Shown piece after piece: positions 1-64,000 of a stretch of DNA of 64,000 nt. The notes below the pieces were generated by a model, which did no database searches, was not told where the DNA came from, and saw only the letters and a list, made by a program, of their open reading frames with translations. This DNA is from Amoebophrya sp. A120. Taxonomy: Eukaryota > Protista > Dinoflagellata. Made by a program: the position numbers and the translations under genes. Each line of letters starts with the position of its first letter. Positions within the stretch are counted from its first letter, which is position 1. The stretch lies in contig CAJINV010000021.1 in the NCBI GenBank assembly GCA_905178155.1, forward strand, positions 850,449-914,448, read 5' to 3'.

Positions 1-1830
1 TACCATGCACATTCCGATTTTTCCGGAAAATCGGAATGTGCTTCCCCTGCGTCTAGTGGCTGTAGCCAAAAGAGGTCCTCTTTTGGCCCTTTCTGTCCAC
101 CATACCATGCACATTCCGATTTTCAGTAGAAATCGGAATGTGCCCGCGCGGCAGTGGCCGGGATCCCACCGGAGACGCCCCAAGATGGCTGCTCGATCGA
201 AAGCCCACCTCGTGGCCGCCAGCCAAAAATGGTCGGTTTTGGTCAGCTTGTCTCCACCATACCATGCACATTCCGATTTTTCCAGAAAATCGGAGTGTGC
301 TTCCCCTGCGTCTAGTGGCTGTAGCCAAAAGAGGTCCCGTTTTGGCCGATTTCTGTCCACCATACCATGGACATTCCGATTTTCAGTAGAGATCGGAATG
401 TGCCCGCGCGGCAGTCGCCGGGATCCCACCTGAGGGGCCCCGGGATGGCCGCTCGAAAGCGCACCGTGTGGCCGATAGCCAAAAATGTCTGGTTTTGGTC
501 AGTTTGTATCTACCATAACATGCACATTCCGATTTTTCCGGAAAATCGGAATGTGCTTCCCCTGCCCTTCGCGGCCGTAGCCAAAAAAGGTCGTGCTTTG
601 GCCGATTTGTGTCCACCATACCAGGCACATTCCGATTTTTCCAGAAAATCGGAATGTGCTTCCCCTGCCCGTCGCGGCCGCAGCCAAAAAATGGCCCATT
701 TTGGCCGATTTCTGTCCACCATACCATGCACATTCCGATTTTCAGTAGAAATCGGAATGTGCCTGCGCGGCAGTCGCCGGGATCCCACCGGAGAGGCCCG
801 AGATGGCCGCTCGAAAGCCCACCTCGTGGCCGCCAGCCAAAAATGGTCGGTTTTGGTCAGCTTGTCTCCACCATACCATGCACATTCCGATTTCTCCAGA
901 AAATCGGAATGTGCTTCCCCTGCCCCTCGAGGCCGTAGCCAAAAAAGGTCCTGTTTTGGCCGATTTGCGTCCCGCATACCATGCACACTCCGACTTCCAG
1001 TAAAAATCGGAATACGCCCAGGCAGCAGTCGCCGCAATACCACCGGAGAGGCCCCGCGGAGATGGCCGCTCGAAGGCCAACCTGGTGGCCGCCAGCCAAA
1101 AATGTTCGGTTTTGGTGAGTTTCCATCTACCATACCATGCACATTCCGATTTTTCCTGAAAATCGGAATGTGCTTCTCCTGCCCGTCGCGGCCGCAGCCA
1201 AAAAAAGGCCCATTTTGGCCGATTTCTGTCCACCATACCATGCACCTTCCGATTTTCAGTAGAAATCGGAATGTGCCCGCGCGGCAGTCGCCGGGATCCC
1301 ACCGGAATGGCCCCAAGATGGTCGCTCGAAAGCCCACCTTCTGGCCGCTAGCCAAAAATGTCCGGTTTTGGTCAGTTTCCATCCACCATACCATGCACAT
1401 TCCGATTTTTCCAGGAAATCGGAATGTGCTTCCCCTGCGTCTAGTGGCTGTAGCCAAAAAAGGTCCTGTTTTGGCCCACTTCTGTCGACCATACCATGCA
1501 CATCCCGATTTTCAGGAGAAATCGGAACTCGCGCCTCCGGCGCCGTCGGGCAGCCGCAGGAGACATGTTTAAAATTATGTCCCGTTAAAGCGCAGCTTCC
1601 GGCTTCTACCCAAAAGTGCTCGTTTTTTCTCAATCTTCATCCACCATAGCGTGCACATTCCGATTTTCCCGGAAAATCGGAATGTGCCTCGCCTGCACGT
1701 CACAGCCACCGCGGCCCAAAAAACTTCTGTTTTGGCCCATTTTTGTTCACCGTACCGTGCACATTCCGATTTTCAGCAAAAATCGAAATGTGCCCGTCCG
1801 GCTTCCGCCGGACGATGGCCGCTCGAACCA
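1..1830. repeat. Hairpin-rich tandem satellite (~257-bp unit made of alternating ~102 and ~155-bp subunits)
   Basis: About 15 copies of the palindrome GCACATTCCGATTTT-N5-AAAATCGGAATGTGC (first at 7-41) with conserved alternating linkers; runs off the left edge. Confidence 0.9.
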
Positions 1831-2489
1831 CAGCCGGAAGACTGACGATGAGGCTGCTTTCATGGTACCAAGCACCTAACACCAACGACACATCGAGTCA
1901 AATACGCTAGGACGTGGACATTGCAAAAAACGAAACGGTCAACAAAATATACAAATCTTCCCTCAATGGCTTTCGCCCCCCCCCCCCCCAAGTTAGAGTC
2001 GCCCTCTGCGTGAAGTCCCTCGGCGTTGTTACCTTCGCCTTCTTCTAGTCCTGAGAACAACGCCTCTCTCATTGCCGACGAACACACAGAGTCAACCCGA
2101 GGACGAGGAGCTAATCGCTTCTGGATATAGTAGCGGGTTGTTAATTTTTTGCCTTTGGTAGATCGACGTCGTACAACAAAAGTCTTAGACCGCTCTTTTT
2201 CTTTTTGTTTTTTCGCACGCAGAGCAACCTTCTTCGCGTAGCTCTAGCTTGCCTTTTTTTCTTCTTCCAAAAACGCAGTCTTAGTAATTTCACGGACAGG
2301 GTTTCCCGACCAAGAGGAAACTTGCGCTCCAAAATCAATAGCATCACGCCCACTTCTTGCGCATTTGTAATCCCCTTCATTGTACGTTTTCAAACTGTCC
2401 TCCTCCGTGCTGCAGTGGTTAATTATGTGAATCTGAATGCGTGTGCGTCCATTCCTTGCTGATGTTCCACGGACGTCCAAAAGTGGGCA

Positions 2490-2809
2490 CAAATTGCGCC
2501 CATAGCATGCGGATTCGCGGTCTTTGTCGTCTTGGCATTTTTTTGGCGCCCCGGTTTGGGCGCCCTAAATCGGCGGAATGCGCCTCAGAAGGGCGCCCCT
2601 TTTGCCGGCTCCCCTGCGTCGTTTTGCCAAGCGGAAATCAATAGAGTTCGGCCGGGCTTGTCTGATGAGAAAGCCCCGGCCGATTGAAAAATGAGATTTT
2701 TAATATGTGCAAAAACAAAAAGCCCTCCGGCCGATTCAAATAAACTGCCGGTCGTTTTTGCTCAGACATGTAAAAAAAACCAGCTGAGATAGAACGTTCG
2801 TGACCTCAC
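2490..2809. mobile_element. Partial copy (right part) of the TA-flanked MITE at 55373-56061
   Basis: Shares GCGCCTCAGAAGGGCGCCCCTTTTGCCGGCTCCCCTGCGTCGTTTT and the end AGAACGTTCGTGACCTCAC-TA with 55740-56063; left TIR not found, left boundary approximate. Confidence 0.7.
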
Positions 2810-2860
2810 TAACACTACATACGATCACGACTTTATCTCCACCAGTGCTTCTTTTTCATT

Positions 2861-5176
2861 TCAAACGCCATCTGGTACCTCCAGCCCCAACAAACTGGCG
2901 TTTCTCTGGATTCGTGATTTGATGGTCCTCTTGTCTTCCTTCGCCAACAGTTCCTCTTGCTCTCGCGTGTCGGCCGAAAGTTCGCTCCCGTGCGCTGCCC
3001 TGGCGTCCCCGCCGCAGGCCGCCGCCCACTTGCGCAAGGTCTCTGCGACCCACAGGTGCGGGTCCCGGAACCAAGCACTTTTCTTTTTCTCGTAGGGTTG
3101 CACGTTGTACACGTTCACGCCCCGCAGGTGTGTGTCCCGCAGCAGCCACAGCTTTGTGTTGTATTGGTTTTTCGCGAGCTCCGTGAGACCCTGAAATCGG
3201 CTTTCGTCCCCGCCCGGACGGCTGTCCGGGTAGACTTTCGCCCCGGTGACCAGACTGAGGCCCACGTTGCTCAGGTTGATCCGCACGGAGCTGAGTGGCT
3301 GACCCCCTTTGTCTCCGTTCGCGTGCACATGATGCATCAGCGTCGCGACCTCTTTTGCGTCGAACAGGTTCACCTTCACGTGTATGAACTCGATTGGTTT
3401 GGAGTTTTCCGTTCCGCGCAGCCGGTTCTGCAGCAGCCGCATCTTCTCCTTGCCCAGCTTCCACGCGTTCCAGCGCAGCCAGAAGCTGTTGGACTCCCGC
3501 GCGTCGAAGCCGCTCGCGCCCAGGCTGAGGTGCGGTTGGAGGCGGGGCGGGTTGGGCGCCACCTTGCCGTTCTGCACCCACGGCGAGAAGGGGGAGGGTT
3601 TATTCCGGTCTCCACTAGGGTCCCATCGCGCGTACCACGCACCGAGGATCAGCTGGAACCAGTCGCGCAGGTATTTTATCCTCTCCAGCCTTGTCCAAAT
3701 CACCACATAAGTGATAGTCCCCGTGTTTCCCTGGTCGTTGAACAGCAACTGAGCGAGCGCGGCCATGATATTATCGTCTCTAGTGTAACCGGTGACGTCG
3801 GATTCTAGGAGCTCGGCGCGCGCGCGTCTTGGAAAGAGCCACTCCTGTGCCTCCTCGTCGAAGTCGGTGTCGACGTTCAAATACGTGCGGATAAGCTCCA
3901 CGCACTTATGAACTGCAAAAGTATCCTATCGCACTCGTATAAATGCATTTCCTCAGCATGAGACATGAAATTTGTAATGCTGACTTACCTTAAGAAAAAG
4001 ATTTGTAATGCATGATTGCAATACGAGTAAGTACGATACTTTTGCACTGGATAGGACTCCTTCAGCAACAAATGCACCGCCGGCTCCCAGTCCGCGACCA
4101 CGATCGTTGTTTCCGGCAAGATATCAAATGCCAAAATGTCTGGGTCTGGAAGAGTGCATGTTTGTCATGCTTGTCTGGCATGACTCTTAAATCTGTCCTG
4201 CACTTTACCCAAGCGCCCCATTTTTCTGTCATGCAGAAACGCAGTTTGTCATGCAGAGTAGGCAACACCTAGAAGCTCAGAAACTTGTCACGCTGAGCCA
4301 GCTTATGCGGCCTCCTCATGATACGCCGCCCAGCATCACAAGTTTCCAGACCCAGACACTTTTACATTTGATACAAGATCTGGCACAAAAACGGCAGCAA
4401 GGAGAAGCCGCTGGTGATGAACACGCTGTTGTCGGCGTCTGCCGGGCGCACGGGGGACGCGGTGACGATCTTGCCGGAAGTAGAAGCCCCCCGGCGGCCC
4501 TTGTTCGTCCCGCTCTTCGTCCAGCCGGGGGCGCGCATGGGCGTGTGCGGAAACCGGACCGGTTCCTGCGGACCCGGACGGAAATAACCCGCGAGCTGCA
4601 GTGGTGCCGCGTGGGGCTGCACGTGCGGGTTTTTGGTTGCGACGGAAGCGAGCGTGTCGGCAACGCCCCCGGCGGCGGCAGAGTGCCGCCCGTCCTCGCT
4701 ACGGCCGGAGTCGGACTCCGAATCATGTTCAGCGCCGAGGACCAGGTGGTTCGTCTCGATCACGTCCCTGTGCAAGCGCTCCACGGCGAAATTCAAAGTG
4801 TCCTATCCCAGAGAAAAAAGCTGGCAGGGCATATTCGTAATGCAAAAATAAATACACAGAGAGATCTGCCATGGGCGGCCTCGTAGCATGCTATTTGGGA
4901 TACGAAATACAAATTTTTTTGTCTATTCATTTTTGCATTACAAATGTGACCTGCCAGTTTTTTTCTGTGTGATATGTCCGCGAACTTGCGCGCGTTCCGG
5001 TGCACGTCTGCGTCCCCAGTCGCCGCGGGCCCGAACGCAGGAAAGACTCTCTCCAGTTCGAACTTCCGCCTGCTTTCCGCCCGGGGTTCCCACGCGGGAC
5101 GGGGACGGGCTGCAGCCGCAGCGGCAGCTGCGGCCACTACGGGGGAGGCGGCGAGTCCGAAAGCCAACTTCATCAT
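2861..5176 (-). CDS. Hypothetical protein with hydrophobic Ala-rich N-terminus; 4 exons, 3 introners
   Basis: ORFs 4793-5176, 4362-4796, a short exon at 4054-4121 and 2861-3901 join in frame (..FADTLNFAV.., ..QILPETT.., ..KESVELIR..) when each element plus 5 nt is removed. Confidence 0.75.
3907..4053. mobile_element. Introner family A (TIR TAT-N4-TGCAAAAGTA)
   Basis: TATGAACTGCAAAAGTATC...GATACTTTTGCACTGGATA; flanks GCACT/GGACT. Confidence 0.85.
4122..4373. mobile_element. Introner family B (TIR TATCAAATG..AAATGTCTGGGTCTGGAA)
   Basis: ~29-nt imperfect TIR; perfect 5-bp duplication CAAGA. Confidence 0.9.
4804..4974. mobile_element. Introner family H (TIR TATC.CA.AGAAAAAA.CTGGCAGG)
   Basis: Long (~55-nt) imperfect inverted arms; perfect duplication TGTCC. 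Confidence 0.9.
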
Positions 5177-5495
5177 TCTTGTTTTTCGGATAATTCTGGA
5201 GTTTGTAGAAAAAAAGTGGGGCGAGACGATGATCAGAAGTTTTTAGATTGCAACGTAAAATCAAAATTAAAGTTATGAGTGAAGGAGTTTTTAGAAAGTG
5301 GTGAGGCCGCACAGCTGCTATCTTTAGCCTACAACAGAAGCAAAGCAAAACCTGTGGGTTTGGACATGTTATTAATATCCTCGCTCGACGTGGTCTTCCA
5401 CGCCGTGGGAAACCGAAACGCACACCACCGACCTCCTCTTCCATGCTTTCAGTACTGCTACTGGGCGGCATGTCAACTTCAATATTCACTCCGAC

Positions 5496-5690
5496 GGATC
5501 CACAAATAACCATTCTGATCCTGAAGTACAAGTAGTAGCTTCGAAAGTCGATCAATTCTGACGGATCCACAAATAACCATTCTGATCCTGAAGTACAAGT
5601 AGTAGCTTCGGAAGTCGATCAATTCCGATGGGGGATCCACAAATAACGACTCTGATCCTGAAGTACAAGTAGTTTCTCGGGAAGTCGACC
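5496..5690. repeat. Three tandem ~67-bp repeats
   Basis: GGATCCACAAATAACCATTCTGATCCTGAAGTACAAGTAG... starts at 5496, 5563 and 5633. Confidence 0.9.
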
Positions 5691-5949
5691 GAATCGTGTC
5701 TATCTCATTCTCCTGTGTCTGTGCCTGTGATCGATCCGGATTTTAATTTATTTCGTGTCGTCACGGTTATCAGTTTAATACTACACAGGAGCAGGACCAC
5801 CGAATCCATTTCTGGAGTAGTAGTACTCGCAGTGAGCCAGTCGACACGATGGCTGGTCGCAACTGCAAGCGAAAGAGGACTCATCGTGATTCATTTATTT
5901 CTTTCTCTTCGTCGCAACATCAACATGATCAGAACTATATTATTAGCGG

Positions 5950-6180
5950 CCATCCGCCGGTGGAAGATGGCCACTGGAAGGACAGCCTCCGGCGTCTACC
6001 GAAAGGTGCTCGGTTTTGTAAAACTTTCATCCACCATAGCACTCACCTTCCGATTTTCCCGGAAAATCGGAATGTGTCACGTCCAATACCCAGAAAACCC
6101 CTGCTGCTTTCGCAGGTTTCCATCCACGACACCATGCACATTCCGATATTCACAAAAAATGGGGATCTGTCCTACAAGAC
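5950..6180. repeat. Solo degenerate unit of the 1-1830 satellite
   Basis: TTCCGATTTTCCCGGAAAATCGGAATGTG near 6048-6076 and ACCATGCACATTCCGAT at 6131. Confidence 0.8.
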
Positions 6181-6838
6181 GAGGAGGTCCGGACGATTTG
6201 GCGACCGAAGTTGGTACTTACTGATTTGGCAGCCCTCTGTTTCTGTTTGTACTTGCAGTGACCTAGTAAGAGAGTGTGAATACCGAGGGAGCTTGTTGAA
6301 GCGACACTCTACTTGCTGCAGCTTCATCTGCTCGAGGAAGCACACATGAACCGCAAGAAAATGACCGAAGCCTATACAAAATACAATTTGAATTTTTTTC
6401 TTGGGCGGTACGAGCAGGCGAAGGCGGAAAAGAAACAACTACGCTTCCGGTGTGCTCAAAGATGAACACCTACACCCAAGCCCAGCGCGATTATGATTGT
6501 ACATAGGCAAAAAGAAAATTTGTTTCCCAGCATATACGCTGGCTAATTGTAATGTTGAGTACCGTGGTAGCACATTCATTGTACAAGTGGAAGTGTCAGA
6601 AAGGGGTGGAGAAACAGAGGCAGCAGGCACTGCTGAATCATTCTAATCTAGTAATTTCCACGTGGTCCTCAACCTCATGTCTGTGCCTCGATCGCACAAC
6701 CACACAGACACAGTGGCACTGGTATCAGCATCGTATATTGTTGATATATCATGCACCTCCCCTGCGAGCAGGCCGAGGACCAAGCCTTTTGTCCACAGAG
6801 ACAGGGTCCACATAATCCACCTCTTTTTTCCTTGTTGT

Positions 6839-8295
6839 TCACGATGGAGCAGGTTCACCGGGTTCACCACCTTCGTTGGGCGGAGCGGGTTCGGTACTAG
6901 CTGGGGCTTGTGGTCCACCTACCTCCGCGGAAGCAGCAGCGGTTTCTTCGGCTGGAGGTGCATCTTCGGCGCCAGGTACTCCTTCTGCAGCCCCGGGGGC
7001 CGCATCGGCTTCGGGACCGGCACCCGTGGTACCTGCGCCTTCCGTAGCAGCCGGTGCAGCAGGTCCTCCTGGGAGAGAAGCTCCTCCTCCACCCGTAGAA
7101 GTACTAGTAGCCCCAGCACCACCAGCCGCTCCCGCCGCCGCACTCTCTGCTGCAGCCGCGCCGGCCGCGCCTGTCGATCCTAGGGCTACAGCTGCAGTGC
7201 CGCCAATCGCGAGCACTACCGCGGCCACGCCGCCGAGGATCAACCCCGCACTGCTGCCTTTGTTTTCGCTTGCATCTTCTTCACCCGTCGTGTTGGAGGA
7301 ACCGGTTCTATTAGCATTCGTGTCGTTGGAGGCGCTGGCAGCTTCGTCTTCTTCACCTGTCGCGCCGGCCTGCTCCTGCTCTCCTGTAGCTGCTGCAGTA
7401 CTGCCGGCGTCGGTACTGCTCGTGCTCGTCGTAGAGGTCGTAGTACTAGTGGTGCTGGTGGTCGTAGTGCTACTCGTAGTGGTCGTCGTGGTGGTCGTGA
7501 TAATCCATTCGCTCGTTGCGCTGTTCACGCTCCATGCGGGCGCGAACAGCTCCACCCCGCAGATGGTGAGGAGGTCAGAAGTCCATTTGTAGTTATCTCC
7601 GGCTCCGTCATTATTGCGTCGCTCGTTCTCGTGCGGCGCCAGTACGTAAACATACTTCACGGGCTGTTTCGCCGAAAAATTGCTGAGCTCGACCTGCACA
7701 CCCTCACTTCCTGGTCCACCCGCGGGCACGTCCCCAAGCTCCACGTAGTCCTGGCCCGCAATGCTGTTAGTGTCCGTGACGAGCGCGTAAAGCTGCTTCC
7801 CTATATGCATTGCAAATATGTCTGGCTCTGGAAAGTTGTAATGCGAAAAGTGAATGTTGGAGTTGGTAGGCTGCACAAGGGCACTGCAATAGTACGGAGC
7901 CAAGCATGACAAATTTTTGAGCTGCTATGTGCTGCGTATTCCGCATGACAAACAACGTTTTTTCATGACAGACAAGAGGACCTGTTGCGATGCCCATATG
8001 CATCACAGATTGAGATTATCGACCTCGACGTCGACCTTGAGTCATGTCTTGTCAGACATGCATGACAAATGTAGTAATCTTCCAGACGACCCGGACACAT
8101 TTGCGTTTGATACCCGATATCCGCGTACGATGCCGAGTCGGTCTCGTCCACCGTGACAAGCGGATCCAGCCACAGCGTCGCACCGTTAAGCCGATCCTTC
8201 GCGTTGGCGTCCTCGCGGTTCCAGATTTTCAGGCGGTCCAGGTGGTGCCGATCGCCGTCCGCGAACCCAACGCGCCATGGGAACAGCAAGACCAA
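6839..8295 (-). CDS. Type I membrane protein 3' part: F-type-lectin (FTP)-like domain, Thr-rich stalk, TM helix, Ala/Pro-rich tail; 5' end unresolved
   Basis: PWRVGF..LKIWNRED..DRLNGATLW joined across the introner (DIG|KQLY) to ..KYVYV..LTICGVELF, then poly-Thr and GLILGGVAAVVLAIGGTAAVAL. Confidence 0.6.
7804..8112. mobile_element. Introner family B
   Basis: TATGCATTGCAAATATGTCTGG...CCGGACACATTTGCGTTTGATA; flanks CCCTA/CCCGA. Confidence 0.85.
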
Positions 8296-9304
8296 TCAAC
8301 ACCGCGCCGTAGCTGCAGCAGAGAAAAACGGCCGTGAAAGTGTAGTCGAGCCGGGTCAGGGCCAGCAGGTAGGTCACGATCCACTGCGTTACCACTTCCA
8401 CCAAAGCAAGCAAATCACGCACGACCTCGAACCCCTGGTCGGTCTTGACACGCACGGCATTTACCACCTCTTCGCCTTCTGCGACGCGGGTGCGCAGTTC
8501 TTCGTTTTCCTTTTCCAGCCGCGCGACTGCCGCTTGCTGCGTTGCCACGACCGCGGCCAGATCGGCGAGCTGCTGCTTCACCGAGGAAAGCGAGCTGCTT
8601 GCTTCTGTTGCAGCTACTGCCACATCACCTTCGCCGGGCTGCTCCCCGCCTTGGGGCCCGATTCCTAGCAACGCGGAGGTCGGCGCAGGAACTACTACTT
8701 CCGCGTCGGTTCTTTCTTCGGACCACGACTGTGTCGTGTCCTCGACAAAGCTCGTCGTGTAGTGGTGCGCAGTTGTTCTTGTACCGTGGGACGATGAACA
8801 AGATGCTGACGGCGGGGAAGGCACGTTGATGTCCTCGTTGCTCGCGTTGTAATAGTCCCCACTCACCATCGTCCGGTGTAGTCGTCCACCAGTCTGCGTG
8901 CTTGCTTTCGACCGTCTCGACGGAGGATCCAGATGAAGATCTTGCTGCAGAAAAGCTAGAGAGGCCTCATTTTCGTCCGCAAGGGCGGCCTGCCGCTCGG
9001 TCGTTCTTCCACCGCCGAGGGCGTCGTCGTCGACCTTGTCCTGGGTGAAAGAACTGACAGTATCCTGGTCAAGTAGGCCTTCCCGGGACGAGGATGGGGA
9101 AGTAGATGTTGATGATGCCTCCACTGTTGTACTAGCTTGGTCTTGTGCAACTACATGTTGAAACTTCATCTGCCCCACAGTTTCTTGTTTCCTGAGCTCG
9201 TGCTGCTGCGGGCCAAGGATGCGTGTGGCAAGGAGCCATTGCTGCGGTTCTTGCGACCACGGCGATGTCGTCGGTGCTGGGCAGTCTGAGGCTCTCCTCC
9301 TCAA
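8186..9304 (-). CDS. ORF with low-complexity and coiled-coil segments; probably the 5' part of the 6839-8295 gene
   Basis: 372-aa ORF including LSSVKQQLADLAAVVATQQAAVARLEKENEELRTRV; out of frame with its neighbours. Confidence 0.45.
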   Translation of the reverse strand: MRRRASDCPAPTTSPWSQEPQQWLLATRILGPQQHELRKQETVGQMKFQHVVAQDQASTTVEASSTSTSPSSSREGLLDQDTVSSFTQDKVDDDALGGGRTTERQAALADENEASLAFLQQDLHLDPPSRRSKASTQTGGRLHRTMVSGDYYNASNEDINVPSPPSASCSSSHGTRTTAHHYTTSFVEDTTQSWSEERTDAEVVVPAPTSALLGIGPQGGEQPGEGDVAVAATEASSSLSSVKQQLADLAAVVATQQAAVARLEKENEELRTRVAEGEEVVNAVRVKTDQGFEVVRDLLALVEVVTQWIVTYLLALTRLDYTFTAVFLCCSYGAVLIGLAVPMARWVRGRRSAPPGPPENLEPRGRQREGSA

Positions 9305-9925
9305 CGTCCTGTTGTCCGTATCCGTAGTTTTCTACTAGGGTACTAGCATCGGTTTGTTGTGCTGCAGCGCGACCCAGGACACCGCGGCACCACTCGGTCC
9401 CCTGCCAACAAGCTAGGAATAGACACGCTTTTGGTTGTCCAATGATTCTTTTTCGAGGCCGCGCCATCTTCAGCAATCGACACTGACTCAAACGAGATAG
9501 GAGATCAATTATCGGCGAGGCGATCTTGAAACTGGTTTGCTTTCAATACGATAGCCCCAGGTTCTTGCTCTAAAAAAACTAGAAGCGTTTGATCTTGAAG
9601 GATGTTGAAAATGTTCACACACAACTGACACACACGACACGACATCCAGCAGCTGCTAGTACCTCACTAAACATGCCCATGATTGCCGAATCCTCCCACT
9701 ACGATCGATTCACGCTTTGTCATCTTCACTCTTCCCGAACGACCCTTATCCTCCTACAAGGCACTGCGTTTCATACTGCGAACGTATTGTCGAACTTGTG
9801 AAATAGATCGCTCCCGAGCATTCATCATTGAGAAATACACTGTGTAACCACGGTCCACCCCAATGCCAATGGCGTCGCCCTCTCCACGGTGAAGATCGAC
9901 GGCGACCAACGGCAATATCCCACAC

Positions 9926-10430
9926 AATCCGCGAAAATTGAAAATTTTATCTTTATTCTTGACACGACGAGGAAACAACAGAAGCTTCTGCTTGTGTAGG
10001 CTTCTATCCTAATAAACCAATTACTTAGCGCGAGATAACAACAATCCTGGGAAATCCGCGAAATTTAAAAATTTTATTTTCATTACTAAGCCAAATTCGC
10101 GAAATTTGGAAATTTTATTTTTATCAGACGACAGATGAAAAATAGTTTGCATCTTCCAAACCAAAGCGGAGCTGTAGGAGCTGTACTGTACCGCGCACCT
10201 GTGGCTCATAGAAAAGTCAAGTTGTAATAACCGTTAGCAAAAACGACCTATCGACCAAGTGAGGACTTATCATCTTACCAATTCACCTTAAATCCGCGAA
10301 TTTTCAAAATTTTATTTTTATTAGACGAACTACGACAACGACAGGCAATTTCATCGAAATTCCGCTAATTTTTAAAATTTTATTTTCATCAGAACACAAA
10401 ATCCGCGGAATTTCAAAATTTCATTTTTAT
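9926..10430. repeat. Six dispersed copies of a ~32-nt AT-rich motif
   Basis: AAATCCGCGAAATTT.AAAATTTTATTTT.AT at about 9926, 10052, 10093, 10289, 10357 and 10398. Confidence 0.8.
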
Positions 10431-10668
10431 CGAAGCTCAAACATGGAAAATTCTTGTTTGCCTATTGAAGCGGACGTGAGCCGATTTCTCTGTACAGACT
10501 ACTTTGCGAAAAAAATATCGCGTTGACTTCATCCACACCTCTACGATTCTGATAGGACGTTCCTGCTGGAAGTAGAGCTGCTGTCGTGTCTCCCAACCCA
10601 TCAGATGAGTCGCAAGCGTCGATACCTTTAACTTTATTCATTGATCGTGTCTACATGATCCGACGATC

Positions 10669-13600
10669 TCACTCGTTGCTTCCGACCCACTGAACCTGCC
10701 CCTCGGTGGAGCTCCACAACAGGCGTGCCTGCGTGGCGAACGCGTGGTCGTCACAAACGCCAAACATGTTTCCTACGTTCGCAAACCCAGCGGCGTTCAT
10801 TCCGAGCTGCGTTCGAAAGATCCTTTCCAGGAGCCACGCAGGACCCTCGGCACTGCTGATATGACCACCAATGGAGATGATCGAAGATCCGTCCGTCGCA
10901 GACGAACGAACAGTTTCATTTTCGTCTTCCGACATCCACGTCAAAACCGGCGGGAGCGCGAAGCACGACAGGCTCTTTTCGCGCACAATGGTCGCGTTCT
11001 CGTACCACGCACTCGGCCCCAGCGTGCGGTGCAGAAACGTGTTCGCGTGTCTCGGGCAGGGCAGCGTCAACGGACCCAGCGCGCAGTCGGCCAGCGGAAA
11101 GACGCGACTTTCGAGCGCAGCTGCGCTTGACAGGCGAATCACGTCAAGCTCGAAGCGGACGGAGCAGAGGTCGGCGATTCGGGTTTGGTTCGTGTGACAG
11201 AAAAATCCGTGGTGGATGTATCCCTGGAGAAAACCGCAGATCGGAAACTCCCACGCCTGTGCGACCTGGGCAACTCTTTCGATATGCAAGTGCACAAAAA
11301 TTGGAACCCCTCGTCCCCCTCATTGAGAAGGCACATAAATTGCATGTGCATCGGATACGATATAGTTAGCACCATTCTATTATTGCAGCCCATCTAGCCG
11401 TGTAGAAGCAGATAAGCATAAGATGAAATACCTACTGTTTGCATGACAAAAAACGGGAGATGAGTACCAAAGTCCACCAGGCCTGGAGAACTTGTCCCGT
11501 ACCAAGGCCGCGCTTCTGCCATTGAGATTGACTTTGTCGATGTTGCTAATGCTATGCATGACGCCTGTAAGAAATGCAAATGGGCGGGAGACGAGGGAGA
11601 GAGGAGGAGGTGCGTACAACTCTCATACTCGACAACCAGGGACCATAACTGGTCAGAATTATCAAGATTTTCACTGATGTCTCTATCGGCTTTTCGGTCG
11701 GTTACGGTTTCGGTTTCGTTTGTTTTTTCCACTTGTGAAGATGATGCACTGGCACTCGTACTCCGGTCGTGGTTAAGTACAACAGCAACGTCGAAATCGT
11801 GAATTCCCTGTATGGTGCTCCGGCCTCGCGAAAACACTTGCTTCGAATTGTCGTTCGGTATGTCGTACACAACAACTCGTGGAGGGTCAACGTCAACATC
11901 AGAGGTTCGGTGTTTATTCCTGGCTGTTTCAGTTTGTACTGCATGATCGAATTCTATGGGGGGACAAAAAAACTAAAGGAACCGAGAAGGGCACTTTTTT
12001 CGGGGCCACATATTTGGGCACTTTTTTTGCATTGCGGTTGGGCAGTCCGTCGCGGGCGCCAAAACAAAGGACATGTCCCGGCATTTCAGGCCGTTTTCGG
12101 GTGCCGCTTTCATCTCGAAACCTGTCAAAGGCGCCACGGCATTACGCCTGCAATAGAGTGCCCACAGGCATGGGGGGCTTCGACGTGGGCGAACCTACCT
12201 AAGGAGACAAGATGGCCGCTACGCTGCCCTGAATGACAACCCACCCGTGCGGCCGCCCTGCTGATCCGTCGGCAGCGAAAGTTTTGGCCCCCTTTTTTAT
12301 TCACCTGAAAATGTCTAAAGCGAAAAAAGATATACGACTTCGCAGGCATCACGGGGAGCTTGATAGAGTAGACCCGCGAAGGCCTTGCCTGAGAAAGTAG
12401 CTCACTCGGACGGGAGCAAGACCAATGGCGCGCGAGTCGTGTTGCGCTTTGGTTCGAAAATCCGGCTGCTCCTGGCAAAAAAGCGAATGGGCCGAGCGAC
12501 GGAGCCGTGGCTGGCGCGCTCCAAAAAAGCGCCGCGGCTAGCTATACAAGCGCGATCTTCCCAAGCCAGCCTGGACTCGCCGACCTTCCCAGCCGAGGCC
12601 GGCACCGAATGTGGGGAGGGATGAAAAACAGGAGCGCCACAGTGTCCTTTTAGTGAATATGCCGGGGGGTATGGCAAATATGTGGGGCTATACCACCCCA
12701 CATATTCGCAATCAGGGCGGCATACTGAATATTTGGGGTGGAGGGGGCCCGCATAGTCACTAAAAGGACTAAAAGGAGAGCAGCGCCGGCGCCAGCAACC
12801 GACGCGAGACGGAGACGAAGCCGACCTGTGGACGGGCCTCACAAAGCCCGAAGGCTTTTCAACAAGGCGACAACGCCGCCGCTGGTATGCTACGTGCGGC
12901 GAGCTGCGCGACGGATCAAAAACCACCCGCAGGGTAGGGACTGTATGCCCACGGGCAACGAAGACAGGTCGCGCGGCCGCCCTCCTTTTTGCCCCCGGCC
13001 AAGCCGACACACACGCGGAGCCCTTTTGGTTTTCGTGCGGGCGCCCCAAGCCGTAGCCGCCACGCCGGAATCGCCCCAAGGGCTAGAGCCGCCGGGATGG
13101 CACTCGGCTGTGGTTGAAGGTCACTCCGGGGAAATTGAAGAAAATCCCGCAGCGCCATGCTAGGCGCTCAATGCTTTGCACGTGCAAGGAGGGCAAACGC
13201 AAATCGAAAAGGTCGGCTTCACAGGAGGACGCCGCCGGCGCCAATATTTGTAGCGAGTCTGTTTAACAAGCCCCGTTACTTACTACATTAGTGGCGCCCG
13301 GCATCAGCCGAAACATACAGAGCCAGAAGCGCTGTGGGTGCATTTCTCATGGAGACACATGCCCTTTCCAACGAAAAGCGGCAACATGTTGCGCGCTACC
13401 TGAAGAGCAGCAACATGTTGTGTAATTCGCGAAACCTAAAATCCCCCCGAATATGTGGGCCCTGAAAAAAGGCCGCTCTCGGTTCCGCGGCGCTAGTTTG
13501 TCCCCCCATATCGAATTCTGCTTCTTTTTGTTCATCTTTTCCTCCTGGAAGCTCGAATTTCTGCATCCAGTCCCCGTACCGCAAGCTGCTCAACAGCGTA

Positions 13601-15866
13601 CCTATCCCCTGAAAATTAACCATCCCCATCCAATTTGTGATGCAAAGCATGTACGTAAGTTCTGTGTTTGTCATGCAATTGCAAAAAGTGGATGAGGATG
13701 GTCAATTTTCAGGGGATAATGCCACCGCGAATCGTCCAAGCCGTGATCATATCCTGTGCAAAAGCATCGCATTCGTATTGCAGTCATGCATTTACAAATC
13801 TTTTTTTTAAGTGGACAAATTTTATCTCTCGTGCTGAGGAAATTTGTAATGCACCATTTATACGAGTACGATACTTTTGCAGTTCATAGATCAGCTTCTC
13901 TTCGTTCTGCAAGTGGTCAAACAGCCGCTGCGCGTTCGCCGCAAACTCGATGACCTTCTGTCGGTTTGCCGCGAGAAAAGCGTCCACCCTCTCGACCGCC
14001 TTCGCTGGTCCGTGCTCTGCGGCAATTCTTTTCCACAGCTTCGGCAGGGAATGCGAACAAGAAGCATCGTTGCCGTCAGTATCCTGTCCTGGTACAACTT
14101 GTTCCGTCAAAGTACCAGACTTGTCTGCTTCACCCCGTCCTGTCTGACCGTCAACACCACTGCTATCATCCGTATGTCCAAGGAAATGTTTGGCAAACAG
14201 GGTCTGCTGCGACCTATAGGGTGTGGTAACAGCTTCGTGGTATTTGTGCAAGAGGACTGCGAAGGGCGTAATTTTGTCCACTTCCTGTCCAAACCAAAGG
14301 CTACTATGGGATGAAATCTGTGATGCTAATTCCCTGTCGTCGTATAGTTTTACGTGCGTGGACTTCGACGTCTCCGTTGTATCTTTGTGTCGCGAAGCTG
14401 AAAAGCCTCCAGCAACTATCGGTGTCGTCCTTCCGTCTGTCCTCTTAGGTGGCAGCTCTGCGTGTTCTGTTTCCAAATCTGGAGCTGGAGGTGGAAAGAG
14501 AACGTTGAGAAATTTCTGCTGCAAAAAAACCGCCCGCTGCTCTGCACTTTCGAAGTAGACATCATGTTGAATTTGAGTACTTCTATCCTCTTCTCTTTGT
14601 TTGCTGCCATCTCCTTCCGTTGTCGGCCCTCCCGCATCTTTTGCTCCTGCTCCTTGATGATCTGTGCTGGTCTCCGGATTAATTGTGCTACGATCATTGT
14701 AGTTCAACACTTGATTGCCGCGGTGCTCAAAGATCCTGAGCAAAGATAACGATGACCTCCAAGGTCCGCGTCTATTTGCCGCTCCACCCTCCTCGCCACT
14801 TCCTGCCACAACTGGCCGCGCAATTTCCCTCCAGGAGTCGACGTCCCCGCATCACGAGAAAAAAGTGTTACAGTTACACATTTGTTGGAGTTTCTGCATC
14901 ACAAATTTTCTCTGTGTGACAGAAAAAACTTGTAATGCGAAGATCATATATAAGGGAAAACCAAAACAAGAAGGAAACCCGGTTTCTAAGCATTTCCTGC
15001 ATGAGAAAGGTTGTCTGTATTGCCGGTCTTGCAACACAATGTGTAACTGTAACACTTTTTTCTTGCGGTACCCCTCCACCATAATTCACCGCTTCTGTGA
15101 TCTCCGCGTCGAGCTGGTGCGCTATGGCGTTCTCAAACGTTACATTCTCAACTGCTGCATAATTTGTCATGCAAAATGACCATGAGCCGCAAGACGACCA
15201 AGCTGCTTCGCATGACAAATTATCGAAGGGCTAGACAGCATCTAAATCCGTGCCAAATTTGTGATGCAGGACTTGCAAGCTTTCCCCTTTCCCTATTGCT
15301 GCTTTTGCATGACAAACGCATGTAACAGTTGAGAACGTAACAGTTGAGAACGCCATATGCGCAAAAAGATTCCGCAACTGGGTGTGACACTGCAACAGCG
15401 CCCGTAGATTGGTTTCTGCCGCCGCAAAACCCTCGACGTCGGTCGCGAGTTTGTAGGTGTCCCGCACGTGGGTCACAAACGTGTCGAAAAGAACCACGTA
15501 GGAAAGCAGCAAGACCACTACCGGGCAGGAACTGAACAGGTGAGCGGCCAGCTTGATATTTTTCGCTAGGCTTTCGTCATCGTCTGTTCTTGCAGTTCGC
15601 CGTGGTGTTCCCTCGCGTGCTGCGTTTTCCTCGTTTATTTCCACTGCAGCAGCCGCAGCAGCTTTTACACTTAAGTTTTTTGCGCCATCCGTTGCCGCCG
15701 CACCAGCTCTTGTGTATTGAAGATTGGTCGTTGTACTATCTATACTCAATTCCAAATATCCTGAAAATCTTGCAAGTCCTCGCTGTCCCATCATGCTGAT
15801 GAGCACATAATCCATCACAACCACAAGAAGATAGAAGCAATGTACTGTTGTACGCAGCCAGGGCAT
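10669..15866 (-). CDS. LicD/fukutin-family nucleotidyltransferase-like membrane protein; 7 exons, 6 introners
   Basis: Spliced product contains AWTIRGGMLLSSLRYG..IHDFDVAV..FELDV..VFPLADCALGPLTLPCPRHANTFLHRTLG..W, resembling the LicD GTLLGAVRH/DxD and C-terminal motifs; N-terminal hydrophobic segments; all six junctions are in frame. Confidence 0.75.
11283..11627. mobile_element. Introner family L (degenerate)
   Basis: TATGCAAGTGCACAA..CCCCTCGTCCCCCTCAT ... CAACTCTCATA; flanks TTCGA/CTCGA; removal gives VVE|RVAQ. Confidence 0.75.
11955..13510. mobile_element. Large (1556-bp) non-autonomous TIR element with 8-bp TSD inserted in a coding exon (hAT-like TSD length)
   Basis: TATGGGGGGACAAA...TTTGTCCCCCCATA, ~65-nt imperfect TIRs, perfect duplication TCGAATTC at 11947-11954 and 13511-13518; no transposase ORF recognised. 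Confidence 0.9.
13603..13718. mobile_element. Introner family K (TIR TATCCCCTGAAAATT.ACCATCC.CATCCA)
   Basis: Near-perfect ~30-nt TIR; decayed flanks GTACC/ATGCC. Confidence 0.85.
13750..13888. mobile_element. Introner family A
   Basis: Family A TIR; perfect duplication GATCA. Confidence 0.9.
14850..15070. mobile_element. Introner family I-like (TIR ..AGAAAAAAGTGTTACAGTTACACATT)
   Basis: Strong TIR with mutated ends CAT...GTA; flanks CCCCG/CCCCT. Confidence 0.85.
15123..15357. mobile_element. Introner family E (TIR TATGGCGTTCTCAA..GTTAC.TTCTCAACTG)
   Basis: Perfect duplication TGCGC. Confidence 0.9.
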
Positions 15867-15936
15867 CGCCGCGAACGCGGACAGCTACAAACATATGAAA
15901 GAACTCAAGATGAAGTTGTAAAAAAAATAAAGTACT

Positions 15937-16812
15937 TCAAAATCCTATACCATCCACGGCTCCAGGATTTTTGCTTCGTCCGTCACCGTCTCCATCACGA
16001 AATAAATCCTGGTCCTGATCGTACGCACTTCCGTCGTAGGGCCGCGAGCGGTGCCTACTCGTTCCATGTTCTCCTAAACTTCTTGAAGTCAATGTCAACC
16101 CCCACTCCTGCTCGGTCGAAGCCGAAGGGAAAACGGCTTTCGCTATTCGGAGCAGCGTTTGATATGACTGGTCCCGAACCAGCTGTGAGGAGAGCATTCT
16201 CGCGTGTCCCACTGTTCCTATTTCTTCATACAGCTTTTTACCTTCATTTTCATCTCCGTCTCCCCCAGCCGGAGGTGGTGAAAGTGCCTCGCGCAACAAA
16301 GAGCTCCATGACAGGTGCTGAAACCGTGCCAGCACGTCTCCGATCGTAAAAGACTTGGCCCCTTCCGCTTCGCCGGCCCCTTCTTCTCGTCCAGCCCTGT
16401 CCTCTGGCACATCAATCGTTCCACGAGATGAAGAAGTCGCGCACTGCAACACCGGCGCAGGTAGCACCCCAGGCTGTCGAATCGTGCTCTCGAGTCGTTC
16501 GCCTTCCAAAATTTGGTTGTAGGCGCTAGCAAAGCAAGTGTCAGCGGTTGAAGATGCCTCTGCTTCAGCAATATCGCCGTCTCTACTCCGCAGCATCCAC
16601 GGGCAGGCACTGAAACGGTACGGTGCACAGACGCGCCCACCACGCTTTGCTTCCGTTATTGTTTCATCTACATCCTCCTTCTCTTGAGCGCAAACGCCTT
16701 GCGGACCCCAGCAAAGCGAAAGCAACGCGAAAAAAGACAAATTGAAGAAACAGTGAGGCATCCTTTCAAGTTGCATGCATATTCTTTTAAATCTAATCTT
16801 CTTATTCTTCAT
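15937..16812 (-). CDS. Hypothetical secreted protein
   Basis: 291-aa ORF with signal-like MPHCFFNLSFFALLSLCWGPQGVCA and several Cys; start codon uncertain. Confidence 0.55.
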   Translation of the reverse strand: MKNKKIRFKRICMQLERMPHCFFNLSFFALLSLCWGPQGVCAQEKEDVDETITEAKRGGRVCAPYRFSACPWMLRSRDGDIAEAEASSTADTCFASAYNQILEGERLESTIRQPGVLPAPVLQCATSSSRGTIDVPEDRAGREEGAGEAEGAKSFTIGDVLARFQHLSWSSLLREALSPPPAGGDGDENEGKKLYEEIGTVGHARMLSSQLVRDQSYQTLLRIAKAVFPSASTEQEWGLTLTSRSLGEHGTSRHRSRPYDGSAYDQDQDLFRDGDGDGRSKNPGAVDGIGF

Positions 16813-17833
16813 TCGAAGACAGTTACTTACTATTGTAACGAGCCTCCAAATACGAGGACCACGCTTTGTCCAGAGACCGAAAAGTGTAACATACTTACAT
16901 CTTCAACTTCATACCGTCGTCACTCCATTGCTAATTTGGATCATCCACCGGGGGCGAACCTGCAAGCTTTTCTTCTTCGATCTTGGTCTGCGTGATCATA
17001 TCAATCAAGAAAGGGGTCCTGACGATCCTCGTTTGGGATATTGAACTTCGTATTTTGGGCCTTCGTTTTCTGCACGGACGTCGAGGACAGTCACGGCATC
17101 TGTCATCATCTTTCTTCGGATCGTCGCCAGCCGCAGAGAGTCGTCTGGTCTAATTGAAAAACAAAAACACTAAACAAGCGCATATCACGTGATTCCGATT
17201 AGAAAGATAGTAAAACTGAGAAGTCCTGCTCCTCATCCGGGAATAAACCAGAAGCGAGGTGCACACGTGACCACCGCCAACAAAGCTGTTCCCGGGGAGA
17301 GGCGCTGCAGTTGCAGCATGTTCTTGGAATTATGCGAGCGAGCAGGGCATTCTTAAGCAGCCGACTGCTACTGCGAGCTGGCTTCCTTGTAGTGTACTGT
17401 ACTTTAAGCACCTGCTTGCTTCGTGGTCGTTTTCATGGCGATATGAAATATCCAATCGCTCGCGTTTGAGTCAATAACTACTTTACATGTAGTTTCGCTG
17501 TGCGTTTCGCAGACAACAAAAGGAAACGGAAAACTAAAATTGCATATAGCGCATTTATGTACTTTAATTAGGGTTCGGATTCGGTATGCGTGAAGCAGAG
17601 ACTGAGACAGCCAATATCGTACAATGCATGCTACGTACTAGACTAATACTCATTTTTCGGTACGTGCGTACTGCGGGGCCGAGTTGGAAATAGTGATGTA
17701 CTAGACACTGCGTTTTGTCATGGTTTTTGCGTATCAAGTTCAAGTACTTGTGGTTTCCATCAAAAACGCGGTCAACGCAAATGCATTTCTTAGTCCGAAA
17801 TGAAACTCAAAACAAAAATAACTCTCCATCCCC

Positions 17834-20525
17834 TCACAAATCCATCACCACCTTAGACGCCAAAACTCGATCCCAGACGCAATCTCCCTCCACCTTTTCC
17901 GGTAAATAGGCCATCACGGTGCGCTATGCAGTGCAAAAGTATCGCACTCGTAGTACTAATTGCAGTCATACATGACAAATCTGGTTCCTTAGCTTATTCA
18001 GCATTTATACAAATTCCATTTTTCCTTCTGGAAAAATTTGAATGCTATTCCTATTTCTACTAGTACAATACTTTTGCACTGCATATACGCACATTGTCCT
18101 CCTTCGGCTTCGGGGGGTGGCGGAACAGTTTCAGTTCGTAATTCCACCGGCCCGAGACGCGGAAAATGCACCCGCGACTCTCGTCCTCGTGTATCTCGCA
18201 GCCGTCGAGAAAAATCCGACTGTTCGTGCCCGCATCTCGCAAACTTTCCGAAGTCGCCCGTCCTGTTCTGTCCTCGTTCTGCGTTCCTCCTGAAAAATCC
18301 TCTTCGTGCGCCAACCTTCTCCCGGCTCCGTAGGCGGCCGCGCGGGCGCCGGAAGGAGACAGGAGCGCATTGCACGGCTTTTTCGCCGCCTTCACGAAGG
18401 CAACCTCGCCGGGTTGCTTTTCCTCCACTATCTCGAACAGCAATTGCTTCATACGGCTGATCCCGTCCCTACTGACACCAATCAGGCGGAGCAGAAAAAC
18501 AAAGTCTAACACCGTCAATGGCGTCTCAGTCGCCTCGACATCTTCTTGGGAGGATGCTGAAGATGCTGGCCGCCCACTGTCGTCGTCGTGGTCTACTTCT
18601 GATGATGTCGCTGGCCGGCGCCGTTTGTTGCTATTTTTGCGATGGAAGTTCGTCTCGCTTTCGTGATTTTCTTCTTCCTCCTCCGTGGGCGTGGCCCGGT
18701 TCCGCTCCTCATACCGTTGCCGATACTGTCGGAACGCGTTCTCCACAATAGATGACCGGGATCTTCGCATGGGTAGCCGCGATAATATCGCCTGCTGCAT
18801 CGCTCGCGCGTCCTCAACGTAACCCGGTTCTTGCCGTGTGATATTCTCCTCTTCCGTGGTCCAAGTTGTTTCGTTCGATGACTCGTCTTGAAAGGAATCT
18901 AGTCGTGTTCGTGTTGTGGGTGATACTACATTGGAAGACGAAGATGCTGCACTAGCCGCAGCTGCATTGGATCTACTCTGCTCAGGCTCACCCCGCCGCC
19001 GCCGGTTCCTGACGCGAAGCTCGGGATAATCATGGTAAAAAACCGTGGTCGGCATTCGCATCCGGTTCTTGCGTCGCGCACAGCTCCTCGCTGGATCTTC
19101 CCCAAAATTGCTGCTGCTGTTAATGGTTGGACTAGTTCCTGCGGCGGGGGCGGGTCGCTGGCCGTTGCTGTTGCTCGTCCTCTCCTGATGATGTGCTGCA
19201 TCGTGATTACTCAGGGGCGGCCGCAGGTTGGCCTCGTGGTCTCCTGAAGATGCAGCATCAACAAAAGCTACATCGTGGCCATCAGGCTCGTCCTGCAAGA
19301 ACTCGGAGAAGCTCTGTGTCATCATCGAGCACCAACGGCAGAGGGACGAGCTGTCATCTCCGTAGAACCGCGCGAGCTGGCAAAGTAGCCGTTTCCGCCG
19401 GAGTTTTCCTTCGCGTGTGAAAGCGTCTGCACGGGCGCGGTCCACCACGCCAAGCGAATTCTTGAAATCCACAAAATTCGGGCGCCAGATCCACTCCGCG
19501 AAAATCTGGTCCGGCAGCGTGTTCAAAGCGTAGAAGTTTTTCTGGGACGAATTATCGTCTTGCTGGGGGTTTAGGTTTACGTTTATTTCGTCTGCTTGAT
19601 GCTCTGCTACTGGTACTGCTTCTTCTGGTACCACCACCACGACGTCGTGCTCTACTTTACCTCTTTCAACTACGACCTCAGCGGTTTCTTCGTCCTGTAG
19701 TCCTCCTTCCCGATGATTCTGATTCATCTTCATCTCGTGCTCGTTTTCCTTCTCGTTTTCAACATCTGAAGATGAAGCTACTTCTGCCTGATCTTGATGA
19801 TCTTCTTCGTCCTCATGCCTTAATTGCTCTAATGCGTCGTTGAGTCTCCGCGCGGACCCCCCAAAAAGAAGAGGCAGGGCAGAACGCGGCCTGCCGTGTC
19901 GCGGCCTTTGAATTTGATGCGCGCCGTTCGCCGCGTCATGCTGTTGTTCCATGGACGAGAAATCGGTATCGGACTCCACCTCATCGCTTTCGGAGGTTTC
20001 GGGCCCTTCATCTTCTTGTTGTGCAGTTCCCGAAGAGCTGCCTGCTTTCCTATTTGAACTGCAAACCAGCCTTCCCGTGGACGATACGACGTCTTTCGCA
20101 CCATCGAACGGCAATCCCCGCAGCATCGGGATCCGCCGGGGCGGGTTGCAAAGCCTCAAAGGGTAGAAGTTGCTTTTGCTTGTTACAAGCAACAATGGAT
20201 CGGTGATCATGTCACAGTTGTCGGTTGGGCATTCGCGCTCGACCACAACTCCACCTCCATGTAGTTGTTGATTAACATGCGCGAGAACTACACTTTCGTC
20301 ATGCTGGCTGCTGTTCCTGCCATCCGTCTCGCCGGCCGACGACGCCGACGCGCCGTCTTCAGAGAAGCTACTTGCTCTCACTGTGAGACCGTACCCGAAA
20401 GTGCCTCGAATTCGGTGGAGTTCCAGCAGCAATAGCAACATAAGTTGTCTTGGTCCAAGATGACCAGGGCGACCGGACACGAAAAGCGACGACGCACGTC
20501 GTTGCGAAGAGACTAACACACACAT
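17834..20525 (-). CDS. Hypothetical low-complexity protein with N-terminal hydrophobic stretch; 1 introner
   Basis: 826-aa ORF 18060-20540 continues after the introner as ..NVR|TVMAYLPEKVEGD..VMDL* (TGA at 17834-17836). Confidence 0.75.
17925..18085. mobile_element. Introner family A
   Basis: TATGCAGTGCAAAAGTAT / ATACTTTTGCACTGCATA; flanks TGCGC/TACGC. Confidence 0.9.
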
Positions 20526-21030
20526 GATTTTCGAATTCAAGAATCAAAATTCCAAGTCTTCCGTGGGGGTGGCACTTGGTCGCGCTCGCGCAGCATGTAT
20601 TTGCGTAATACTGCTAGTACTTCTGCGCCAGTAGAACAACTACGACCGACGGTTTGCGCTGCACCACTACACGTGGATACGGTGCTGATGCTATGACAGG
20701 CACATAGAGTCGTGGTCGTCTGGATTATAGATACGTCGGTAATTCATGATCATCTGCCCCCACTACAGCCATTTTTATGCTCGGTAAGGAAACGACCTTT
20801 TGGAAGAATCGAACAGGTTGAGGAGAGCTACGAGCCAAACCCTGAACCCTAGTACTTCACTGTTGCGTGCTCGTTGACAATGTAGTTGACTAAAGCGCAA
20901 ATTAAGTTTTTACATGTTGTCGCAAAATCGGTGCTTCTTTGCCCTTTCCCGTCAGTGCCCTTCGCGAAACGGAAACCTAAAGAACCACTTCCTGCTACAA
21001 GTAAAAAAAATATCATCTGCATCAGCACAC

Positions 21031-23536
21031 CTACGGCGGATCATAATCGCTTCGCTCGATTGAATCATCTTCAAGGATCCTCTCAAGCGAGAGTAGCTGA
21101 CTTAAGAAATGCGCGTTCGTGAGAATTCCGAGGCGGCTGCGACTCACGTGGTCGATCGCTTGCGCCGCTTTCCAGCGGCAGTGGTGCATGAGAAACCCTA
21201 CCACCACAGCACAACTGCGGTTAATCCCGTTGATGCAGTGCACAAGCACGTTCCTTTTCGATTTCGCTTTCGACGAGCTCGCCCCGGTTGGCAGCTTACT
21301 TTCTGCAGAGTCAGGCTTTGTAATTGCCCCGGCAGTACTAGACGCAGGCGAATTTTCTACCGGCCCCCGCGCGGCCGTTTTAATTATATCGGACGTGGTG
21401 GATCCTCCGCCTCCGGTCCGCGAGCCTAGAAGACTCGAAAATGAAACAGTCTTCGCGCGTCCAGTCAACGGCCCTTCGTACCGCTCTCCATCCCGCGCGA
21501 TTTCAGGAGTTGATGCAGAAGTTCTTGGAACGGTGGTTGTAGTTCCAGTTGTTCCGTGGAGGTCATTTTCTTTCGGTGTTCTTGCAGCAGAAGCAGAAGG
21601 GAGTACTCTTTCTTCTACTCCACCTTCTTCCAGCTGCTCGTGTGGTCCACCACTTGCAGCTCCCGTCGAAGAACATGATAGTACCGACTCGGGACCACGA
21701 TGAGATGATCCTTCTCCTCGCCCGCCCAACAGCACTTCCGATTTCAGGTACTGGCTAACGCGAATGCAATCCGTCGCAATGTTGTAGGTTCTATCGTCGC
21801 GCGCAGCGATCTCCAGGTAGTGGAGTCTCTTGGTCCTCGCATCCGCTGTTCTAGTTTGCCGATGTTCTAGGTAATTTCGGTAGAAATTACCCGCGCTCCC
21901 AACATACTCCAGCAGCATCTGGTCGGAGTACAGCTGTCCATTGGCGAGCTTCTCAAGGCTGGACAGCTGCTGCATCTTGCTATCGTCTTTATTTGCAAGA
22001 TGATTTTTTTTGCTCGGCGACGATGCATTCATTGTTGACGACCCGGATGCTGTGCGATCTTCCGGCGCTCCAGCAATGGTTCCTGAACTTGCTTCTTCTA
22101 TCGCATCTGCTTCCGCTGTTTTGCGGGACGTCGCGGTGAGGCAGACCTGCTCCGCCGAAGCTCCGTCGTCTCGTCCTGTCGCTGCAATGGCCGTGCTGGT
22201 GCCAGTGGCACGATCTGGCGCGGCTAAGAACTCAGGAGCTGATACAAAAACTTTCCCTTGCGCAGGAGTTGTTCCTGCGGTCTTCTCCTCGTTTGCCGCT
22301 TGTAGTGTTCTACTTCCCGACGTAGTTGTACAAGAACCAGGAGCGGCACCAGGCTCCTTCGACGGAGAGGACGTGGCCGTCTTTGATGTTTCATCAGGGT
22401 CTAAAATCGTCGATACAGATACCCGAATGTCCGGAATTTGCTCGAAACGCCGCCCCGTGCCGAAACTTCTTCTGCTAAATCCCAGTGTCGAACTTTGGTC
22501 CAAGTGAACTACATTGGTGCCACTCGTAAACATCGTCTGACTCTGGTCCAAGTTATCCTCGAGGCTGCTTGTCGAAGCACCAGAGGTGGCTTGAGCTTGT
22601 TTATTCAGCAGAAGTTGCTGCTGCTCATTGTCACGACCTGCTGAAGTTGTTGGTGGAGGACCTGCTCCAGCTATTTCTTGATTGCATGATGGGACCGCCA
22701 TTGGAGGCGGTCGTCCGGTAGCAGAACTGATGCCAGAATGCGCTGCATTGTCCTCGTCGCGGATCCGCTGCAAAAGCCTCACTTGCTGAACCTCTTTTAG
22801 CAACAGATGGAGACTACCCCCTGCCATGTTGACAACTGTGTCAATATCCAAGCGCCGCAACATATGGTATCAAAAAATTGCGTTCTTTAGCGTTCTCCCT
22901 GGCGATGAAATTTGTCTTGCTGCTGTCGGGCCGCAAATAAGGGGGCAAAAATATTAAGAGTCGGGACAAAAATTCGTAGTTCTGTATTGCACAACATGCA
23001 TATTATACATAGTCACTATTTGTCTTCCTCTTCGCAAAGTAACTGCGGTAATGTGTAATAAGTACGTGAAAAAGAACGCTGACGCTGACACTTTTTTCTC
23101 TGTGATACAACAGGTGAAAATCCACTGCAGCATACAGGTTGGACAGGTAGATCACCACTTACTTATCCACAGTAAATTTCCCGCACACGTACGAATGCGG
23201 TCTCTGCATGGCAAACCTTGGCTTCAATCCTAGTTTAGCACGACAAATGTCAACTCAGTTGAAATTTTTGAAATTTGTGATGCATCTTGTACATGTACGG
23301 GAAATTTTTGTTGCATATTCCTCGTCCTCATACACCAGGTCTAGATCATTCGTCTCGAAAAACTTGCTGCTGCTCGGAACAAAATCTCCGGCTGCGGGCG
23401 GGGGTGAATCATCTCTGCTCTGCTGCAACTCCAACACTGCTCGTTCGCGTCTTTCGACAAGGATACGGTCGCCATTCGCGTCAATCAACGCTTGCAGGTC
23501 GGAAACAATAGTAGAAGCGGTTGCTGTGGCGGCCAT
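21031..23536 (-). CDS. Dual-specificity protein phosphatase; 2 introners
   Basis: Spliced IYLSNLYAAVDFHLLRRLDIDTVVNMA ... YLEIAARDD ... NVLVHCINGINRSCAVVVGFLM..ILTNAHFLSQL (HCxxGxxRS signature). Confidence 0.88.
22863..23107. mobile_element. Introner (degenerate TIR, unassigned family)
   Basis: TAT...ATA ends, perfect duplication CAACA; removal gives FHLL|RRLD. Confidence 0.85.
23164..23317. mobile_element. Introner family G (TATCCACAGTAAATTTCCCG...CGGGAAATTT..TTGCATA)
   Basis: Similar to 29445-29606; flanks TTACT/TTCCT. Confidence 0.85.
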
Positions 23537-23654
23537 CGGCAGAAGATTTGATTTATCAATTTCTTGATCTTCGATGCGGCTGCCTTTTTGTGATAAATCT
23601 CTACCATGACTAGTTATAAGTCAGAAAACCCATTATTTAATAGTATCCCGCAAT

Positions 23655-23875
23655 AAAAACAAACAATAGAAACGAAAAACAAAAACAAAGAATGAAAACG
23701 AAAAACGAAAACAAAGAATGGAAACAAAGAATGGAAACGAAAAACGAAAACAAAGGATGGAAACGAAAAACGAAAACAAAGAATAGAAACGAAAAACGAA
23801 AACAAAGAATGAAAACAAAGAATGAAAAAAAAAAACAAAAACAAAGAATAGAAACGAAAAACAACAACAACGAAA
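23655..23875. repeat. A-rich simple repeat (GAAACGAAAAAC/AAAGAAT)
   Basis: Direct reading of reiterated GAAAAC-type units. Confidence 0.9.
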
Positions 23876-23899
23876 TGCAGACAAAGTGCCCAAGCTTCT

Positions 23900-24630
23900 A
23901 AGCGGCGAAGCCTCGAAACGATGAGGCCTCGAAACGCCGAAGGAAGCGGCGAAGCCGCGAAGCCTCGAAGCAGCGAAGCCTCGAAGCAGCGAAACCTCGA
24001 AGCAGCGAAGCTTCGAAGCGGCGAAGCCTCGAAGCAGCAAAGCCGCGAAGCATGCAGCGCAGCCCCGAAGCAGCGCAGCCCCGAAGCAGCGAAGCCCCGA
24101 AGCAGCGAAGCCTCGAAGCAGCGAAGCCTCGAAGGAAGCAGCGAAGCCTCGAAGCAGCGAAGCCCCGAAGCAGCGAAGCCTCGAAACAGGGAAGCCTCGA
24201 CGAAGCAGCGAAGCCTCGATGAAGCAGCGAAGCCTCGATGAAGCAGCGAAGCCTCGAAGCAGCGAAGCCTCGAACAAGCAGCGAAGCCTCGAACAAGCAG
24301 CGAAGCCTCGAACAAGCAGCGAATCCTCGAACAAGCGGCGAAGCCTCGAACAAGCGGCGAAGCCTCGATGCCCCGAAGCCCCGAAGCAGCAAAGCCTCGA
24401 AGCAGCGAACCCTCGAAGCAGCGAACCCTCGAAGCAGCGAAGCAGCGAAGCCCCGAAGCGGCGAAGCCCCGAAGCGGCGAAGCCTCGAAGCGGCGTAGCC
24501 TCGAAGCGGCCGGCGAAGCCTCGAAGCAGCGAAGCCTCGAAGCAGCGAAACCTCGAAGCAGCGAAGCCTCGAAGCAGCGAAGCCTCGAAGCAGCGAAGCC
24601 CCGAAGCAACGAAGCCCCGAAGCCTCGAGG
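23900..24630. repeat. Minisatellite (CGAAGCAGCGAAGCCT)n
   Basis: Dozens of 16-20-nt variants in tandem. Confidence 0.95.
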
Positions 24631-24669
24631 CGGGGCAACAACGTGCGAAACGAAACTAACCTCGAAACA

Positions 24670-27045
24670 CGAGCCGGCGCCAGGTCGTGGCCAGAGGAAG
24701 CCTGCCAAGCCGGTGCCAGATCATGCATGGCCAAGCCTGCCAGCCGGTGCCACATCATGGCCAAGCCGATGCCAGATCATGGGGTAGCCGGTGCCAGGTG
24801 GGTCGTGGCCAAGCCGGTGCCAGGTCATGGCCAAGCCGGTGCCAGATCATGGCCAAGCCGGTGCCAGATCATGGCCAAGCCGGTGCCAGATCATGGCCAA
24901 AACCTGCCAAGCCGGTGCCAGGTCATGGCCAAGCCGGTGCCAGATCATGGCCAAGCCGGTGCCAGATCATGGCCAAAACCTGCCAAGCCGATGCCAGGTC
25001 ATAGCCAAGCCGGTGCCAGATCATGGCCAAGCCGGTGCCAGGTCGTGGCCAAGCCGGTGCCAGATCATGGCCAAAGCCTGCCAAGCCTGTGCCAAATCAT
25101 GGCCAAGCCTGCCGGTGCCAGATTATGGCCAAGCCTGCCAGCCGGTGCCGGGTCGTGCCCAAGCCGATGCCAGATGCTGGCCAAGCCGGTGCCAGGGCAG
25201 GCCGTGCCAAGGCTGGCGCCAGATCATGGCCAGAGCCTGCCAAGCCGGTGCGAGATCATGGCCAAGCCTGCCAGCCGGCCGGTTCCGGATCATGGCCAAG
25301 CCGCCCGGTGCCAGGTCGTGGCCAAGCCGGTGCCAGACTGTGGCCAAGCCGGTGCCAGATCATTGCCAAGCCTGCCGGTGCCCGGTCGTGGCCAAGCCCG
25401 CCGCCCGGTGCCAGATCATGGCCAAAGCCTGCAAAGCCCGCCGGCGCCAGATCATGGCCATGCCGGTGCCAAATCATGGCCGAGGCGGTGCCAGGTCGTG
25501 GCCAGGCGAAGCCGGTGCCAGGTCGCGGCCAAGCCGGTGCCAGATCATGGCCAAAGCCTGCCAAGCCGATGCCAGGTCATGGCCGGGCCGGTGCCAGATC
25601 ATAACCAAGCCGGTGCCAGGTCGTGGCCAAGCCGATGCCAGATCATGGCCAAAACCTGCCAAGCCGGTGCGTGCCACATGCATCATGGCCAAACCGGTGC
25701 CAGATCAGCGCAATGCCTGCCGGTTCCAGATCATGGCCAAAGCCTGCCAAGATGGTGCCAGATCATGGCCAAGCCGGTGCCAGATCATGGCCACGCCGCT
25801 TCCAGATCATGGCCACCCCGCCCGGTGCCAGATCATGGCCCAGCCGGCGCCAGATCGTGGCAAAGCCTGCCGGTGCCAGGTCGTGGCCAAGCCGGTGCCA
25901 GATCATGGCCAAAGCCTGCCAACTCGGTGCCAGGCCGTGGCCAAGCCGGTGCCAGATCATGACCAAAGCCTGTCGGGCCGGTGCCAGATCATGGCCAAAC
26001 CTGCCAGCGCTCGGTCGCATGCCAGATCATGGCCAAGCCTGCAAGCCAGCCGGTGCCAGGTCATGGCCAAGCCGGTGCCAGATCATGGCCAAGCCGGTGC
26101 CGGATCGTGGCCAAGCCGGTGCCAGGTCGTGGCCAGGCCGGCGCCAGAGAGATCATGGCCAAGCCCGCGCCTGATGAGATCAGGGCCAAGCCGGTGCCAG
26201 ATCATGGCCAAGCCGGTTCCAGGTCGTGGCCCAACCCGCCCTGTGCCACATCATGGCCAACCCGGCGCCAGATCATGGCCAAGCCGTCCGGTGCCAGGTC
26301 GCGGCCAGGCCGGCGCCACATCATGGCCAAGCCGGTGCCAGATGGATCACGGCCAAGCCGGTGCCAGGAAGGTCACGGCCAAGCCGGTGCCAGATCATGG
26401 CCAGGCCCGTGCCAGGTCATGGCCAGGCCGGTGCCACACCATGGCCAAGCCGGTGCCAGGTCGTGGCCAGGCCGGTCGCTTCCAGATCACGGCAAGGCCG
26501 GCGCTCGCTCAGGCCATGGCCCAGCCGGTTCCAGGTCATGGCAAAGCCGGGCCGGCTCCGGGTCGTAGCCGAGCCGAAGCCGGCGCCAAATCATGGCAAA
26601 GCCGGGGCCAGGTCATCTCATGACAAAGCCAAGCCGGTGCCAGATCATGCCCAAGCCGGTGCCAGGTCGTGGCCAAACCGGTGCCAGATGAATCATGGCC
26701 AAGCCTGCCTGCCTGTTCCAGAGAGAGCATAGCCAAACCGGTGAGGGATCATGGCCATGCCTGCAAGTGCCAGGCCGCGGCCAAGCCGGTGCCAAATCAT
26801 GGCCACGGCGGTGCCAGGTCGTGGCCACGCCGGTGCAAGGTCATGGCCGTGCCGGTGCCCGATCATGCCCAAGCCGGTGCCGGACCCTGGCCACGCCGGC
26901 CGCTGTCGGGCCCTGGCCAAGCCGGTGCCCGACCATGCCCGCCCCCCGCCGCCAGATCGCGGCCACGCCGGTGCCAGCGTGCAAGATGACGGCAAAGGCC
27001 AACCTGCCCGCCGCGCCGGCCGGTGCCGGATCGTGCCGAAGCCGT
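24670..27045. repeat. Minisatellite (GCCAAGCCGGTGCCAGATCATG)n, 22-mer
   Basis: About 2.4 kb of 22-mer variants, degenerating towards the right. Confidence 0.95.
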
Positions 27046-28571
27046 TCTGACGCTTTGAAAATCGCCGGCAGATGGGCCTGCCTGTGCTGAAGCGCCGACA
27101 ACGATTCTCTACAGAGACACGCTGAGTGCTGCTATTCATCTAGCGGAATACTATTAAGTCTGCAGGTTACTGGACACGGGAAGCGGGATAAGGCTAGTAT
27201 ATAGCAAAAAAATCCAAACAAATAGAACACGACGCATGAAGAAAAAAAGAGTCACGACGCGTACGAAGCTAAACGAGAGAATAAAATCACATGGAACAGA
27301 AGCAGAACAAAATTCTTCATAGTCGAATCCTCGCATGTTGGTGCCTCGCATGGTGCACTTTTTATTTCTTATCTTTGTAGTTGCAAGAAACAATATGAAT
27401 AAGAAAGCTTACGCTTTAGGTTTAGGTTCTTTAAGTTTATCTTTGCATAAACCTGTCTTGTTGATCTTTCCTGTCGAATGAAGGATTCGACACCTGTGGA
27501 GGTGCAACTCACGCGAGCTGCGGAGGTGCAAGCAAGTCACAATAAAATGTTGGCAGCGAGGCCGCGGAGCGAGCCTGATATTACAAGTACGACTACACCC
27601 CTTGTGTTTCTCCTCATGTATTTTAAGCATGCAAGTACTTGATTTTTGCTACAACTGTCTCCCGCTCCTTGCAATTAGTTTCAAGCGTATAATTATGTCA
27701 CTTAATACACTTTTTACACTCCCACTGTCAATGTTCTTGATGTATATCTGAAAGTCAAATTTGGAAAATCATTCCAAAGAACGAAGAGAACTGTTGAACC
27801 AAAAGCGACCAAGAGTGTGACGAACAGCCTACAAAAAGACGACAGAAATGCAATTCATTATACCAAAACCCTACCTGCTTCTATCAAGAAGGAATGAAAT
27901 CACATTCGCAAGAAGAAGAACACAGACTACAAAAAGACGACAGAAATGCAATTAATTATAAACCAAAACTATCTCGACCTGCTGGTGCTACCAAGACGGA
28001 AAGAAATCGCAAGAACATTGCAAAATTTAGAATTCAGGGTTTCAAATAAACCAAGAACCACAGGAGATGGAAAATTTTCATTTTGTATCAACAAGTGTTG
28101 GCAATGGCAATCAACAAAGAAAACAACTTTATTCTCGTAGAGATGTATCTTAAGACCAGACAGCAACATTTTTCTTTCACATTATTTACGTCCGTCGTTG
28201 GACTCGTAGTAGTCATCCTCCCTTTTAACAAAATGAAACTTTGAGCAAGATCGAGACAAAGCCAAAAAGAACCACTGGCTGCTATATTCCCATCATGTTC
28301 ATTCAAATATAGAAATACGACACGGAGCAGCCATAACATAATCCTCTAGTACCCTGCCATGCAAAAAAGAAAAATCCGCTTTATTTCTCTAGATATGAAG
28401 GACACGACTCTTCTGGCAGAAGAGCAGGATCATGAATTTTCGTGGTTTTTGAAATAGTACGTGAGATTTCTATTTCAACATTCATCGGAGCAGTATCACC
28501 GCCCTCTTTCTACTTCCAATAAATTCGTTGGGTCCACTACAACTACTACGACTAGTACCGCTAAGTACAAT

Positions 28572-31500
28572 CTACCACCGCTGCCGCCGCGGCGTTGAAG
28601 GTGGTCTTTCGCTGGTGCGCATCGTGGAAGTAGATTCTCGTCGTTCTATGGAACTACGCGGTCCGTCGTTACGTGTATAATGATCAGAGCTTCGCCCAAA
28701 AATTGGCAGAGTTAATAGCTGTTCCTCGACGTCCCCGCCTCTGCTCCTTGTTGGGGCCGACGAGCGAGCTGGTATAAAAATATTGGGCTGCTTGTGGTCT
28801 ACTTCTTGTAGTGCAACATGTTGATCTGGATCTCCAAGTTGTGCCAGCAAGATGGAGGCAGCTTCCTGTACCACCACGTCCGTAGGTAGTCTTTTTGACG
28901 ACTATCATCACGAGGAAAAATAACGTCCCCACTTTGTTGCTAGTCAAGTCGGAAAGTAGTGTGCAACAGAAATAGGGAAGTTTTCGTTTTGGGAGTCACA
29001 TAACATCATGGCAAGTTTGTTCAGTTCTAGTATCCGTAGCGCAGTGCCGTTCAGCAAGGAAAGCCGCATCAGAAATAAGCCATCAGGTTTTATTTATCAT
29101 ATCCTGTAGTTTAATACACCAGCATCACAAATGTTAATGTTGCCGATGCAAATCTGCATGAGAAGAACTAGCACTCTGGGGCGGGGGGGGACATTTTTGC
29201 ACAGAATATCGTGGTGGAAGTCTTGTTCGACATCTGCAAATTCATCTTTTCTCCTGCACTAGGGGCGAGGCCGCGACCTTTTTGCCCCCACGATCTACTC
29301 GGAGCGACGAGCTCTGATGTTTTCTTGATACTCCGCTCCGTTTTGGTATTATTTCTTGTGGGAAGTAGTTGTGGTGGCCCAGCAGGACGAGGATTCATCA
29401 TCGCGGCTGCGTGGAGGTCCTGCGAAACACTGTGCAGAAGCTCGTATCCACAGTAAATTTCACGTACACGACGCACAAATGCGGAGGTCTCTGCATGGCA
29501 AAACTTGGCTTCGATCCTAGTTTAGTATGCCAAGTTTCACACTTCAAATTGGGGCAATTTGTGTTGCATCTTGTACATGTACGGGAAATTTGTATTCTAT
29601 TGCATAGCTCGTCGTCGTCCTCGATAAGCCCAAAATGGGGCACTGGAACAGGTATAAGAGTGCACAACTCGACGTCCCCGCCCTCTCCCTAACAAATTTG
29701 TGTGGCATCATGAGCAGCTAAAGATAAAGAAACACCACCAGCAGAAGAAATGTAGTACTCTCTGCAACATGACGAAAATGATACAGTGCGTGCTGTTCTG
29801 AGTGCTGTAGCTTGTCGTGGTCAACATGCAAGAAGTTAGGGCTAAATACAAATGGATAAAATACGGTGCATAAATTGCGACTTTGCACGATAAACGAGGG
29901 GGAGCTGCAACCGCGGGACGAGTTGTGCAGTCTCATAAGCGGTAGGCTTCTACTATGGCGTTCTCAAACGTTAGTACGCTCTCAACTGTTACATGGGTTC
30001 TTTGTAATGCACAAGAACAGCAACAGTCAAAGGGGCAAGCTTGCTGCTTTCGCATCGCAGATTTGCCACAGATTTGCATGCTGTTTAGCCCTTCGGAGAT
30101 TTGTCATGCGTAGCCGCTTAAGGCGGATTAAGGCAGTTTTGCATGACAATTCTCAACTGATACAGTAACAGTTGAGAACTGTAACGTTTAAGAATTATCC
30201 CATACCCACAACCTCCGTCCGCAGTAGACATGAAGTCCCCCTCCTCGCCTGCACATGGTCGTCGTGTAACTTCTGCTACATGATGTTTATTGGCCTCGAT
30301 GGAACTCCTGCAAGAAACAGCTGCGTCTTTGCTCACCCTGCCACGAACGGAGCGGGAGCTCCCGTTGTCGAGAAGGGGAATGTTGTTTCGCCGTGTTTTA
30401 TCAATTACATTTTCGTCCTGCTCTTTAACACCGTCTTGCTGGTCAGGAACATCGCCTTTGTCTACTGATGTCTTGGGCTCCTGTCGCTGTTTGTTTTCCT
30501 CAACCCGCAGGCTGGTAAAATGCTCGTCTACTTCGTTGTTCATGTTCTTGACCCCCGGGGCGGGCGCAACACTTGGTTTAGTATAATCCACCGGCGCGCA
30601 GAAGGTGGACGACCTAGTGGTCCCCTGACTTACCTTATCCAGTGCAAAAGTTTGATATCGTACTACCCGTCGTGCTAACAATGCATCTAATTGCGAGATC
30701 ATTGCATGAAAATTAAATCGACAATTTTTTGCCTCCTGAATCAGCATCGCAAATTCCATTACCATTTTATAATTTTTTGAAGCAATAATTATCTTCACGA
30801 CTAGGACGATGGATTATGCTTTTGCATCTTCAATGCATACACCTGGACGCCCCCTGTAGTGATACTATTCCCCGCCGCAACATCTACCAGGCTCCTGCTG
30901 CTTTTCTTCTCGAATATGGAGACCTCCGACGGCTGCAAACTTCTACCTGCCGTGTGGTTCGGTTCGAGTTCGACTCCAGCACCCTGCCACGCGAAAGCTG
31001 GTAGGTGGTCTACTTCTTTTTGCCGTTCAAGTTCAACGTCCGTGACCTGCAGTTGCACCAGGTGCTCGCCGCCAGTAGTTGTACTATGACGAAGATGTGG
31101 TCGTCCAGTTGTGATGTAGTTTTTGTTGCTTGTTACGCTACAGTTTTTGTTGGTACTAGATTTTGGCATTAAGTTGATGTCCTGCTGACCGGCGCCATGA
31201 TTTTCGCCGATAAGGTGAAGCTCCCGTAGCTATCGCGAGGAAAAATCAATCCCCCCTTGTCATATTCACCAGGTACGTTCTCGGAAATTTGCGTTGCTCA
31301 TTTGCGACCACGAATCGCGTCTGTCACTGTCTTGCAAGAAGGCAATTCCAATTTCACAGGCTCCGCCGCATTATGCAGGAGGTTTGTCGTGCTGTTGGGC
31401 CTACAGCACGGACGATTTTCATGCTAAGCGCCTAGAAGGCCAAAGCCACTCTACTACTCAGGCTTGATATGGCTCTGCAGTCCTGCTCTCCGGCAAGACA

Positions 31501-34500
31501 AATCTCAAGATTTGTGCACGCAAATTATCCATCATCAGAAACTTCGTTTTGGTATGGGGAGGGGGGATTTTTTTTTCTTGTGATAGCGGCCACTGCTGGC
31601 TCCTCGCCATGACCTGAGAGGTGGAATTTTTATCTTCAGATGAAGTTGTTCTTCGATTGTTTATTGGTGCCGTCCTCGCCACGGGGGATGGAGCACTCCT
31701 GCAGCCTCCGCTGGCCTTGCTGCTTGCTCGGACAAAAACTGAATCAGAATTGTCGACGCCGGTGACTATTTTGCTCGGGTGAAAAACATCGGCCAAACAC
31801 GGATCGGGCCGGCAACGCAAGGCGTGCGAGTCGAACTTCATTTCGGCCTTCTTGGCTTCCCGCCAGGCCTCCGAAGATTTACGGGGGTTATCGTAGGTGA
31901 AGCTAATACGGGGGTTATCGAAGCTGGAAGATTTAGGGAGGTTATCGTAGAAGAAGCTCGTTTATGCAATTGCAAAAGTACTATCAACATACTCGCACTA
32001 AAATTGCAATATATGCATGTTCACAGATCTATCTTTGCACACGGCGCTAAGCAGGATTTATTTTTACATCAAATTCCATCTTGCATGCCTTCCAAATTTC
32101 TCATGCGATTCCGATTTCTACTAGTGCGATGCTTTTGCAGTGCATATCGGTGACGTGGACGAAAAAATCTCCTCGTCAGGACTGGTCGTTGCCCGACGCA
32201 GCGACGGCACTTTGCTACTATTGCTGATGCTGCGTAAGCTGCTCCAGTTGTCTTCTATTTTCGGGATAGAGGAATATCCAAGAAAAAAACTGTGTTAGTG
32301 TAACTTTCATCGTTGGCCGCTGACAGCATCACAAATTCGCTCTACGTGACAGAGAAAATAGCCTGTCACGAATGCATGGCTTGAAAGGGAAATAAACACA
32401 CACGAAAAGAGGACTTCATCGTGGCTGTCTGGCATGACAGGTGTATAGAACTCTTGCTCTTCACTTCTGTTGCATCATGTAGTTCTGCATTACAACAGAG
32501 TTACACTTACACAGTTTTTTTCTTGCACAAAGTAGAGGCGGGCACGATGGTGTTTTCCTGAAAAGCCAGTTTTTTCTCGAGCATTTTTCTCTCGAAAGGA
32601 CTGCAGCCGTCGGGGAGTTCTTGTAGTTCCTGCGCGTTGTCATCATGATCTTCCACCTCCTCGGTGACCACGTTGCTTGTGTTTATCCTGAGTAAAAACG
32701 TCCCCACACCAGAGTCAAGCTGGGAAATCTGCTAGACAAATCTGTCAGCTTTTGCTGTTGCGCATGACAAGTTTGGCCTCGTAGTGTAATCCTGTTTAGC
32801 TTGTTCAGCAGCATCACAGATCGAGCATATCATGCTGCTTCTAGCATCACAAATCCCAAAACGCGACTAGAAATTGCCTCTCATGGATCTCCGCATGAAA
32901 AACATTTTCAGCATGCAGATTTGCATATACAACTCTGGGGTGTTTATGTACTGTATACAACTCTGGGGTGGGGACGTTTTTACACGGGATAGAGTTCAGC
33001 GCTTGTTCTTTGTGTCGAAGAAGCGGCTTGCTCCGCATGATCAGGGTGCGCTCGCTTTGCACCCCAGACGACCACGCTCTACTCTCGGTTATCGTGAGGA
33101 AAAATCCCCCCTCCCCGTACCAAAAAGGGACACTTCTGAAAACTTGTGACGCTGATTTGTGGCCACAAATTGTCTATGTATTGCAAGAAGGACACTCCAG
33201 AGACTCCGCCACATTATGCAGGCGGTTTGTGGTGCCATGGGGCCTACAGAGTACTACACATCTGCCATGCTGCGCGCCTACGTCAAAACCCTTCTACTTA
33301 GGCTTGATATGGGCCTTCAGTCCTTCACTGCAAGACAGACCTGATTTGTGTACGCAAATCCAGCATGAGAAACTTCAATTTGATATGGGAAGGGGGAATT
33401 TTTCCTTTTGATATCGGTGTAGTAGTCCTCACGAAATTCTGTGCTGAAACTCGGAGGCGTCGGCGGGGCCACCGTCCCATATGGAAGCGTCAGGATTGAA
33501 ATCGTCAGAGTTGAAGTAGTTTGTGATGCATAAAATGCAACCCACAAAATGCCTGTCTTGCGGAGTAGGCAAGGGAGGCAGATTGTAAGCCTGTTCAGGG
33601 GTAGAAATAGAGCTGCCAAGGTACCATGACAAAAGGCGTCTTCCTTACCCAGACAGCATTGCAAACTGGATTTCGGCTCTACCCAAATTTCTCATGCGCC
33701 ACTTGAAAACTAGACACCAACTGGCGTCCATTTTATGCATGGCAAACCATTTCAACTTTGTCGATTTCGATCCTGACACTACCATATCCTACTCTTCCTC
33801 CGCCGTAGAGGTACACCTCCGCTGCTGGTAAAAATGCTGTTGACGACCACCTCCGTGCTTCGACCCTTATTTTGGTTGTGTTTTTTCGATCTTCCTGTTG
33901 ATGTTCTTGCGTATAGTTCTTTTTCCATCTGAAGACTCTCCTCCTGTGCGGCATAAACATAATTCGAAGATGTTGATACCAGGGAGCTGCTTTTCTTGTT
34001 GAAAAGGTGCGCCGCGGACGAGGACTGCTGCTCGTCTCGGTTTTTCATCTGGTTATTCTGTGTAAAAACGTCCCCACCCCTGAGTTGTCACGCAAATGCG
34101 CAATGACAGGAACATTTGTATTGCGGATCTGCATGAGAGGCATTTCCAATCGTGTTTTGGACTTTGTAATGCTGTAAACAGGATGCGGGGCTGGCTTTCT
34201 CATGCGGCTGCCCTTGCTAAACAGGACGACGCTACAGATGGAAACAACTTGTCATGCAAAACTCCCAAAACTTGCAGATTTGTGTTGCAGATTTCCCAAC
34301 TTGACTATGGGGTGGGGAGGTTTTTACACAGGATATTGGTTGCTTGTTCGTCGTGATTTCAACTGTTGACCCCCGATTTTTCCACCGGGGTCCTCGGTGC
34401 CATCGCGTTCATCCATTTGTCGACCTCCAACTCCGGAATGGTCTGCAGCTTCTGCTGTAGTGGTCAGGGGGGTCGTCGTGGGGAGCAGCGCAACGCTCTG

Positions 34501-34822
34501 GTTACAACTGGTGTCCACATCAACACTGCAATTCTTGTATCCACTGCAAAAGTAACATTGTACTACTCGTCGTACTGATTGCTGCACTTAGGATGATATA
34601 TTGCTTTGTTTTTCATCCACACTGAATCAGCAGGACAAATTCCATTTGTCATAAGCACACTTGGATTTGTCATAAGCAGGTGGAGACTTGTGATGCAGGT
34701 CGTACTAGCACGATACTTTTTCTTCTGCAATGCATATAATCTTGTGTCTGCCCGAACTGGCGCCGCCAGTGGTGGTGCTGCAGTTCGGATTATTTATCTG
34801 GTGAGTGTTCTTGTTATTCCCT
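28572..34822 (-). CDS. Large hypothetical low-complexity protein, 13 introners; 5' exon(s) not identified
   Basis: All 13 junctions chain in frame (e.g. NQ|MKNRDE, YTE|SRAW, DDEL|LHSV) to TAG at 28572; most 5' exon begins after a TTTTCAG acceptor near 34823. Confidence 0.75.
28903..29208. mobile_element. Introner family D (degenerate)
   Basis: TATC..AAAAATAACGTCCCCAC ... GGGGACATTTTTGCACAGAATA; decayed duplication; frame restored. Confidence 0.7.
29445..29606. mobile_element. Introner family G
   Basis: Perfect duplication GCTCG. Confidence 0.9.
29653..29937. mobile_element. Introner family L (TIR TAT.A.A.TGCACAACTC)
   Basis: TATAAGAGTGCACAACTCG / CGAGTTGTGCAGTCTCATA; flanks ACAGG/AGCGG. 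Confidence 0.8.
29954..30204. mobile_element. Introner family E
   Basis: TATGGCGTTCTCAAACG left end; flanks TCTAC/CCCAC. Confidence 0.8.
30636..30839. mobile_element. Introner family A (degenerate)
   Basis: TATCCAGTGCAAAAG...CAATGCATA; flanks TACCT/CACCT. Confidence 0.8.
31231..31585. mobile_element. Introner family C (TIR TATC..AAAAATCCCCCCTCCCCATA)
   Basis: Family C body and ends; flanks GTAGC/GCGGC. Confidence 0.85.
31963..32146. mobile_element. Introner family A
   Basis: Flanks TCGTT/TCGGT. Confidence 0.85.
32275..32529. mobile_element. Introner family I (TATCCAAGAAAAAAAC..GTGTAACT)
   Basis: Related to 44452-44660; flanks AGGAA/AAGTA; frame restored. Confidence 0.8.
32684..32991. mobile_element. 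Introner family D (TIR TATCCTGAGTAAAAACGT.CCCAC.CCAGAGT)
   Basis: Flanks GTGTT/GAGTT. Confidence 0.9.
33090..33413. mobile_element. Introner family C
   Basis: Perfect duplication TCGGT. Confidence 0.9.
33480..33786. mobile_element. Introner family F (TIR TATGGAAGCGTCAGGATTGAAATCG.CAAAGTTGAA)
   Basis: Flanks TCCCA/TCCTA. Confidence 0.9.
34054..34335. mobile_element. Introner family D
   Basis: Flanks CTGGT/TTGGT. Confidence 0.9.
34538..34736. mobile_element. Introner family A (degenerate)
   Basis: TATCCACTGCAAAAGTA...TGCAATGCATA; duplication no longer recognisable but frame restored with element plus 5 nt. Confidence 0.75.
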
Positions 34823-35280
34823 GAAAATCTAGTACCATCGTCCCCAATATATTAATCTTCCATTTCCCGCATGACAAGAAGACAAAGTAGAAACTAAATC
34901 CTTGAGCCGATCCTCTCTTCAACTAATCCACCATGTCAAATCCTGGTGTGGAAAACACAAAAACGCCAAAAAACATCTTCACGGCCGAGCATCCTCCTCT
35001 TTCCTCTTCTCCCGGGGGGTCGGTCGCAGTGGCGGTTCATATTTTTATTTTTTTTGGGTTTTTGGTTTCACAAAACAAGGCAATTCAAATGTCTTAGGCT
35101 GCGAGAGCTGCATGGCAAACGCGTTCGCAAATGAAATGGCCTACCGTGACGCACTTTGAGCACCATCCTCAGACATAAGGTCCGTAGCCTGTTAGTGGTA
35201 GCACAACAACAAAAACATCTTCAAACACACATCTTCCTACCATTCTCACGCTAAGTTTAAAGTAGAAGAACAGAATCTGT

Positions 35281-38200
35281 TTATGCATGCTTGTTTGCGT
35301 GATGGCAATTTATTGCATCATGGAATGCAGTAGAAATGGTAAAAGTTCTCAGGGGATATTCCTCCGTCGTTTCGCGCAAGAGGTGGTTGAACTGGGTTTC
35401 GAAGGTGATATACCGGGATGTTGACTTGTTATCATTGTTCCTTTTCTTGGGTGGCCGCTTGTTCAAAATGAACTTCGGGTTTGTATTTTTCTTTGTGCTC
35501 GACGACGAGTTCTTGTTGTTCAAATTTATTTTTCCGTTGGAAGAAGTGCGGCGGGCGCCGGCGGCGGGGGTGGAATTACTAGAATTAGTTGTACTATCTT
35601 TGATATAATTTCTGGTGTTCGTCTTACGTGGAGGAGCTCTTTCTTGAGAAGGCTTACTAATTCTGGTTTTGGTCCTCCTCGTGGAGGTACTATAATTTCT
35701 TGTACCATGATCTTGATCTCCTTTGAGCAGCTCCTGCAGGCTCCTGTTTGAGTTATTTGACGAGTTGATCATACTCCTCCCTCGTCGCGGTCCCATTTGC
35801 AGCAGCTTCGGCCTTTTCATTGTTTTTGTTCCCGATGCTACTTTATTATTGTTATTATTTTCAAGGCCCTCCAAGTGCAACGGCTCTTTATGGCGTTCTC
35901 AACTGTGACATTCTCAGCTGTTGCATGGATTTGTCATGCGAAAGCACCATCATCATCGATCCACACGATCAAGCTGCTTCGCATGACAAATTTGCGAACG
36001 GCTAAGCAGCACCTAAATCTGTTTGGACTTTGTAATGCTACAGATGCAACTTCCCCCCTTTCACTTTTCCCATTCTTGCATCACAAATCCACCTAACAGT
36101 TGAGAATGTAACAGTTGAGAACGCCATACTCTTTGCTGCTCCATTCGAGGTCCGGACCGGATACCCTCCTCGCCGCGCCAGCGCGGCCCGTATGAAAGTC
36201 CACAACGAACCCCCTCATTTGTATGGCTATGAGGCATGAACTGCAATACAAACGCCAGCACACATGAAGTAGCCTATGCAAGCCAAATCTTCTATGTGGC
36301 TAATGTAGTAGAGTACTTACTGTTTGGGCTCCTTCCGGAATTTATTGTCACGCAAGCAGTGCCACAGGGCAGCGACTGGATTTGGGATTTTGCATGACAA
36401 ATGAGGGGGACGAGGGGGAGTTGCGCACTGTCATAGCCCGGCGGCATCTCGTTGTTCCTGGGTAGGTCTTTATTGTCGTTTGGCATCTGATCGAAGAATC
36501 CCCTGTAGTTTTTTCCATGCCCTCTGTCCGGTCCGCTAGAAGTATCCCCGGGGCTCGTGCCCGGCCCCTCGGTGTCGTCGGGTTCTGTCACGTCCCCGCA
36601 GGATATGAGACTGCACAACGGACTCCTCCTGCTCCGCCTCAGTTGTATATTGCATGAGCGGCAATACAAGCGTCAGCAAGAACGCAGGTTTTGCATGAAA
36701 AATTCTTTGCACAGGCGCGTCCTCGTGCCGTTTGGGCCGCTTCCGGAATATCTCATGCAGACAGTGCCACAAGCAACCATAAGTAGCTTTGGGACTTTGC
36801 ATGACAAATGAGGGACACAAGACGAGGGGAAGTTGTTCTTGTGCAGTCTCATACAGGACGAGCTTGTTTCCGCCGACCGGCCGGTCCGACAGCTATCTAA
36901 ATCGGTCGAGGTCACTTGCTGTGCGGTGCAAAAGTACCGTACTCGTACAAATTGCGTTTATGCATTACAAATCTTCTTGTTAAGGCAAAACCGAATTACA
37001 AATTCAATTTGTAATGCTAAGTCAATTTGCAATGCAAATTTTTATACTACCTAGTACGATACTTTTGCAGTTCATACCTGCTGTGCGCGGCAGGGGCAAC
37101 AGCAGCAGCACAGACAACAGGTCAAAAGGAAAGCAAAGCTGAAGAACGCAGTTCCCAGCACTGCACACTGCACCAGTAAATCGCTTTCCTCGCCAAATCC
37201 CTGGAGGAAAATACTGGTCCAATCCTGCTGCTGTATCAAAAGAAAAAATCTCGCCCCCTACGCATAGTATGCAAAAAAGAAATTTGTGAAGATGCTGATT
37301 GTGACCTGTCTTGCACATAGGGCGGCCGCAAGAAATGGGAGCCATTCCGAGCATTTTTCCACGACAGCTGCCCATCTGATGTCAGCACGCGCTTTTGCCT
37401 ACTGCAAAGCTGTCTGCCATGTCTAACTGATAATCTTTTGCATACCAAATCGAAACCAGGCTCAAAGAATAAGTTGTACCTCCGAGCGCTTCCTGCAATA
37501 GTACAGAACTGATTTGTGCACTTACACCAGAGATCCAGCAACAGAGATTTTCTTTTTTGTATGGGGTCGTGGGAGGGGCTTTTTTCACTTTGATATGCTG
37601 CGACGAATCGTTAGCTCCGCTCTGGCTAATATGTTGATTTGCATTCCTACCATCCTCGGTGTCCGACTCTTCGTCACCCAACCCGCCTCCCCCGGCAAGG
37701 TTGCCACCCTGTCCGCGACTCGCCCCCAATAACCCGGCTCCTATCCAGGAAAACAAAAAACACCCATCCGCCTGCATTTTTTGCATGACAAGCAGTGGAG
37801 TTTCTGCATATTTTGCATGACAACTTGGATGGGGATGAGTGTTTTTTCCTGGATAGCTCCTGCCCCCCATCTACTTCCGACAGCGGTGGTCGTAGTCGTT
37901 TCCGCCGCGCCATTGAGAAGGCGGAGAAGAAATTTTTTTGGCCCCCCGCCGCCGCTGTCCAGACCCAGGACGATATCCCGATAGGCAAGACTGGACAACA
38001 GAACAGCGTCCGGGACCTATTGTGAGGAAAAATCCCCCAAACTCCCCATATCGGACAGGAAATTTGTGCTGCTGGATGTAGCGCGTACACAAATTATCGG
38101 TTTGTATTGCTAAAAGAGCGACAAGAGACGCAGTTGTGGCCTTGTTTGGAGACAATTTGTCAACATGCTGTTTCCCACTACTTCCAGTTGCCTCCTGTCG

Positions 38201-41200
38201 CGCTGAAGTAGCTAGATGCAAGGCCTTCCCAGCACGCCAGCCAGCCCTACAGTCCGCATCTTTTGGTGCCTTCTAGCATGACAACAGAACATGATTTGCG
38301 GCCACAAATCAGCATCACAAATTTCCAGTTTGAGTATGAGGTGGGGGGATCTGTTTTGATTTTGATAGCACCCAAGGCTCGAAGAAACCGGCGAAAGTAG
38401 AACTTGTAGATGAAAGAACCGAGGACGAAGATGTTGCCTGTCTCGACCTCGTATTCCGGGCGGCATAACGGAATATGACTCGTGCGAAGCGAAGGAGATT
38501 CTTTTGCAGCTTTGCGTCGGTAAGAAAATGGTGGATCGTCGTGTGGTACACATTTCCGCAAATCACAAATGCGGACGACAGCAGCCCACTTAGAATTTTC
38601 TTTGTGTTCCGCCCTCGAAACTGAATGTTGTCGAAAGGGCCGAGGGGAATGGTGGCGTATCCAATGCAAATATGTCTGCATCTGGAAACTTGTGATGCTA
38701 TGCAGCTGCAAATGATGAATGCTCTGCAAGGCACAGCCAAGCATGAGAAATATTTGCGCGGCTTAGTATTATTGCGCCTTCTGCATGACAAGCTGCGTTT
38801 TTGCATGACAAGCCAAGCAAAGGGTGTCTTCTTGGACACGCGGCGTCACAAACTTTTCAGTCATGCCAGACAAGCACGAAAAACCTTGCATCCTTCCAGA
38901 CCCAGATCGATATTTGCAATGCATATGGCGAGGCCTTTGACAAAAAGTAGCATTCTGCTCGTCACCGTGGCCTGCAGAACACCTGTGTGGAAGGAATGAT
39001 TGATCACACAGGGTCGTGATAGCTCCATTTGCATTTTATTGCCATTGCCATATGAAATAAAACAGAACAAATAAATCAGCTCAACAACTTCTTCTTTTTT
39101 GGTCTTTTACTACATACTTACAGCATTTTTACATACCGTTTAGCGCCCGCTCCCACGAGTTTGCGTAGAGTTCCGTGACCAAAGTGCTTCTCGAGTTATC
39201 GAACGAGAGTGGGTGGTCATACCCTCCGGCGTAGCCGTCGGGCGAGCCGCGATCGCACCGGACCTTGGCAAACTGCCGGTCCGCGCTTTGGCGCAGCTTT
39301 TCCAGGCCGTTCCATAGTTGATCCGGGTCATTCTGCCCCACCGTCAAGGGCAGCATCTTCAAAGGAACATGACTATGATTTCCGGAATTGAGCGACGATA
39401 GCTGGAGCGGTGATACAACCGCTCGCCCCGCTGTCCCTTTCCTAATGACGCCCGGCTGAAGCGTGCGGCGCAACAGAACTGCAAGCGCGTGCGGTTCCCT
39501 GAGAAAAATCTGCTTGGCAACAGACAAAAATCGAGTGTACGCACCAGGTCGAATATCTGGAGGCGGAGTTCTTGTGTAGGAATTCATCAGGGGGGCGCGG
39601 TCCGAGGAAATGTCGGAGGTCGCGCTGCCAGAAGATGAACTACCTGTTTTTTCTGTCTCGGTTTGATGCAGTTCCACCCTGGCCGGTGTAGTGCTATGAT
39701 CTTCATCTGTATTTACGACATGGGTTGATGTTCCACCCGATGAACAACCAGAGCCAGATCCAGCAGCAGCTGCGGCACCCGCACCCGCGGCCCGTAGGCC
39801 GGTCACAGGACTGCATAGATTCTCCGGCACGACCAAAGCTCCTGGCACGGCCGCGCTTTCTTGTTTACGTTCTCCGCTCTCCGCAGATGATCTTCGCGTC
39901 GAGGACGAGGCATTATTCAGTCGATGAGGGCTATGGAAGCGTCAGGATTGAAATCGACAAAGTTAAAAAATTTGCAAAAATTATGCATAAAACCGCTACA
40001 ACCTCCAGTTAGACGCCCATAGATTGAGAAAGTATAGAAGTCGGCACATGACAAATTTCGCCCGTACAACCGGAAGCGAATCTGTCATGCTGTTTAGGGC
40101 CGCAAAGAAGCCCCTCGCTGTCATGCTAGTCAGTAGCCAAACTTCTGACGACCACGACCGTTAGCAGAATCTACCTCGTTTGCATCCTCTGCAGTAGAAT
40201 TGTCGCCTTTTGCGTCGGTGTTGCTGTCGCATTTTATGCGTTAGTACAGGTTGTTTTTTCAACTAAATCGATTTCGACCCTGACAGTGACAGTTCCATAA
40301 GGGCTGCAGCGCAAGCTGGAGAAGCTCGGCACCCTTGCCAACAAACGAGCGATATCAAATGCATAAATGTCTGGGTCTGGAAACTTGTGATGCTAAAAGT
40401 GAGTGATACGCAGCTATGCTTGACAAATTTTTTGGCTGCCATGTCTTACGTATTCCGCATGGCTGCAAACTGCGTTTTTGCATGACAGGTAAGAGGGCTT
40501 TTTCGTATCTATGCAACACAGATTCTCGAGTCATGCCAGACAAGCATGACAAACTTGCACTCATCTTCCAGACCCGGACATTTTTGCATTTGATAAGCGA
40601 TGCTGAGCCTACGCCGCGGCTGCGCGTTGGTCGCCTGACGCGGCCCAGAAATAACAGAAGACCCAGATAATTCATGTGTCCATGGTGCGTGGCCTGTAGA
40701 AGTCCCAGAAATAGCAGAAGAACCGGGTAATTCACGTGTCCATGGTGCTGCGCGGCCTGTAGAAGTCCCAGAAATAACAGAAGAACCGGGGGATAAAGAT
40801 AATTCCTGTGTCCATGGTGTGCGGCCTGTAGAAGGACAAACAGAAAAAAGAGAATCACCGGATAACTCGCGCGTCCATGCGCTGCGCTGATGACCAGTGC
40901 TCGGCTGTTGTGAGAGGACAGCAGGGTCTGCATTCAGCAGGTATTGTTTATCGTAAGGAAAATAAATCCCCCCTCCCCATATCGAAGCGGTATGCTTCCG
41001 AAAATTTGCGTTGCTGATTTGAGGCCACAGATCGCATTTCTGTTGCAAGAAGACAAGGGCAGAAGCTTTCGCCCCATTATGGAAACGATTTGTCACGCTG
41101 CTGGGACTAAAGGGGAGCCGTTTGCCATGCTGAACAACTAGACCCATACGCCCCTGCCTACCCTGGGGATCTGGCCGCAGTGCCTCTCTGCAATGCAAAG

Positions 41201-44200
41201 CTGATTTGTGTACACAAATCCAGCATCAGAAATTCCGTTTTGATATGGGTAGGGGGGATTTTTCCTTTCGATATTGTTCCTGCACCAACATGTCGGACCG
41301 CGGCGCGGTGGGGCCAGCAGCAGAACTAGTAGTACGACCTGGTAGAAGTCCACCTGCTCCCCGGCGAGCAACCCCACCAAAATCCTGATCGCCCTGCGGC
41401 GCGGCCCCGGCACTGAGCAAAAAACTTCTCCCCGTAGGGGCCGGGGGGCAAGCATTGGCGCGAGCAGGAGCTTTGGCCGTTGAACAACTACCGGCAACGC
41501 TAGCACCACCTCATCTATCAGATTCGCAAGCGTTATACTCTCAGCTGTTACATCATGATAAATTTTTTGTCTTGCAAAACTAGTACCATCAGCATCCACA
41601 CGATCAAGCTGCTTCGCATGACAAATTTGCGAAGGCGGGCTCAAGAACAATATTGAAATGATATGTGTCGAATTTGTAATGCTAGAGGCACAATTTTTAG
41701 AATTCTCCAAGTACACCCTTTGACTTTTGCCATTCTTACATTTTTCCAAATCCATGTAACAGCTAAGAATGTAAAAACGTTCGAGAACTACGCCATAACC
41801 TCCGGTAGAAGTTTGTTGTGAATTCAGTCGGGCAGATCGGTTGCTGATTTGTTTTGCCATTCTTCTACTTTGGCTGCTCATCTGTCTGGAGGTCATGGGC
41901 GTCATGTCGTCCAAGTGACCTATTAGAATGAAAAATACCCCCACCCCAGAACCTCCTGGCAGCACTTGTATTCCGTCTCGCATATATCAGCATCACAAAT
42001 TTGCCATGTTGAATAACTCAAATTTGTGTTGCAAAGAAGCCCAACAGCAGCCGGCGCCGGGTCTGTCATGCAATAAAAGGCACCTTGCTCACCTAGATTC
42101 TGCATCAGAAAGGCTCGTAGTCCTTTCATGCAAGACAAAAAGCTTTCCTTTGGATACATTGCATGAGAAACTTTTGCAAATTCCGGGGTCGGGGCATTTT
42201 TCATTGTAGTATCACTGGAGCCTTCGTCGACATCTTGTGGTGGGTGCGCCAAGTCGTAACTGGCTGGCAGTAGGTTCACGGCCACGGCCCACGTCCTCCA
42301 TGCGCCCGCCCCTTGTTCATCTGGGGAATTATCGTTGATCGCCGGCACAGGAGGCTCAGTTGTACCACAACCGCCTGTGGTGCCGGCGTTGTTCATCAAG
42401 GTGGTGCCGTCCTCCCCGCCGGCGGACATCACCTCCTCGCTGTTGTTACTAGTAGTACTGAGCGAGCGCAGAATCGCCAGCACCTGCGGGCTCCCTTGCC
42501 CAAACTTCGCGATGGTTGTCTCCAGGACGGCGATTACAAAGTCCTGTCTGCGCCTCCGGTCAAACACCCGGAAGGCATCTACTTCCAAGGTGGTCGGGGC
42601 ATTGTGGACGTCGCCGGCGCTAGAAGTGGTTGATGTCTGAAACGGCCTATTGAGGGAATTATGCAGCACCTCGATGTACTGCTGACCCAAGTAAGCGGAG
42701 TTGCAGAAGAAGTGCTATCAAAAGGAAAAATCCCCCCTCCCCATATCGAAAGCGTATCCGTCTGAAAATTTGTGATGCGCATTTGCGACCTCAAATCCTG
42801 CCTGTCTTGCAAGAAGGCAAGCCTAGAAAGCGTTCCGCATTTTGCAGGCGGTTTGTGATGCTGTTTGGCTTAGAGCATACACGTTTGCCATGCTAGGCGC
42901 CTACGTCAAAACCTCTCGACTGAGGCTTGGCATATGCCTGCACTCCTCTACTGCAAGACAAATCTGATTTGTGTATGGAAATCCAGCATGAGAAATTCTG
43001 TTTTGATATGGGGAGGGGGGATTTTTCCTTGTGATAAGTGCGAGTAATGCTGGATGCGCTTCCCCACGACGGATTGGAAGTATCAAATGTAAAAGTGTCT
43101 GGGTCTGGAAGGTTACAAGGTTTGTCATGCATATTTTGCATGAGTCAGGATGTCTGTAATGCATGATCTAGCATCACATATTTTTCGAGGCCTTCTTGAT
43201 GCCTATCCCGCATGACAAATGCCCTCCCCGCGTAGCACAAACTGGGCTCCTCTTGCTGGTCATGCAATACAGATTTTTTTAGCATCCAAAGTTAGCATCA
43301 CAAGTTCCAACCTTCCAGACCCAGACATTTTTACATTTGATAGGAAGAGGTTGGTGCCAACAGTAGACGGTGTTGGAACAACGGCTCCTTCTATCAAACA
43401 AAAAAAGTTCGTCACGATCACACATGCGCATTTTTGCAATACAAAACTGTTTGTCATGCGTAAAAATGCATCACAGCCAAACTTTATTAGGGATTTCCCT
43501 ACTAGTGTTTCTGCAATACAAGGAAAATTTGTGATGCTAAGAAAATTTGTAATGCAAACCCTGCAAATTAGTGACTGTGATAAACTTTTTCCTCTCCATA
43601 CCTTCAGCCACCTGCCCTGGAGGTAAGATCAAGTGTGGCGTCGGTCCAGGACGAGGACCCGCGGATTGCTCAGCATGATGCTCCGCCTGCCGTGGTCCTC
43701 CGAAGGGACCACCTCCGCCCGAAACAACGTCGTCTTGTCCGGCGTCGCGATTGGGACTCCGATGCTTATTTCCGGCCGTGCGGCGCGCGACTCCCGGAAG
43801 TAGCCCGGGTTTCTTCACAAGAAGAGCTTCTCGTGGTTCCGGTGATGAAGTAGTAGAAGATGTTGGTGGCAGTGGCACAGCTCTAGCCCCGGATGCAGCA
43901 GCCGGAAATGACGTTGAAGCGAACGTCGCTTTGCCTTTGCCTTTATCATTATCTTTATCGCCCCCACCACCATCTCCTTCATCTTGTAGCAAAAGGAGCG
44001 GCGACAGACTCATGCGCCCGAAGAGCGGGCTGCTGGGGATGAGTTGTGAGGCGAGCGAACCCGGCACGCGGGACGCAATATTGAGAGGAAAAATCCCCCC
44101 TCCCCATATCGAAAAGGCATCCTTCCGAAAATTTGTCTTGCTGATTTGAGACCACAAATCACGTCTGTCTTGCAAGAAGACAAACGCAGAGGCTTCCGTG

Positions 44201-47200
44201 CCATTATGGAAGCGATTTGGCATGCTGTTGGGCCTAGAGGGCAACCGTTTGCAATGCGAAGCACCTAGACCCAAATGTCCCTCCCTCGGCTGCGGATCTG
44301 GCTGCGATGCCGCATTGCAAGACAGCGCGCATTTGTGTACACAAATCCCGCATCACAGATTTCCACTTTGATATGGGGAGGGGGGATTTTTCCCTTTGAT
44401 GCGCAATTTTCCACACCTCTGCGGGCCTGGTGGTGATGTCGGACTCGAGCGTATCCAAGAAAAAAACGCTATAGGTGTAACTTTTTTGGAGGAACAGCAT
44501 TACAAATTTGTCTGGCATGACAGCAAAAACCTGTCATGCGCAGACAGTACGCGAAAACACCCTTTAATGGGCCCTAGGATGCATGCCAAGCATGACAGAC
44601 GCAATCATCTTGCATGCTGCGCATCACAAATTTACACTAACAACGTTTTTTTCTTGGATAGAGCGACGGCCCGTCCGCCGAGCGCTTCGCCTCCACGTGC
44701 ATGTAGCGGCCAAAGAAGTCCGACCGCGTTATGGGATTCTCAATTCATTGTTACATTCTCAACTGTTACACGAATTTGTGATGCTAAACCGACCGAAACC
44801 ACAAACGCAACCCATTTTAGGGCACCTTTCCGCAAATGGTCAGGCCACCGGGTCGCGGCGTCAGGCGGACCGAAGCCATCGCCATCACATGAAAGTGTGA
44901 TGCAAGAATGGTCACAGGGAAAGCCCGGATCTTGTAACTCTTGCGTTGCAAGTTCGTCACAGCTTCCCATGCTGTTTAGCCCTTCCAAAATTTGTCATGC
45001 GAAGTAGCTTCACCGTGTGGACATTGATGCTCGTTTTGCATGACAAATCACGGAACAGTTGAGAATGTAACATTTGAGAACGCCATACGCTTGCGCCGCA
45101 GCAGGCCTTTCGTCTCGGCGAGTTTGGTCCCCAGGGTGTTTTTGATCCGGTTCTTTTCTACCATTTCATGACGTTGCGTATTTTTATCATCTCGATCGTC
45201 CTCTACCTCTGATGTCTCGTCCACCAAACCGATTCCCTGGTACAGCATGTTGTTTGCGATTTCGGACGTGAAGAAGTATTCTTCACAGTGTGTGTTGACA
45301 TTGGAGGACGCGAGTTGTGCATGACCTTGCTCAGGACTGTTTGTGTTTTCGTCGCGCTGCTGTGCAAGAAGAGCTGCTGTAGTTCTTCTAGGAGGCGCGG
45401 CTGCCGATCTTCCTGCTGTCTCGCGTTCATCTCGTCCAGCTCCTCCAGGAGTCCGGCACTTGACCAGTGTGGTGGTGTAGGAGGTGAATTCCTTCATCAT
45501 GCGCTTCAGTTTGGACTCCGCTCGAAACGTGGTCACGAAGCCGATCAGGAGTTCGATGCTCATCTTCACGTCTGCCAGCTCGAACGCGCACACCTGCAGA
45601 AACTGGCGGTTTACCAGTTTCAGAAAGGTGAGCAGCTCCCCATTCTGGTGCTCGTCCGGAGGCCGGATGACCAGCAGGGCGCTTTTATCCTGAGTAAAAA
45701 CGTACCCACGCCAGAGTTGTAATGCAGATTCGCAAAGACAGGAAGACTTGTAATGCGCATCCCCATGAGAGCTATTTCCAGTCCTCGTGTTTTGGAATTT
45801 GTGATGCTGTGAACAGGATGAGCAGATGAATCTGTGATGCGGCTGCACTTGCTAACCTGCACTACACTGCAGAGTGCAACTTGTCATGCGTGACTCACAA
45901 AACTCCTAGGTTTGTGTTGCAAAATCCCCATCCTGACTCTGGTGTGGGTACGTTTTTACTCAGGATAGCTTTGACTCTCGGACAGTTGCCCGGGGAGGTC
46001 GTCCCCGGGGAATTGCTCCTCGTCGCTCGTCCCGTCCTCGCTGCCGCGAATGTGCTGAATGATTTCCACTTGTCCAGCGTCCGGTGGATTCTTGGTTTTT
46101 TCTCGCCGCATCTCGCGCGCAACGTCAACCAACATCGGCACCACCGTTTCATTTTTGTCCGGCTGCTGGTCCGCGAACGCCTGCTTCGGTTTCGTGACGA
46201 GGACGTGCTGCGTCTTTGTCTTCACAGGAGCGGCCGCAGGTCGTTGTTGCGGAGATGCTGGTGCTGACGCCCCCCTGCTGGAGGCGGGAGCACTGATGTT
46301 GACCACAGGGCGGGGCACGACGCGCCCCGCTGCCTCGGATAAAAAGAATGGGTTACCACGGCTAGAAGACCTGTTCGTCCTGGCGCTCTCGTCGTCTGGT
46401 TCCCCGAAAGACGCGCCGGGTGAACTACCACGCTGGTCGTGCTGCAGTAAAAACTGCTGATCGCCCGCTCCTGCGGCCGTCGCCTCAAAAGATGCGTGCG
46501 GAGGTCGCGGTGGTCCGGGGTACGAGGATGACCGCCCCGGCGGATCGGTTCGTCCTGGTTGTTGATGCTGTTCTTGAGCCAGTTGTCGCCCCAGCCGGGA
46601 AAGACGAACGGCGGCAGGGGCAGGTACAACCTCCGTTCTTTCCTCGTACCCCACATCCATCAGATTTGCGCTGGCAATTTTCTCGTCGATTTTGGGGCCC
46701 GCTTCCTCAAAAATCTGTGTCTCCATAGACTCAACCTTCGCCAATTGTGTCAGATACGCGGTGATCACTGCCGCGCTTTCTAGGTGGTAAATCTGCTCGA
46801 AGTGCAGGGTCACAAACTCGCACCACGCACTCACGGCCTCCACCCAGAGGGGACAGCGCTCGGCTAACACCTCCGGGCTGTACCAACGCGCCAAAGACCT
46901 GTTTGCGTTTTATAAAAAGATAGTAAAACAAGGATAAAATGCATTCTGCTGACAAGTAGAACCGCTCCGGGCTGCGCCAAAATCAAGACTGAGTACGAAG
47001 ATCATATTCATAGTGTCAAAACTACTCACAAAGGACCACTTCTCGACGTCGTAAATACAATCTCCACTTCCAAACGCCGTCTACGAGACGAAAGAATTCT
47101 ACGTACATTCATACCTCATCTTTGCCCTCCGTTCGACCGCGGCCGCGGCGGGTCCGAGGGGAAGCAAGTGCGCGTCTCTGGGCGCGGAGCTGTACAAGTA

Positions 47201-49040
47201 GTTGCCGTACCTGACCGCAATTTCCTGCGCTTCGGTTAGAACCCGGCGCACCATCAGTTTCGTGTCTAACAAGCTTTTGTCTGTTTGCCACTGCCGGTTC
47301 CGCTTCGGCTTATTTCCATTGTTCTGCTCCGCATTTAATACTTCTTCGCTCGCAGGTGGAGCTCCGTTCGGATGTAGTTCTTGTGTACCTCTAGTACCGT
47401 GCTCCACACCAGATGAAGTACTAGAGCTACGACCACTACTTTTACTCCCAGGAGATGGTCGCTTTGCACGCGAGGTGGCGGTGGTGCTTTGGCTTCCTTG
47501 CTCCGTCCCACCTCCAGCGGCGTGCACCACTGGCTTGGCTTTCATCTCTATCAAAAGCAAAAATGTCTGGGTCCGGAAGATTTCTAGATTTGTCATGCAT
47601 ATTTTCCATGAGCCATGATGTCTGTGATGCATGCCGGAGCATCACAGATTTTTAGAGGGCTCCTTTGCGATACCTCTACCGCATGAGAACTGCCCTCTCC
47701 GCGTAGCACAAACTGGAGTCCCCGTGCTGGTCATGCAATACAAATTTTTTTCGAATCCAGAGACACCAGCATCACAAGTTTAGAATGTTCCAGAGGACCC
47801 AGACATATTTGCATTTGATAATCTCCTCGAGCATCCTCTTCTGGTTGGCGAACAAACGCATGAGCACTGGGCCAACGTTGCAGGCCGTGACAGTGTCCAG
47901 GAAGGCCTCTTGGCCCGGCTGCTTTTCCCAATTGATCACGATGTCGGCCCACTCGCCCAGGAAATCCGTGGGGCCAAACATGCGATAGCGGAAAAGAAAA
48001 AGATTCGACGGAAACGTGTCGTCTTCTGAGAGAACCGCGTCTAAGTCGAGATCCGAGTCGACCTGCGCTTGCTTCTGTATTTCCGCGTGCACTTCTTCTT
48101 GGCTGGCTCCGGGACGAGGAGGGGCGCCGCCTGCCTGCGAAGATGGCAGCACTTCTGGCAGCTGAGAAGTTCTTTGATTTTGTTCTTCGCCATCTTGTAG
48201 TAGTAGTTCTTCTTGCGAAGAAGCTCCTCCTGTGCCTTGTTTTCTTTTGCTTTCTTCTTTTCGTGTCACGACGTCGACAGCAGCTGCGACATGGTAGAGA
48301 TCTGCGGCCAGGCTCGGTGCGGGCGAAAAATGTAAAGGAGAGGCAACCACTATGGAAGCGTCAGAATTGAAATCGTCAAAATTGAAATAGCTTGTGATGC
48401 ATAAAATGCTAGACGCAAAGCGCCTGTCTTGCAGAGCAGGCAACTGAGGCCGATTATAAGCCTGCTTGGGGTGTGAGATAGAGCTGCTAAAATAGCATGA
48501 CAAAAGCAGTCTTCTCTGCTCAAACAGCATGAGAAATTGGATTTCCATGCTGCCAAAATTTGTCATGCGCTACTTGCAAACTGGGCTCCAGCTGGTATCG
48601 TTTTTTTGCATTGCAGATTATTTCAACTTTGACGATTTCGATCCTGACACTCCCATAACCACTTGCCCGGTTTTGTCTTTCTTCGTGTTTGTGAAGTCGC
48701 GAAATTCCGAAACGGAAATAAGCGGCGCTTCTTCGCCAAGCTGCTTATTTCCAGTTGCAGCGGCCACGGGATCGAACAAAAGTGGTTGGTATCGCTGCGA
48801 TCCACCTTGATGTTGAGGCGTCCCGGAAGATAATACTCTAAGCTCCGATCCACCTTGATGAGAGGAGTGTGAAGAAGGGGTGGCTGTTCGCAAGGTCACT
48901 GCCCACGAACGGGCTGCGAGCAATAAATAACACACTGCTACATCACACGATTTCATTTTCACCAGTGGTGGTCGGTGAGCGAAGTTTTTCAACTTCGTGT
49001 TTTTTGATGTTGTACGAAACATTTTTACAAACTCCGACAT
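35281..49040 (-). CDS. Very large (~2,400 aa estimated) putative type I membrane protein; 22 introners and 2 canonical GT-AG introns (46899-47114, 38983-39136)
   Basis: 24 consecutive junctions chain in frame from MSEFVK../MKSCDVAVCYLLLAARSWA (signal-like) through TM+Cys cluster VQCAVLGTAFFSFAFLLTCCLCCCCPC to TAA at 35281. It could alternatively be 2-3 genes if the canonical introns are not used. Confidence 0.72.
35889..36128. mobile_element. Introner family E
   Basis: Perfect duplication CTCTT. Confidence 0.9.
36191..36435. mobile_element. Introner family L
   Basis: Perfect duplication GCCCG; reverse-orientation relative of 63675-63903. Confidence 0.9.
36604..36853. mobile_element. Introner family L
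   Basis: TATGAGACTGCACAA / TTGTGCAGTCTCATA; perfect duplication CAGGA. Confidence 0.9.
36920..37076. mobile_element. Introner family A
   Basis: Body closely similar to 50009-50164; left end mutated to TGT; flanks CTTGC/CCTGC. Confidence 0.88.
37234..37595. mobile_element. Introner family C (degenerate)
   Basis: Perfect duplication TGCTG. Confidence 0.85.
37742..37855. mobile_element. Introner family J (TATCCAGGAAAA..AACAC.CATCC)
   Basis: 114 nt; perfect duplication GCTCC. Confidence 0.9.
38018..38367. mobile_element. Introner family C (degenerate)
   Basis: Flanks GGACC/GCACC. Confidence 0.85.
38658..38925. mobile_element. Introner family B
   Basis: Perfect duplication TGGCG. Confidence 0.9.
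39932..40299. mobile_element. Introner family F
   Basis: Perfect duplication AGGGC. Confidence 0.9.
40353..40595. mobile_element. Introner family B
   Basis: Perfect duplication AGCGA; opposite orientation to 4122-4373. Confidence 0.9.
40640..40885 (-). repeat. Exonic tandem repeat encoding (AP)WT.ELPGSS.ISGTSTG
   Basis: About 4 units of ~54-63 nt within an exon of the 35281-49040 gene. Confidence 0.8.
40949..41273. mobile_element. Introner family C
   Basis: Perfect duplication TTGTT. Confidence 0.9.
41516..41797. mobile_element. Introner family E (degenerate left end)
   Basis: Family E body ATCCACACGATCAAGCTGCTTCGCATGACAAAT; decayed flanks; frame restored. Confidence 0.75.
41921..42211. 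mobile_element. Introner (family D-like TIR TA.TA.AATGAAAAAT.CCCC.ACCCC.GAA)
   Basis: ~29-nt imperfect TIR; flanks TGACC/TCACT; frame restored. Confidence 0.8.
42716..43036. mobile_element. Introner family C
   Basis: Perfect duplication AGTGC. Confidence 0.92.
43081..43342. mobile_element. Introner family B
   Basis: Near-perfect 32-nt TIR; perfect duplication GGAAG. Confidence 0.92.
43392..43600. mobile_element. Introner (unassigned family, TIR ..AAAAAGTT..TCAC..TCAC)
   Basis: Perfect duplication CCTTC; rich in the shared TTTGT[CGA]ATGC motif. Confidence 0.88.
44079..44401. mobile_element. Introner family C
   Basis: Perfect duplication CGCAA; right end mutated to ATG. Confidence 0.9.
44452..44660. 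mobile_element. Introner family I
   Basis: TATCCAAGAAAAAAACG / CGTTTTTTTCTTGGATA; perfect duplication GAGCG. Confidence 0.92.
44730..45087. mobile_element. Introner family E (reverse orientation, with internal expansion)
   Basis: Flanks CGCGT/CGCTT. Confidence 0.85.
45686..45967. mobile_element. Introner family D
   Basis: Perfect 24-nt TIR TATCCTGAGTAAAAACGTACCCAC; perfect duplication GCTTT. Confidence 0.93.
47549..47820. mobile_element. Introner family B
   Basis: Perfect duplication ATCTC; body similar to 43081-43342. Confidence 0.9.
48351..48657. mobile_element. Introner family F
   Basis: Perfect duplication ACCAC; body similar to 33480-33786. Confidence 0.92.
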
Positions 49041-49629
49041 TGTTTTCGAAGAAATTGGAAAGCTTTTTCGCGAGCGACTGAACAATAAGTCGCAGATGTA
49101 GAAGGAATTCACATACAGTGTCAGTTGTTTTACATTCTAGTTTTACACTGATCAGGACGCCACTCGTGAAACTAATACAGTGCTGGCAAAAGAACAAACT
49201 GGTGATCTTCGAGATCATCTTCGGACTTGTCAATGAATTCGAACGCAAGAATCATTTGTACGATGGATCTGAGTAATCCGGGTTGTAAAAGATGTCCGGA
49301 CAAGAACATCATGCAAGAAAAGGTGGCGATTGACTACGTCGTATAACATTGTCGAGCTGCAAAACCGAAACCGCAAGAACTACCGCGAGAACCGTTGATC
49401 TTCTTTCCGTCGCTTGTGAGATGAAAAGAGGGAGCACAATACTGTGCACAAGGACAACTGGTCGAAAAACCAAAAAAGCAAGTGCTTACAGTCCACCTGA
49501 AGAATGCGAACATCGAACCCGTGCTGGTGGACTTGTTGCCCACGTGCTTGGTTTGTATGGTGATTGAAGTGCGATTCATCGCACTCTTCAAATAAACATT
49601 CAGTGCTAGTTTTCCTTCATCCTCTCTCA

Positions 49630-50294
49630 CTAAAACCAACGGCCTCCTTGCGCTGGTTGTTCTACTTTGGCCTCTTTCGTTGTTTTCGGTTTCACTTCCA
49701 AACTATTTCTCACTTCCAGCAACTTGTCCCGTATCGAGTTTAACAAAATCGTTGCAGGCTTTTCCGATTTTCCTATGACGCCATCTCGCTTGCTGTTTGC
49801 CACCCAGTCGAAGCCGCCGGTCTCTCCCGCCGGTGGCGCTTCCACAAACGAGGCCATTTTCTCCGGCGCCTGCGATGCTTGCAACTGCGCCTCGTAAATT
49901 CTCATCTTTTCCTGCGCTTCCTTCAAAGCGAACAGGGCGCTCCGTAGACTACGCTGCTGGTCGAAAAAGGACTCCGGAGTGAGCGGCTCATCTGCATTTT
50001 GTGTCTTGTATCCTGTGCAAAAGTATCGCACTCGTTCTCGTACTAATTGCGTTTATGCATTACAAACCTTTTTGCTAAGGCAAATCTGCATTACGAATTC
50101 AATTTGTAATGCTAAGTCAATTTGTAATGCAATTTCTACTAGTACGATACTTTTGCAGTTCATATCTTGCCCCTGTTCCCGATCGCGCTTAGTTTCTCCG
50201 CAGAGTAGTCGTGAAAGCTCTCGGCGTCATTGAGTTGTCCCTGAAGAAGCTTGCGCAGAGCCAGCGTACCGGTCACCGCCGCGGAGCCAGGCAT
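49630..50294 (-). CDS. Hypothetical small coiled-coil protein; 1 introner
   Basis: MPGSAAVTG..NRGK|TQNADEPL..LFALKEAQEKMRIYEAQLQ..GGRWF*. Confidence 0.65.
50009..50164. mobile_element. Introner family A
   Basis: Perfect duplication TCTTG. Confidence 0.92.
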
Positions 50295-50965
50295 GATGTA
50301 GTTGAAGTTGAGGAAGTGTTGAAGTATATAAATTACGTGTTGACGGTCGTGCTGACCGACTCACACACTCTTCGAGGCAGGCAGACGCTGTTCGATTTTA
50401 TTTGAAATTTTTCTTGATCACCTTCATAAATAATTCATTGCGAAGCTGCAGGAGCACGGGGACGGGACGTCGACCGGGTGCGAATGTTGTGATTCGTTTC
50501 GCTGCCCACGACCACACCAATGGGATCAGGAAACGACGACCATGCAGCACGGGAGAAGACTATTTACGATCTTAGACGAGAATCTATCCGACGAGAATAA
50601 CGACTACGAGTCGCGGCTCGAGAATCGAAATCAATAACTCTCAACAGGAACAATAGGTCGTACATCAACCACGCATGAAGATGATAACGAAGTAAGTGAT
50701 CGTGAGCATTATACCAGTGGCGGAGCGAACTTCTAGCAGTCGCAGTCCTGGACGAAAATAACTATTTCATTCTTTCAGTCTGACTGGAGGAACATTAGTC
50801 CTCACCTCGTGAAGAGTGAAGCACCAGCTCAATCGGAAGCTGCAGTCGCCCTAGTCTCCTCGTCCAGACTCACTTGTTCTGCAGAAGAAATTCGCGCCCA
50901 GTTATAATTTCAACAGTCTACAACTTCTTTCATGTCAGCTGCAATGACCACATAGTTGTCCACCT

Positions 50966-53849
50966 TTACGCTATATTCCCAACCATCCCGCCGTAGCGTT
51001 CCTTGCAGAATTTCCCGCCGTCCTCTAACGCTTGCGCGCAGAAGGGGTGCCGCTGCACTTCTTCCAGTTGAATCCGCTCCGTCGGTTTTTTCCGCAGCAT
51101 TTTCGTAATCAAGTCCTTGCTATAGATTGCAAAAGTACCGTACAACTCGCTGCAGTTGCAGTAGTTGCAACTTGAACTTCCAGTGCATGACAGATCTAGT
51201 AAACTAGTATTTTACCTGGCTTAGCATTACAAACTGAAACTCCGACGGTTCATCTTGGAATAAAGTTTGTATTCCAATTTGTACTTTCTAGTACGGTAAC
51301 CTTGCATTGCATACTTGCAGTCGGGCGAGAGGTGGTCGGGGAAATAGGGTTTTTCCACCCGAATCTTCTTGTAAGTCGTCATGGTGTCGCCGCCTTCGAA
51401 GGGCGCGCGGCCGATATCCCCAGAAAAATAAACCCATCTTCCTCTTCCATTCTTTGCATGAGAAACACGCGACAATTGAAATTGATGCATGTTTTAGTAC
51501 AACATCACAAATTGGATGGGGATCAATCATGGGTCTACTTTTTTTGTGGATCATAGCCGACCACAAACTCGTACAACAGCACCCCTAATCCCCACACGTC
51601 CGCCATGGTACTCTTCGCCAGTTGCGCCGCGGGCATGTTCGGCTCGACCACTTCTGGCGCGAGGTAATCGAGCGTCCCGCAGAAGGTCGTGCGCTTCAAC
51701 GAAGGCGCGTGCACCGACCACCCAAAGTCGGCGATCTTCAGGGTGTCGTTGGTGCCCAAGAGAATGTTTTCCGGCTTGATGTCGCGGTGCACGACGTGTT
51801 TCCGGTGCAGGTACCGAAACGCGTCCACCATCTGGGACAGGTACCAAGCGGCCCGGTACTCACTGAAGTAGTGCTTCGCTTTCAGGACGGCGTACCTAAG
51901 GGTATCGTGGAAAAAAAAAAAATGGAATTCACTGCGAGGCTCCTTCCTAGGGATTCAAACTCAACAACATATTCATATTCATTTTCGCGTCTTTGTCTTT
52001 CGACGTGAAGTTTTACTTTCACATGTTGATGATTCATCCACCTTGGACCACAAAAATCACAAAGTAGAAATCCGTATAGAACACTCAGTATCCTTTATCT
52101 ACAGCTCTCCCCCCGGTGCGATTTCGAGCATGAGGTAGATTCGGGTGTCGTCCCAAAAATAGTTGTGCAGACGGAGGATGTTTGGGTGTCGCAGGTGGCA
52201 CTGAATCTCGATTTCGCGGATCAACTGGTGCTCGACGCGGTGTTTCTGCAGCTGCTTCTTGTATCAAAATGAAAAATCCCCCCTCCCCACATCAAAGCGG
52301 AAGTTTGTGATGCTGATTTGTGGCCACACATCCGAGCCGTCTTGCTGGAGAGCACTGCAGGCCCACGCCAAGCGTGAGTAGAGAGGTTTTGGCCTAGGCG
52401 CTTAGCATGATAAACGTCCGCGCTGTAGGCCCAACAGCATGACAAACCGCCTGCATACTGCGGCGCAGCCTGCGGAGTTGCTTTCTTGCAAGACAGGCAC
52501 GATTTGTGACCACAAATCAGCATGACAAATTTCCAAAAGTATACCTTTTCAGTACTATGGGGAGGGGGGATTTTTTCTCTCAATATCTTGCTCAGAATCT
52601 TCAGCGCGAAGACGTAGTCGGAAATTCGGTCCCGCGCGAGGTAGATGTTGCCGAATTTTCCCTTGTATGCACTGCAAAAGCATCGCACTCGTAGTAATCG
52701 AAATTATGCATTGCAGATCTTTTTGTTTTTCTTCTGGCAAATCCGCATCACAAATTCCATTACTTATGCTGAGCAAATTTGTATCGCACCACTTAGTATC
52801 GATACTTTTGCAATGCATACCTTGCCCAAGGGCTTCCCCACGTCCAGGTCCTCGAGGCAGTAGGCCGCGTCCTGGTCCTGCTCGATCCCCTCCTCGATGC
52901 GGTCGATCGGGGTTATGACATAGTCGTCATCCTGGATCAAGCCAACGCTACGGGAGGCGGCAGGCGACGACTGCTTTTTAAAAGTTTTCGTACCCGACCC
53001 AGAGGACGGCGCTGGCTGTCCGCCGGCGCCGGCGGCTGCGTTGCTCGAAGTAGCGGCGGCTGAGGAGCTGCTAGAAGCAGACCCGCCTGATTTGTTCGAA
53101 ACAGAGAGAAGTTTTACTTTGAGTTTGACGTGCATCTCATCCACATACCGCCAATCTAGTCTGTTCCTTCGAGCATGTATACTTTAAAGAGACTGATAGG
53201 ACTGACTATCCCTACAGCTAATTTCGTAGGTCGTGTGGTCAACGACATTCTCACTCGAAACTAGTTATGCAAGGCACTTCTTTCTTTACTACCTGCTCCT
53301 TGGCCAGCGGCCACTGCCGGGAGCGCTCCTTGTTTGCTCCCCGGACCCGTGCCTCCAGCGTTGGCCGTGTTCTTGACCGCACCACCGGGTCCCGCACCAG
53401 TGGCCGCAGCTGCGTTGTGATTCACCGGCTTTGGGTTGCCCGCTAGTCCAGCCTTTTGCCGCTTCGAGCTTGGCGAGTAACTTGGTGCGCCGGGCGCCGG
53501 CTTGGGCAGGCCTTGTTTATACTTGTTGAAAATGCTGCTGATGGGCTGCGGGCCGGCGGAAGTCGCTGTAAGAGTTTATTTGTTGTGCCATGATGTCGTA
53601 ATAGAAATCCATTTTTTTTCCTACTTACTGGGGCGGCGCGATTGATTTTGATTCTTTTCAATAAAAATGTAAAGCAAGACAAGAAGGACAAAAACTTCTA
53701 CCTTGCGCGAGACCACCGAAGAGGCTGCTGCCGCCGCTGGCAGAAGGTGTGGCCTTTGCCGCTACACCGCCTGGCTTGCCGGGTTTGCTCGATGTAGCCC
53801 CGCCGGCTGTACCCCCACCAAAGAGCGACTTGCCGCCAAATTTGTGCAT
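50966..53849 (-). CDS. AURK: Aurora-family Ser/Thr kinase; 4 introners plus canonical introns (e.g. 51896-52102); N-terminal exons approximate
   Basis: Spliced: GKPLGK|[18 protein letters not shown]|[78 protein letters not shown]|RAPFE..PDCK|DLITKML..HPF. Confidence 0.95.
51121..51313. mobile_element. Introner family A
   Basis: Perfect duplication CTTGC; interrupts the kinase C-lobe. Confidence 0.9.
51415..51555. mobile_element. Introner family J-like
   Basis: Perfect duplication GCCGA; removal gives VVG|RAPF. Confidence 0.9.
52262..52585. mobile_element. Introner family C
   Basis: Perfect duplication TCTTG; removal gives LSK|KQL. Confidence 0.93.
52666..52819. mobile_element. Introner family A
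   Basis: Perfect duplication CCTTG; splits the GxGxFG loop. Confidence 0.93.
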
Positions 53850-55372
53850 GATCCGGACTGCGTCTGCGGTCGAGGAAGCAGGCGTTCTAGCTCCGATGAA
53901 GTTGTTGACAACTGCCCTTCAATTCCACGGGGTCGGGCCCCACAATACGCAGCGCTAGCAGAGAGCAAGCGTGACGAGATCGTGCTAGCAACTGTGGGAG
54001 CGTCGTGAAAATTTGATTCTTAGACTTAAACTAGAATAATATGTCGTTTGAAGTTGTGTCAAAAAAACCCTCGACGTCGACAATTATACTTTTTTGAAAT
54101 ATAAGTAGCCAAGGCAACCTCCACCTCCTAGCTGTTCTTAGGGCTGGTCAAAAAATACAAGAAAACTGTCCCCTGCTAGAACAGAAAACAAAAGCTACTT
54201 GTTGTGGAGCAAAGGACCATCTTTGGTCAATCATGAATTGTACATTAGGCAGATCTTGGACTTCGTCTGCAGTCATTGAGCTCGAAGGCGAAACGACAAG
54301 AAAACGAAGAATGAAAGAATTGTCGTTGAGAGAAGTTCTACAGCACTACTTTCAGGCTCAAGCGATGCACAGATCGAGGCTATCTTTTCTGAAAGCGAAC
54401 AAGTTCACGATGAATCCGAGCTACTAGTCTTGGTTCTGGCTACTACATCGAGGCACTTTTTCTTTCGTCACTCTATACAGAACGAACGCAAGAAATAAAC
54501 TCAAAGGGCGGAACACGAACAACTTACTTGTCACACGAGAATAGAGGAATAGAAGACCGTGATGCTGCAGGTGGTGGCTCTACAATGAGTTGCGTCCTTT
54601 CAGGAGCTGACTTTCATGTGGATAAAAGATCCAGAAACTTCTGGTCAGTGCCACTGACCTCAGTGGTTGGTACCCATGTGACATGTAACATCAACATGCG
54701 AATTGTCAATTGTGTGTGCGGCAACCTTATTGTTATTGTGCCATGAATCTATGATCATACATATTGTAGTTGTGTAAAAGCATTTTTGATTTGGTCGGTC
54801 GGTAGCGATGCGTCCTCTTGTGTCACTGACAATGTATGACGCGAAAAGCAAAATCTGACACGTTTCTTTTTCATTGACAAGTACAAATCATCATGACGCA
54901 TACGGACACGGTAATCTCTGGAAATCAGAAATTTTCTTACCCGTGTGAAACCAGAAAAAGATAAAAGTAGAGAAAGAGAAAAAAATAAAAACGAAAATCG
55001 CCCAACGAGCGCTAAAGACCTGTTCGGGCATCCTGGGATTTTGTCTCGTGTGTAGTACTGTTAATTGGTAAAATAAAGCGAGGTCCGCGATAAGCGAAAA
55101 ATCTAACTCATGCTCATAATTGCTGCAATGCTATCTTACACATCGGGAGGTCAGCCTCAGCGCAGTCCACATATGTAGATCCGTACTCGAGCACCAGCGC
55201 TGATAAACTAAGTATAACCAAAAAACGAAGTTGCTCCATGATGACATTAGCAACAGCAGCAGTTGGTGTCAAGATTAATACGAATACGTTGTAAAGGGTG
55301 ATCAAGTCATGCATCACTTTCAACCAGCTCCAGCACTTACCAATGCCAATAATAGCCGCGTCCGCGGAGGTA

Positions 55373-56061
55373 GTGAGGTCATGGCGGTCTTTTTGTCTTC
55401 ACGCCAAAAAAGGACGCAACTTCTCTGCCCACCATGCCATCGCGAGTAATGTTATGCACGACGGCACGGCGGTCGCTAAAAATCTCAATCCAGAGGCGGC
55501 CCCCATTTGGTTTCGAATCGAAAAACCTTCCCCACATGCTATGGCCCCGCCAGGGCCCACGCCAGGGTCGGCCCCTTGGGAGCCCCAAATCGGGCCCATA
55601 GCATTCGGATTGGCTTTTTGCTTTTGGCGGACTTTGTTTTTTTTGTTTTTTTTTGGCAAAATGCTGCATCTTCTCGTCTTCAGTCCGCCTCTGAAATGGC
55701 GGATTTTGAAGGCGTCTTTTGCGCGGTCCGAATGTGGGGAAAAATGAGGCCCATACCATGCGGATTCTCTGTTTTTTTCGGAGTGCTGCTTTTTGGGCGC
55801 CCATTTTTGGGCGCCGCAAATCGCCAGAAACTAAGGCGGTGGGCGCCTCAGAAGGGCGCCCCTTTTGCCGGCTCCCCTGCGTCGTTTTATCAAGCGGGAA
55901 TCGATAGAATCCGCCCGGGCTATTTTGCCGCAAACGCCCCGGCCGCTTGATAATTGAAAATTTTTTTTGTTAAAAAACACTGCCGGCCGCTTGTAAACTG
56001 CCGGTCGTTTTGCGCACTGCCTGTCAAAAAAACCGCTAGGGTAGAACGTTCGTGACCTCAC
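55373..56061. mobile_element. TA-flanked MITE-like element (Tc1/mariner-type TSD)
   Basis: TA|GTGAGGTCA ... TGACCTCAC|TA; second partial copy at 2490-2809; non-coding. Confidence 0.7.
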
Positions 56062-56479
56062 TACATACCATCTACGCTTATACTTGTAGTGCATAAAATA
56101 TCGCGTGTAGAGCCTGGTGCGACGAGATGCGATTCAAATGTTCATGTGTGTCAAAACAAACACAGTGGAGGCTCAAGTAAAAAATCATGGCACTCAGTTC
56201 TTGCCGAAAAAAAAAAAACATTTTTCCTGCCGGCGCATTTTCAAATATGGTTTTGAGAATCTTGATCTTCACGCGAGTGCAAATAGTACACAAAATTAAA
56301 AACTTTTTGTAGCGAAAGACTTTCTTCTTCTTGGAAGTACAAAAGTTCAGTTAGTTTTTGAATGATTGACATTGATGTGAAGTTGAAGAGCTCTAATGCA
56401 CTGCAAGCAATCGCAAGCGAAAGGTGCACAGAGACAAACATGACTTCTGCTTCAATCAGAAGTGTCACGAAGACTTCAC

Positions 56480-58867
56480 TTACTTTTTGGTTTCCTCCTC
56501 CCCGTTGACGCTGTGGCCATCTTCCTTCTGATGTTCGTCTGCACTTTGACCTTCGCTTTTTTTCAATCCTTCTGCATCAGCCGCAACCTCCTCCTGTCGC
56601 TGCAAAACTTCATTAGTCCCCCCTTCCCGTGGCAGCTTTTCATCCTTGAAGCTCTTCTCCTCTTGCAACGTCGAGCCTGCTTGCTGCAACGTGCCGATCT
56701 TGTCTTCGTGCACGACGGTAGCACAGGTGTGCAACTTGTCCTCTTCGTCCGCAGGACCACCAGCACACCGCCCGTTCATGTTCCGGATTTGCTCAGAAAG
56801 CGCGTCGCTTTTGTTAGTTGCAGTGGACATCTTTCGCAGAACGTGCGCGACTTTCTCGTTCATTTTGTCAAGCCCATCGGCGTTGGTTTGCGGTGGAGCT
56901 TGCTTGTTCGTGGTCCCACTGTTCAAATCGAACCACAGGTCGCGCTTCTGTGCAGATTGACGACTTTGTTCCGCAGCGCCTTTCTGTCCCGCGACGCCGT
57001 GCAGGACGCGCAGACTGTTCGCGTCATATTGATTCCGTTCGTTGCTACTTCTAGCCTGCAGTAAAAGGTTGTCGTTGTTCTGTGCCCCTCGTCGGTAACC
57101 GCCCGAACTGCCCTTCGCGACACGTCTGGTTATCAGCAGGGCCCGCTCCAGTTGGGCAAGTTCTTCTGCATCGAACCGGTTGAGAGACTCTAAAGCAGCC
57201 TGGTCTTCTTCACAGGAAGCGAAGGGTCCTCGCATCTTGTTCAACAAGGAATCGCTAGTGACGCCCTGCTGCTTAGTGATTTTCGTGTTTATTTCTTCGC
57301 AATTTTTATTTTTCATCTCCTGTAGTTGCAGCGCTCTCTGCCCGTGCTGCTGCGGCGTGCTGCTCGTCAGCGAGAAGAATCCGTTTACCTCCTGCAGCAA
57401 CTGGCGCACACGATGTTGTCTCGTCGATGGCTGGTCCTCTTCAGCCGATCTGCTTCGCTTCCGCCGGAATAAGTACAGACGGGCTCGCTCCCGAAGAGTG
57501 AAGTGATCGTCCACCAAAACCAGGAAGCACATGACGGGCAGAATCAAGCCCAAGATCTGCCAGAAGAGTAGGACCGTGTGGCTGGTCTTCGTGGCAATTT
57601 CGCTAGTACTCGTGTCAACCAGTACTTGCTGCGGGGTCTGCGTGTTTGCTGTCTGGTTGCTGTTGGCCGCAACAGCAACTGGGGTGTTGTTAGTACCCGT
57701 AGAAGATGCAGTACTCGACGCCGTCAAGGTAGTTGTCTGCTCCCCTCCACCGGCAGCCGACGACATTCCGGTGGACATTACTTCGGAATCCAGCCCCACA
57801 CCCGTCGCGGCGAACCCCAGAATCACGAGGAGGAGGGTCAGCAGCAGCTCCTGCGCGTTCGCCGTCGCGCTGGCAAAGGGTCGGAACAGGTGCGTGCTGA
57901 GGAGGTACACCAGGAGCACCGAGGTTGCACAGGTGACTTGCGAGTACCCGTCGCGAAAGAGAATTGCGGACAGTGCAAAGCCGCAATCCTTGAGTAGCAC
58001 CACGATGCACCACCAGTAAAATTCGCTGCGGAACGGCGCCCACGCAAAGCCGAAAAAGTCCTCAAGTTGTGCAATGCGCGCCAAAAGAGTTGTTGACACT
58101 TGCGCAGCGGTGACATCGTTTTTTGTTCCTGTTTCAGTTGCAAAAGATGATGAGTTGTCCTTGTGGTGGTCCACCAATTGCAACTTCTTTTTCTGCATTT
58201 CCGCCGCACTTTCTGCTGGTCTATTTTTGGAGCCCACCTCCGCTGTTCTCCATGCACTAAGTAGTCTTTCGTTGCTCGCCAGAGAGCCTAGGTTCCAGCG
58301 CAGTAGCGCACTCCCCACCGCCAGGAAGAGGATCGGCGCAGACAACGCCATGAGCGCAACGGCGATCGCCGGAAAGAAGTACTCCGAGTGGGCGTTCTGC
58401 GAGCCATCAGCATCTCGCTGGTCCTGCCCACAGGCCACATGACGAAAAATCCGGTGCGTCGTCGACTCTTGGTCGTTATGCTCCATGCAGTCGAAGTATG
58501 CAATACAAATTTCCCGTACATGTACAAAATGCATGACAAATTTCGCTAACTTGGAGCGTCAAACTTGTCATGCTGACTGAGATTGTTGAGTGGGACTTCT
58601 GTCATGCAGAAACAGCATTTGCACGTCGTGCACGGGAAATATACTGTGGATACAAAGAAATCCAAGGCGTTCCGACTGCTCATCGGGTAAAGCAAAAGCA
58701 CCAGCGCACCAGCGAGTCGGAGGTATCCGCCAATCTGCATGCTGCTGCCTTGGTCGTGGTCCGGGTTCTTCCTGATCTCCCGCTGGTCTGGAGTGGCGGA
58801 AGAAAGACCTGAGTTTATATTTTGTGTTTCCAAGTACACATTTTTTCCATACTTCGAGTTTCGCCAT
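56480..58867 (-). CDS. Multipass membrane protein with TRP-C-like / protist GPCR-like transmembrane region; 1 introner
   Basis: LLYPMSSRNALDFF|DC..C..FGFAWAPFRSEFYWWCIVVLL..Q..YL..FRPF..NAQELLL; multiple hydrophobic helices; 5' end may extend into 58883-59977. Confidence 0.75.
58497..58652. mobile_element. Introner family G (reverse orientation)
   Basis: TATGCAATACAAATTTCCCGTAC...CGGGAAATATACTGTGGATA; flanks CGAAG/CAAAG. Confidence 0.88.
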
Positions 58868-58882
58868 GATTTCTTACTTCAT

Positions 58883-59977
58883 TCAAATCCCAAATTCATC
58901 ATCGTCTTCAACTTTTGCCTTGTCAAAATGCAAAAGCCGTACTAGTAGTAGTACCATGATGGTGCAGCTTTCATCACAGGATACTTTGCAGCCGTCGACG
59001 TCCCCAATCTCGGTCGCTGTCGCCTTGCTTCTGGGAGAAACGTACAACTCACGACGGCGGGCAGCAGCGACTTCCAGTGCAGCAGCTTCATGGTTTTTCC
59101 CCTCTTCCGGTCCTCGGTCGCCATTCGTAGCTGCAGTAGTCGGTGATTTCTGTGAAGAGGCTGCCAACGCGTCCACAATGTCAGCAGCAGAGCCAATTTT
59201 TGACTTTTGGTTCATCCTGGCCTCCTCCAACATGATCGCTGTAGAAGTACCGGTTCCTCGTTCGTTCGTGCTTCCTGGCCGCGTCCGGACGTCGGAGACC
59301 CCACTGCGGTGGTAGGAAAAAGCAGAGACGACGCAGACGGCAGAGACCACAGCGAGAACAGACGCGAGGGCAACAAAAGTGGACTTCCTCGGTAAAGTTG
59401 CTTGTTCCGTAGTTGCAGCGCCGTTGTCCATCTTCCCGCTTTTTTTGTATGGCGGCGTGAAAGAAGAGGAACAGCCAACATGTTGTTTCCGGTTGTGGCC
59501 GGTATTCTGGTGCGACGCGGACGTTGGTGGCTCCTCCCCTTGGCGCGACACCGACCGCAGGAGCGCCTGCTGGACAGGGTCGTCATCTTGATTCAGATTT
59601 TTGACGACCTCCTCCCCGTGGTCCTGATTCTGTCCGACAGGTCCTCCACGTTGCACCTCTGGAGGTGCGCCGGCATTCTTATCACCACTTCTACCGTGGT
59701 GCCCCGCAACCGCGTCTGCAAAGGCATACAAAGCGTTTTTCCTTGGCGCCAGTGCGACTCGTTTCTTGTACACGGGTGACGTCACGCGCTCCTCGTTCTG
59801 GTTCGCGGCTCCGGCAACCGGTGGTCCACCGGCAGCACGCCGGCTTCGTGGGTGCGGAGGACTCAGGATACCCGGACTTTCCTCCAAAGTAGATGTGTTC
59901 GCCTTGCTGGACGAGGTGCGGCCCGATGGCGACGGGCAGCTGCCCGAGGCTGCTGCGTCCTTCAAGTCACTGTCCAT
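58883..59977 (-). CDS. Hypothetical protein with one TM helix (possibly 5' exon of the downstream gene)
   Basis: 364-aa ATG-initiated ORF containing FVALASVLAVVSAVCVVSAFSY. Confidence 0.6.
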   Translation of the reverse strand: MDSDLKDAAASGSCPSPSGRTSSSKANTSTLEESPGILSPPHPRSRRAAGGPPVAGAANQNEERVTSPVYKKRVALAPRKNALYAFADAVAGHHGRSGDKNAGAPPEVQRGGPVGQNQDHGEEVVKNLNQDDDPVQQALLRSVSRQGEEPPTSASHQNTGHNRKQHVGCSSSFTPPYKKSGKMDNGAATTEQATLPRKSTFVALASVLAVVSAVCVVSAFSYHRSGVSDVRTRPGSTNERGTGTSTAIMLEEARMNQKSKIGSAADIVDALAASSQKSPTTAATNGDRGPEEGKNHEAAALEVAAARRRELYVSPRSKATATEIGDVDGCKVSCDESCTIMVLLLVRLLHFDKAKVEDDDEFGI

Positions 59978-61171
59978 GAGAGGTAGAATACAGAATGTTC
60001 ATAGGCAAACTGTAGCTGTAGGTGGGAAAAATTTATGGGGTATATGAAGGTATCAATTTCAGTCGACAAGGACCGAAAATTGTGCAAATAGACGAACAAA
60101 TGAAGTCGGCTGTACAAAAGACAGAAAGCACAACTCAAGTCTCGGTCTTTAGTTTTCCTTGCTTGCAAGCGTAGCCGGTGTGATGCGTTTCGGTGTGATA
60201 CCGTGTGTCCACCACAATCGACTCTGATAAGGGGCAAAGATTGTTTTTGCGTCTTTGCTACAATCACCAAGATGAAGATCAAGGACTTTTTTTTGCCAGA
60301 TAACTACACAAACACATGCTCCTCAACACTCCGTCAACGTGAATACGCGTTTTTGCCAAATAAAGATCTCTCCTTAGAAGCAGGCACTAACACGGAGCTG
60401 CAAGAAGACGATGCTGTTGTTGAACAGCGCCACTAGCTGCATTTGTTGTCGTTTTCTTTACCCTTCCTGTTCCTAGTGAAGCTGAAATACCATTATACCT
60501 AAATCAAACCACTCGCAATCTCACTCTTTTTGTTTCAAATTTGCGCTCCACATGCTGACCGATTGATATTTGATTGGTTGCGGTTTGACCTTGCGGACCA
60601 TCTTCGCAACCCGAAGCGGAAAGTTGAAATAATGCCTAGGCTCGGAGGCACAGGCACAAGAAAGGGAACAGAGAGCCGAAGTGTCTCCGCAGGGATAACA
60701 TGCGACTCGTGCTCCTGTATGGGAAAAGGCTTCTATATGCGGAGCCACAACTTGCCTTCACGAACCACGGCTGCACGATTGGACTCGATTCTGGAAGATG
60801 ATGAGCAGAGCGATCTCTATTTTCGCGCAGTTCGTTGTCGTTCCGACGCTTGCAAAAAAACCAAAGTTGGAAGAGGACAAACTTGGAAGAGGAAGAGCCT
60901 GCAGCAATAGAGAAGCGGATAATCACGGATGCAGCACTGTTCATTTTTGGAAAATTTTCCTAATGCCGATTTCAATCTCTAGCTCTAGTTCCTACAACAG
61001 AGAGACGATTCATATTGTTCACTTCAATTCGCCAAAAACACAAAACGCCTGTACATGAAGCTGCAGGCACTACAGAGTGGTAAATGTCTACCAGACAACG
61101 ATTTCCCTGTTGAGGAAGGTTGCAGTTGTCGATTCGATTTAGTACGGGAATAGAGCATAGACATTTACATC

Positions 61172-62683
61172 TTATCTTGTCGATGCAAGTTTGAAACCGC
61201 TTCGACTCACTTTTATTTTTCCTTGTTTCGTCCACCGGGAGAACGTGTTGCAGCCGCGTTCGAAGCCTTGGGCGCGGAGATTTTGGCAAACTTGACAAAT
61301 GGCCTGATCGTGCGGATGAGCGTTGCGTTTACCGAAGCCCTTTCGGATGACCGCGCGCGTATCATCAGGCTTTTTGAAGGATGCGACTTTGCCGTTCACC
61401 CAGTGCTCCTCCGCAGGAAGTTTTTCCCTTTCCGCTTTCCTCCAACACTTATTGCAATACTGGTTCTCGAACCCCTTCCGGGCACTGTTTGATTTAGTTT
61501 GCCGGATGTTGTGCTACTGTAGTTCCGACTGAGCTGCAAATATCTTCTGCATCAAACGAAAACCAGAAGGAAGGACTTTCACGATCACGTATGAAAGAAT
61601 ACTACTTACCAAGAGTCATCAAGCGCATCATCTTAATCTATTGGTGACCATGTTGGCATGGCTTGCGCTTTTGGCATAAAAAGGCCTACTTTATTGTCCT
61701 CAATAAACCACGATCACCTTCTCTTTACTTGTTGGCATAGATGAAGATGATGTAGAACATTACCCCGATTTCTGCGACCCGTTCTCCGTGTTGATATTGA
61801 ACCAGCACCAAGCCGACGTCCATGTGTTGCTACAGGATTTGCGCTTGCACTTCCAAACGCAGAAAGCACGGCAGTAGTGCTGAAAGGCGGCGTCGGCAGT
61901 GTCGCTGACAGGGAAGAAGTCAACGCTTGGGTCCTTGCAAAACTTGATGCACCCGTTTTTCTTCACGTGCTTGATCATCGTCTCCTCCCGTTCGTCGTCG
62001 ATCTCCTGGCATTCGTTGTATTCAAACTCGTCGTCCTCGTCGGAGGCTGGTTCATGTAGATTGGTGTTAGAAGGAGCGGCAGTTGACTTGGAAATGTTAT
62101 TTGCACTTGTTCCGCTCATCTTCGTTGCTGCCTTCTTACTACCCTGCTTGACCTCGCGAAAATCCGTGATGGCTTGCAATCCGAGAATACCGATGTGCAC
62201 GTGGTCGTTTTTCGCCCAGTTGAAATTTGTGCTGTGCTTCTTACGCATGGACAGGAACAATTCTTCCTGCAGCGACTTGTAGAAGCTTCCGAGAAAGCGG
62301 CTGTCGAACTCGAGGTCGGCCACGTGGTCCCAGTCGTCGGGCCCCTGCGCCTCTGCACTGCCTTGGTTGATGTAGTCAAAACTCTTCGGGGCGAGCACAA
62401 ACTTCGCGAAGGTGTGGTTTCGCGCACTACCGGTTGTCGTCTTCACGAAAAACAGAGACCACAACTGGTTCTTGCCATGGACGTCGCCGCACTTTCCGAA
62501 CGCTTTTGGCTTGATGGCGACGGTCCGCTCCTGGTGGTGCTGACAGCAGTTTTCCTCTGATGTGCGCGCCGACACCCACAACGCTTTCCGCAAAATATCC
62601 TTGTCCTGTTTTTTGGATTTGCCGCGGACACTGTCGGGCGTCATGTCCGATGTCGTGTGGAGAAGCTGCAGGAAGTCGGCCAT
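61172..62683 (-). CDS. zf-3CxxC (ZAR1/RTP-like) zinc-finger protein; canonical intron 61485-61763
   Basis: FCVWKCKRKSCSNTWTSAWCW..G|ARKGFENQYCNKC..HPHDQAICQVC after GT-AG splicing. Confidence 0.72.
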
Positions 62684-63232
62684 CGTGCTGTTTGTGTCGA
62701 CGATTCAGTCTGCCAATAACGACAAAAACGACGTAACTACACTACTAGATTACAGTTCAAACATTTGTGAATGATCTCCAGCACCACGGAATATCTGAAT
62801 GTTTTCAAGGTCCGGTTTAGAGTGCGGATGTTTGTCGTCCGTGCTGCCGCAAAGCGCAAATCATGGCCAAATTTCTCTATACTCTGCCTTCGGCTTTGGT
62901 ACAACGCACGTGCAACTCGAGCAAGCTCCAGATATACGCTTTTGCAACGTGCCAGTACCTACCTCTCGTCCGTTGCTGTTTTTTATTCCATTTGGTAGTG
63001 GTAAATCGCAGTATCATGAATAAGCAGACTCCTCTCGCAGGTCTCTCGCTCTCGATAGCGTCGCACATGCTCCTTCTTTTGACGAAGGGAAGATGACAAA
63101 AATCGGGGTATATTGAACGCACGATGCAGCATCTGCTGTCGCATCGAGAACACGAGAAGCAGCGCAGCGACCTCAGCATGTGGAATAGTGTTATTGTTGC
63201 ACCATGTGTTGTTGCAATGTCAAAAGGTATCT

Positions 63233-63960
63233 CTACAGAAACCCCGGCTGCACGGTTGGTTCCTGATTGAACAATATTCTCATGCACTTGCACCACTGTG
63301 GGGACAGTCCTTTCCTCTTCATACTGGCCTCGTCCATGAACTTGGTGATGCACTTTGTGTAGTGCCCGTACACCGTGATCTCCGCCAAGTGTCGCACGTC
63401 CACGCGCCCGGAGTCTAGCAGAATCACCGCACTATACTGGAACTTGCCGTTGACCGCCTGTTCGGGTTTGGGATTTTTTGAACTTTGATCATGTTCGAGC
63501 CCCTCCATGGAAGAGTAGACCAAGTGCTCCTGCGCGAATTCCACGATCACGTTCACGGTTGCAGAGTCCAGCACCTTCTGTCGGTTGTTGTTATCCCTTG
63601 TTTCGCTCGGGCGGATCAGGGCCGAGCTGGACTGGACCACACGACAGGGGGATTCGTGGAAGGGGAGGTCGCAGTATGACAGTGCACAATTCCCGCCCCC
63701 ACCTCATGTGTCATGCAAAATCCCAAATCCAGTCCTCACTGCCTCGTGGCACTGTTTGCATGACTGAATAAATTTCGAAAGGAGCCCAAACAGTACTACA
63801 GCAAGTGCATAGATTTGTCATGCACAGGCTCCAGGGTCGCTGGCGCCTGTATTGCTGTTCATGCAATACAAATGAGGGGAAGGGGGAGTTGTGCACTGTC
63901 ATACGCATATTTCGTCGACGTTCTCCACGTCGTCCTCCGGTTTCAGGGTGCGCAGCAAGG
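63233..63960 (-). CDS. 3' part of a hypothetical protein gene entering from the right edge
   Basis: LLRTLKPEDDVENVDEIC|DLPFHESPCRVVQSS.. joins ORF 63233-63640 in frame across the introner. Confidence 0.6.
63675..63903. mobile_element. Introner family L
   Basis: TATGACAGTGCACAA / TTGTGCACTGTCATA; flanks CGCAG/CGCAT. Confidence 0.9.
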
Positions 63961-64000
63961 TATCCACTCAAGAAGTACTATCGCACTCGTAGTAATTATC
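63961..64000. mobile_element. Left end of a family A introner, truncated by window edge
   Basis: TATCCACT..AAGTACTATCGCACTCGTAGTAAT matches family A left ends. Confidence 0.65.

What the first reader, a model, noticed from the sequence alone, without database searches (positions are those of the whole stretch)
3907..64000. A multi-family introner system with one universal grammar: 5-bp TSD + TAT-[family TIR]...[TIR]-ATA, removed precisely with one TSD copy
Seen: 55 short exonic insertions fall into about a dozen families with dissimilar bodies and TIRs. Almost all start TAT and end ATA, and all sit between 5-nt direct repeats (perfect or decayed). Deleting element+5 nt restored the frame at every complete element, including inside the invariant Aurora GxGxFG loop. 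Established: non-canonical introns with inverted and direct repeats ('introners') have been reported in Amoebophrya genomes, so the general phenomenon is not new. Inference: the strict shared rule suggests one mobilising enzyme and one excision machinery serving many non-autonomous families.
Basis: partly seen in the sequence, partly recalled or inferred. Interest (0 to 1): 0.85.

Follow-up and report, generated by a model that had tools for sequence, protein, structure and literature searches.

The report
Hairpin introns cut by a ruler
Fifty-five small hairpin-ended inserts interrupt the genes of what is likely the marine parasite Amoebophrya, a class already published; every tested insert is missing from likely messenger RNA by exactly its length plus five bases, and the cuts likely fall at one fixed distance from the insert's ends, which would give the still unexplained removal machinery a simple code to test.

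Summary
My own catalogue has 55 exonic elements: 49 have TAT…ATA at both ends, 29 a perfect 5-bp duplication, and no other length fits. The rule holds in 407 homologues outside the window. Likely-RNA contigs from one sample lack all 16 elements with a listed joint by element+5 nt; 14 of 16 cannot be GT-AG. This is the published introner system of Amoebophrya A120 (PMC7789003: TAT start, 3-5-nt repeats, 1954 families). Not seen in the papers I read: all 13 informative junctions fit one cut, 1 nt before TAT and 4 nt after ATA in mRNA sense, measured from the element end, not the repeat; end changes are strand-asymmetric, sparing intron +2U and -7A; a shared internal motif GCATNACAAAT lies in both orientations. 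Best reading: non-autonomous DNA transposons removed by a relaxed spliceosome (inferred). One mobilising enzyme is untested; no transposase-bearing copy was found. The scan already noted the register and the motif on other pieces of this genome.

The parts
3907..4053 (.). element, family F1; flanks 1 mismatch
4122..4373 (.). element, F3; perfect 5-bp repeat
4804..4974 (.). element, singleton; perfect repeat
7804..8112 (.). element, F3; 1 mismatch
11283..11357 (.). shortest element (75 nt), singleton; no recognisable 5-bp repeat; +5 removal joins a 214-aa ATG frame
13603..13718 (.). element, F10; 2 mismatches
13750..13888 (.). element, F1; perfect repeat
14850..15070 (.). element, F6; both terminal triplets changed; 1 mismatch
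15123..15357 (.). element, F4; perfect repeat
17925..18085 (.). element, F1; 1 mismatch
22863..23107 (.). element, singleton; perfect repeat, weak inverted ends
23164..23317 (.). element, F7; 1 mismatch
28906..29208 (.). element, F5; repeat unrecognisable (4 mismatches); removed +5 in likely RNA, register 3-4
29445..29606 (.). element, F7; perfect repeat; removed +5
29653..29937 (.). element, singleton; removed +5, register 4-5
29939..29949 (-). 11-nt micro-exon between two elements, kept in all four likely-RNA runs
   Evidence: table 5c
29954..30204 (.). element, F4; removed +5, register 3-4; reads GT-AG at register 4
30636..30839 (.). element, singleton; removed +5, register 0-4; present in the DNA-like run X1
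31231..31585 (.). element, F2; removed +5, register 4-5
31963..32146 (.). element, F1; removed +5, register 2-5
32275..32529 (.). element, F6; right end ACA; removed +5, register 4-5
32684..32991 (.). element, F5; removed +5, register 4-5
33090..33413 (.). element, F2; perfect repeat; removed +5
33480..33786 (.). element, F8; removed +5, register 2-5
34054..34335 (.). element, F5; removed +5, register at most 4
34538..34736 (.). element, singleton; matching repeat lies 3 nt further out, yet the cut is measured from the ATA end (register 4-5)
34815..35358 (.). longest element (544 nt), found from the RNA joint; 3 mismatches; removed +5, register 3-4; unspliced contigs also seen
35889..36128 (.). 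element, F4; perfect repeat; removed +5
36191..36435 (.). element, F9; perfect repeat; removed +5
36604..36853 (.). element, F9; perfect repeat; joint not among those listed
36920..37076 (.). element, F1; left end TGT; joint not among those listed
37234..37595 (.). element, singleton; perfect repeat
37742..37855 (.). element, F10; perfect repeat
38018..38367 (.). element, F2, opposite orientation to 31231; register 4-5 inferred from a contig piece starting at 38368
38658..38925 (.). element, F3; perfect repeat
39932..40299 (.). element, F8; perfect repeat
40353..40595 (.). element, F3; perfect repeat
40949..41273 (.). element, F2; perfect repeat
41516..41797 (.). element, F4; matching repeat lies 3 nt further out on the left
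41921..42211 (.). element, singleton; right end GTA; 2 mismatches
42716..43036 (.). element, F2; perfect repeat
43081..43342 (.). element, F3; perfect repeat; most homologues outside the window (114 of 407, the family searched for)
43392..43600 (.). element, loosely F1; perfect repeat
44079..44401 (.). element, F2; right end ATG (would give a GC donor at register 4)
44452..44660 (.). element, F6; perfect repeat
44730..45087 (.). element, F4; 1 mismatch
45686..45967 (.). element, F5; perfect repeat
47549..47820 (.). element, F3; perfect repeat
48351..48657 (.). element, F8; perfect repeat
50009..50164 (.). element, F1; perfect repeat
51121..51313 (.). element, singleton, in the kinase gene; perfect repeat
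51415..51555 (.). element, singleton, in the kinase gene; perfect repeat
52262..52585 (.). element, F2, in the kinase gene; perfect repeat
52666..52819 (.). element, F1, inside the kinase glycine loop; folds as a long hairpin (z -6.5)
58497..58652 (.). element, F7; 1 mismatch
63675..63903 (.). element, F9; 1 mismatch
63961..64000 (.). left end of a further element (F1-like by eye), cut by the window end
50988..52900 (-). protein kinase host gene (approximate limits) with four elements and one GT-AG intron at about 51896-52102
28600..39000 (-). host gene (approximate limits), 1491-aa frame after removal of 22 elements; 16 removals seen in likely RNA
39100..46950 (-). host gene (approximate limits), 1415-aa frame after removal of 12 elements

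Best explanation
The 55 inserts are TAT…ATA hairpin-ended repeats with 5-bp flanking duplications that are absent from likely mRNA by exactly their length plus five bases; they are likely non-autonomous DNA transposons that a relaxed spliceosome likely removes at a fixed distance from their ends. Shown: shared ends and repeat length, many families in both orientations, exact removal in one likely-RNA sample. Strongly inferred: the intron is N-TAT…ATA-NNNN in mRNA sense, so the message keeps 4 nt of the upstream repeat and 1 nt of the downstream one, whatever those bases are. Because both ends read TAT inward, either orientation supplies U+2 A+3 at the donor and an A at -7, and a fresh insertion is silent anywhere in an exon. 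Inferred: the spliceosome (U1 not detected in this genus, PMC7789003) reads +2U and uses the -7 A as a branch-like residue, with the paired ends replacing GT/AG definition. Weakly inferred: an integrase-like DDE transposase (IS3EU/GingerRoot/IS481EU-like ends) that binds the shared internal motif moves all families.
For: Removal: 16 of 16 elements with a listed joint, of 18 in the stretch, lose element+5 nt with no other letters in the exons; the DNA-like run X1 holds 30636-30839 in place. Register 4 fits 13 of 13 informative junctions, registers 3 and 5 fit 7 and 8; chance about 1e-4 for a uniform cut over six positions. 31231 and 38018 are one family in opposite orientations and both need 4 or more. 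At 28906, 34538 and 34815 the repeat is decayed or displaced, yet +5 is removed. In 431 elements outside the window, with a strand caller right in 48 of 49 held-out window cases, the terminal base is changed at 1 donor end against 12 acceptor ends (p 0.003) and the third base at 14 donor against 4 acceptor ends (p 0.03); the two biases run in opposite directions for the common transitions, so one mutation bias cannot give both. Internal motif: 126 hits in 47 of 55 elements (10.7 per kb) against 9 outside (0.2 per kb) and about 3 in shuffles, no strand bias; 474 of 483 outside the window. TA..TA ends with 6-bp repeats mark IS3EU/GingerRoot and TNT..AYA mark IS481EU; an A120 introner family with inverted ends and integrase-like frames is described.
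Against: All RNA evidence is assembled contigs of one sample whose RNA status is the tool's guess, and of one gene on one strand. A cut wobbling over positions 3-5 is excluded only at p about 0.012. The -7 A is not absolute: 4 of 431 acceptor ends read GTA, and with a cruder ORF-length strand caller that asymmetry shrank to 6 against 4. There is no drift towards GT-AG: G at +1 gained 10 against 6, AG 3 against 2; at register 4 only 17 of 55 start GT/GC, 10 end AG, 3 have both, which is odd for a spliceosome. Element 34538 folds poorly (z -1.5) yet is cut exactly, so a stable hairpin is not clearly the ruler. No transposase-bearing copy was found, PMC7789003 found no transposase in A120, and the repeat is 5 bp, not the 6 bp of IS3EU. 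The motif shows no significant orientation to the nearer end (p 0.21).
Confidence: 0.6

Rival explanations
1. Same fixed cut, but made by a non-spliceosomal hairpin-guided endonuclease and ligase, as proposed for euglenid nonconventional introns.
For: No GT-AG need and no drift to it; strong hairpin at 52666; euglenid introns pair at fixed offsets (+4 to +6 with -8 to -6) and leave as circles (PMC11282704 passages); U1 not detected in the genus.
Against: Base-specific, strand-asymmetric constraint at +2U and -7A matches spliceosomal chemistry (the comparison with donor and branch consensus is recalled knowledge); nearly all spliceosomal proteins and U2, U4, U6 are present; a weakly folding element is cut exactly.
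Confidence: 0.22
2. Splicing as in the best reading, but the shared grammar is a filter rather than one enzyme's signature: unrelated transposons or captured DNA persist in exons only if they carry TAT ends and a 5-bp repeat, so several enzymes may move them.
For: PMC12130899 assigns A120 introners to LTR, non-LTR and several TIR classes; 55 of 55 lie in coding frames although about 27% of the non-satellite sequence is non-coding; bodies are dissimilar, 21 clusters.
Against: No inverted-repeat elements with other triplets and a 5-bp repeat turned up (329 TAT against at most 1 for each of 13 other triplets, though in loci chosen for one TAT family); a strand-neutral internal motif is shared by nearly all families, which a splice filter would not demand.
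Confidence: 0.3
3. The joints are artefacts or not RNA: reverse-transcriptase skipping across hairpins between direct repeats, DNA of a strain without the inserts, or DNA-level excision.
For: Hairpin plus direct repeat is the classic setting for template switching (recalled); the runs are 'RNA?' by guess and one sample; low-depth contigs keep 34815-35358.
Against: Frames need the removal; exact +5 removal where repeats are decayed, and at 34538 the nearby perfect repeat is not used; exons are letter-identical while junctions mix left and right copies, which an insert-free strain would not show; an 11-nt exon is kept; X1 holds the element in place.
Confidence: 0.06

Closest known systems
Introner elements / non-canonical introns of Amoebophrya sp. 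A120 (Farhat et al. 2021, PMC7789003; seen: abstract, passages, sections 10, 11, 16, supplement legends S19-S25; figures not seen)
   Same: Inverted repeats that start TAT, 7 looser bases, then at least three A; 3-5-nt direct repeats (5 bp in Fig. S19); mean non-canonical intron 240 nt against 247 nt here; many families; RNA-supported removal; no transposase inside.
   Different: The paper calls the splice position variable or unknown and gives a range of repeat lengths; here one length (5) and one cut position fit, with constraint at +2U and -7A and a shared internal motif, none of which appear in the parts I read.
A120 introner family 38 and similar families (Gozashti et al. 2025, PMC12130899; seen: passages, SI legends; Dataset S2 gave no hit for the genus name, so its rows were not seen)
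   Same: Inverted ends, intron-forming, tens per gene, integrase-like similarity offered as a route of spread.
   Different: Family 38 has frames with LTR-element similarity; no element here has; whether its ends read TAT…ATA was not seen.
IS3EU/GingerRoot and IS481EU DNA transposons (PMC10045372; seen: passages)
   Same: TA..TA or TNT..AYA ends, short inverted repeats, non-autonomous families.
   Different: Their repeats are usually 6 bp (IS3EU/GingerRoot) or about 4, 15, 25 bp (IS481EU); 5 bp here; no transposase here to place the elements; splicing is not mentioned in the passages seen.
Euglenid nonconventional introns (review PMC11282704; seen: passages)
   Same: Paired ends at fixed offsets from the junctions, repeats at the borders, no GT-AG, likely MITE origin.
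   Different: Pairing at +4/-6 with CAG/CTG there, +2/-5 with TAT/ATA here; circles shown there, product unknown here.

Membership tests
Amoebophrya A120 introner elements | Inverted repeats beginning TAT, then about 7 nt, then an A-run | tested here: met
   107-108 of 110 ends at positions 1-3; A at 11-14 in 82-96 of 110 against the text
Amoebophrya A120 introner elements | 3-5-nt direct repeats at the borders | tested here: met
   29 of 55 perfect 5-bp, 44 of 55 within one mismatch; 320 of 407 outside
Amoebophrya A120 introner elements | Repeated, in many families | tested here: met
   10 families plus 11 singletons; 407 homologues at 70-95% identity
Amoebophrya A120 introner elements | Removed from RNA without GT-AG | tested here: met
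   16 of 16 listed removals, 14 not readable as GT-AG in any equivalent position; RNA status is a guess, one sample
Amoebophrya A120 introner elements | Host is Amoebophrya A120 | tested here: inconclusive
   Inferred from the match to the published element features; no marker gene tested; no genome held; earlier scan notes say the same but are unchecked
MITE (non-autonomous TIR DNA transposon) | Inverted ends, constant target duplication, no coding frame, either orientation | tested here: met
MITE (non-autonomous TIR DNA transposon) | Cognate autonomous element or empty sites in relatives | tested here: inconclusive
   No copy over 972 nt or with a frame over 150 aa among unpaired ends in loci of 2 kb or more; three long candidates were chance pairings; only 0.86 Mb, overlapping, was seen
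IS3EU/GingerRoot | TA..TA termini | tested here: met
IS3EU/GingerRoot | Usually 6-bp target duplication | tested here: not met
   0 of 55 and 0 of 407 perfect 6-bp repeats
IS3EU/GingerRoot | Integrase-like DDE transposase of that clade | not testable with these tools
   No coding copy in hand and no genome held
U2-type spliceosomal intron | GT/GC donor and AG acceptor | tested here: not met
   3 of 55 are GT-AG at register 4; 17 GT/GC, 10 AG
U2-type spliceosomal intron | U at +2 and a branch adenosine near the 3' end | tested here: inconclusive
   Constraint at +2 (1 against 12) and -7 (4 against 14) by strand asymmetry; weaker with another strand caller; branch not shown
U2-type spliceosomal intron | Lariat, dependence on U2/U5/U6 and Prp8 | not testable with these tools
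   Needs experiment

The most novel reading that the evidence does not exclude
This parasite splices tens of thousands of introns with a position-based code, N-UAU…AUA-NNNN, that needs no GU or AG: the transposon's own symmetric ends act as donor and branch signal in either orientation, so one integrase-like transposase, recognising a shared internal motif, can turn any small DNA into a silent intron at any exonic site.
Probability: 0.4. Interest if true: 0.8.

Novelty: already known. Interest (0 to 1): 0.5.

Why it matters
The elements are published, but their removal is stated to be unexplained and their border unknown (PMC7789003). A fixed 1+4 cut with constrained +2U and -7A turns that into concrete tests (where a lariat should branch, which bases a minigene needs) and lets the many non-canonical introns of this genome be annotated to the base. 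It would also explain why insertions cost nothing in either orientation, and so why these elements reached such numbers. The internal motif is a handle for finding the missing mobilising protein.

Tried and rejected
These loci share no unique sequence with the window beyond one 554-nt repeat at 80%; whether they are the same strain is not known. The viral collection gave no match. The motif-free inverted-repeat scan at low stringency was mostly noise and its output was cut; one search is the usable control. The first lay was swamped by repeat copies and listed no exon-exon joint in its joints table; only its pieces were used. No listed holder is on record as RNA. Long candidates L046:5039-11235, L057:10001-14208 and L044:10001-11031 were chance pairings of short elements; L048:10001-10972 is a short element with an internal insert. 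Drift of decayed repeats towards GT-AG looked present with a Markov strand caller (G at +1, 9 against 1-2; neighbour agreement only 86 of 116) but not with the validated one (10 against 6): rejected. No target-site base preference is evident. A cut right after ATA-G, which would give AG in 17 of 55, is excluded at 11 of 13 informative junctions. Rfam: no family in the window. Pfam: 2 of 7 exon pieces hit, both kinase. Roy et al. 2023 is not held; its preprint was seen only as a search listing. Six literature searches showed no paper giving a fixed register or the internal motif; figures of PMC7789003 (Figs 3, S19-S25) and the datasets of PMC12130899 were not seen and may bear on this.

Full report
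Observation. A mechanical scan for a 5-nt repeat around TAT…ATA with inverted ends gave 25 perfect-repeat hits against 0 in 10 shuffles and 37 near-perfect hits against 0-3. I dropped 2 of the 37 as weak and non-exonic and added 20 by reading, from motif clusters and from one RNA joint, reaching 55 complete elements of 75-544 nt and one cut by the window end. 49 of 55 have TAT and ATA intact. The ends share TAT, seven looser bases and an A-run. Only length 5 gives perfect repeats (29 of 55; 0 for 4, 6, 7, 8); four elements have no recognisable repeat. BLAST gives 10 families and 11 singletons, with members in both orientations. All host frames are on the minus strand. Removing element+5 everywhere yields frames of 1491 and 1415 aa over 22 and 12 elements, against at most 841 aa for other offsets, and restores the kinase glycine loop.

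Outside the window. No genome is held. One family's end pattern fetched 143 loci from the metagenome collection. Of 407 full-length homologues, 387 start TAT, 388 end ATA and 320 have a perfect 5-bp repeat, none a 6-bp one. With the same criteria, 329 elements end in TAT and at most 1 in each of 13 other triplets. These loci were chosen for a TAT family, so the control is not fully blind.

Removal. Four runs of one sample, RNA by the tool's guess, were laid on 27150-37200, which holds 18 elements. Fifteen joints are listed (2 more hidden) and cover 16 elements; each skips element+5 nt, the exons show no other letters, and an 11-nt exon between two elements is kept. The DNA-like run X1 carries 30636-30839 in place. 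By my reading, 14 of the 16 cannot be GT-AG in any equivalent position. An insert-free strain is unlikely, since junctions mix bases of the left and right repeat. Template switching is unlikely, since removal is exact where the repeat has decayed (28906, 34815) and ignores a perfect repeat 3 nt away (34538).

The cut. Mismatched repeats show which copy each retained base comes from. Counting k as the bases kept from the upstream copy in mRNA sense, k=4 fits 13 of 13 informative junctions (12, one from a piece boundary), k=3 fits 7 and k=5 fits 8; the chance is about 1e-4 for a uniform cut but only 0.012 against a wobble over 3-5. So the intron is likely 1 nt + TAT…ATA + 4 nt. Elements 31231 and 38018 belong to one family, face opposite ways and both need k of 4 or more: the cut follows transcription, not the element. 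I had this register and the motif below before opening the scan's earlier notes; several notes on other pieces report the same, which is repetition, not independent proof. One note named a conserved A at -7, which I then tested.

Which bases matter. Since both ends read TAT inward, DNA-level forces should treat them alike. In 431 outside elements oriented by a codon model (48 of 49 right on held-out window genes) the outermost base is changed at 1 donor end and 12 acceptor ends, the third base at 14 donor ends and 4 acceptor ends (p 0.003 and 0.03). The window's own variants go the same way (1 against 2; 2 against 0). This spares intron +2U and the A at -7. Against: four acceptor ends lack that A; an ORF-length strand caller gave only 6 against 4; there is no drift to G at +1 or to AG; only 3 of 55 are GT-AG at k=4. 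One element folds as a strong hairpin (z -6.5), another that is cut exactly does not (z -1.5).

Internal motif. GCATNA[C/G]A, usually followed by AAT, occurs 126 times in 47 of 55 elements, 9 times in 45 kb outside and about 3 times in shuffles, and in 474 of 483 outside elements. It has no strand bias (p 0.53) and no significant orientation to the nearer end (p 0.21), which suits a double-stranded DNA site better than a splice signal. That it binds a transposase is inference.

Mobility. No coding copy was found: long candidates were chance pairings or carried an internal insert. TA..TA and TNT..AYA ends mark the integrase-like IS3EU/GingerRoot and IS481EU groups, and an A120 introner family with inverted ends and integrase-like frames is in print, but the repeat length differs and the same paper assigns A120 introners to several classes. 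All 55 elements lie in coding frames although 12 of 45 kb outside the satellites is non-coding; gene bias is common for introners, and the test is partly circular because frames were defined after removal.

What is known. PMC7789003 describes these elements: TAT + 7 nt + AAA ends, 3-5-nt repeats, 1954 families, 29,850 copies, RNA support, U1 not detected, no transposase in A120, border position variable or unknown. The window's organism is inferred from that match. The fixed register, the base asymmetry and the motif were not in the parts I read, nor surfaced in six searches; figures and datasets that I could not see may hold them. Euglenid nonconventional introns are the nearest working analogue.

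Verdict. Real, and a known system. My odds: removal at the RNA level 0.9, fixed 1+4 cut 0.8, spliceosome as the cutter 0.65, one mobilising enzyme 0.45. Interest 0.5, for making a stated open question testable.

Noticed in passing
window 1-1850 and 5977-6170: Satellite of 103/153/256-nt units, each with a short palindrome (ATTCCGATTTT…AAAATCGGAAT); two stray units near 6000-6170.
   Followed up: no
window 23600-27050: Three abutting tandem arrays: 13-nt A-rich, 8/19-nt and 22-nt units, giving long spurious open frames on both strands.
   Followed up: no
window 34815-35358: The longest, decayed element is covered by unspliced low-depth contigs in all four likely-RNA runs (X6 bridges its right end), while 29838-30173 has none; possibly less efficient splicing. 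One sample, contigs only.
   Followed up: partly
window 41516 and 34538: Three extra bases between the element end and the matching repeat; under the fixed cut they would add one codon to the protein (shown in likely RNA for 34538 only).
   Followed up: partly
window about 51896-52102: A GT-AG intron in the kinase gene holds one decayed element-like end (TAT followed by an A-run) 7 nt from its acceptor; possibly an old element turned canonical.
   Followed up: no
window about 2480-2830 and 55520-56070: An intergenic repeat of about 500 nt present twice by eye, with an 80% copy in L048/L049; no TAT…ATA ends noted.
   Followed up: no
window 12634-12779: Intergenic nested inverted repeat with TAT…ATA at 12658-12724 but no internal motif; left out of the catalogue.
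   Followed up: no
   Followed up: partly
window, all host genes: Every host frame with elements lies on the minus strand, in line with the unidirectional gene clusters described in the abstract of PMC7789003.
   Followed up: partly
window 27383-28600: Likely-RNA contigs run more than 1 kb beyond the end of the 1491-aa frame, suggesting a long 3' untranslated region free of elements.
   Followed up: no

What the first reader, a model, noticed from the sequence alone, without database searches (positions are those of the whole stretch)
11947..13518. 1.56-kb TIR element with an 8-bp TSD that appears to behave as an intron in the LicD-like gene
Seen: this element is 4-14 times longer than the other introners. 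It has the same TAT...ATA ends but ~65-nt TIRs and a perfect 8-bp duplication (TCGAATTC), and I did not see the GCAT[GCT]ACAAA motif inside it. Removing it plus one TSD fuses ..KEAEFD|HAVQTET.. in frame between the GGMLL..RYG and DxD motifs. Established: 8-bp TSDs typify hAT (also Merlin and P) transposons. Inference: either a second transposon lineage exploits the same TAT/ATA-dependent splicing, or this is a fresh gene-disrupting insertion. It is a possible link between ordinary DNA transposons and introners.
Basis: partly seen in the sequence, partly recalled or inferred. Interest (0 to 1): 0.8.

Follow-up and report, generated by a model that had tools for sequence, protein, structure and literature searches.

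The report
Transposon intron that adds one codon
In the marine parasite Amoebophrya A120, a 1.56-kb transposon-like insert is missing from two likely-RNA assemblies together with 5 flanking bases instead of the 8 it duplicated, so the protein gains one valine and stays in frame, which likely means the unexplained splicing route counts from the insert's ends and ignores the repeat.

Summary
Confirmed: a 1556-nt TAT…ATA element (11955-13510) with 14-nt perfect, ~64-nt imperfect inverted ends and an exact 8-nt duplication, in an Amoebrophya-type gene named by its record as Amoebophrya sp. A120. It is an intron, but not cut as proposed. Two likely-RNA contig sets of one sample skip 11951-13511 (1561 nt = element + 5; 1 base before TAT, 4 after ATA), with no sliding room; a DNA-like run does not. 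Three duplicated bases stay and add Val776, as the public protein already shows. The 10-nt repeat that reverse-transcriptase slippage or an empty allele would use is ignored, as is a nearby AG. The scan had already noted the 1+4 cut on other DNA of this genome for 5-bp elements; new here is a clean test of it and the 8−5=3 frame rule. The element is non-coding, has a few related copies and its own motif and central hairpin. hAT membership is unproven (TATGG, not YARNG; other copies' duplications unseen). 8-bp-duplication introners are published, including one A120 family. LicD-likeness is a lead only.

The parts
11947..11954 (.). Left copy of the 8-nt target-site duplication (TCGAATTC); 4 bases stay in the exon (11947-11950), 4 go with the intron
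11955..13510 (.). 1556-nt non-coding TIR element, TAT…ATA, 58% GC
11955..12018 (.). Left terminal inverted repeat (14-nt perfect core, ~64 nt imperfect)
13446..13510 (.). Right terminal inverted repeat; shared with other copies in a DNA-like run
13511..13518 (.). Right copy of the duplication; 7 bases stay in the upstream exon, 1 (13511) is the intron's first base
11951..13511 (-). Intron as actually removed: 1561 nt, AT…AT ends, element + 1 nt (5') + 4 nt (3'), no sliding possible
12644..12769 (.). Near-central hairpin (centre 26 nt from the element's midpoint) holding three exact copies of the sub-terminal motif AATATKYGG; kept in diverged copies
12006..12014 (-). Left sub-terminal copy of AATATGTGG
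13450..13458 (+). Right sub-terminal copy of AATATGTGG
13512..13598 (-). Exon upstream of the element (…LLSSLRYGDW…KEAEF)
11629..11950 (-). Exon downstream of the element (…DHAVQ…HDFD…)
10669..16812 (-). Host gene, 1085 aa, unnamed product of Amoebophrya sp. A120 (P0001, CAD7972940.1); LicD-like motifs as a lead
13603..13718 (-). Neighbouring 116-nt TAT…ATA introner with a decayed duplication; RNA skip 121 = element + 5, two possible placements, one being 1+4
13750..13888 (-). Neighbouring 139-nt introner, exact 5-nt duplication; RNA skip 144 (slides by 5, uninformative for register)
15123..15357 (-). Neighbouring 235-nt introner, exact 5-nt duplication; RNA skip 240 (slides by 5)

Best explanation
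A non-coding transposon-like element with an 8-base target duplication sits in a coding exon and is missing from likely-RNA contigs with exactly 5 flanking bases, likely because the host's non-canonical splicing route cuts at fixed distances from the TAT…ATA ends, leaving 3 duplicated bases that add one valine in frame. Shown: anatomy; the 1561-nt joint (1 base before TAT, 4 after ATA); Val776; the same element+5 length at three neighbouring introners; other copies. Inferred: (i) the joint is made by splicing, probably a relaxed spliceosome brought to both ends by the terminal hairpin (intron starts N-U-A-U, as GUAU would); (ii) it was inserted by a cut-and-paste transposase supplied in trans with an 8-base staggered cut, more likely than not a different one from that of the 5-bp introners, binding the element's own AATATKYGG motif; hAT-type is the first guess (about 0.4); (iii) it is tolerated because 8−5=3 keeps the frame and the site lies in a low-complexity loop between conserved motifs; duplications of 4, 6, 7, 9 or 10 would frameshift under the same ruler.
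For: Joint 11950|13512, skip 1561, 0 letters of slide, in X3 (depth 9.7, 30 letters on the short side, contig lengths add up with nothing between) and X4 (depth 7.82, 85 letters). The DNA-like run X1 has no such joint and reads 11780-12083 unbroken. The X3 contigs also lack four other introns of the gene. The spliced chain is open to the gene's stop and matches P0001 at the junction; only one placement gives the annotated peptide. 4 of 4 TIR-element joints in this gene equal element + 5 (121, 144, 240, 1561). The empty-site or slippage product (1564, 10 letters of slide) and an in-frame AG 3 nt inside the 3' end (1558) are not seen. Distinct from small introners: 58% vs 43% GC, lacks their motif, 8/8 match at 8 nt and 0/5 at 5 nt, while 22 of 30 small ones match exactly at 5 and 0 of 30 at 6-10. 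5 of 5 window matches to AATATKYGG are inside it; central hairpin z = -7.3. Other copies: three diverged contigs at depth 41-43, two near-identical ones at 76-87 against 43-44 in unique flanks, three contigs leaving at 13510.
Against: Both RNA sets are contigs, guessed to be RNA, from one sample code; raw-read runs X9-X11 laid 0 reads (no test); independence from the public annotation cannot be assumed. X3 also holds an 80-nt contig reading from exon into the element (depth 7 against 9.7 joined), so removal may be incomplete or DNA may be present; X4 shows none. Only one 8-nt site is seen; the other copies' flanks came only as a mixed consensus. The ends share TAT and the A-run at positions 12-14 with the 5-bp introners (TAT by construction of the list), which fits common descent as well as a common splicing filter. 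No Pfam hit in 6 of 6 frames. The motif pattern was drawn from the element itself, so its chance figure is optimistic. A published A120 family is noted as '8-9bp TSD'; 9 would break the frame rule. The spliceosome's role is untested.
Confidence: 0.75

Rival explanations
1. Spliced as described, but the element belongs to the ordinary TAT…ATA 5-bp lineage and the 8-nt duplication is a one-off aberrant insertion or repair product that survived because it is in frame.
For: Same TAT start and A-run at 12-14 as small introners and as the published A120 consensus; only one site's duplication is known; an unchecked scan note reports much longer duplications in this genome (e1-10627074) and a 3.1-kb 5-bp element (e1-10589660).
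Against: Different GC, no shared internal motif, own sub-terminal motif and hairpin, no significant BLASTN match to any other element in the window; 0 of 30 small elements show a 6-10-nt duplication.
Confidence: 0.3
2. The joint is a reverse-transcriptase template-switch artefact across a hairpin, and the gene is really disrupted.
For: Strong terminal hairpin and direct repeats are the known recipe for such artefacts (PMC4176328 passages); an unspliced end is present in X3; only cDNA-type data seen.
Against: The joint has no microhomology and ignores the 10-nt repeat 3 nt away; it is the same in two libraries, in frame, and has the same element+5 length as three neighbours.
Confidence: 0.04
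3. The RNA sample carries a DNA allele from which the element has excised, leaving a 3-nt footprint.
For: Cut-and-paste excision leaves footprints (own knowledge); RNA and DNA-like runs are different sample codes.
Against: No such joint in X1; X3 holds the exon-element junction with 0 differences; the footprint equals exactly the introner register.
Confidence: 0.03
4. The element ends ATG…CAT with a 10-nt duplication (Mutator-like), its TAT/ATA being partly target-derived, so only this copy can be spliced.
For: The direct repeat is 10 nt; TIRs are long and imperfect; a Mutator-assigned A120 introner family with 8-9-nt duplication and GG/CC termini is listed.
Against: Three other DNA contigs match through 13510 before diverging, about 1 in 64 by chance if the last A were target DNA.
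Confidence: 0.07

Closest known systems
Introner elements / non-canonical introns of Amoebophrya sp. A120 (Farhat et al. 2021, PMC7789003; abstract, passages, sections 10, 11, 16, supplement legends seen)
   Same: Same organism; inverted ends starting TAT followed by an A-run; direct repeat at the borders; non-GT-AG ends; no transposase inside; the intron is in the public gene model.
   Different: 1561 nt, outside the 40-1000-nt window they analysed; 8-nt rather than 3-5-nt repeat in the main text (Fig. S21 covers 3-8 nt, image not visible); removal does not restore the target but adds a codon; no fixed offset is stated in what I read (Fig. S23 legend: 1-5 nt from splice sites).
A120 introner families of Gozashti et al. 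2025 (PMC12130899; section 6, passages, all 58 A120 rows of Dataset S2 seen), notably fam65 (627 nt, '8-9bp TSD', assigned Mutator)
   Same: TIR DNA element acting as intron; long duplication; fam65, fam26, fam71 and fam99 (4 of 58) have GT/AT starts in 94-100% and no AG/AC ends, the pattern of this AT…AT intron.
   Different: Length and noted termini (GG/CC) differ; none of the 58 rows is finally classed hAT; no register or added codon is described in the rows; whether this element is in one of their families (fam25 1474 nt, fam86 1619 nt) could not be checked without sequences.
Aureococcus sp. and Polarella glacialis 8-bp-duplication introners (PMC9860276 Fig. 2F-G legend; bioRxiv 10.1101/2020.10.14.339549; passages seen)
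   Same: 8-nt duplication; in Aureococcus sp. the insertion adds whole codons (12 nt, 4 residues).
   Different: Those carry or co-opt GY/GA and AG splice sites; here neither end is canonical, an available AG is passed over, and the net gain is 3 nt set by distance from the element ends.
Non-autonomous hAT elements (PMC3517528, PMC3014272 passages seen)
   Same: 8-nt duplication, short perfect TIR core, sub-terminal repeats, non-coding interior, A at position 2 and G at position 5.
   Different: TATGG instead of YARNG; imperfect TIR extends to ~64 nt; target is not nnnTAnnn; no transposase link shown.

Membership tests
Amoebophrya A120 introner elements | Removed from RNA with non-GT-AG borders | tested here: met
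   AT…AT joint, no slide, X3 and X4; contigs guessed to be RNA, one sample
Amoebophrya A120 introner elements | Terminal inverted repeat starting TAT with downstream A-run | tested here: met
   TAT-GGGGGGAC-AAA at both ends (consensus)
Amoebophrya A120 introner elements | Repeated in the genome | tested here: met
   Several distinct contigs on interior and right end in X1; number rough, a few copies
Amoebophrya A120 introner elements | Direct repeat of 3-5 nt (main text) | tested here: not met
   8/8 at 8 nt, 0/5 at 5 nt; hence a variant, not the typical class
Amoebophrya A120 introner elements | Other copies also sit in exons as introns | not testable with these tools
hAT superfamily | 8-bp target-site duplication | tested here: met
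   One site only; other copies not readable
hAT superfamily | Terminal motif YARNG | tested here: not met
   TATGG, position 3 is T; a hAT introner with TA/TA termini is listed, so TA itself is compatible
hAT superfamily | Short TIR (5-27 bp) | tested here: inconclusive
   14-nt perfect core within a ~64-nt imperfect repeat
hAT superfamily | hAT transposase, own or of a parent sharing the ends | tested here: inconclusive
   0 Pfam hits in 6 frames with stops as X; parent search needs the genome
hAT Buster family | Target consensus nnnTAnnn | tested here: not met
   Positions 4-5 are AA / TT; single site
Mutator/MULE, P, Merlin | Own termini (recalled: G-start long TIRs, CAT, GG) and transposase homology | tested here: inconclusive
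   Only the 10-nt reading gives ATG…CAT ends, disfavoured; no coding homology; termini recalled except fam65 note
LicD nucleotidyltransferases (host gene) | PF04991 profile match | tested here: not met
   No hit for P0001, its exons or A25 homologues
LicD nucleotidyltransferases (host gene) | G-G-T/S-L-L…R-x-G, DxD and C-terminal motifs; fold | tested here: inconclusive
   GGTLLSSLRYGDW conserved in A25; atlas LicD rows 0.90-0.92 with 154-163 of 256 features, below the 170 typical of members; model pLDDT 31; motif likeness recalled

The most novel reading that the evidence does not exclude
The A120 splicing route is a fixed 5-base ruler that acts as a genome-wide gate: any cut-and-paste lineage with TA(T) ends becomes an intron former if its duplication length is 2, 5, 8 or 11. 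A separate hAT-type lineage with a central hub hairpin has passed that gate and inserts one new residue into proteins at each exonic landing, making it the bridge between A120's large autonomous 8-bp transposons and its introners.
Probability: 0.3. Interest if true: 0.72.

Novelty: new variant of a known kind. Interest (0 to 1): 0.52.

Why it matters
How Amoebophrya removes tens of thousands of introns without GT-AG is open (PMC7789003). For 5-bp elements, removal of element + 5 nt cannot be told from slippage or recombination at the repeat. This element separates the two: a longer repeat is on offer and is not used, so the cut is set by the element ends. That argues against a cDNA artefact, gives a diagnostic junction (EF-V-DH) for direct RNA or peptide tests, and yields a countable prediction on which duplication lengths can survive in exons. 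It is one locus, already in the public gene model, and codon-adding 8-bp introners are known elsewhere, which limits the score.

Tried and rejected
No whole genome is held, so no genome-wide TIR search. Raw RNA runs X9-X11 laid 0 reads: no test. No listed holder is on record as RNA. TIR patterns found nothing in metagenome contigs or viral contigs. No Rfam match, no Pfam match in the element, no PDB sequence match for the host, single-sequence fold of the last exon unusable, no shorter homologues. The A25 homologues are split models, one ending a few residues before the insertion site, so the ancestral residue could not be read. RNA contigs over the interior differ from the window and are taken as other copies; uncovered parts are no evidence. 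Joint 15221-15305 (23 letters, inside a high-copy element) and X1's internal joints were left out of the element+5 count as products of other copies. Differences of other copies in the hairpin are not clearly compensatory (1 of 7 would restore a pair, 3 of 7 break one). Automated duplication lengths in Dataset S2 (2-6, 11) were not used as a test because the window shows 5 for such elements. Rejected: element + full duplication as the intron; use of the internal AG; gene disruption. Huff et al. 2016 was not held. Supplement file 3 proved to be Dataset S10.

Full report
Observation. The element spans 11955-13510 (1556 nt), starts TAT, ends ATA, and is flanked by TCGAATTC on both sides. The ends are perfectly inverted over 14 nt and 79% over about 64 nt. 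The repeat at the borders is really 10 nt long, because the element's own terminal T and A match the flanks. A window-wide scan for 6-12-nt repeats around 12-nt inverted ends gave 33 rows; this element gave three of them (6, 8, 10 nt) and is the only exact 8-nt row, most others coming from satellites or cross-pairs of repeats. For comparison I listed 30 small TAT…ATA elements (114-368 nt); one search filtered partly on duplication, so the list leans to good 5-nt matches. 22 of 30 have an exact 5-nt duplication, 0 of 30 an exact one of 6-10 nt.

Identity. The last exon finds one protein among 1849 candidates, an unnamed 1085-aa product of Amoebophrya sp. A120, 100% identical (CAD7972940.1). It maps to eight exons on the minus strand, 16812-10672. 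Farhat et al. (PMC7789003, sections 10, 11, 16 and passages) describe A120 introner elements with TAT-starting inverted repeats, 3-5-nt direct repeats and unknown splicing, analysing introns of 40-1000 nt only.

Is it an intron? Of 11 listed runs, six were laid. X9-X11 laid 0 reads (no test). X3 (contigs, RNA by guess) has a 937-nt contig made of 14683-13889, 13744-13720, 13598-13512 and 30 letters ending at 11950; the pieces add to 937, so nothing lies between. X4 has one contig joining 13512 to 11950 directly, 85 letters on the short side. X3 and X4 share a sample code. X1, whose contigs run through the introns, shows no such joint. The skip is 11951-13511, 1561 nt, with no sliding. On the transcript strand the intron is one base of the upstream duplication, the element, and four bases of the downstream one; it begins ATATGG and ends ATAGAAT. 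Eleven of the sixteen duplicated bases remain, three more than the empty site, giving KEAEF-V-DHAVQ, exactly as in the annotated protein. Retention would stop translation 38 codons into the element. An 80-nt X3 contig reads from exon into the element at depth 7 against 9.7 for the joined path, so removal may be partial there; X4 shows no such piece.

What the cut follows. All 4 TIR-element joints in this gene equal element + 5 (121, 144, 240, 1561). Two slide by 5 and one by 1; only the 1561-nt joint fixes the offsets to the base. Template switching is favoured by direct repeats and hairpins (PMC4176328 passages) and would, like an empty allele, give 1564 nt; an AG three bases inside the 3' end would give an in-frame 1558. 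Neither appears, though contigs drop rare forms. I infer that the cut is measured from the ends. I wrote this reading down before seeing the scan's notes, several of which report the same 1+4 offsets from decayed 5-bp duplications elsewhere in this genome; they are unchecked and not independent support. The idea of a relaxed spliceosome is theirs and Farhat's as much as mine and is untested. None of the notes shown describes an 8-nt case. Under a 5-nt ruler only duplications of 2, 5, 8 or 11 keep the frame (arithmetic).

What kind of element. It has no Pfam match in six frames and no Rfam match. It differs from the small introners in GC (58% vs 43%) and lacks their internal motif. All 5 window matches to AATATKYGG, a pattern drawn from the element itself, lie inside it: one 50-60 nt from each end and three in a hairpin at 12644-12769 that folds with z = -7.3 and is centred 26 nt from the midpoint. 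In X1, unique flanks have depth 43-44; three diverged contigs (41-43 each) and two near-identical ones (76, 87) lie on the interior, two of the diverged ones resume matching at the hairpin, and three contigs leave exactly behind 13510. Depth is no copy number, but this indicates a small family and supports ATA as the true end. Their flanks came only as a mixed consensus, so their duplication length is unknown. The ends share the A-run at positions 12-14 with small introners, which fits either common descent or a common splicing filter. hAT elements have 8-bp duplications, 5-27-bp TIRs and YARNG termini; TATGG fails position 3, so I do not file it as hAT, though it may work like one. Unchecked notes report large hAT-like elements in this genome, one with a centred palindrome; no sequence link was found.

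Host gene. Pfam finds no LicD. The atlas ranks LicD clusters first at 0.90-0.92 with fewer shared features than typical members. The GGxLLSSLRYGDW and CALGPL…P…WY stretches are conserved in two adjacent A25 models. The insertion lies in a poorly conserved stretch between the RYG and HDFD motifs, where one more residue is probably harmless (inference).

Prior knowledge. Gozashti et al. 2025 (section 6; all 58 A120 rows of Dataset S2) attribute A120 introners to diverse TIR elements and list fam65 with an 8-9-bp duplication. Four of 58 families have GT/AT starts and no AG/AC ends, the pattern expected where a junction cannot slide; two have noted duplications of 8-9 and 11 (my inference; sequences not seen; 9 would contradict the rule). 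8-bp introners adding four residues are described in Aureococcus sp. and 8-nt classes in Polarella. I found no statement of the 1+4 offsets or the one-codon footprint in searches or the passages read; Farhat's Figs S19-S23 are images I could not see (legends only) and may bear on this, and Huff et al. 2016 was not held. PMC11282704 was seen as passages.

Verdict. A real, spliced, long introner variant with an 8-nt duplication that adds one codon; a clean natural test of an end-anchored cut; lineage unresolved. New variant of a known kind, interest 0.52.

Noticed in passing
Other copy of the element, seen in runs X1, X3, X4 at window 12054 and 13424-13512: A near-identical copy has a different sequence upstream of 12054; in X4 one contig runs right end, 73 other letters, then 12054 onward (tandem, nested or circular form). 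It is covered in both likely-RNA sets. The foreign letters include GTGACCACAAA, also found in a small introner at 52506-52516.
   Followed up: partly
window 14846-15071: A 226-nt annotated intron of the same gene is a TIR element whose ends have drifted to TAC…ATG on the transcript strand; the 1+4 placement fits the annotated peptide, keeping U+2, A+3 and A-7 (annotation only).
   Followed up: partly
window 11279-11628 and 15707-15951: Two GT-starting introns of the host gene without obvious TAT…ATA ends (350 nt, seen in X3; 244 nt, annotation only); the first can slide by 4.
   Followed up: partly
window 23652-26977: Three adjacent satellites (A-rich 26/65-nt, 8/16-nt, and GC-rich 22-nt units) forming a 3.3-kb block; long repeat-made ORFs only.
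   Followed up: no
window 4-1796: Tandem array (periods about 103, 256, 358 nt) built round a 35-38-nt palindrome.
   Followed up: no
window 9920-10430: About six intergenic copies of a semi-palindromic CCGCGAAATTT…AAAATTTT motif downstream of the host gene.
   Followed up: no
P0002, P0003 (Amoebophrya sp. A25): The A25 homologue is split into two adjacent gene models, one marked partial, breaking just after the conserved RYGDW motif; a mis-modelled intron is possible.
   Followed up: no

What the first reader, a model, noticed from the sequence alone, without database searches (positions are those of the whole stretch)
40944..43347. Introners whose junctions cannot be GT-AG, GC-AG or any G-initiated type in any register
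Seen: on the sense strand the duplications are CTTCC (43081-43342) and AACAA (40949-41273). Sliding the cut through all six equivalent registers gives no G-initiated donor and no AG acceptor, yet the frame is restored exactly. Across the window the TSDs show no sequence preference. Inference: boundaries may be defined by TIR base-pairing or the TAT/ATA ends rather than by standard U1/U2AF signals. This would imply a modified spliceosome, a non-spliceosomal RNA excision route, or DNA-level excision like ciliate IESs.
Basis: partly seen in the sequence, partly recalled or inferred. Interest (0 to 1): 0.75.

Follow-up and report, generated by a model that had tools for sequence, protein, structure and literature searches.

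The report
Known hairpin introns, fixed cut position
These small hairpin-ended transposon copies interrupt a gene of the marine parasite Amoebophrya and lack normal splice signals; such introns are already published, but they are likely cut from the RNA at one fixed position set by the hairpin ends, which gives a test for a splicing mechanism that is still unexplained.

Summary
Observation confirmed; the class is already published. Both elements are real (TAT...ATA inverted ends, 5-nt duplications) and no equivalent register gives a G-donor or an AG acceptor on the coding (minus) strand. Window proteins are 100% identical to Amoebophrya sp. A120 entries, and the elements match the introners of Farhat et al. 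2021 (non-canonical, TAT ends, U1 not detected). Removing 12 elements plus 5 nt each opens a 1,415-codon frame. A deposited A120 protein spans the 43081 junction exactly; the 40949 junction rests on the reading frame only. Refinement: 10 transcript-like contig joints in the neighbouring gene all skip element+5, even where the duplication has decayed, and share only one register (1 nt before TAT, 4 nt after ATA; P=0.005). A nearby GT-AG is ignored. The focal introns are then CT..TC and AT..CA. This disfavours DNA excision, cryptic sites and template switching. A relaxed spliceosome reading U+2/A+3 and an A at -7 is the likeliest mechanism (inferred). This scan reported the same register on other pieces of this genome (unreviewed notes).

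The parts
39129..46909 (-). Host gene of unknown function: 1,415-codon stop-free frame after removing 12 elements (+5 nt each); first ATG at 46726
   Evidence: no Pfam match for four of its stretches
43077..43343 (-). Intron in the inferred register, CT..TC; element 43081-43342 plus one 5-nt repeat (CTTCC copies 43076-43080 and 43343-43347)
   Evidence: deposited protein P0002 (CAD7972952.1) spans it exactly; long terminal stem, z -8.3
42712..43037 (-). Intron TT..AC; element 42716-43036, repeat GCACT
   Evidence: P0002 spans it; X3 contig 5 leaves the genome at 42709, the first equivalent register
41917..42212 (-). Older intron AT..TC; element 41921-42211, decayed repeat (AGTGA/GGTCA), 5' end TAC
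   Evidence: P0003 (CAD7972950.1) allows registers -1 to 1 only
41512..41798 (-). Older intron TT..TG; element 41516-41797, repeat displaced by 3 nt
   Evidence: P0003 fits a skip of element+5 (registers 0-2) and not element+8
40945..41274 (-). Intron in the inferred register, AT..CA; element 40949-41273 plus one 5-nt repeat (AACAA copies 40944-40948 and 41274-41278)
   Evidence: reading frame only; no contig or deposited protein seen across it; fold z -5.6
43388..43601 (-). Element 43392-43600 whose repeat (GAAGG) happens to give GT..AG in the same register
30206..35883 (-). Neighbouring gene with 10 element joints seen in transcript-like contigs; source of the register inference (888 codons without a stop when joined)
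23160..23318 (-). Element 23164-23317 in a dual-specificity phosphatase gene; registers 3-5, including GA..AG, create a stop

Best explanation
These are Amoebophrya A120 introner elements, short inverted-repeat inserts with 5-nt duplications and no canonical splice sites, that are likely removed from the pre-mRNA at a fixed position (1 nt before TAT, 4 nt after ATA), likely by a relaxed spliceosome. Shown: anatomy, absence of G/AG ends, frame restoration by element+5, organism identity, element-free contigs and deposited proteins. Inferred: (1) insertion as non-autonomous DNA transposons creating the 5-nt duplication; (2) the inverted ends pair and bring the junctions together; (3) the element supplies U+2 and A+3 of the donor and an A at -7 that may be the branch point, while +1 and the last two bases come from the random duplication and are not read; (4) catalysis by the U2/U5/U6 core without ordinary U1/U2AF recognition. 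Because both ends carry the same motif, either insertion orientation would be spliced.
For: 10 of 10 element joints visible in X3/X4 contigs skip element+5; allowed registers intersect only at 1; P=0.005 if cuts were independent. The rule holds where the repeat has 2-3 mismatches (4 of 10) and where it is displaced by 3 nt (34538; 41516). At 30636 a GT..AG 2 nt away is unused and would frameshift. P0001, P0002 and P0003 all fit register 1. All 18 commonest junction types in Farhat Table S4 have T at +2. Among 185 strand-assigned elements, changes at +2/+3/+4 number 2/1/5 and at -7/-6/-5 number 0/5/3: the two As (1 change) are better kept than their mirror Ts (10 changes; binomial p about 0.012 by hand, post hoc), with no general A>G versus T>C strand bias (0.033 vs 0.032), and both +2 C cases have +1 G, giving GC donors. 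The largest family lies 39:51 in the two orientations. U2, U4, U5, U6 and 83 of 89 proteins are reported present in A120, U1 not detected. A branch A close to the 3' end has an alveolate precedent (Stentor, position 10 of 15).
Against: No lariat, intermediate or snRNA was examined. All 10 joints come from one gene and one sample of contigs whose RNA nature is a guess, and only 15 of 65 joint rows were shown. No read or contig was seen across either focal junction; 8 of 36 and 2 of 21 nearby GT/GC..AG pairs would also keep the frame. A +3 G copy (32275) is still removed, so A+3 is not essential. G.U is not favoured over A.C in the arms (113:134, p=0.2), so RNA pairing under selection is not shown. 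No bias to G at +1 or AG at the end and no selection for the U of a yUnAy branch motif (100 vs 95). The terminal counts are small and the scan required one intact end.
Confidence: 0.6

Rival explanations
1. Same fixed register, but a non-spliceosomal RNA route: a nuclease or ligase recognises the base of the hairpin and cuts 1 nt 5' and 4 nt 3' of it, as proposed for euglenid nonconventional introns.
For: Long stable stems closing exactly at TAT/ATA; indifference to +1 and to the 3' dinucleotide; both orientations used; euglenid introns have stems at fixed offsets from non-canonical ends (review passage).
Against: The register coincides with the one giving GT..AG when the repeat supplies it (43392, 52666); T at +2 nearly invariant and GC as the only exception seen; terminal changes are mostly T>C (11) rather than wobble-friendly A>G (2), which pairing alone would not predict.
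Confidence: 0.27
2. DNA-level excision, like ciliate IESs, gives element-free templates.
For: Inverted ends with TA-rich termini and precise loss of one repeat. No DNA run was laid, so a minority element-free form is not excluded.
Against: The assembly keeps the elements; runs X1/X2 hold 0.72 of the words of the element-rich stretch. In 7 of 7 joints with a mismatch at repeat positions 2-4 the transcript-upstream copy is kept, and in 3 of 3 with a mismatch at position 5 the downstream copy: polarity follows transcription. Dinoflagellates have no known nuclear dimorphism (recalled).
Confidence: 0.04
3. The focal elements are removed by ordinary splicing at cryptic GT/GC-AG sites nearby, or the gene is dead.
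For: 8 of 36, 6 of 24 and 2 of 21 nearby pairs keep the frame; 40949 has no transcript evidence here.
Against: P0002 is an exact substring of the precise-removal model across 43392, 43081 and 42716; exon-only contig pieces at 39535-39896, 42324-42709 and 45118-45424; 1,415 open codons across 12 elements.
Confidence: 0.04
4. The element-free joints are reverse-transcriptase template switches between the direct repeats across the hairpin.
For: Hairpin plus short direct repeat is the classic setting for this artefact (recalled).
Against: Joints are exact where only 1 base is shared on both sides and do not follow displaced repeats; ten joints in one gene give 888 open codons.
Confidence: 0.03

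Closest known systems
Introner elements among the non-canonical introns of Amoebophrya sp. A120 (Farhat et al. 2021, PMC7789003)
   Same: Same organism; TAT-initiated inverted repeats followed by an A run, 3-5 nt direct repeats over the boundary, about 240 nt, non-canonical RNA-supported junctions, co-oriented genes.
   Different: The paper calls the splice position relative to the hairpin variable or unknown (Fig. 3 legend); here it resolves to one register. The repeat is strictly 5 nt (74% perfect at 5, 1% or less at 3, 4 and 6-9).
MITE-derived introners of Micromonas, Aureococcus, Symbiodinium and Polarella (PMC9860276, PMC11282704; passages)
   Same: TIR plus TSD elements that are spliced out and leave the coding sequence intact.
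   Different: Those carry or co-opt GY and AG ends; only 10 of 177 elements here have GT/GC..AG in any register.
Euglenid nonconventional introns (review passage, PMC11282704)
   Same: Terminal pairing at fixed offsets from non-canonical junctions, with TSD-like repeats.
   Different: Different lineage and motif (CAG/CTG at +4 to +6 and -8 to -6, pyrimidine|purine borders); no shared sequence was tested.
Fritillaria non-canonical introns (passages in PMC7789003 and PMC11282704; PMC13326754 listing only)
   Same: MITE-derived non-GT-AG introns removed by an altered spliceosome.
   Different: Those keep preferred ends (AG-AC, AG-AT); here +1 and the last two bases are free.
Ciliate IESs (recalled)
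   Same: Precise loss of an insert plus one repeat copy.
   Different: IESs are cut from DNA at TA repeats; here repeats are random 5-mers, TA is scarce in them, and polarity follows the transcript.

Membership tests
Amoebophrya A120 introner elements | Occurs in the A120 genome | tested here: met
   Three window proteins 100% identical to entries named Amoebophrya sp. A120
Amoebophrya A120 introner elements | Terminal inverted repeat starting TAT, then variable bases and an A run | tested here: met
Amoebophrya A120 introner elements | 3-5 nt direct repeat over the boundaries | tested here: met
   5-nt repeats at both focal elements; 189 of 254 perfect in related loci
Amoebophrya A120 introner elements | Repeated family members elsewhere | tested here: met
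   146 stretches with the 43081-type arm, all from one assembly prefix; family clustering
Amoebophrya A120 introner elements | Absent from the transcript, non-canonical junction | tested here: inconclusive
   Met indirectly for 43081 (deposited protein) and directly in contigs for 10 neighbours; frame evidence only for 40949
Canonical U2 or U12 intron | GT/GC..AG or AT..AC ends in some register | tested here: not met
Spliceosomal substrate (works like) | Lariat with 2'-5' branch; dependence on U2/U5/U6 | not testable with these tools
   Only indirect signs: T at +2, GC exceptions, A at -7 unchanged in 185 of 185
MITE (non-autonomous TIR transposon) | TIRs, fixed-length TSD, many short non-coding copies | tested here: met
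MITE (non-autonomous TIR transposon) | Cognate autonomous transposase | not tested
   No whole genome held; Farhat found none in A120
Ciliate-type IES | Element-free form exists in DNA | not tested
   No run on record as DNA was laid; indirect evidence against

The most novel reading that the evidence does not exclude
Amoebophrya runs a ruler spliceosome: it has dropped recognition of G+1 and of the 3' AG, takes U+2/A+3 and a branch A seven bases from the end from the transposon's palindromic TAT/ATA, and cuts 1 nt before and 4 nt after the stem. Any insertion of these elements, in either orientation and at any site, is then a perfect intron, which would explain their genome-wide spread.
Probability: 0.4. 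Interest if true: 0.75.

Novelty: already known. Interest (0 to 1): 0.38.

Why it matters
The existence of these introns is published, so the finding as written adds little. How they are spliced is still open. A fixed register converts tens of thousands of ambiguous junctions into defined NT..NN introns, predicts the exact first base and a candidate branch point for lariat experiments, and would allow correct gene models (the host gene appears in the database as at least two partial proteins). If the spliceosome is responsible, it works without either invariant terminal dinucleotide.

Tried and rejected
AG enrichment at repeat positions 3-4: seemed present by eye in window elements (6 of 22) but vanished in 189 repeats from related loci; rejected. 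My first reading of the 30631-30841 joint as GT..AG used a wrong coordinate; corrected to a 209-nt skip. First boundaries for 41921 and 41516 were off by one, corrected. G.U versus A.C test of arm pairing: no signal. yUnAy test: no signal. Raw RNA runs X9 and X10 laid only 11 and 349 reads, almost all on repeat copies, so they say nothing on this gene. No holder was on record as RNA. Word-indexed protein searches with two focal exons found nothing; the HMMER search did. No Rfam match in the window. No whole genome held, so no snRNA or transposase search. L075 is not an orthologous locus: the same two families lie side by side but the exon between differs. No direct read view of the two focal junctions and no DNA-run control was obtained. 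Roy et al. 2023 was not held.
Full report
1. Observation. They are two of 38 TAT..ATA candidates in the window; 24 have a perfect repeat and an arm score of at least 8, against 0-1 in each of 10 Markov shuffles. Both fold into long stems that close at TAT/ATA (z -8.3 and -5.6). On the minus strand no equivalent register has a G donor, an AG acceptor or AT..AC; 40949 has eight registers, not six.

2. Host gene and organism. Removing 12 elements plus 5 nt each opens a 1,415-codon minus-strand frame, 46909-39132. Keeping any one element, or skipping 1-2 nt more or less, breaks it. Four stretches of it have no Pfam match. A phosphatase gene at 21-23.5 kb is identical to an Amoebophrya sp. A120 protein. 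An exon of the focal gene hits two partial A120 proteins at 100%. P0002 (CAD7972952.1) is an exact substring of my model from 43830 to 42322, across the 43392, 43081 and 42716 junctions; P0003 (CAD7972950.1) spans 41921 and 41516. A 699-nt contig of run X3 leaves the genome at 42709, the first register of precise removal, and its remaining 313 nt match the length the model predicts back to 43829; those upstream pieces were not displayed. The deposited models and the contigs may rest on related RNA data, so I do not count them as independent. For 40949 there is only the frame; 2 of 21 nearby GT/GC..AG pairs would also keep it.

3. The register. One lay of four runs on 30,000-49,500 showed 15 of 65 joint rows. 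Nine rows, plus one joint read from the table of pieces, are element skips in the neighbouring minus-strand gene; the other six rows join different repeat copies and were set aside. All ten skip element length + 5 and together give 888 codons without a stop. Nine have mismatched repeats, which limit where the cut can lie. The allowed sets intersect at a single register: the intron starts 1 nt before TAT and ends 4 nt after ATA. Given the mismatch positions, independent cuts would share a register with P=0.005. The joints do not follow repeats displaced by 3 nt (34538; 41516). At 30636 a GT..AG lies 2 nt away, is unused and would frameshift. In the phosphatase gene, registers 3-5, including GA..AG, create a stop. 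The same register yields GT..AG at 43392 and 52666 when the repeat supplies the letters. The focal introns are then CT..TC and AT..CA. Limits: one gene, one sample, contigs whose RNA nature is the tool's guess, and no DNA run laid as control.

4. What is read. A pattern scan gave 146 loci, all from one assembly prefix, none matching unique window sequence. Of 254 elements there, 189 have a perfect 5-nt repeat, with no preference for AG or G. I assigned a strand to 177 of 275 elements; after adding ten window elements supported by contigs or frame and dropping two false calls, 185 remained. Most families occur in both orientations to the transcript (39:51 in the largest). Changes at +2/+3/+4 were 2/1/5 and at -7/-6/-5 were 0/5/3. 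Both +2 changes give GC donors. The two adenines are better kept than the thymines that mirror them (1 vs 10), with no strand bias in the element bodies (A>G 0.033, T>C 0.032). This test was prompted by note e1-10589777, is post hoc and rests on small counts. Against a neat model: a +3 G copy is still removed, wobble pairs are not favoured in the arms, and no yUnAy signal appears.

5. Mechanism. Shown: anatomy, non-canonical ends, element+5 removal, one shared register in the joints seen. Inferred: MITE-like insertion; stem formation; recognition of U+2/A+3 and a branch A at -7 by a relaxed U2-type spliceosome (0.6). Main rival: a hairpin-guided non-spliceosomal nuclease/ligase (0.27). DNA excision, cryptic sites and template switching are each at or below 0.04, for the reasons listed under the rivals.

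6. Literature. Farhat et al. 2021 (PMC7789003; read: abstract, sections 10, 11, 12, 16, 32, passages, supplement passages with Table S4) report 65% non-canonical introns in A120, RNA-supported, inverted repeats starting TAT, 3-5 nt direct repeats, U1 not detected, and leave the border position unknown. All 18 predominant junction types in Table S4 have T second, which fits the register. Figures 3, S19 and S23 are pictures I could not see and may already show part of this. Passages only: PMC12130899, PMC11282704, PMC9860276, PMC9505925. Listing only: PMC13326754. Roy et al. 2023 not held. Five searches found no paper fixing the register or reporting lariats in Amoebophrya; subscription journals are largely outside the library. 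Unreviewed notes of this scan on other pieces of the same genome reach the same register; I had derived it before that call (notes), and the notes are not independent support.

7. Verdict. Real, already described class in the organism where it was described; interest 0.38, carried by the fixed register as a handle on an open splicing question.

Noticed in passing
window 44079-44401: Element whose sense 5' end is CAT rather than TAT, preceded by G, giving a GC donor; the only other CAT case (L001:1359-1507) is also preceded by G.
   Followed up: partly
window 34815-35358: Longer (544 nt) element with a decayed repeat, still removed as element+5 in contigs.
   Followed up: partly
window 1-1800: Tandem array (periods 103 and 256-259) carrying a palindromic core; also two copies near 6015-6172.
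   Followed up: no
window 23650-26980: Three adjacent satellite-like arrays (13/26-nt A-rich, 8/16-nt, 22-nt GC-rich units) just upstream of the phosphatase gene.
   Followed up: no
window 40644-40861: In-frame 63-72 nt tandem repeat inside an exon of the host gene.
   Followed up: no
window 21034-23536 (-): Dual-specificity phosphatase gene (PF00782), identical to A120 protein CAD7972943.1, with two TAT..ATA elements as introns.
   Followed up: partly
L075:1501-2018 vs window 43081-43602: The same two element families lie side by side about 45 nt apart in an unrelated gene; probably chance given their density.
   Followed up: partly
window 39129-46909 (-): The host gene seems to be deposited as overlapping partial proteins (CAD7972952.1, CAD7972950.1); the fixed rule joins them into one 1,415-codon frame.
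   Followed up: partly
loci L001-L146: TA and AT dinucleotides are scarce in the 5-nt duplications (5-18 of 378 per position against about 20-34 for others).
   Followed up: no
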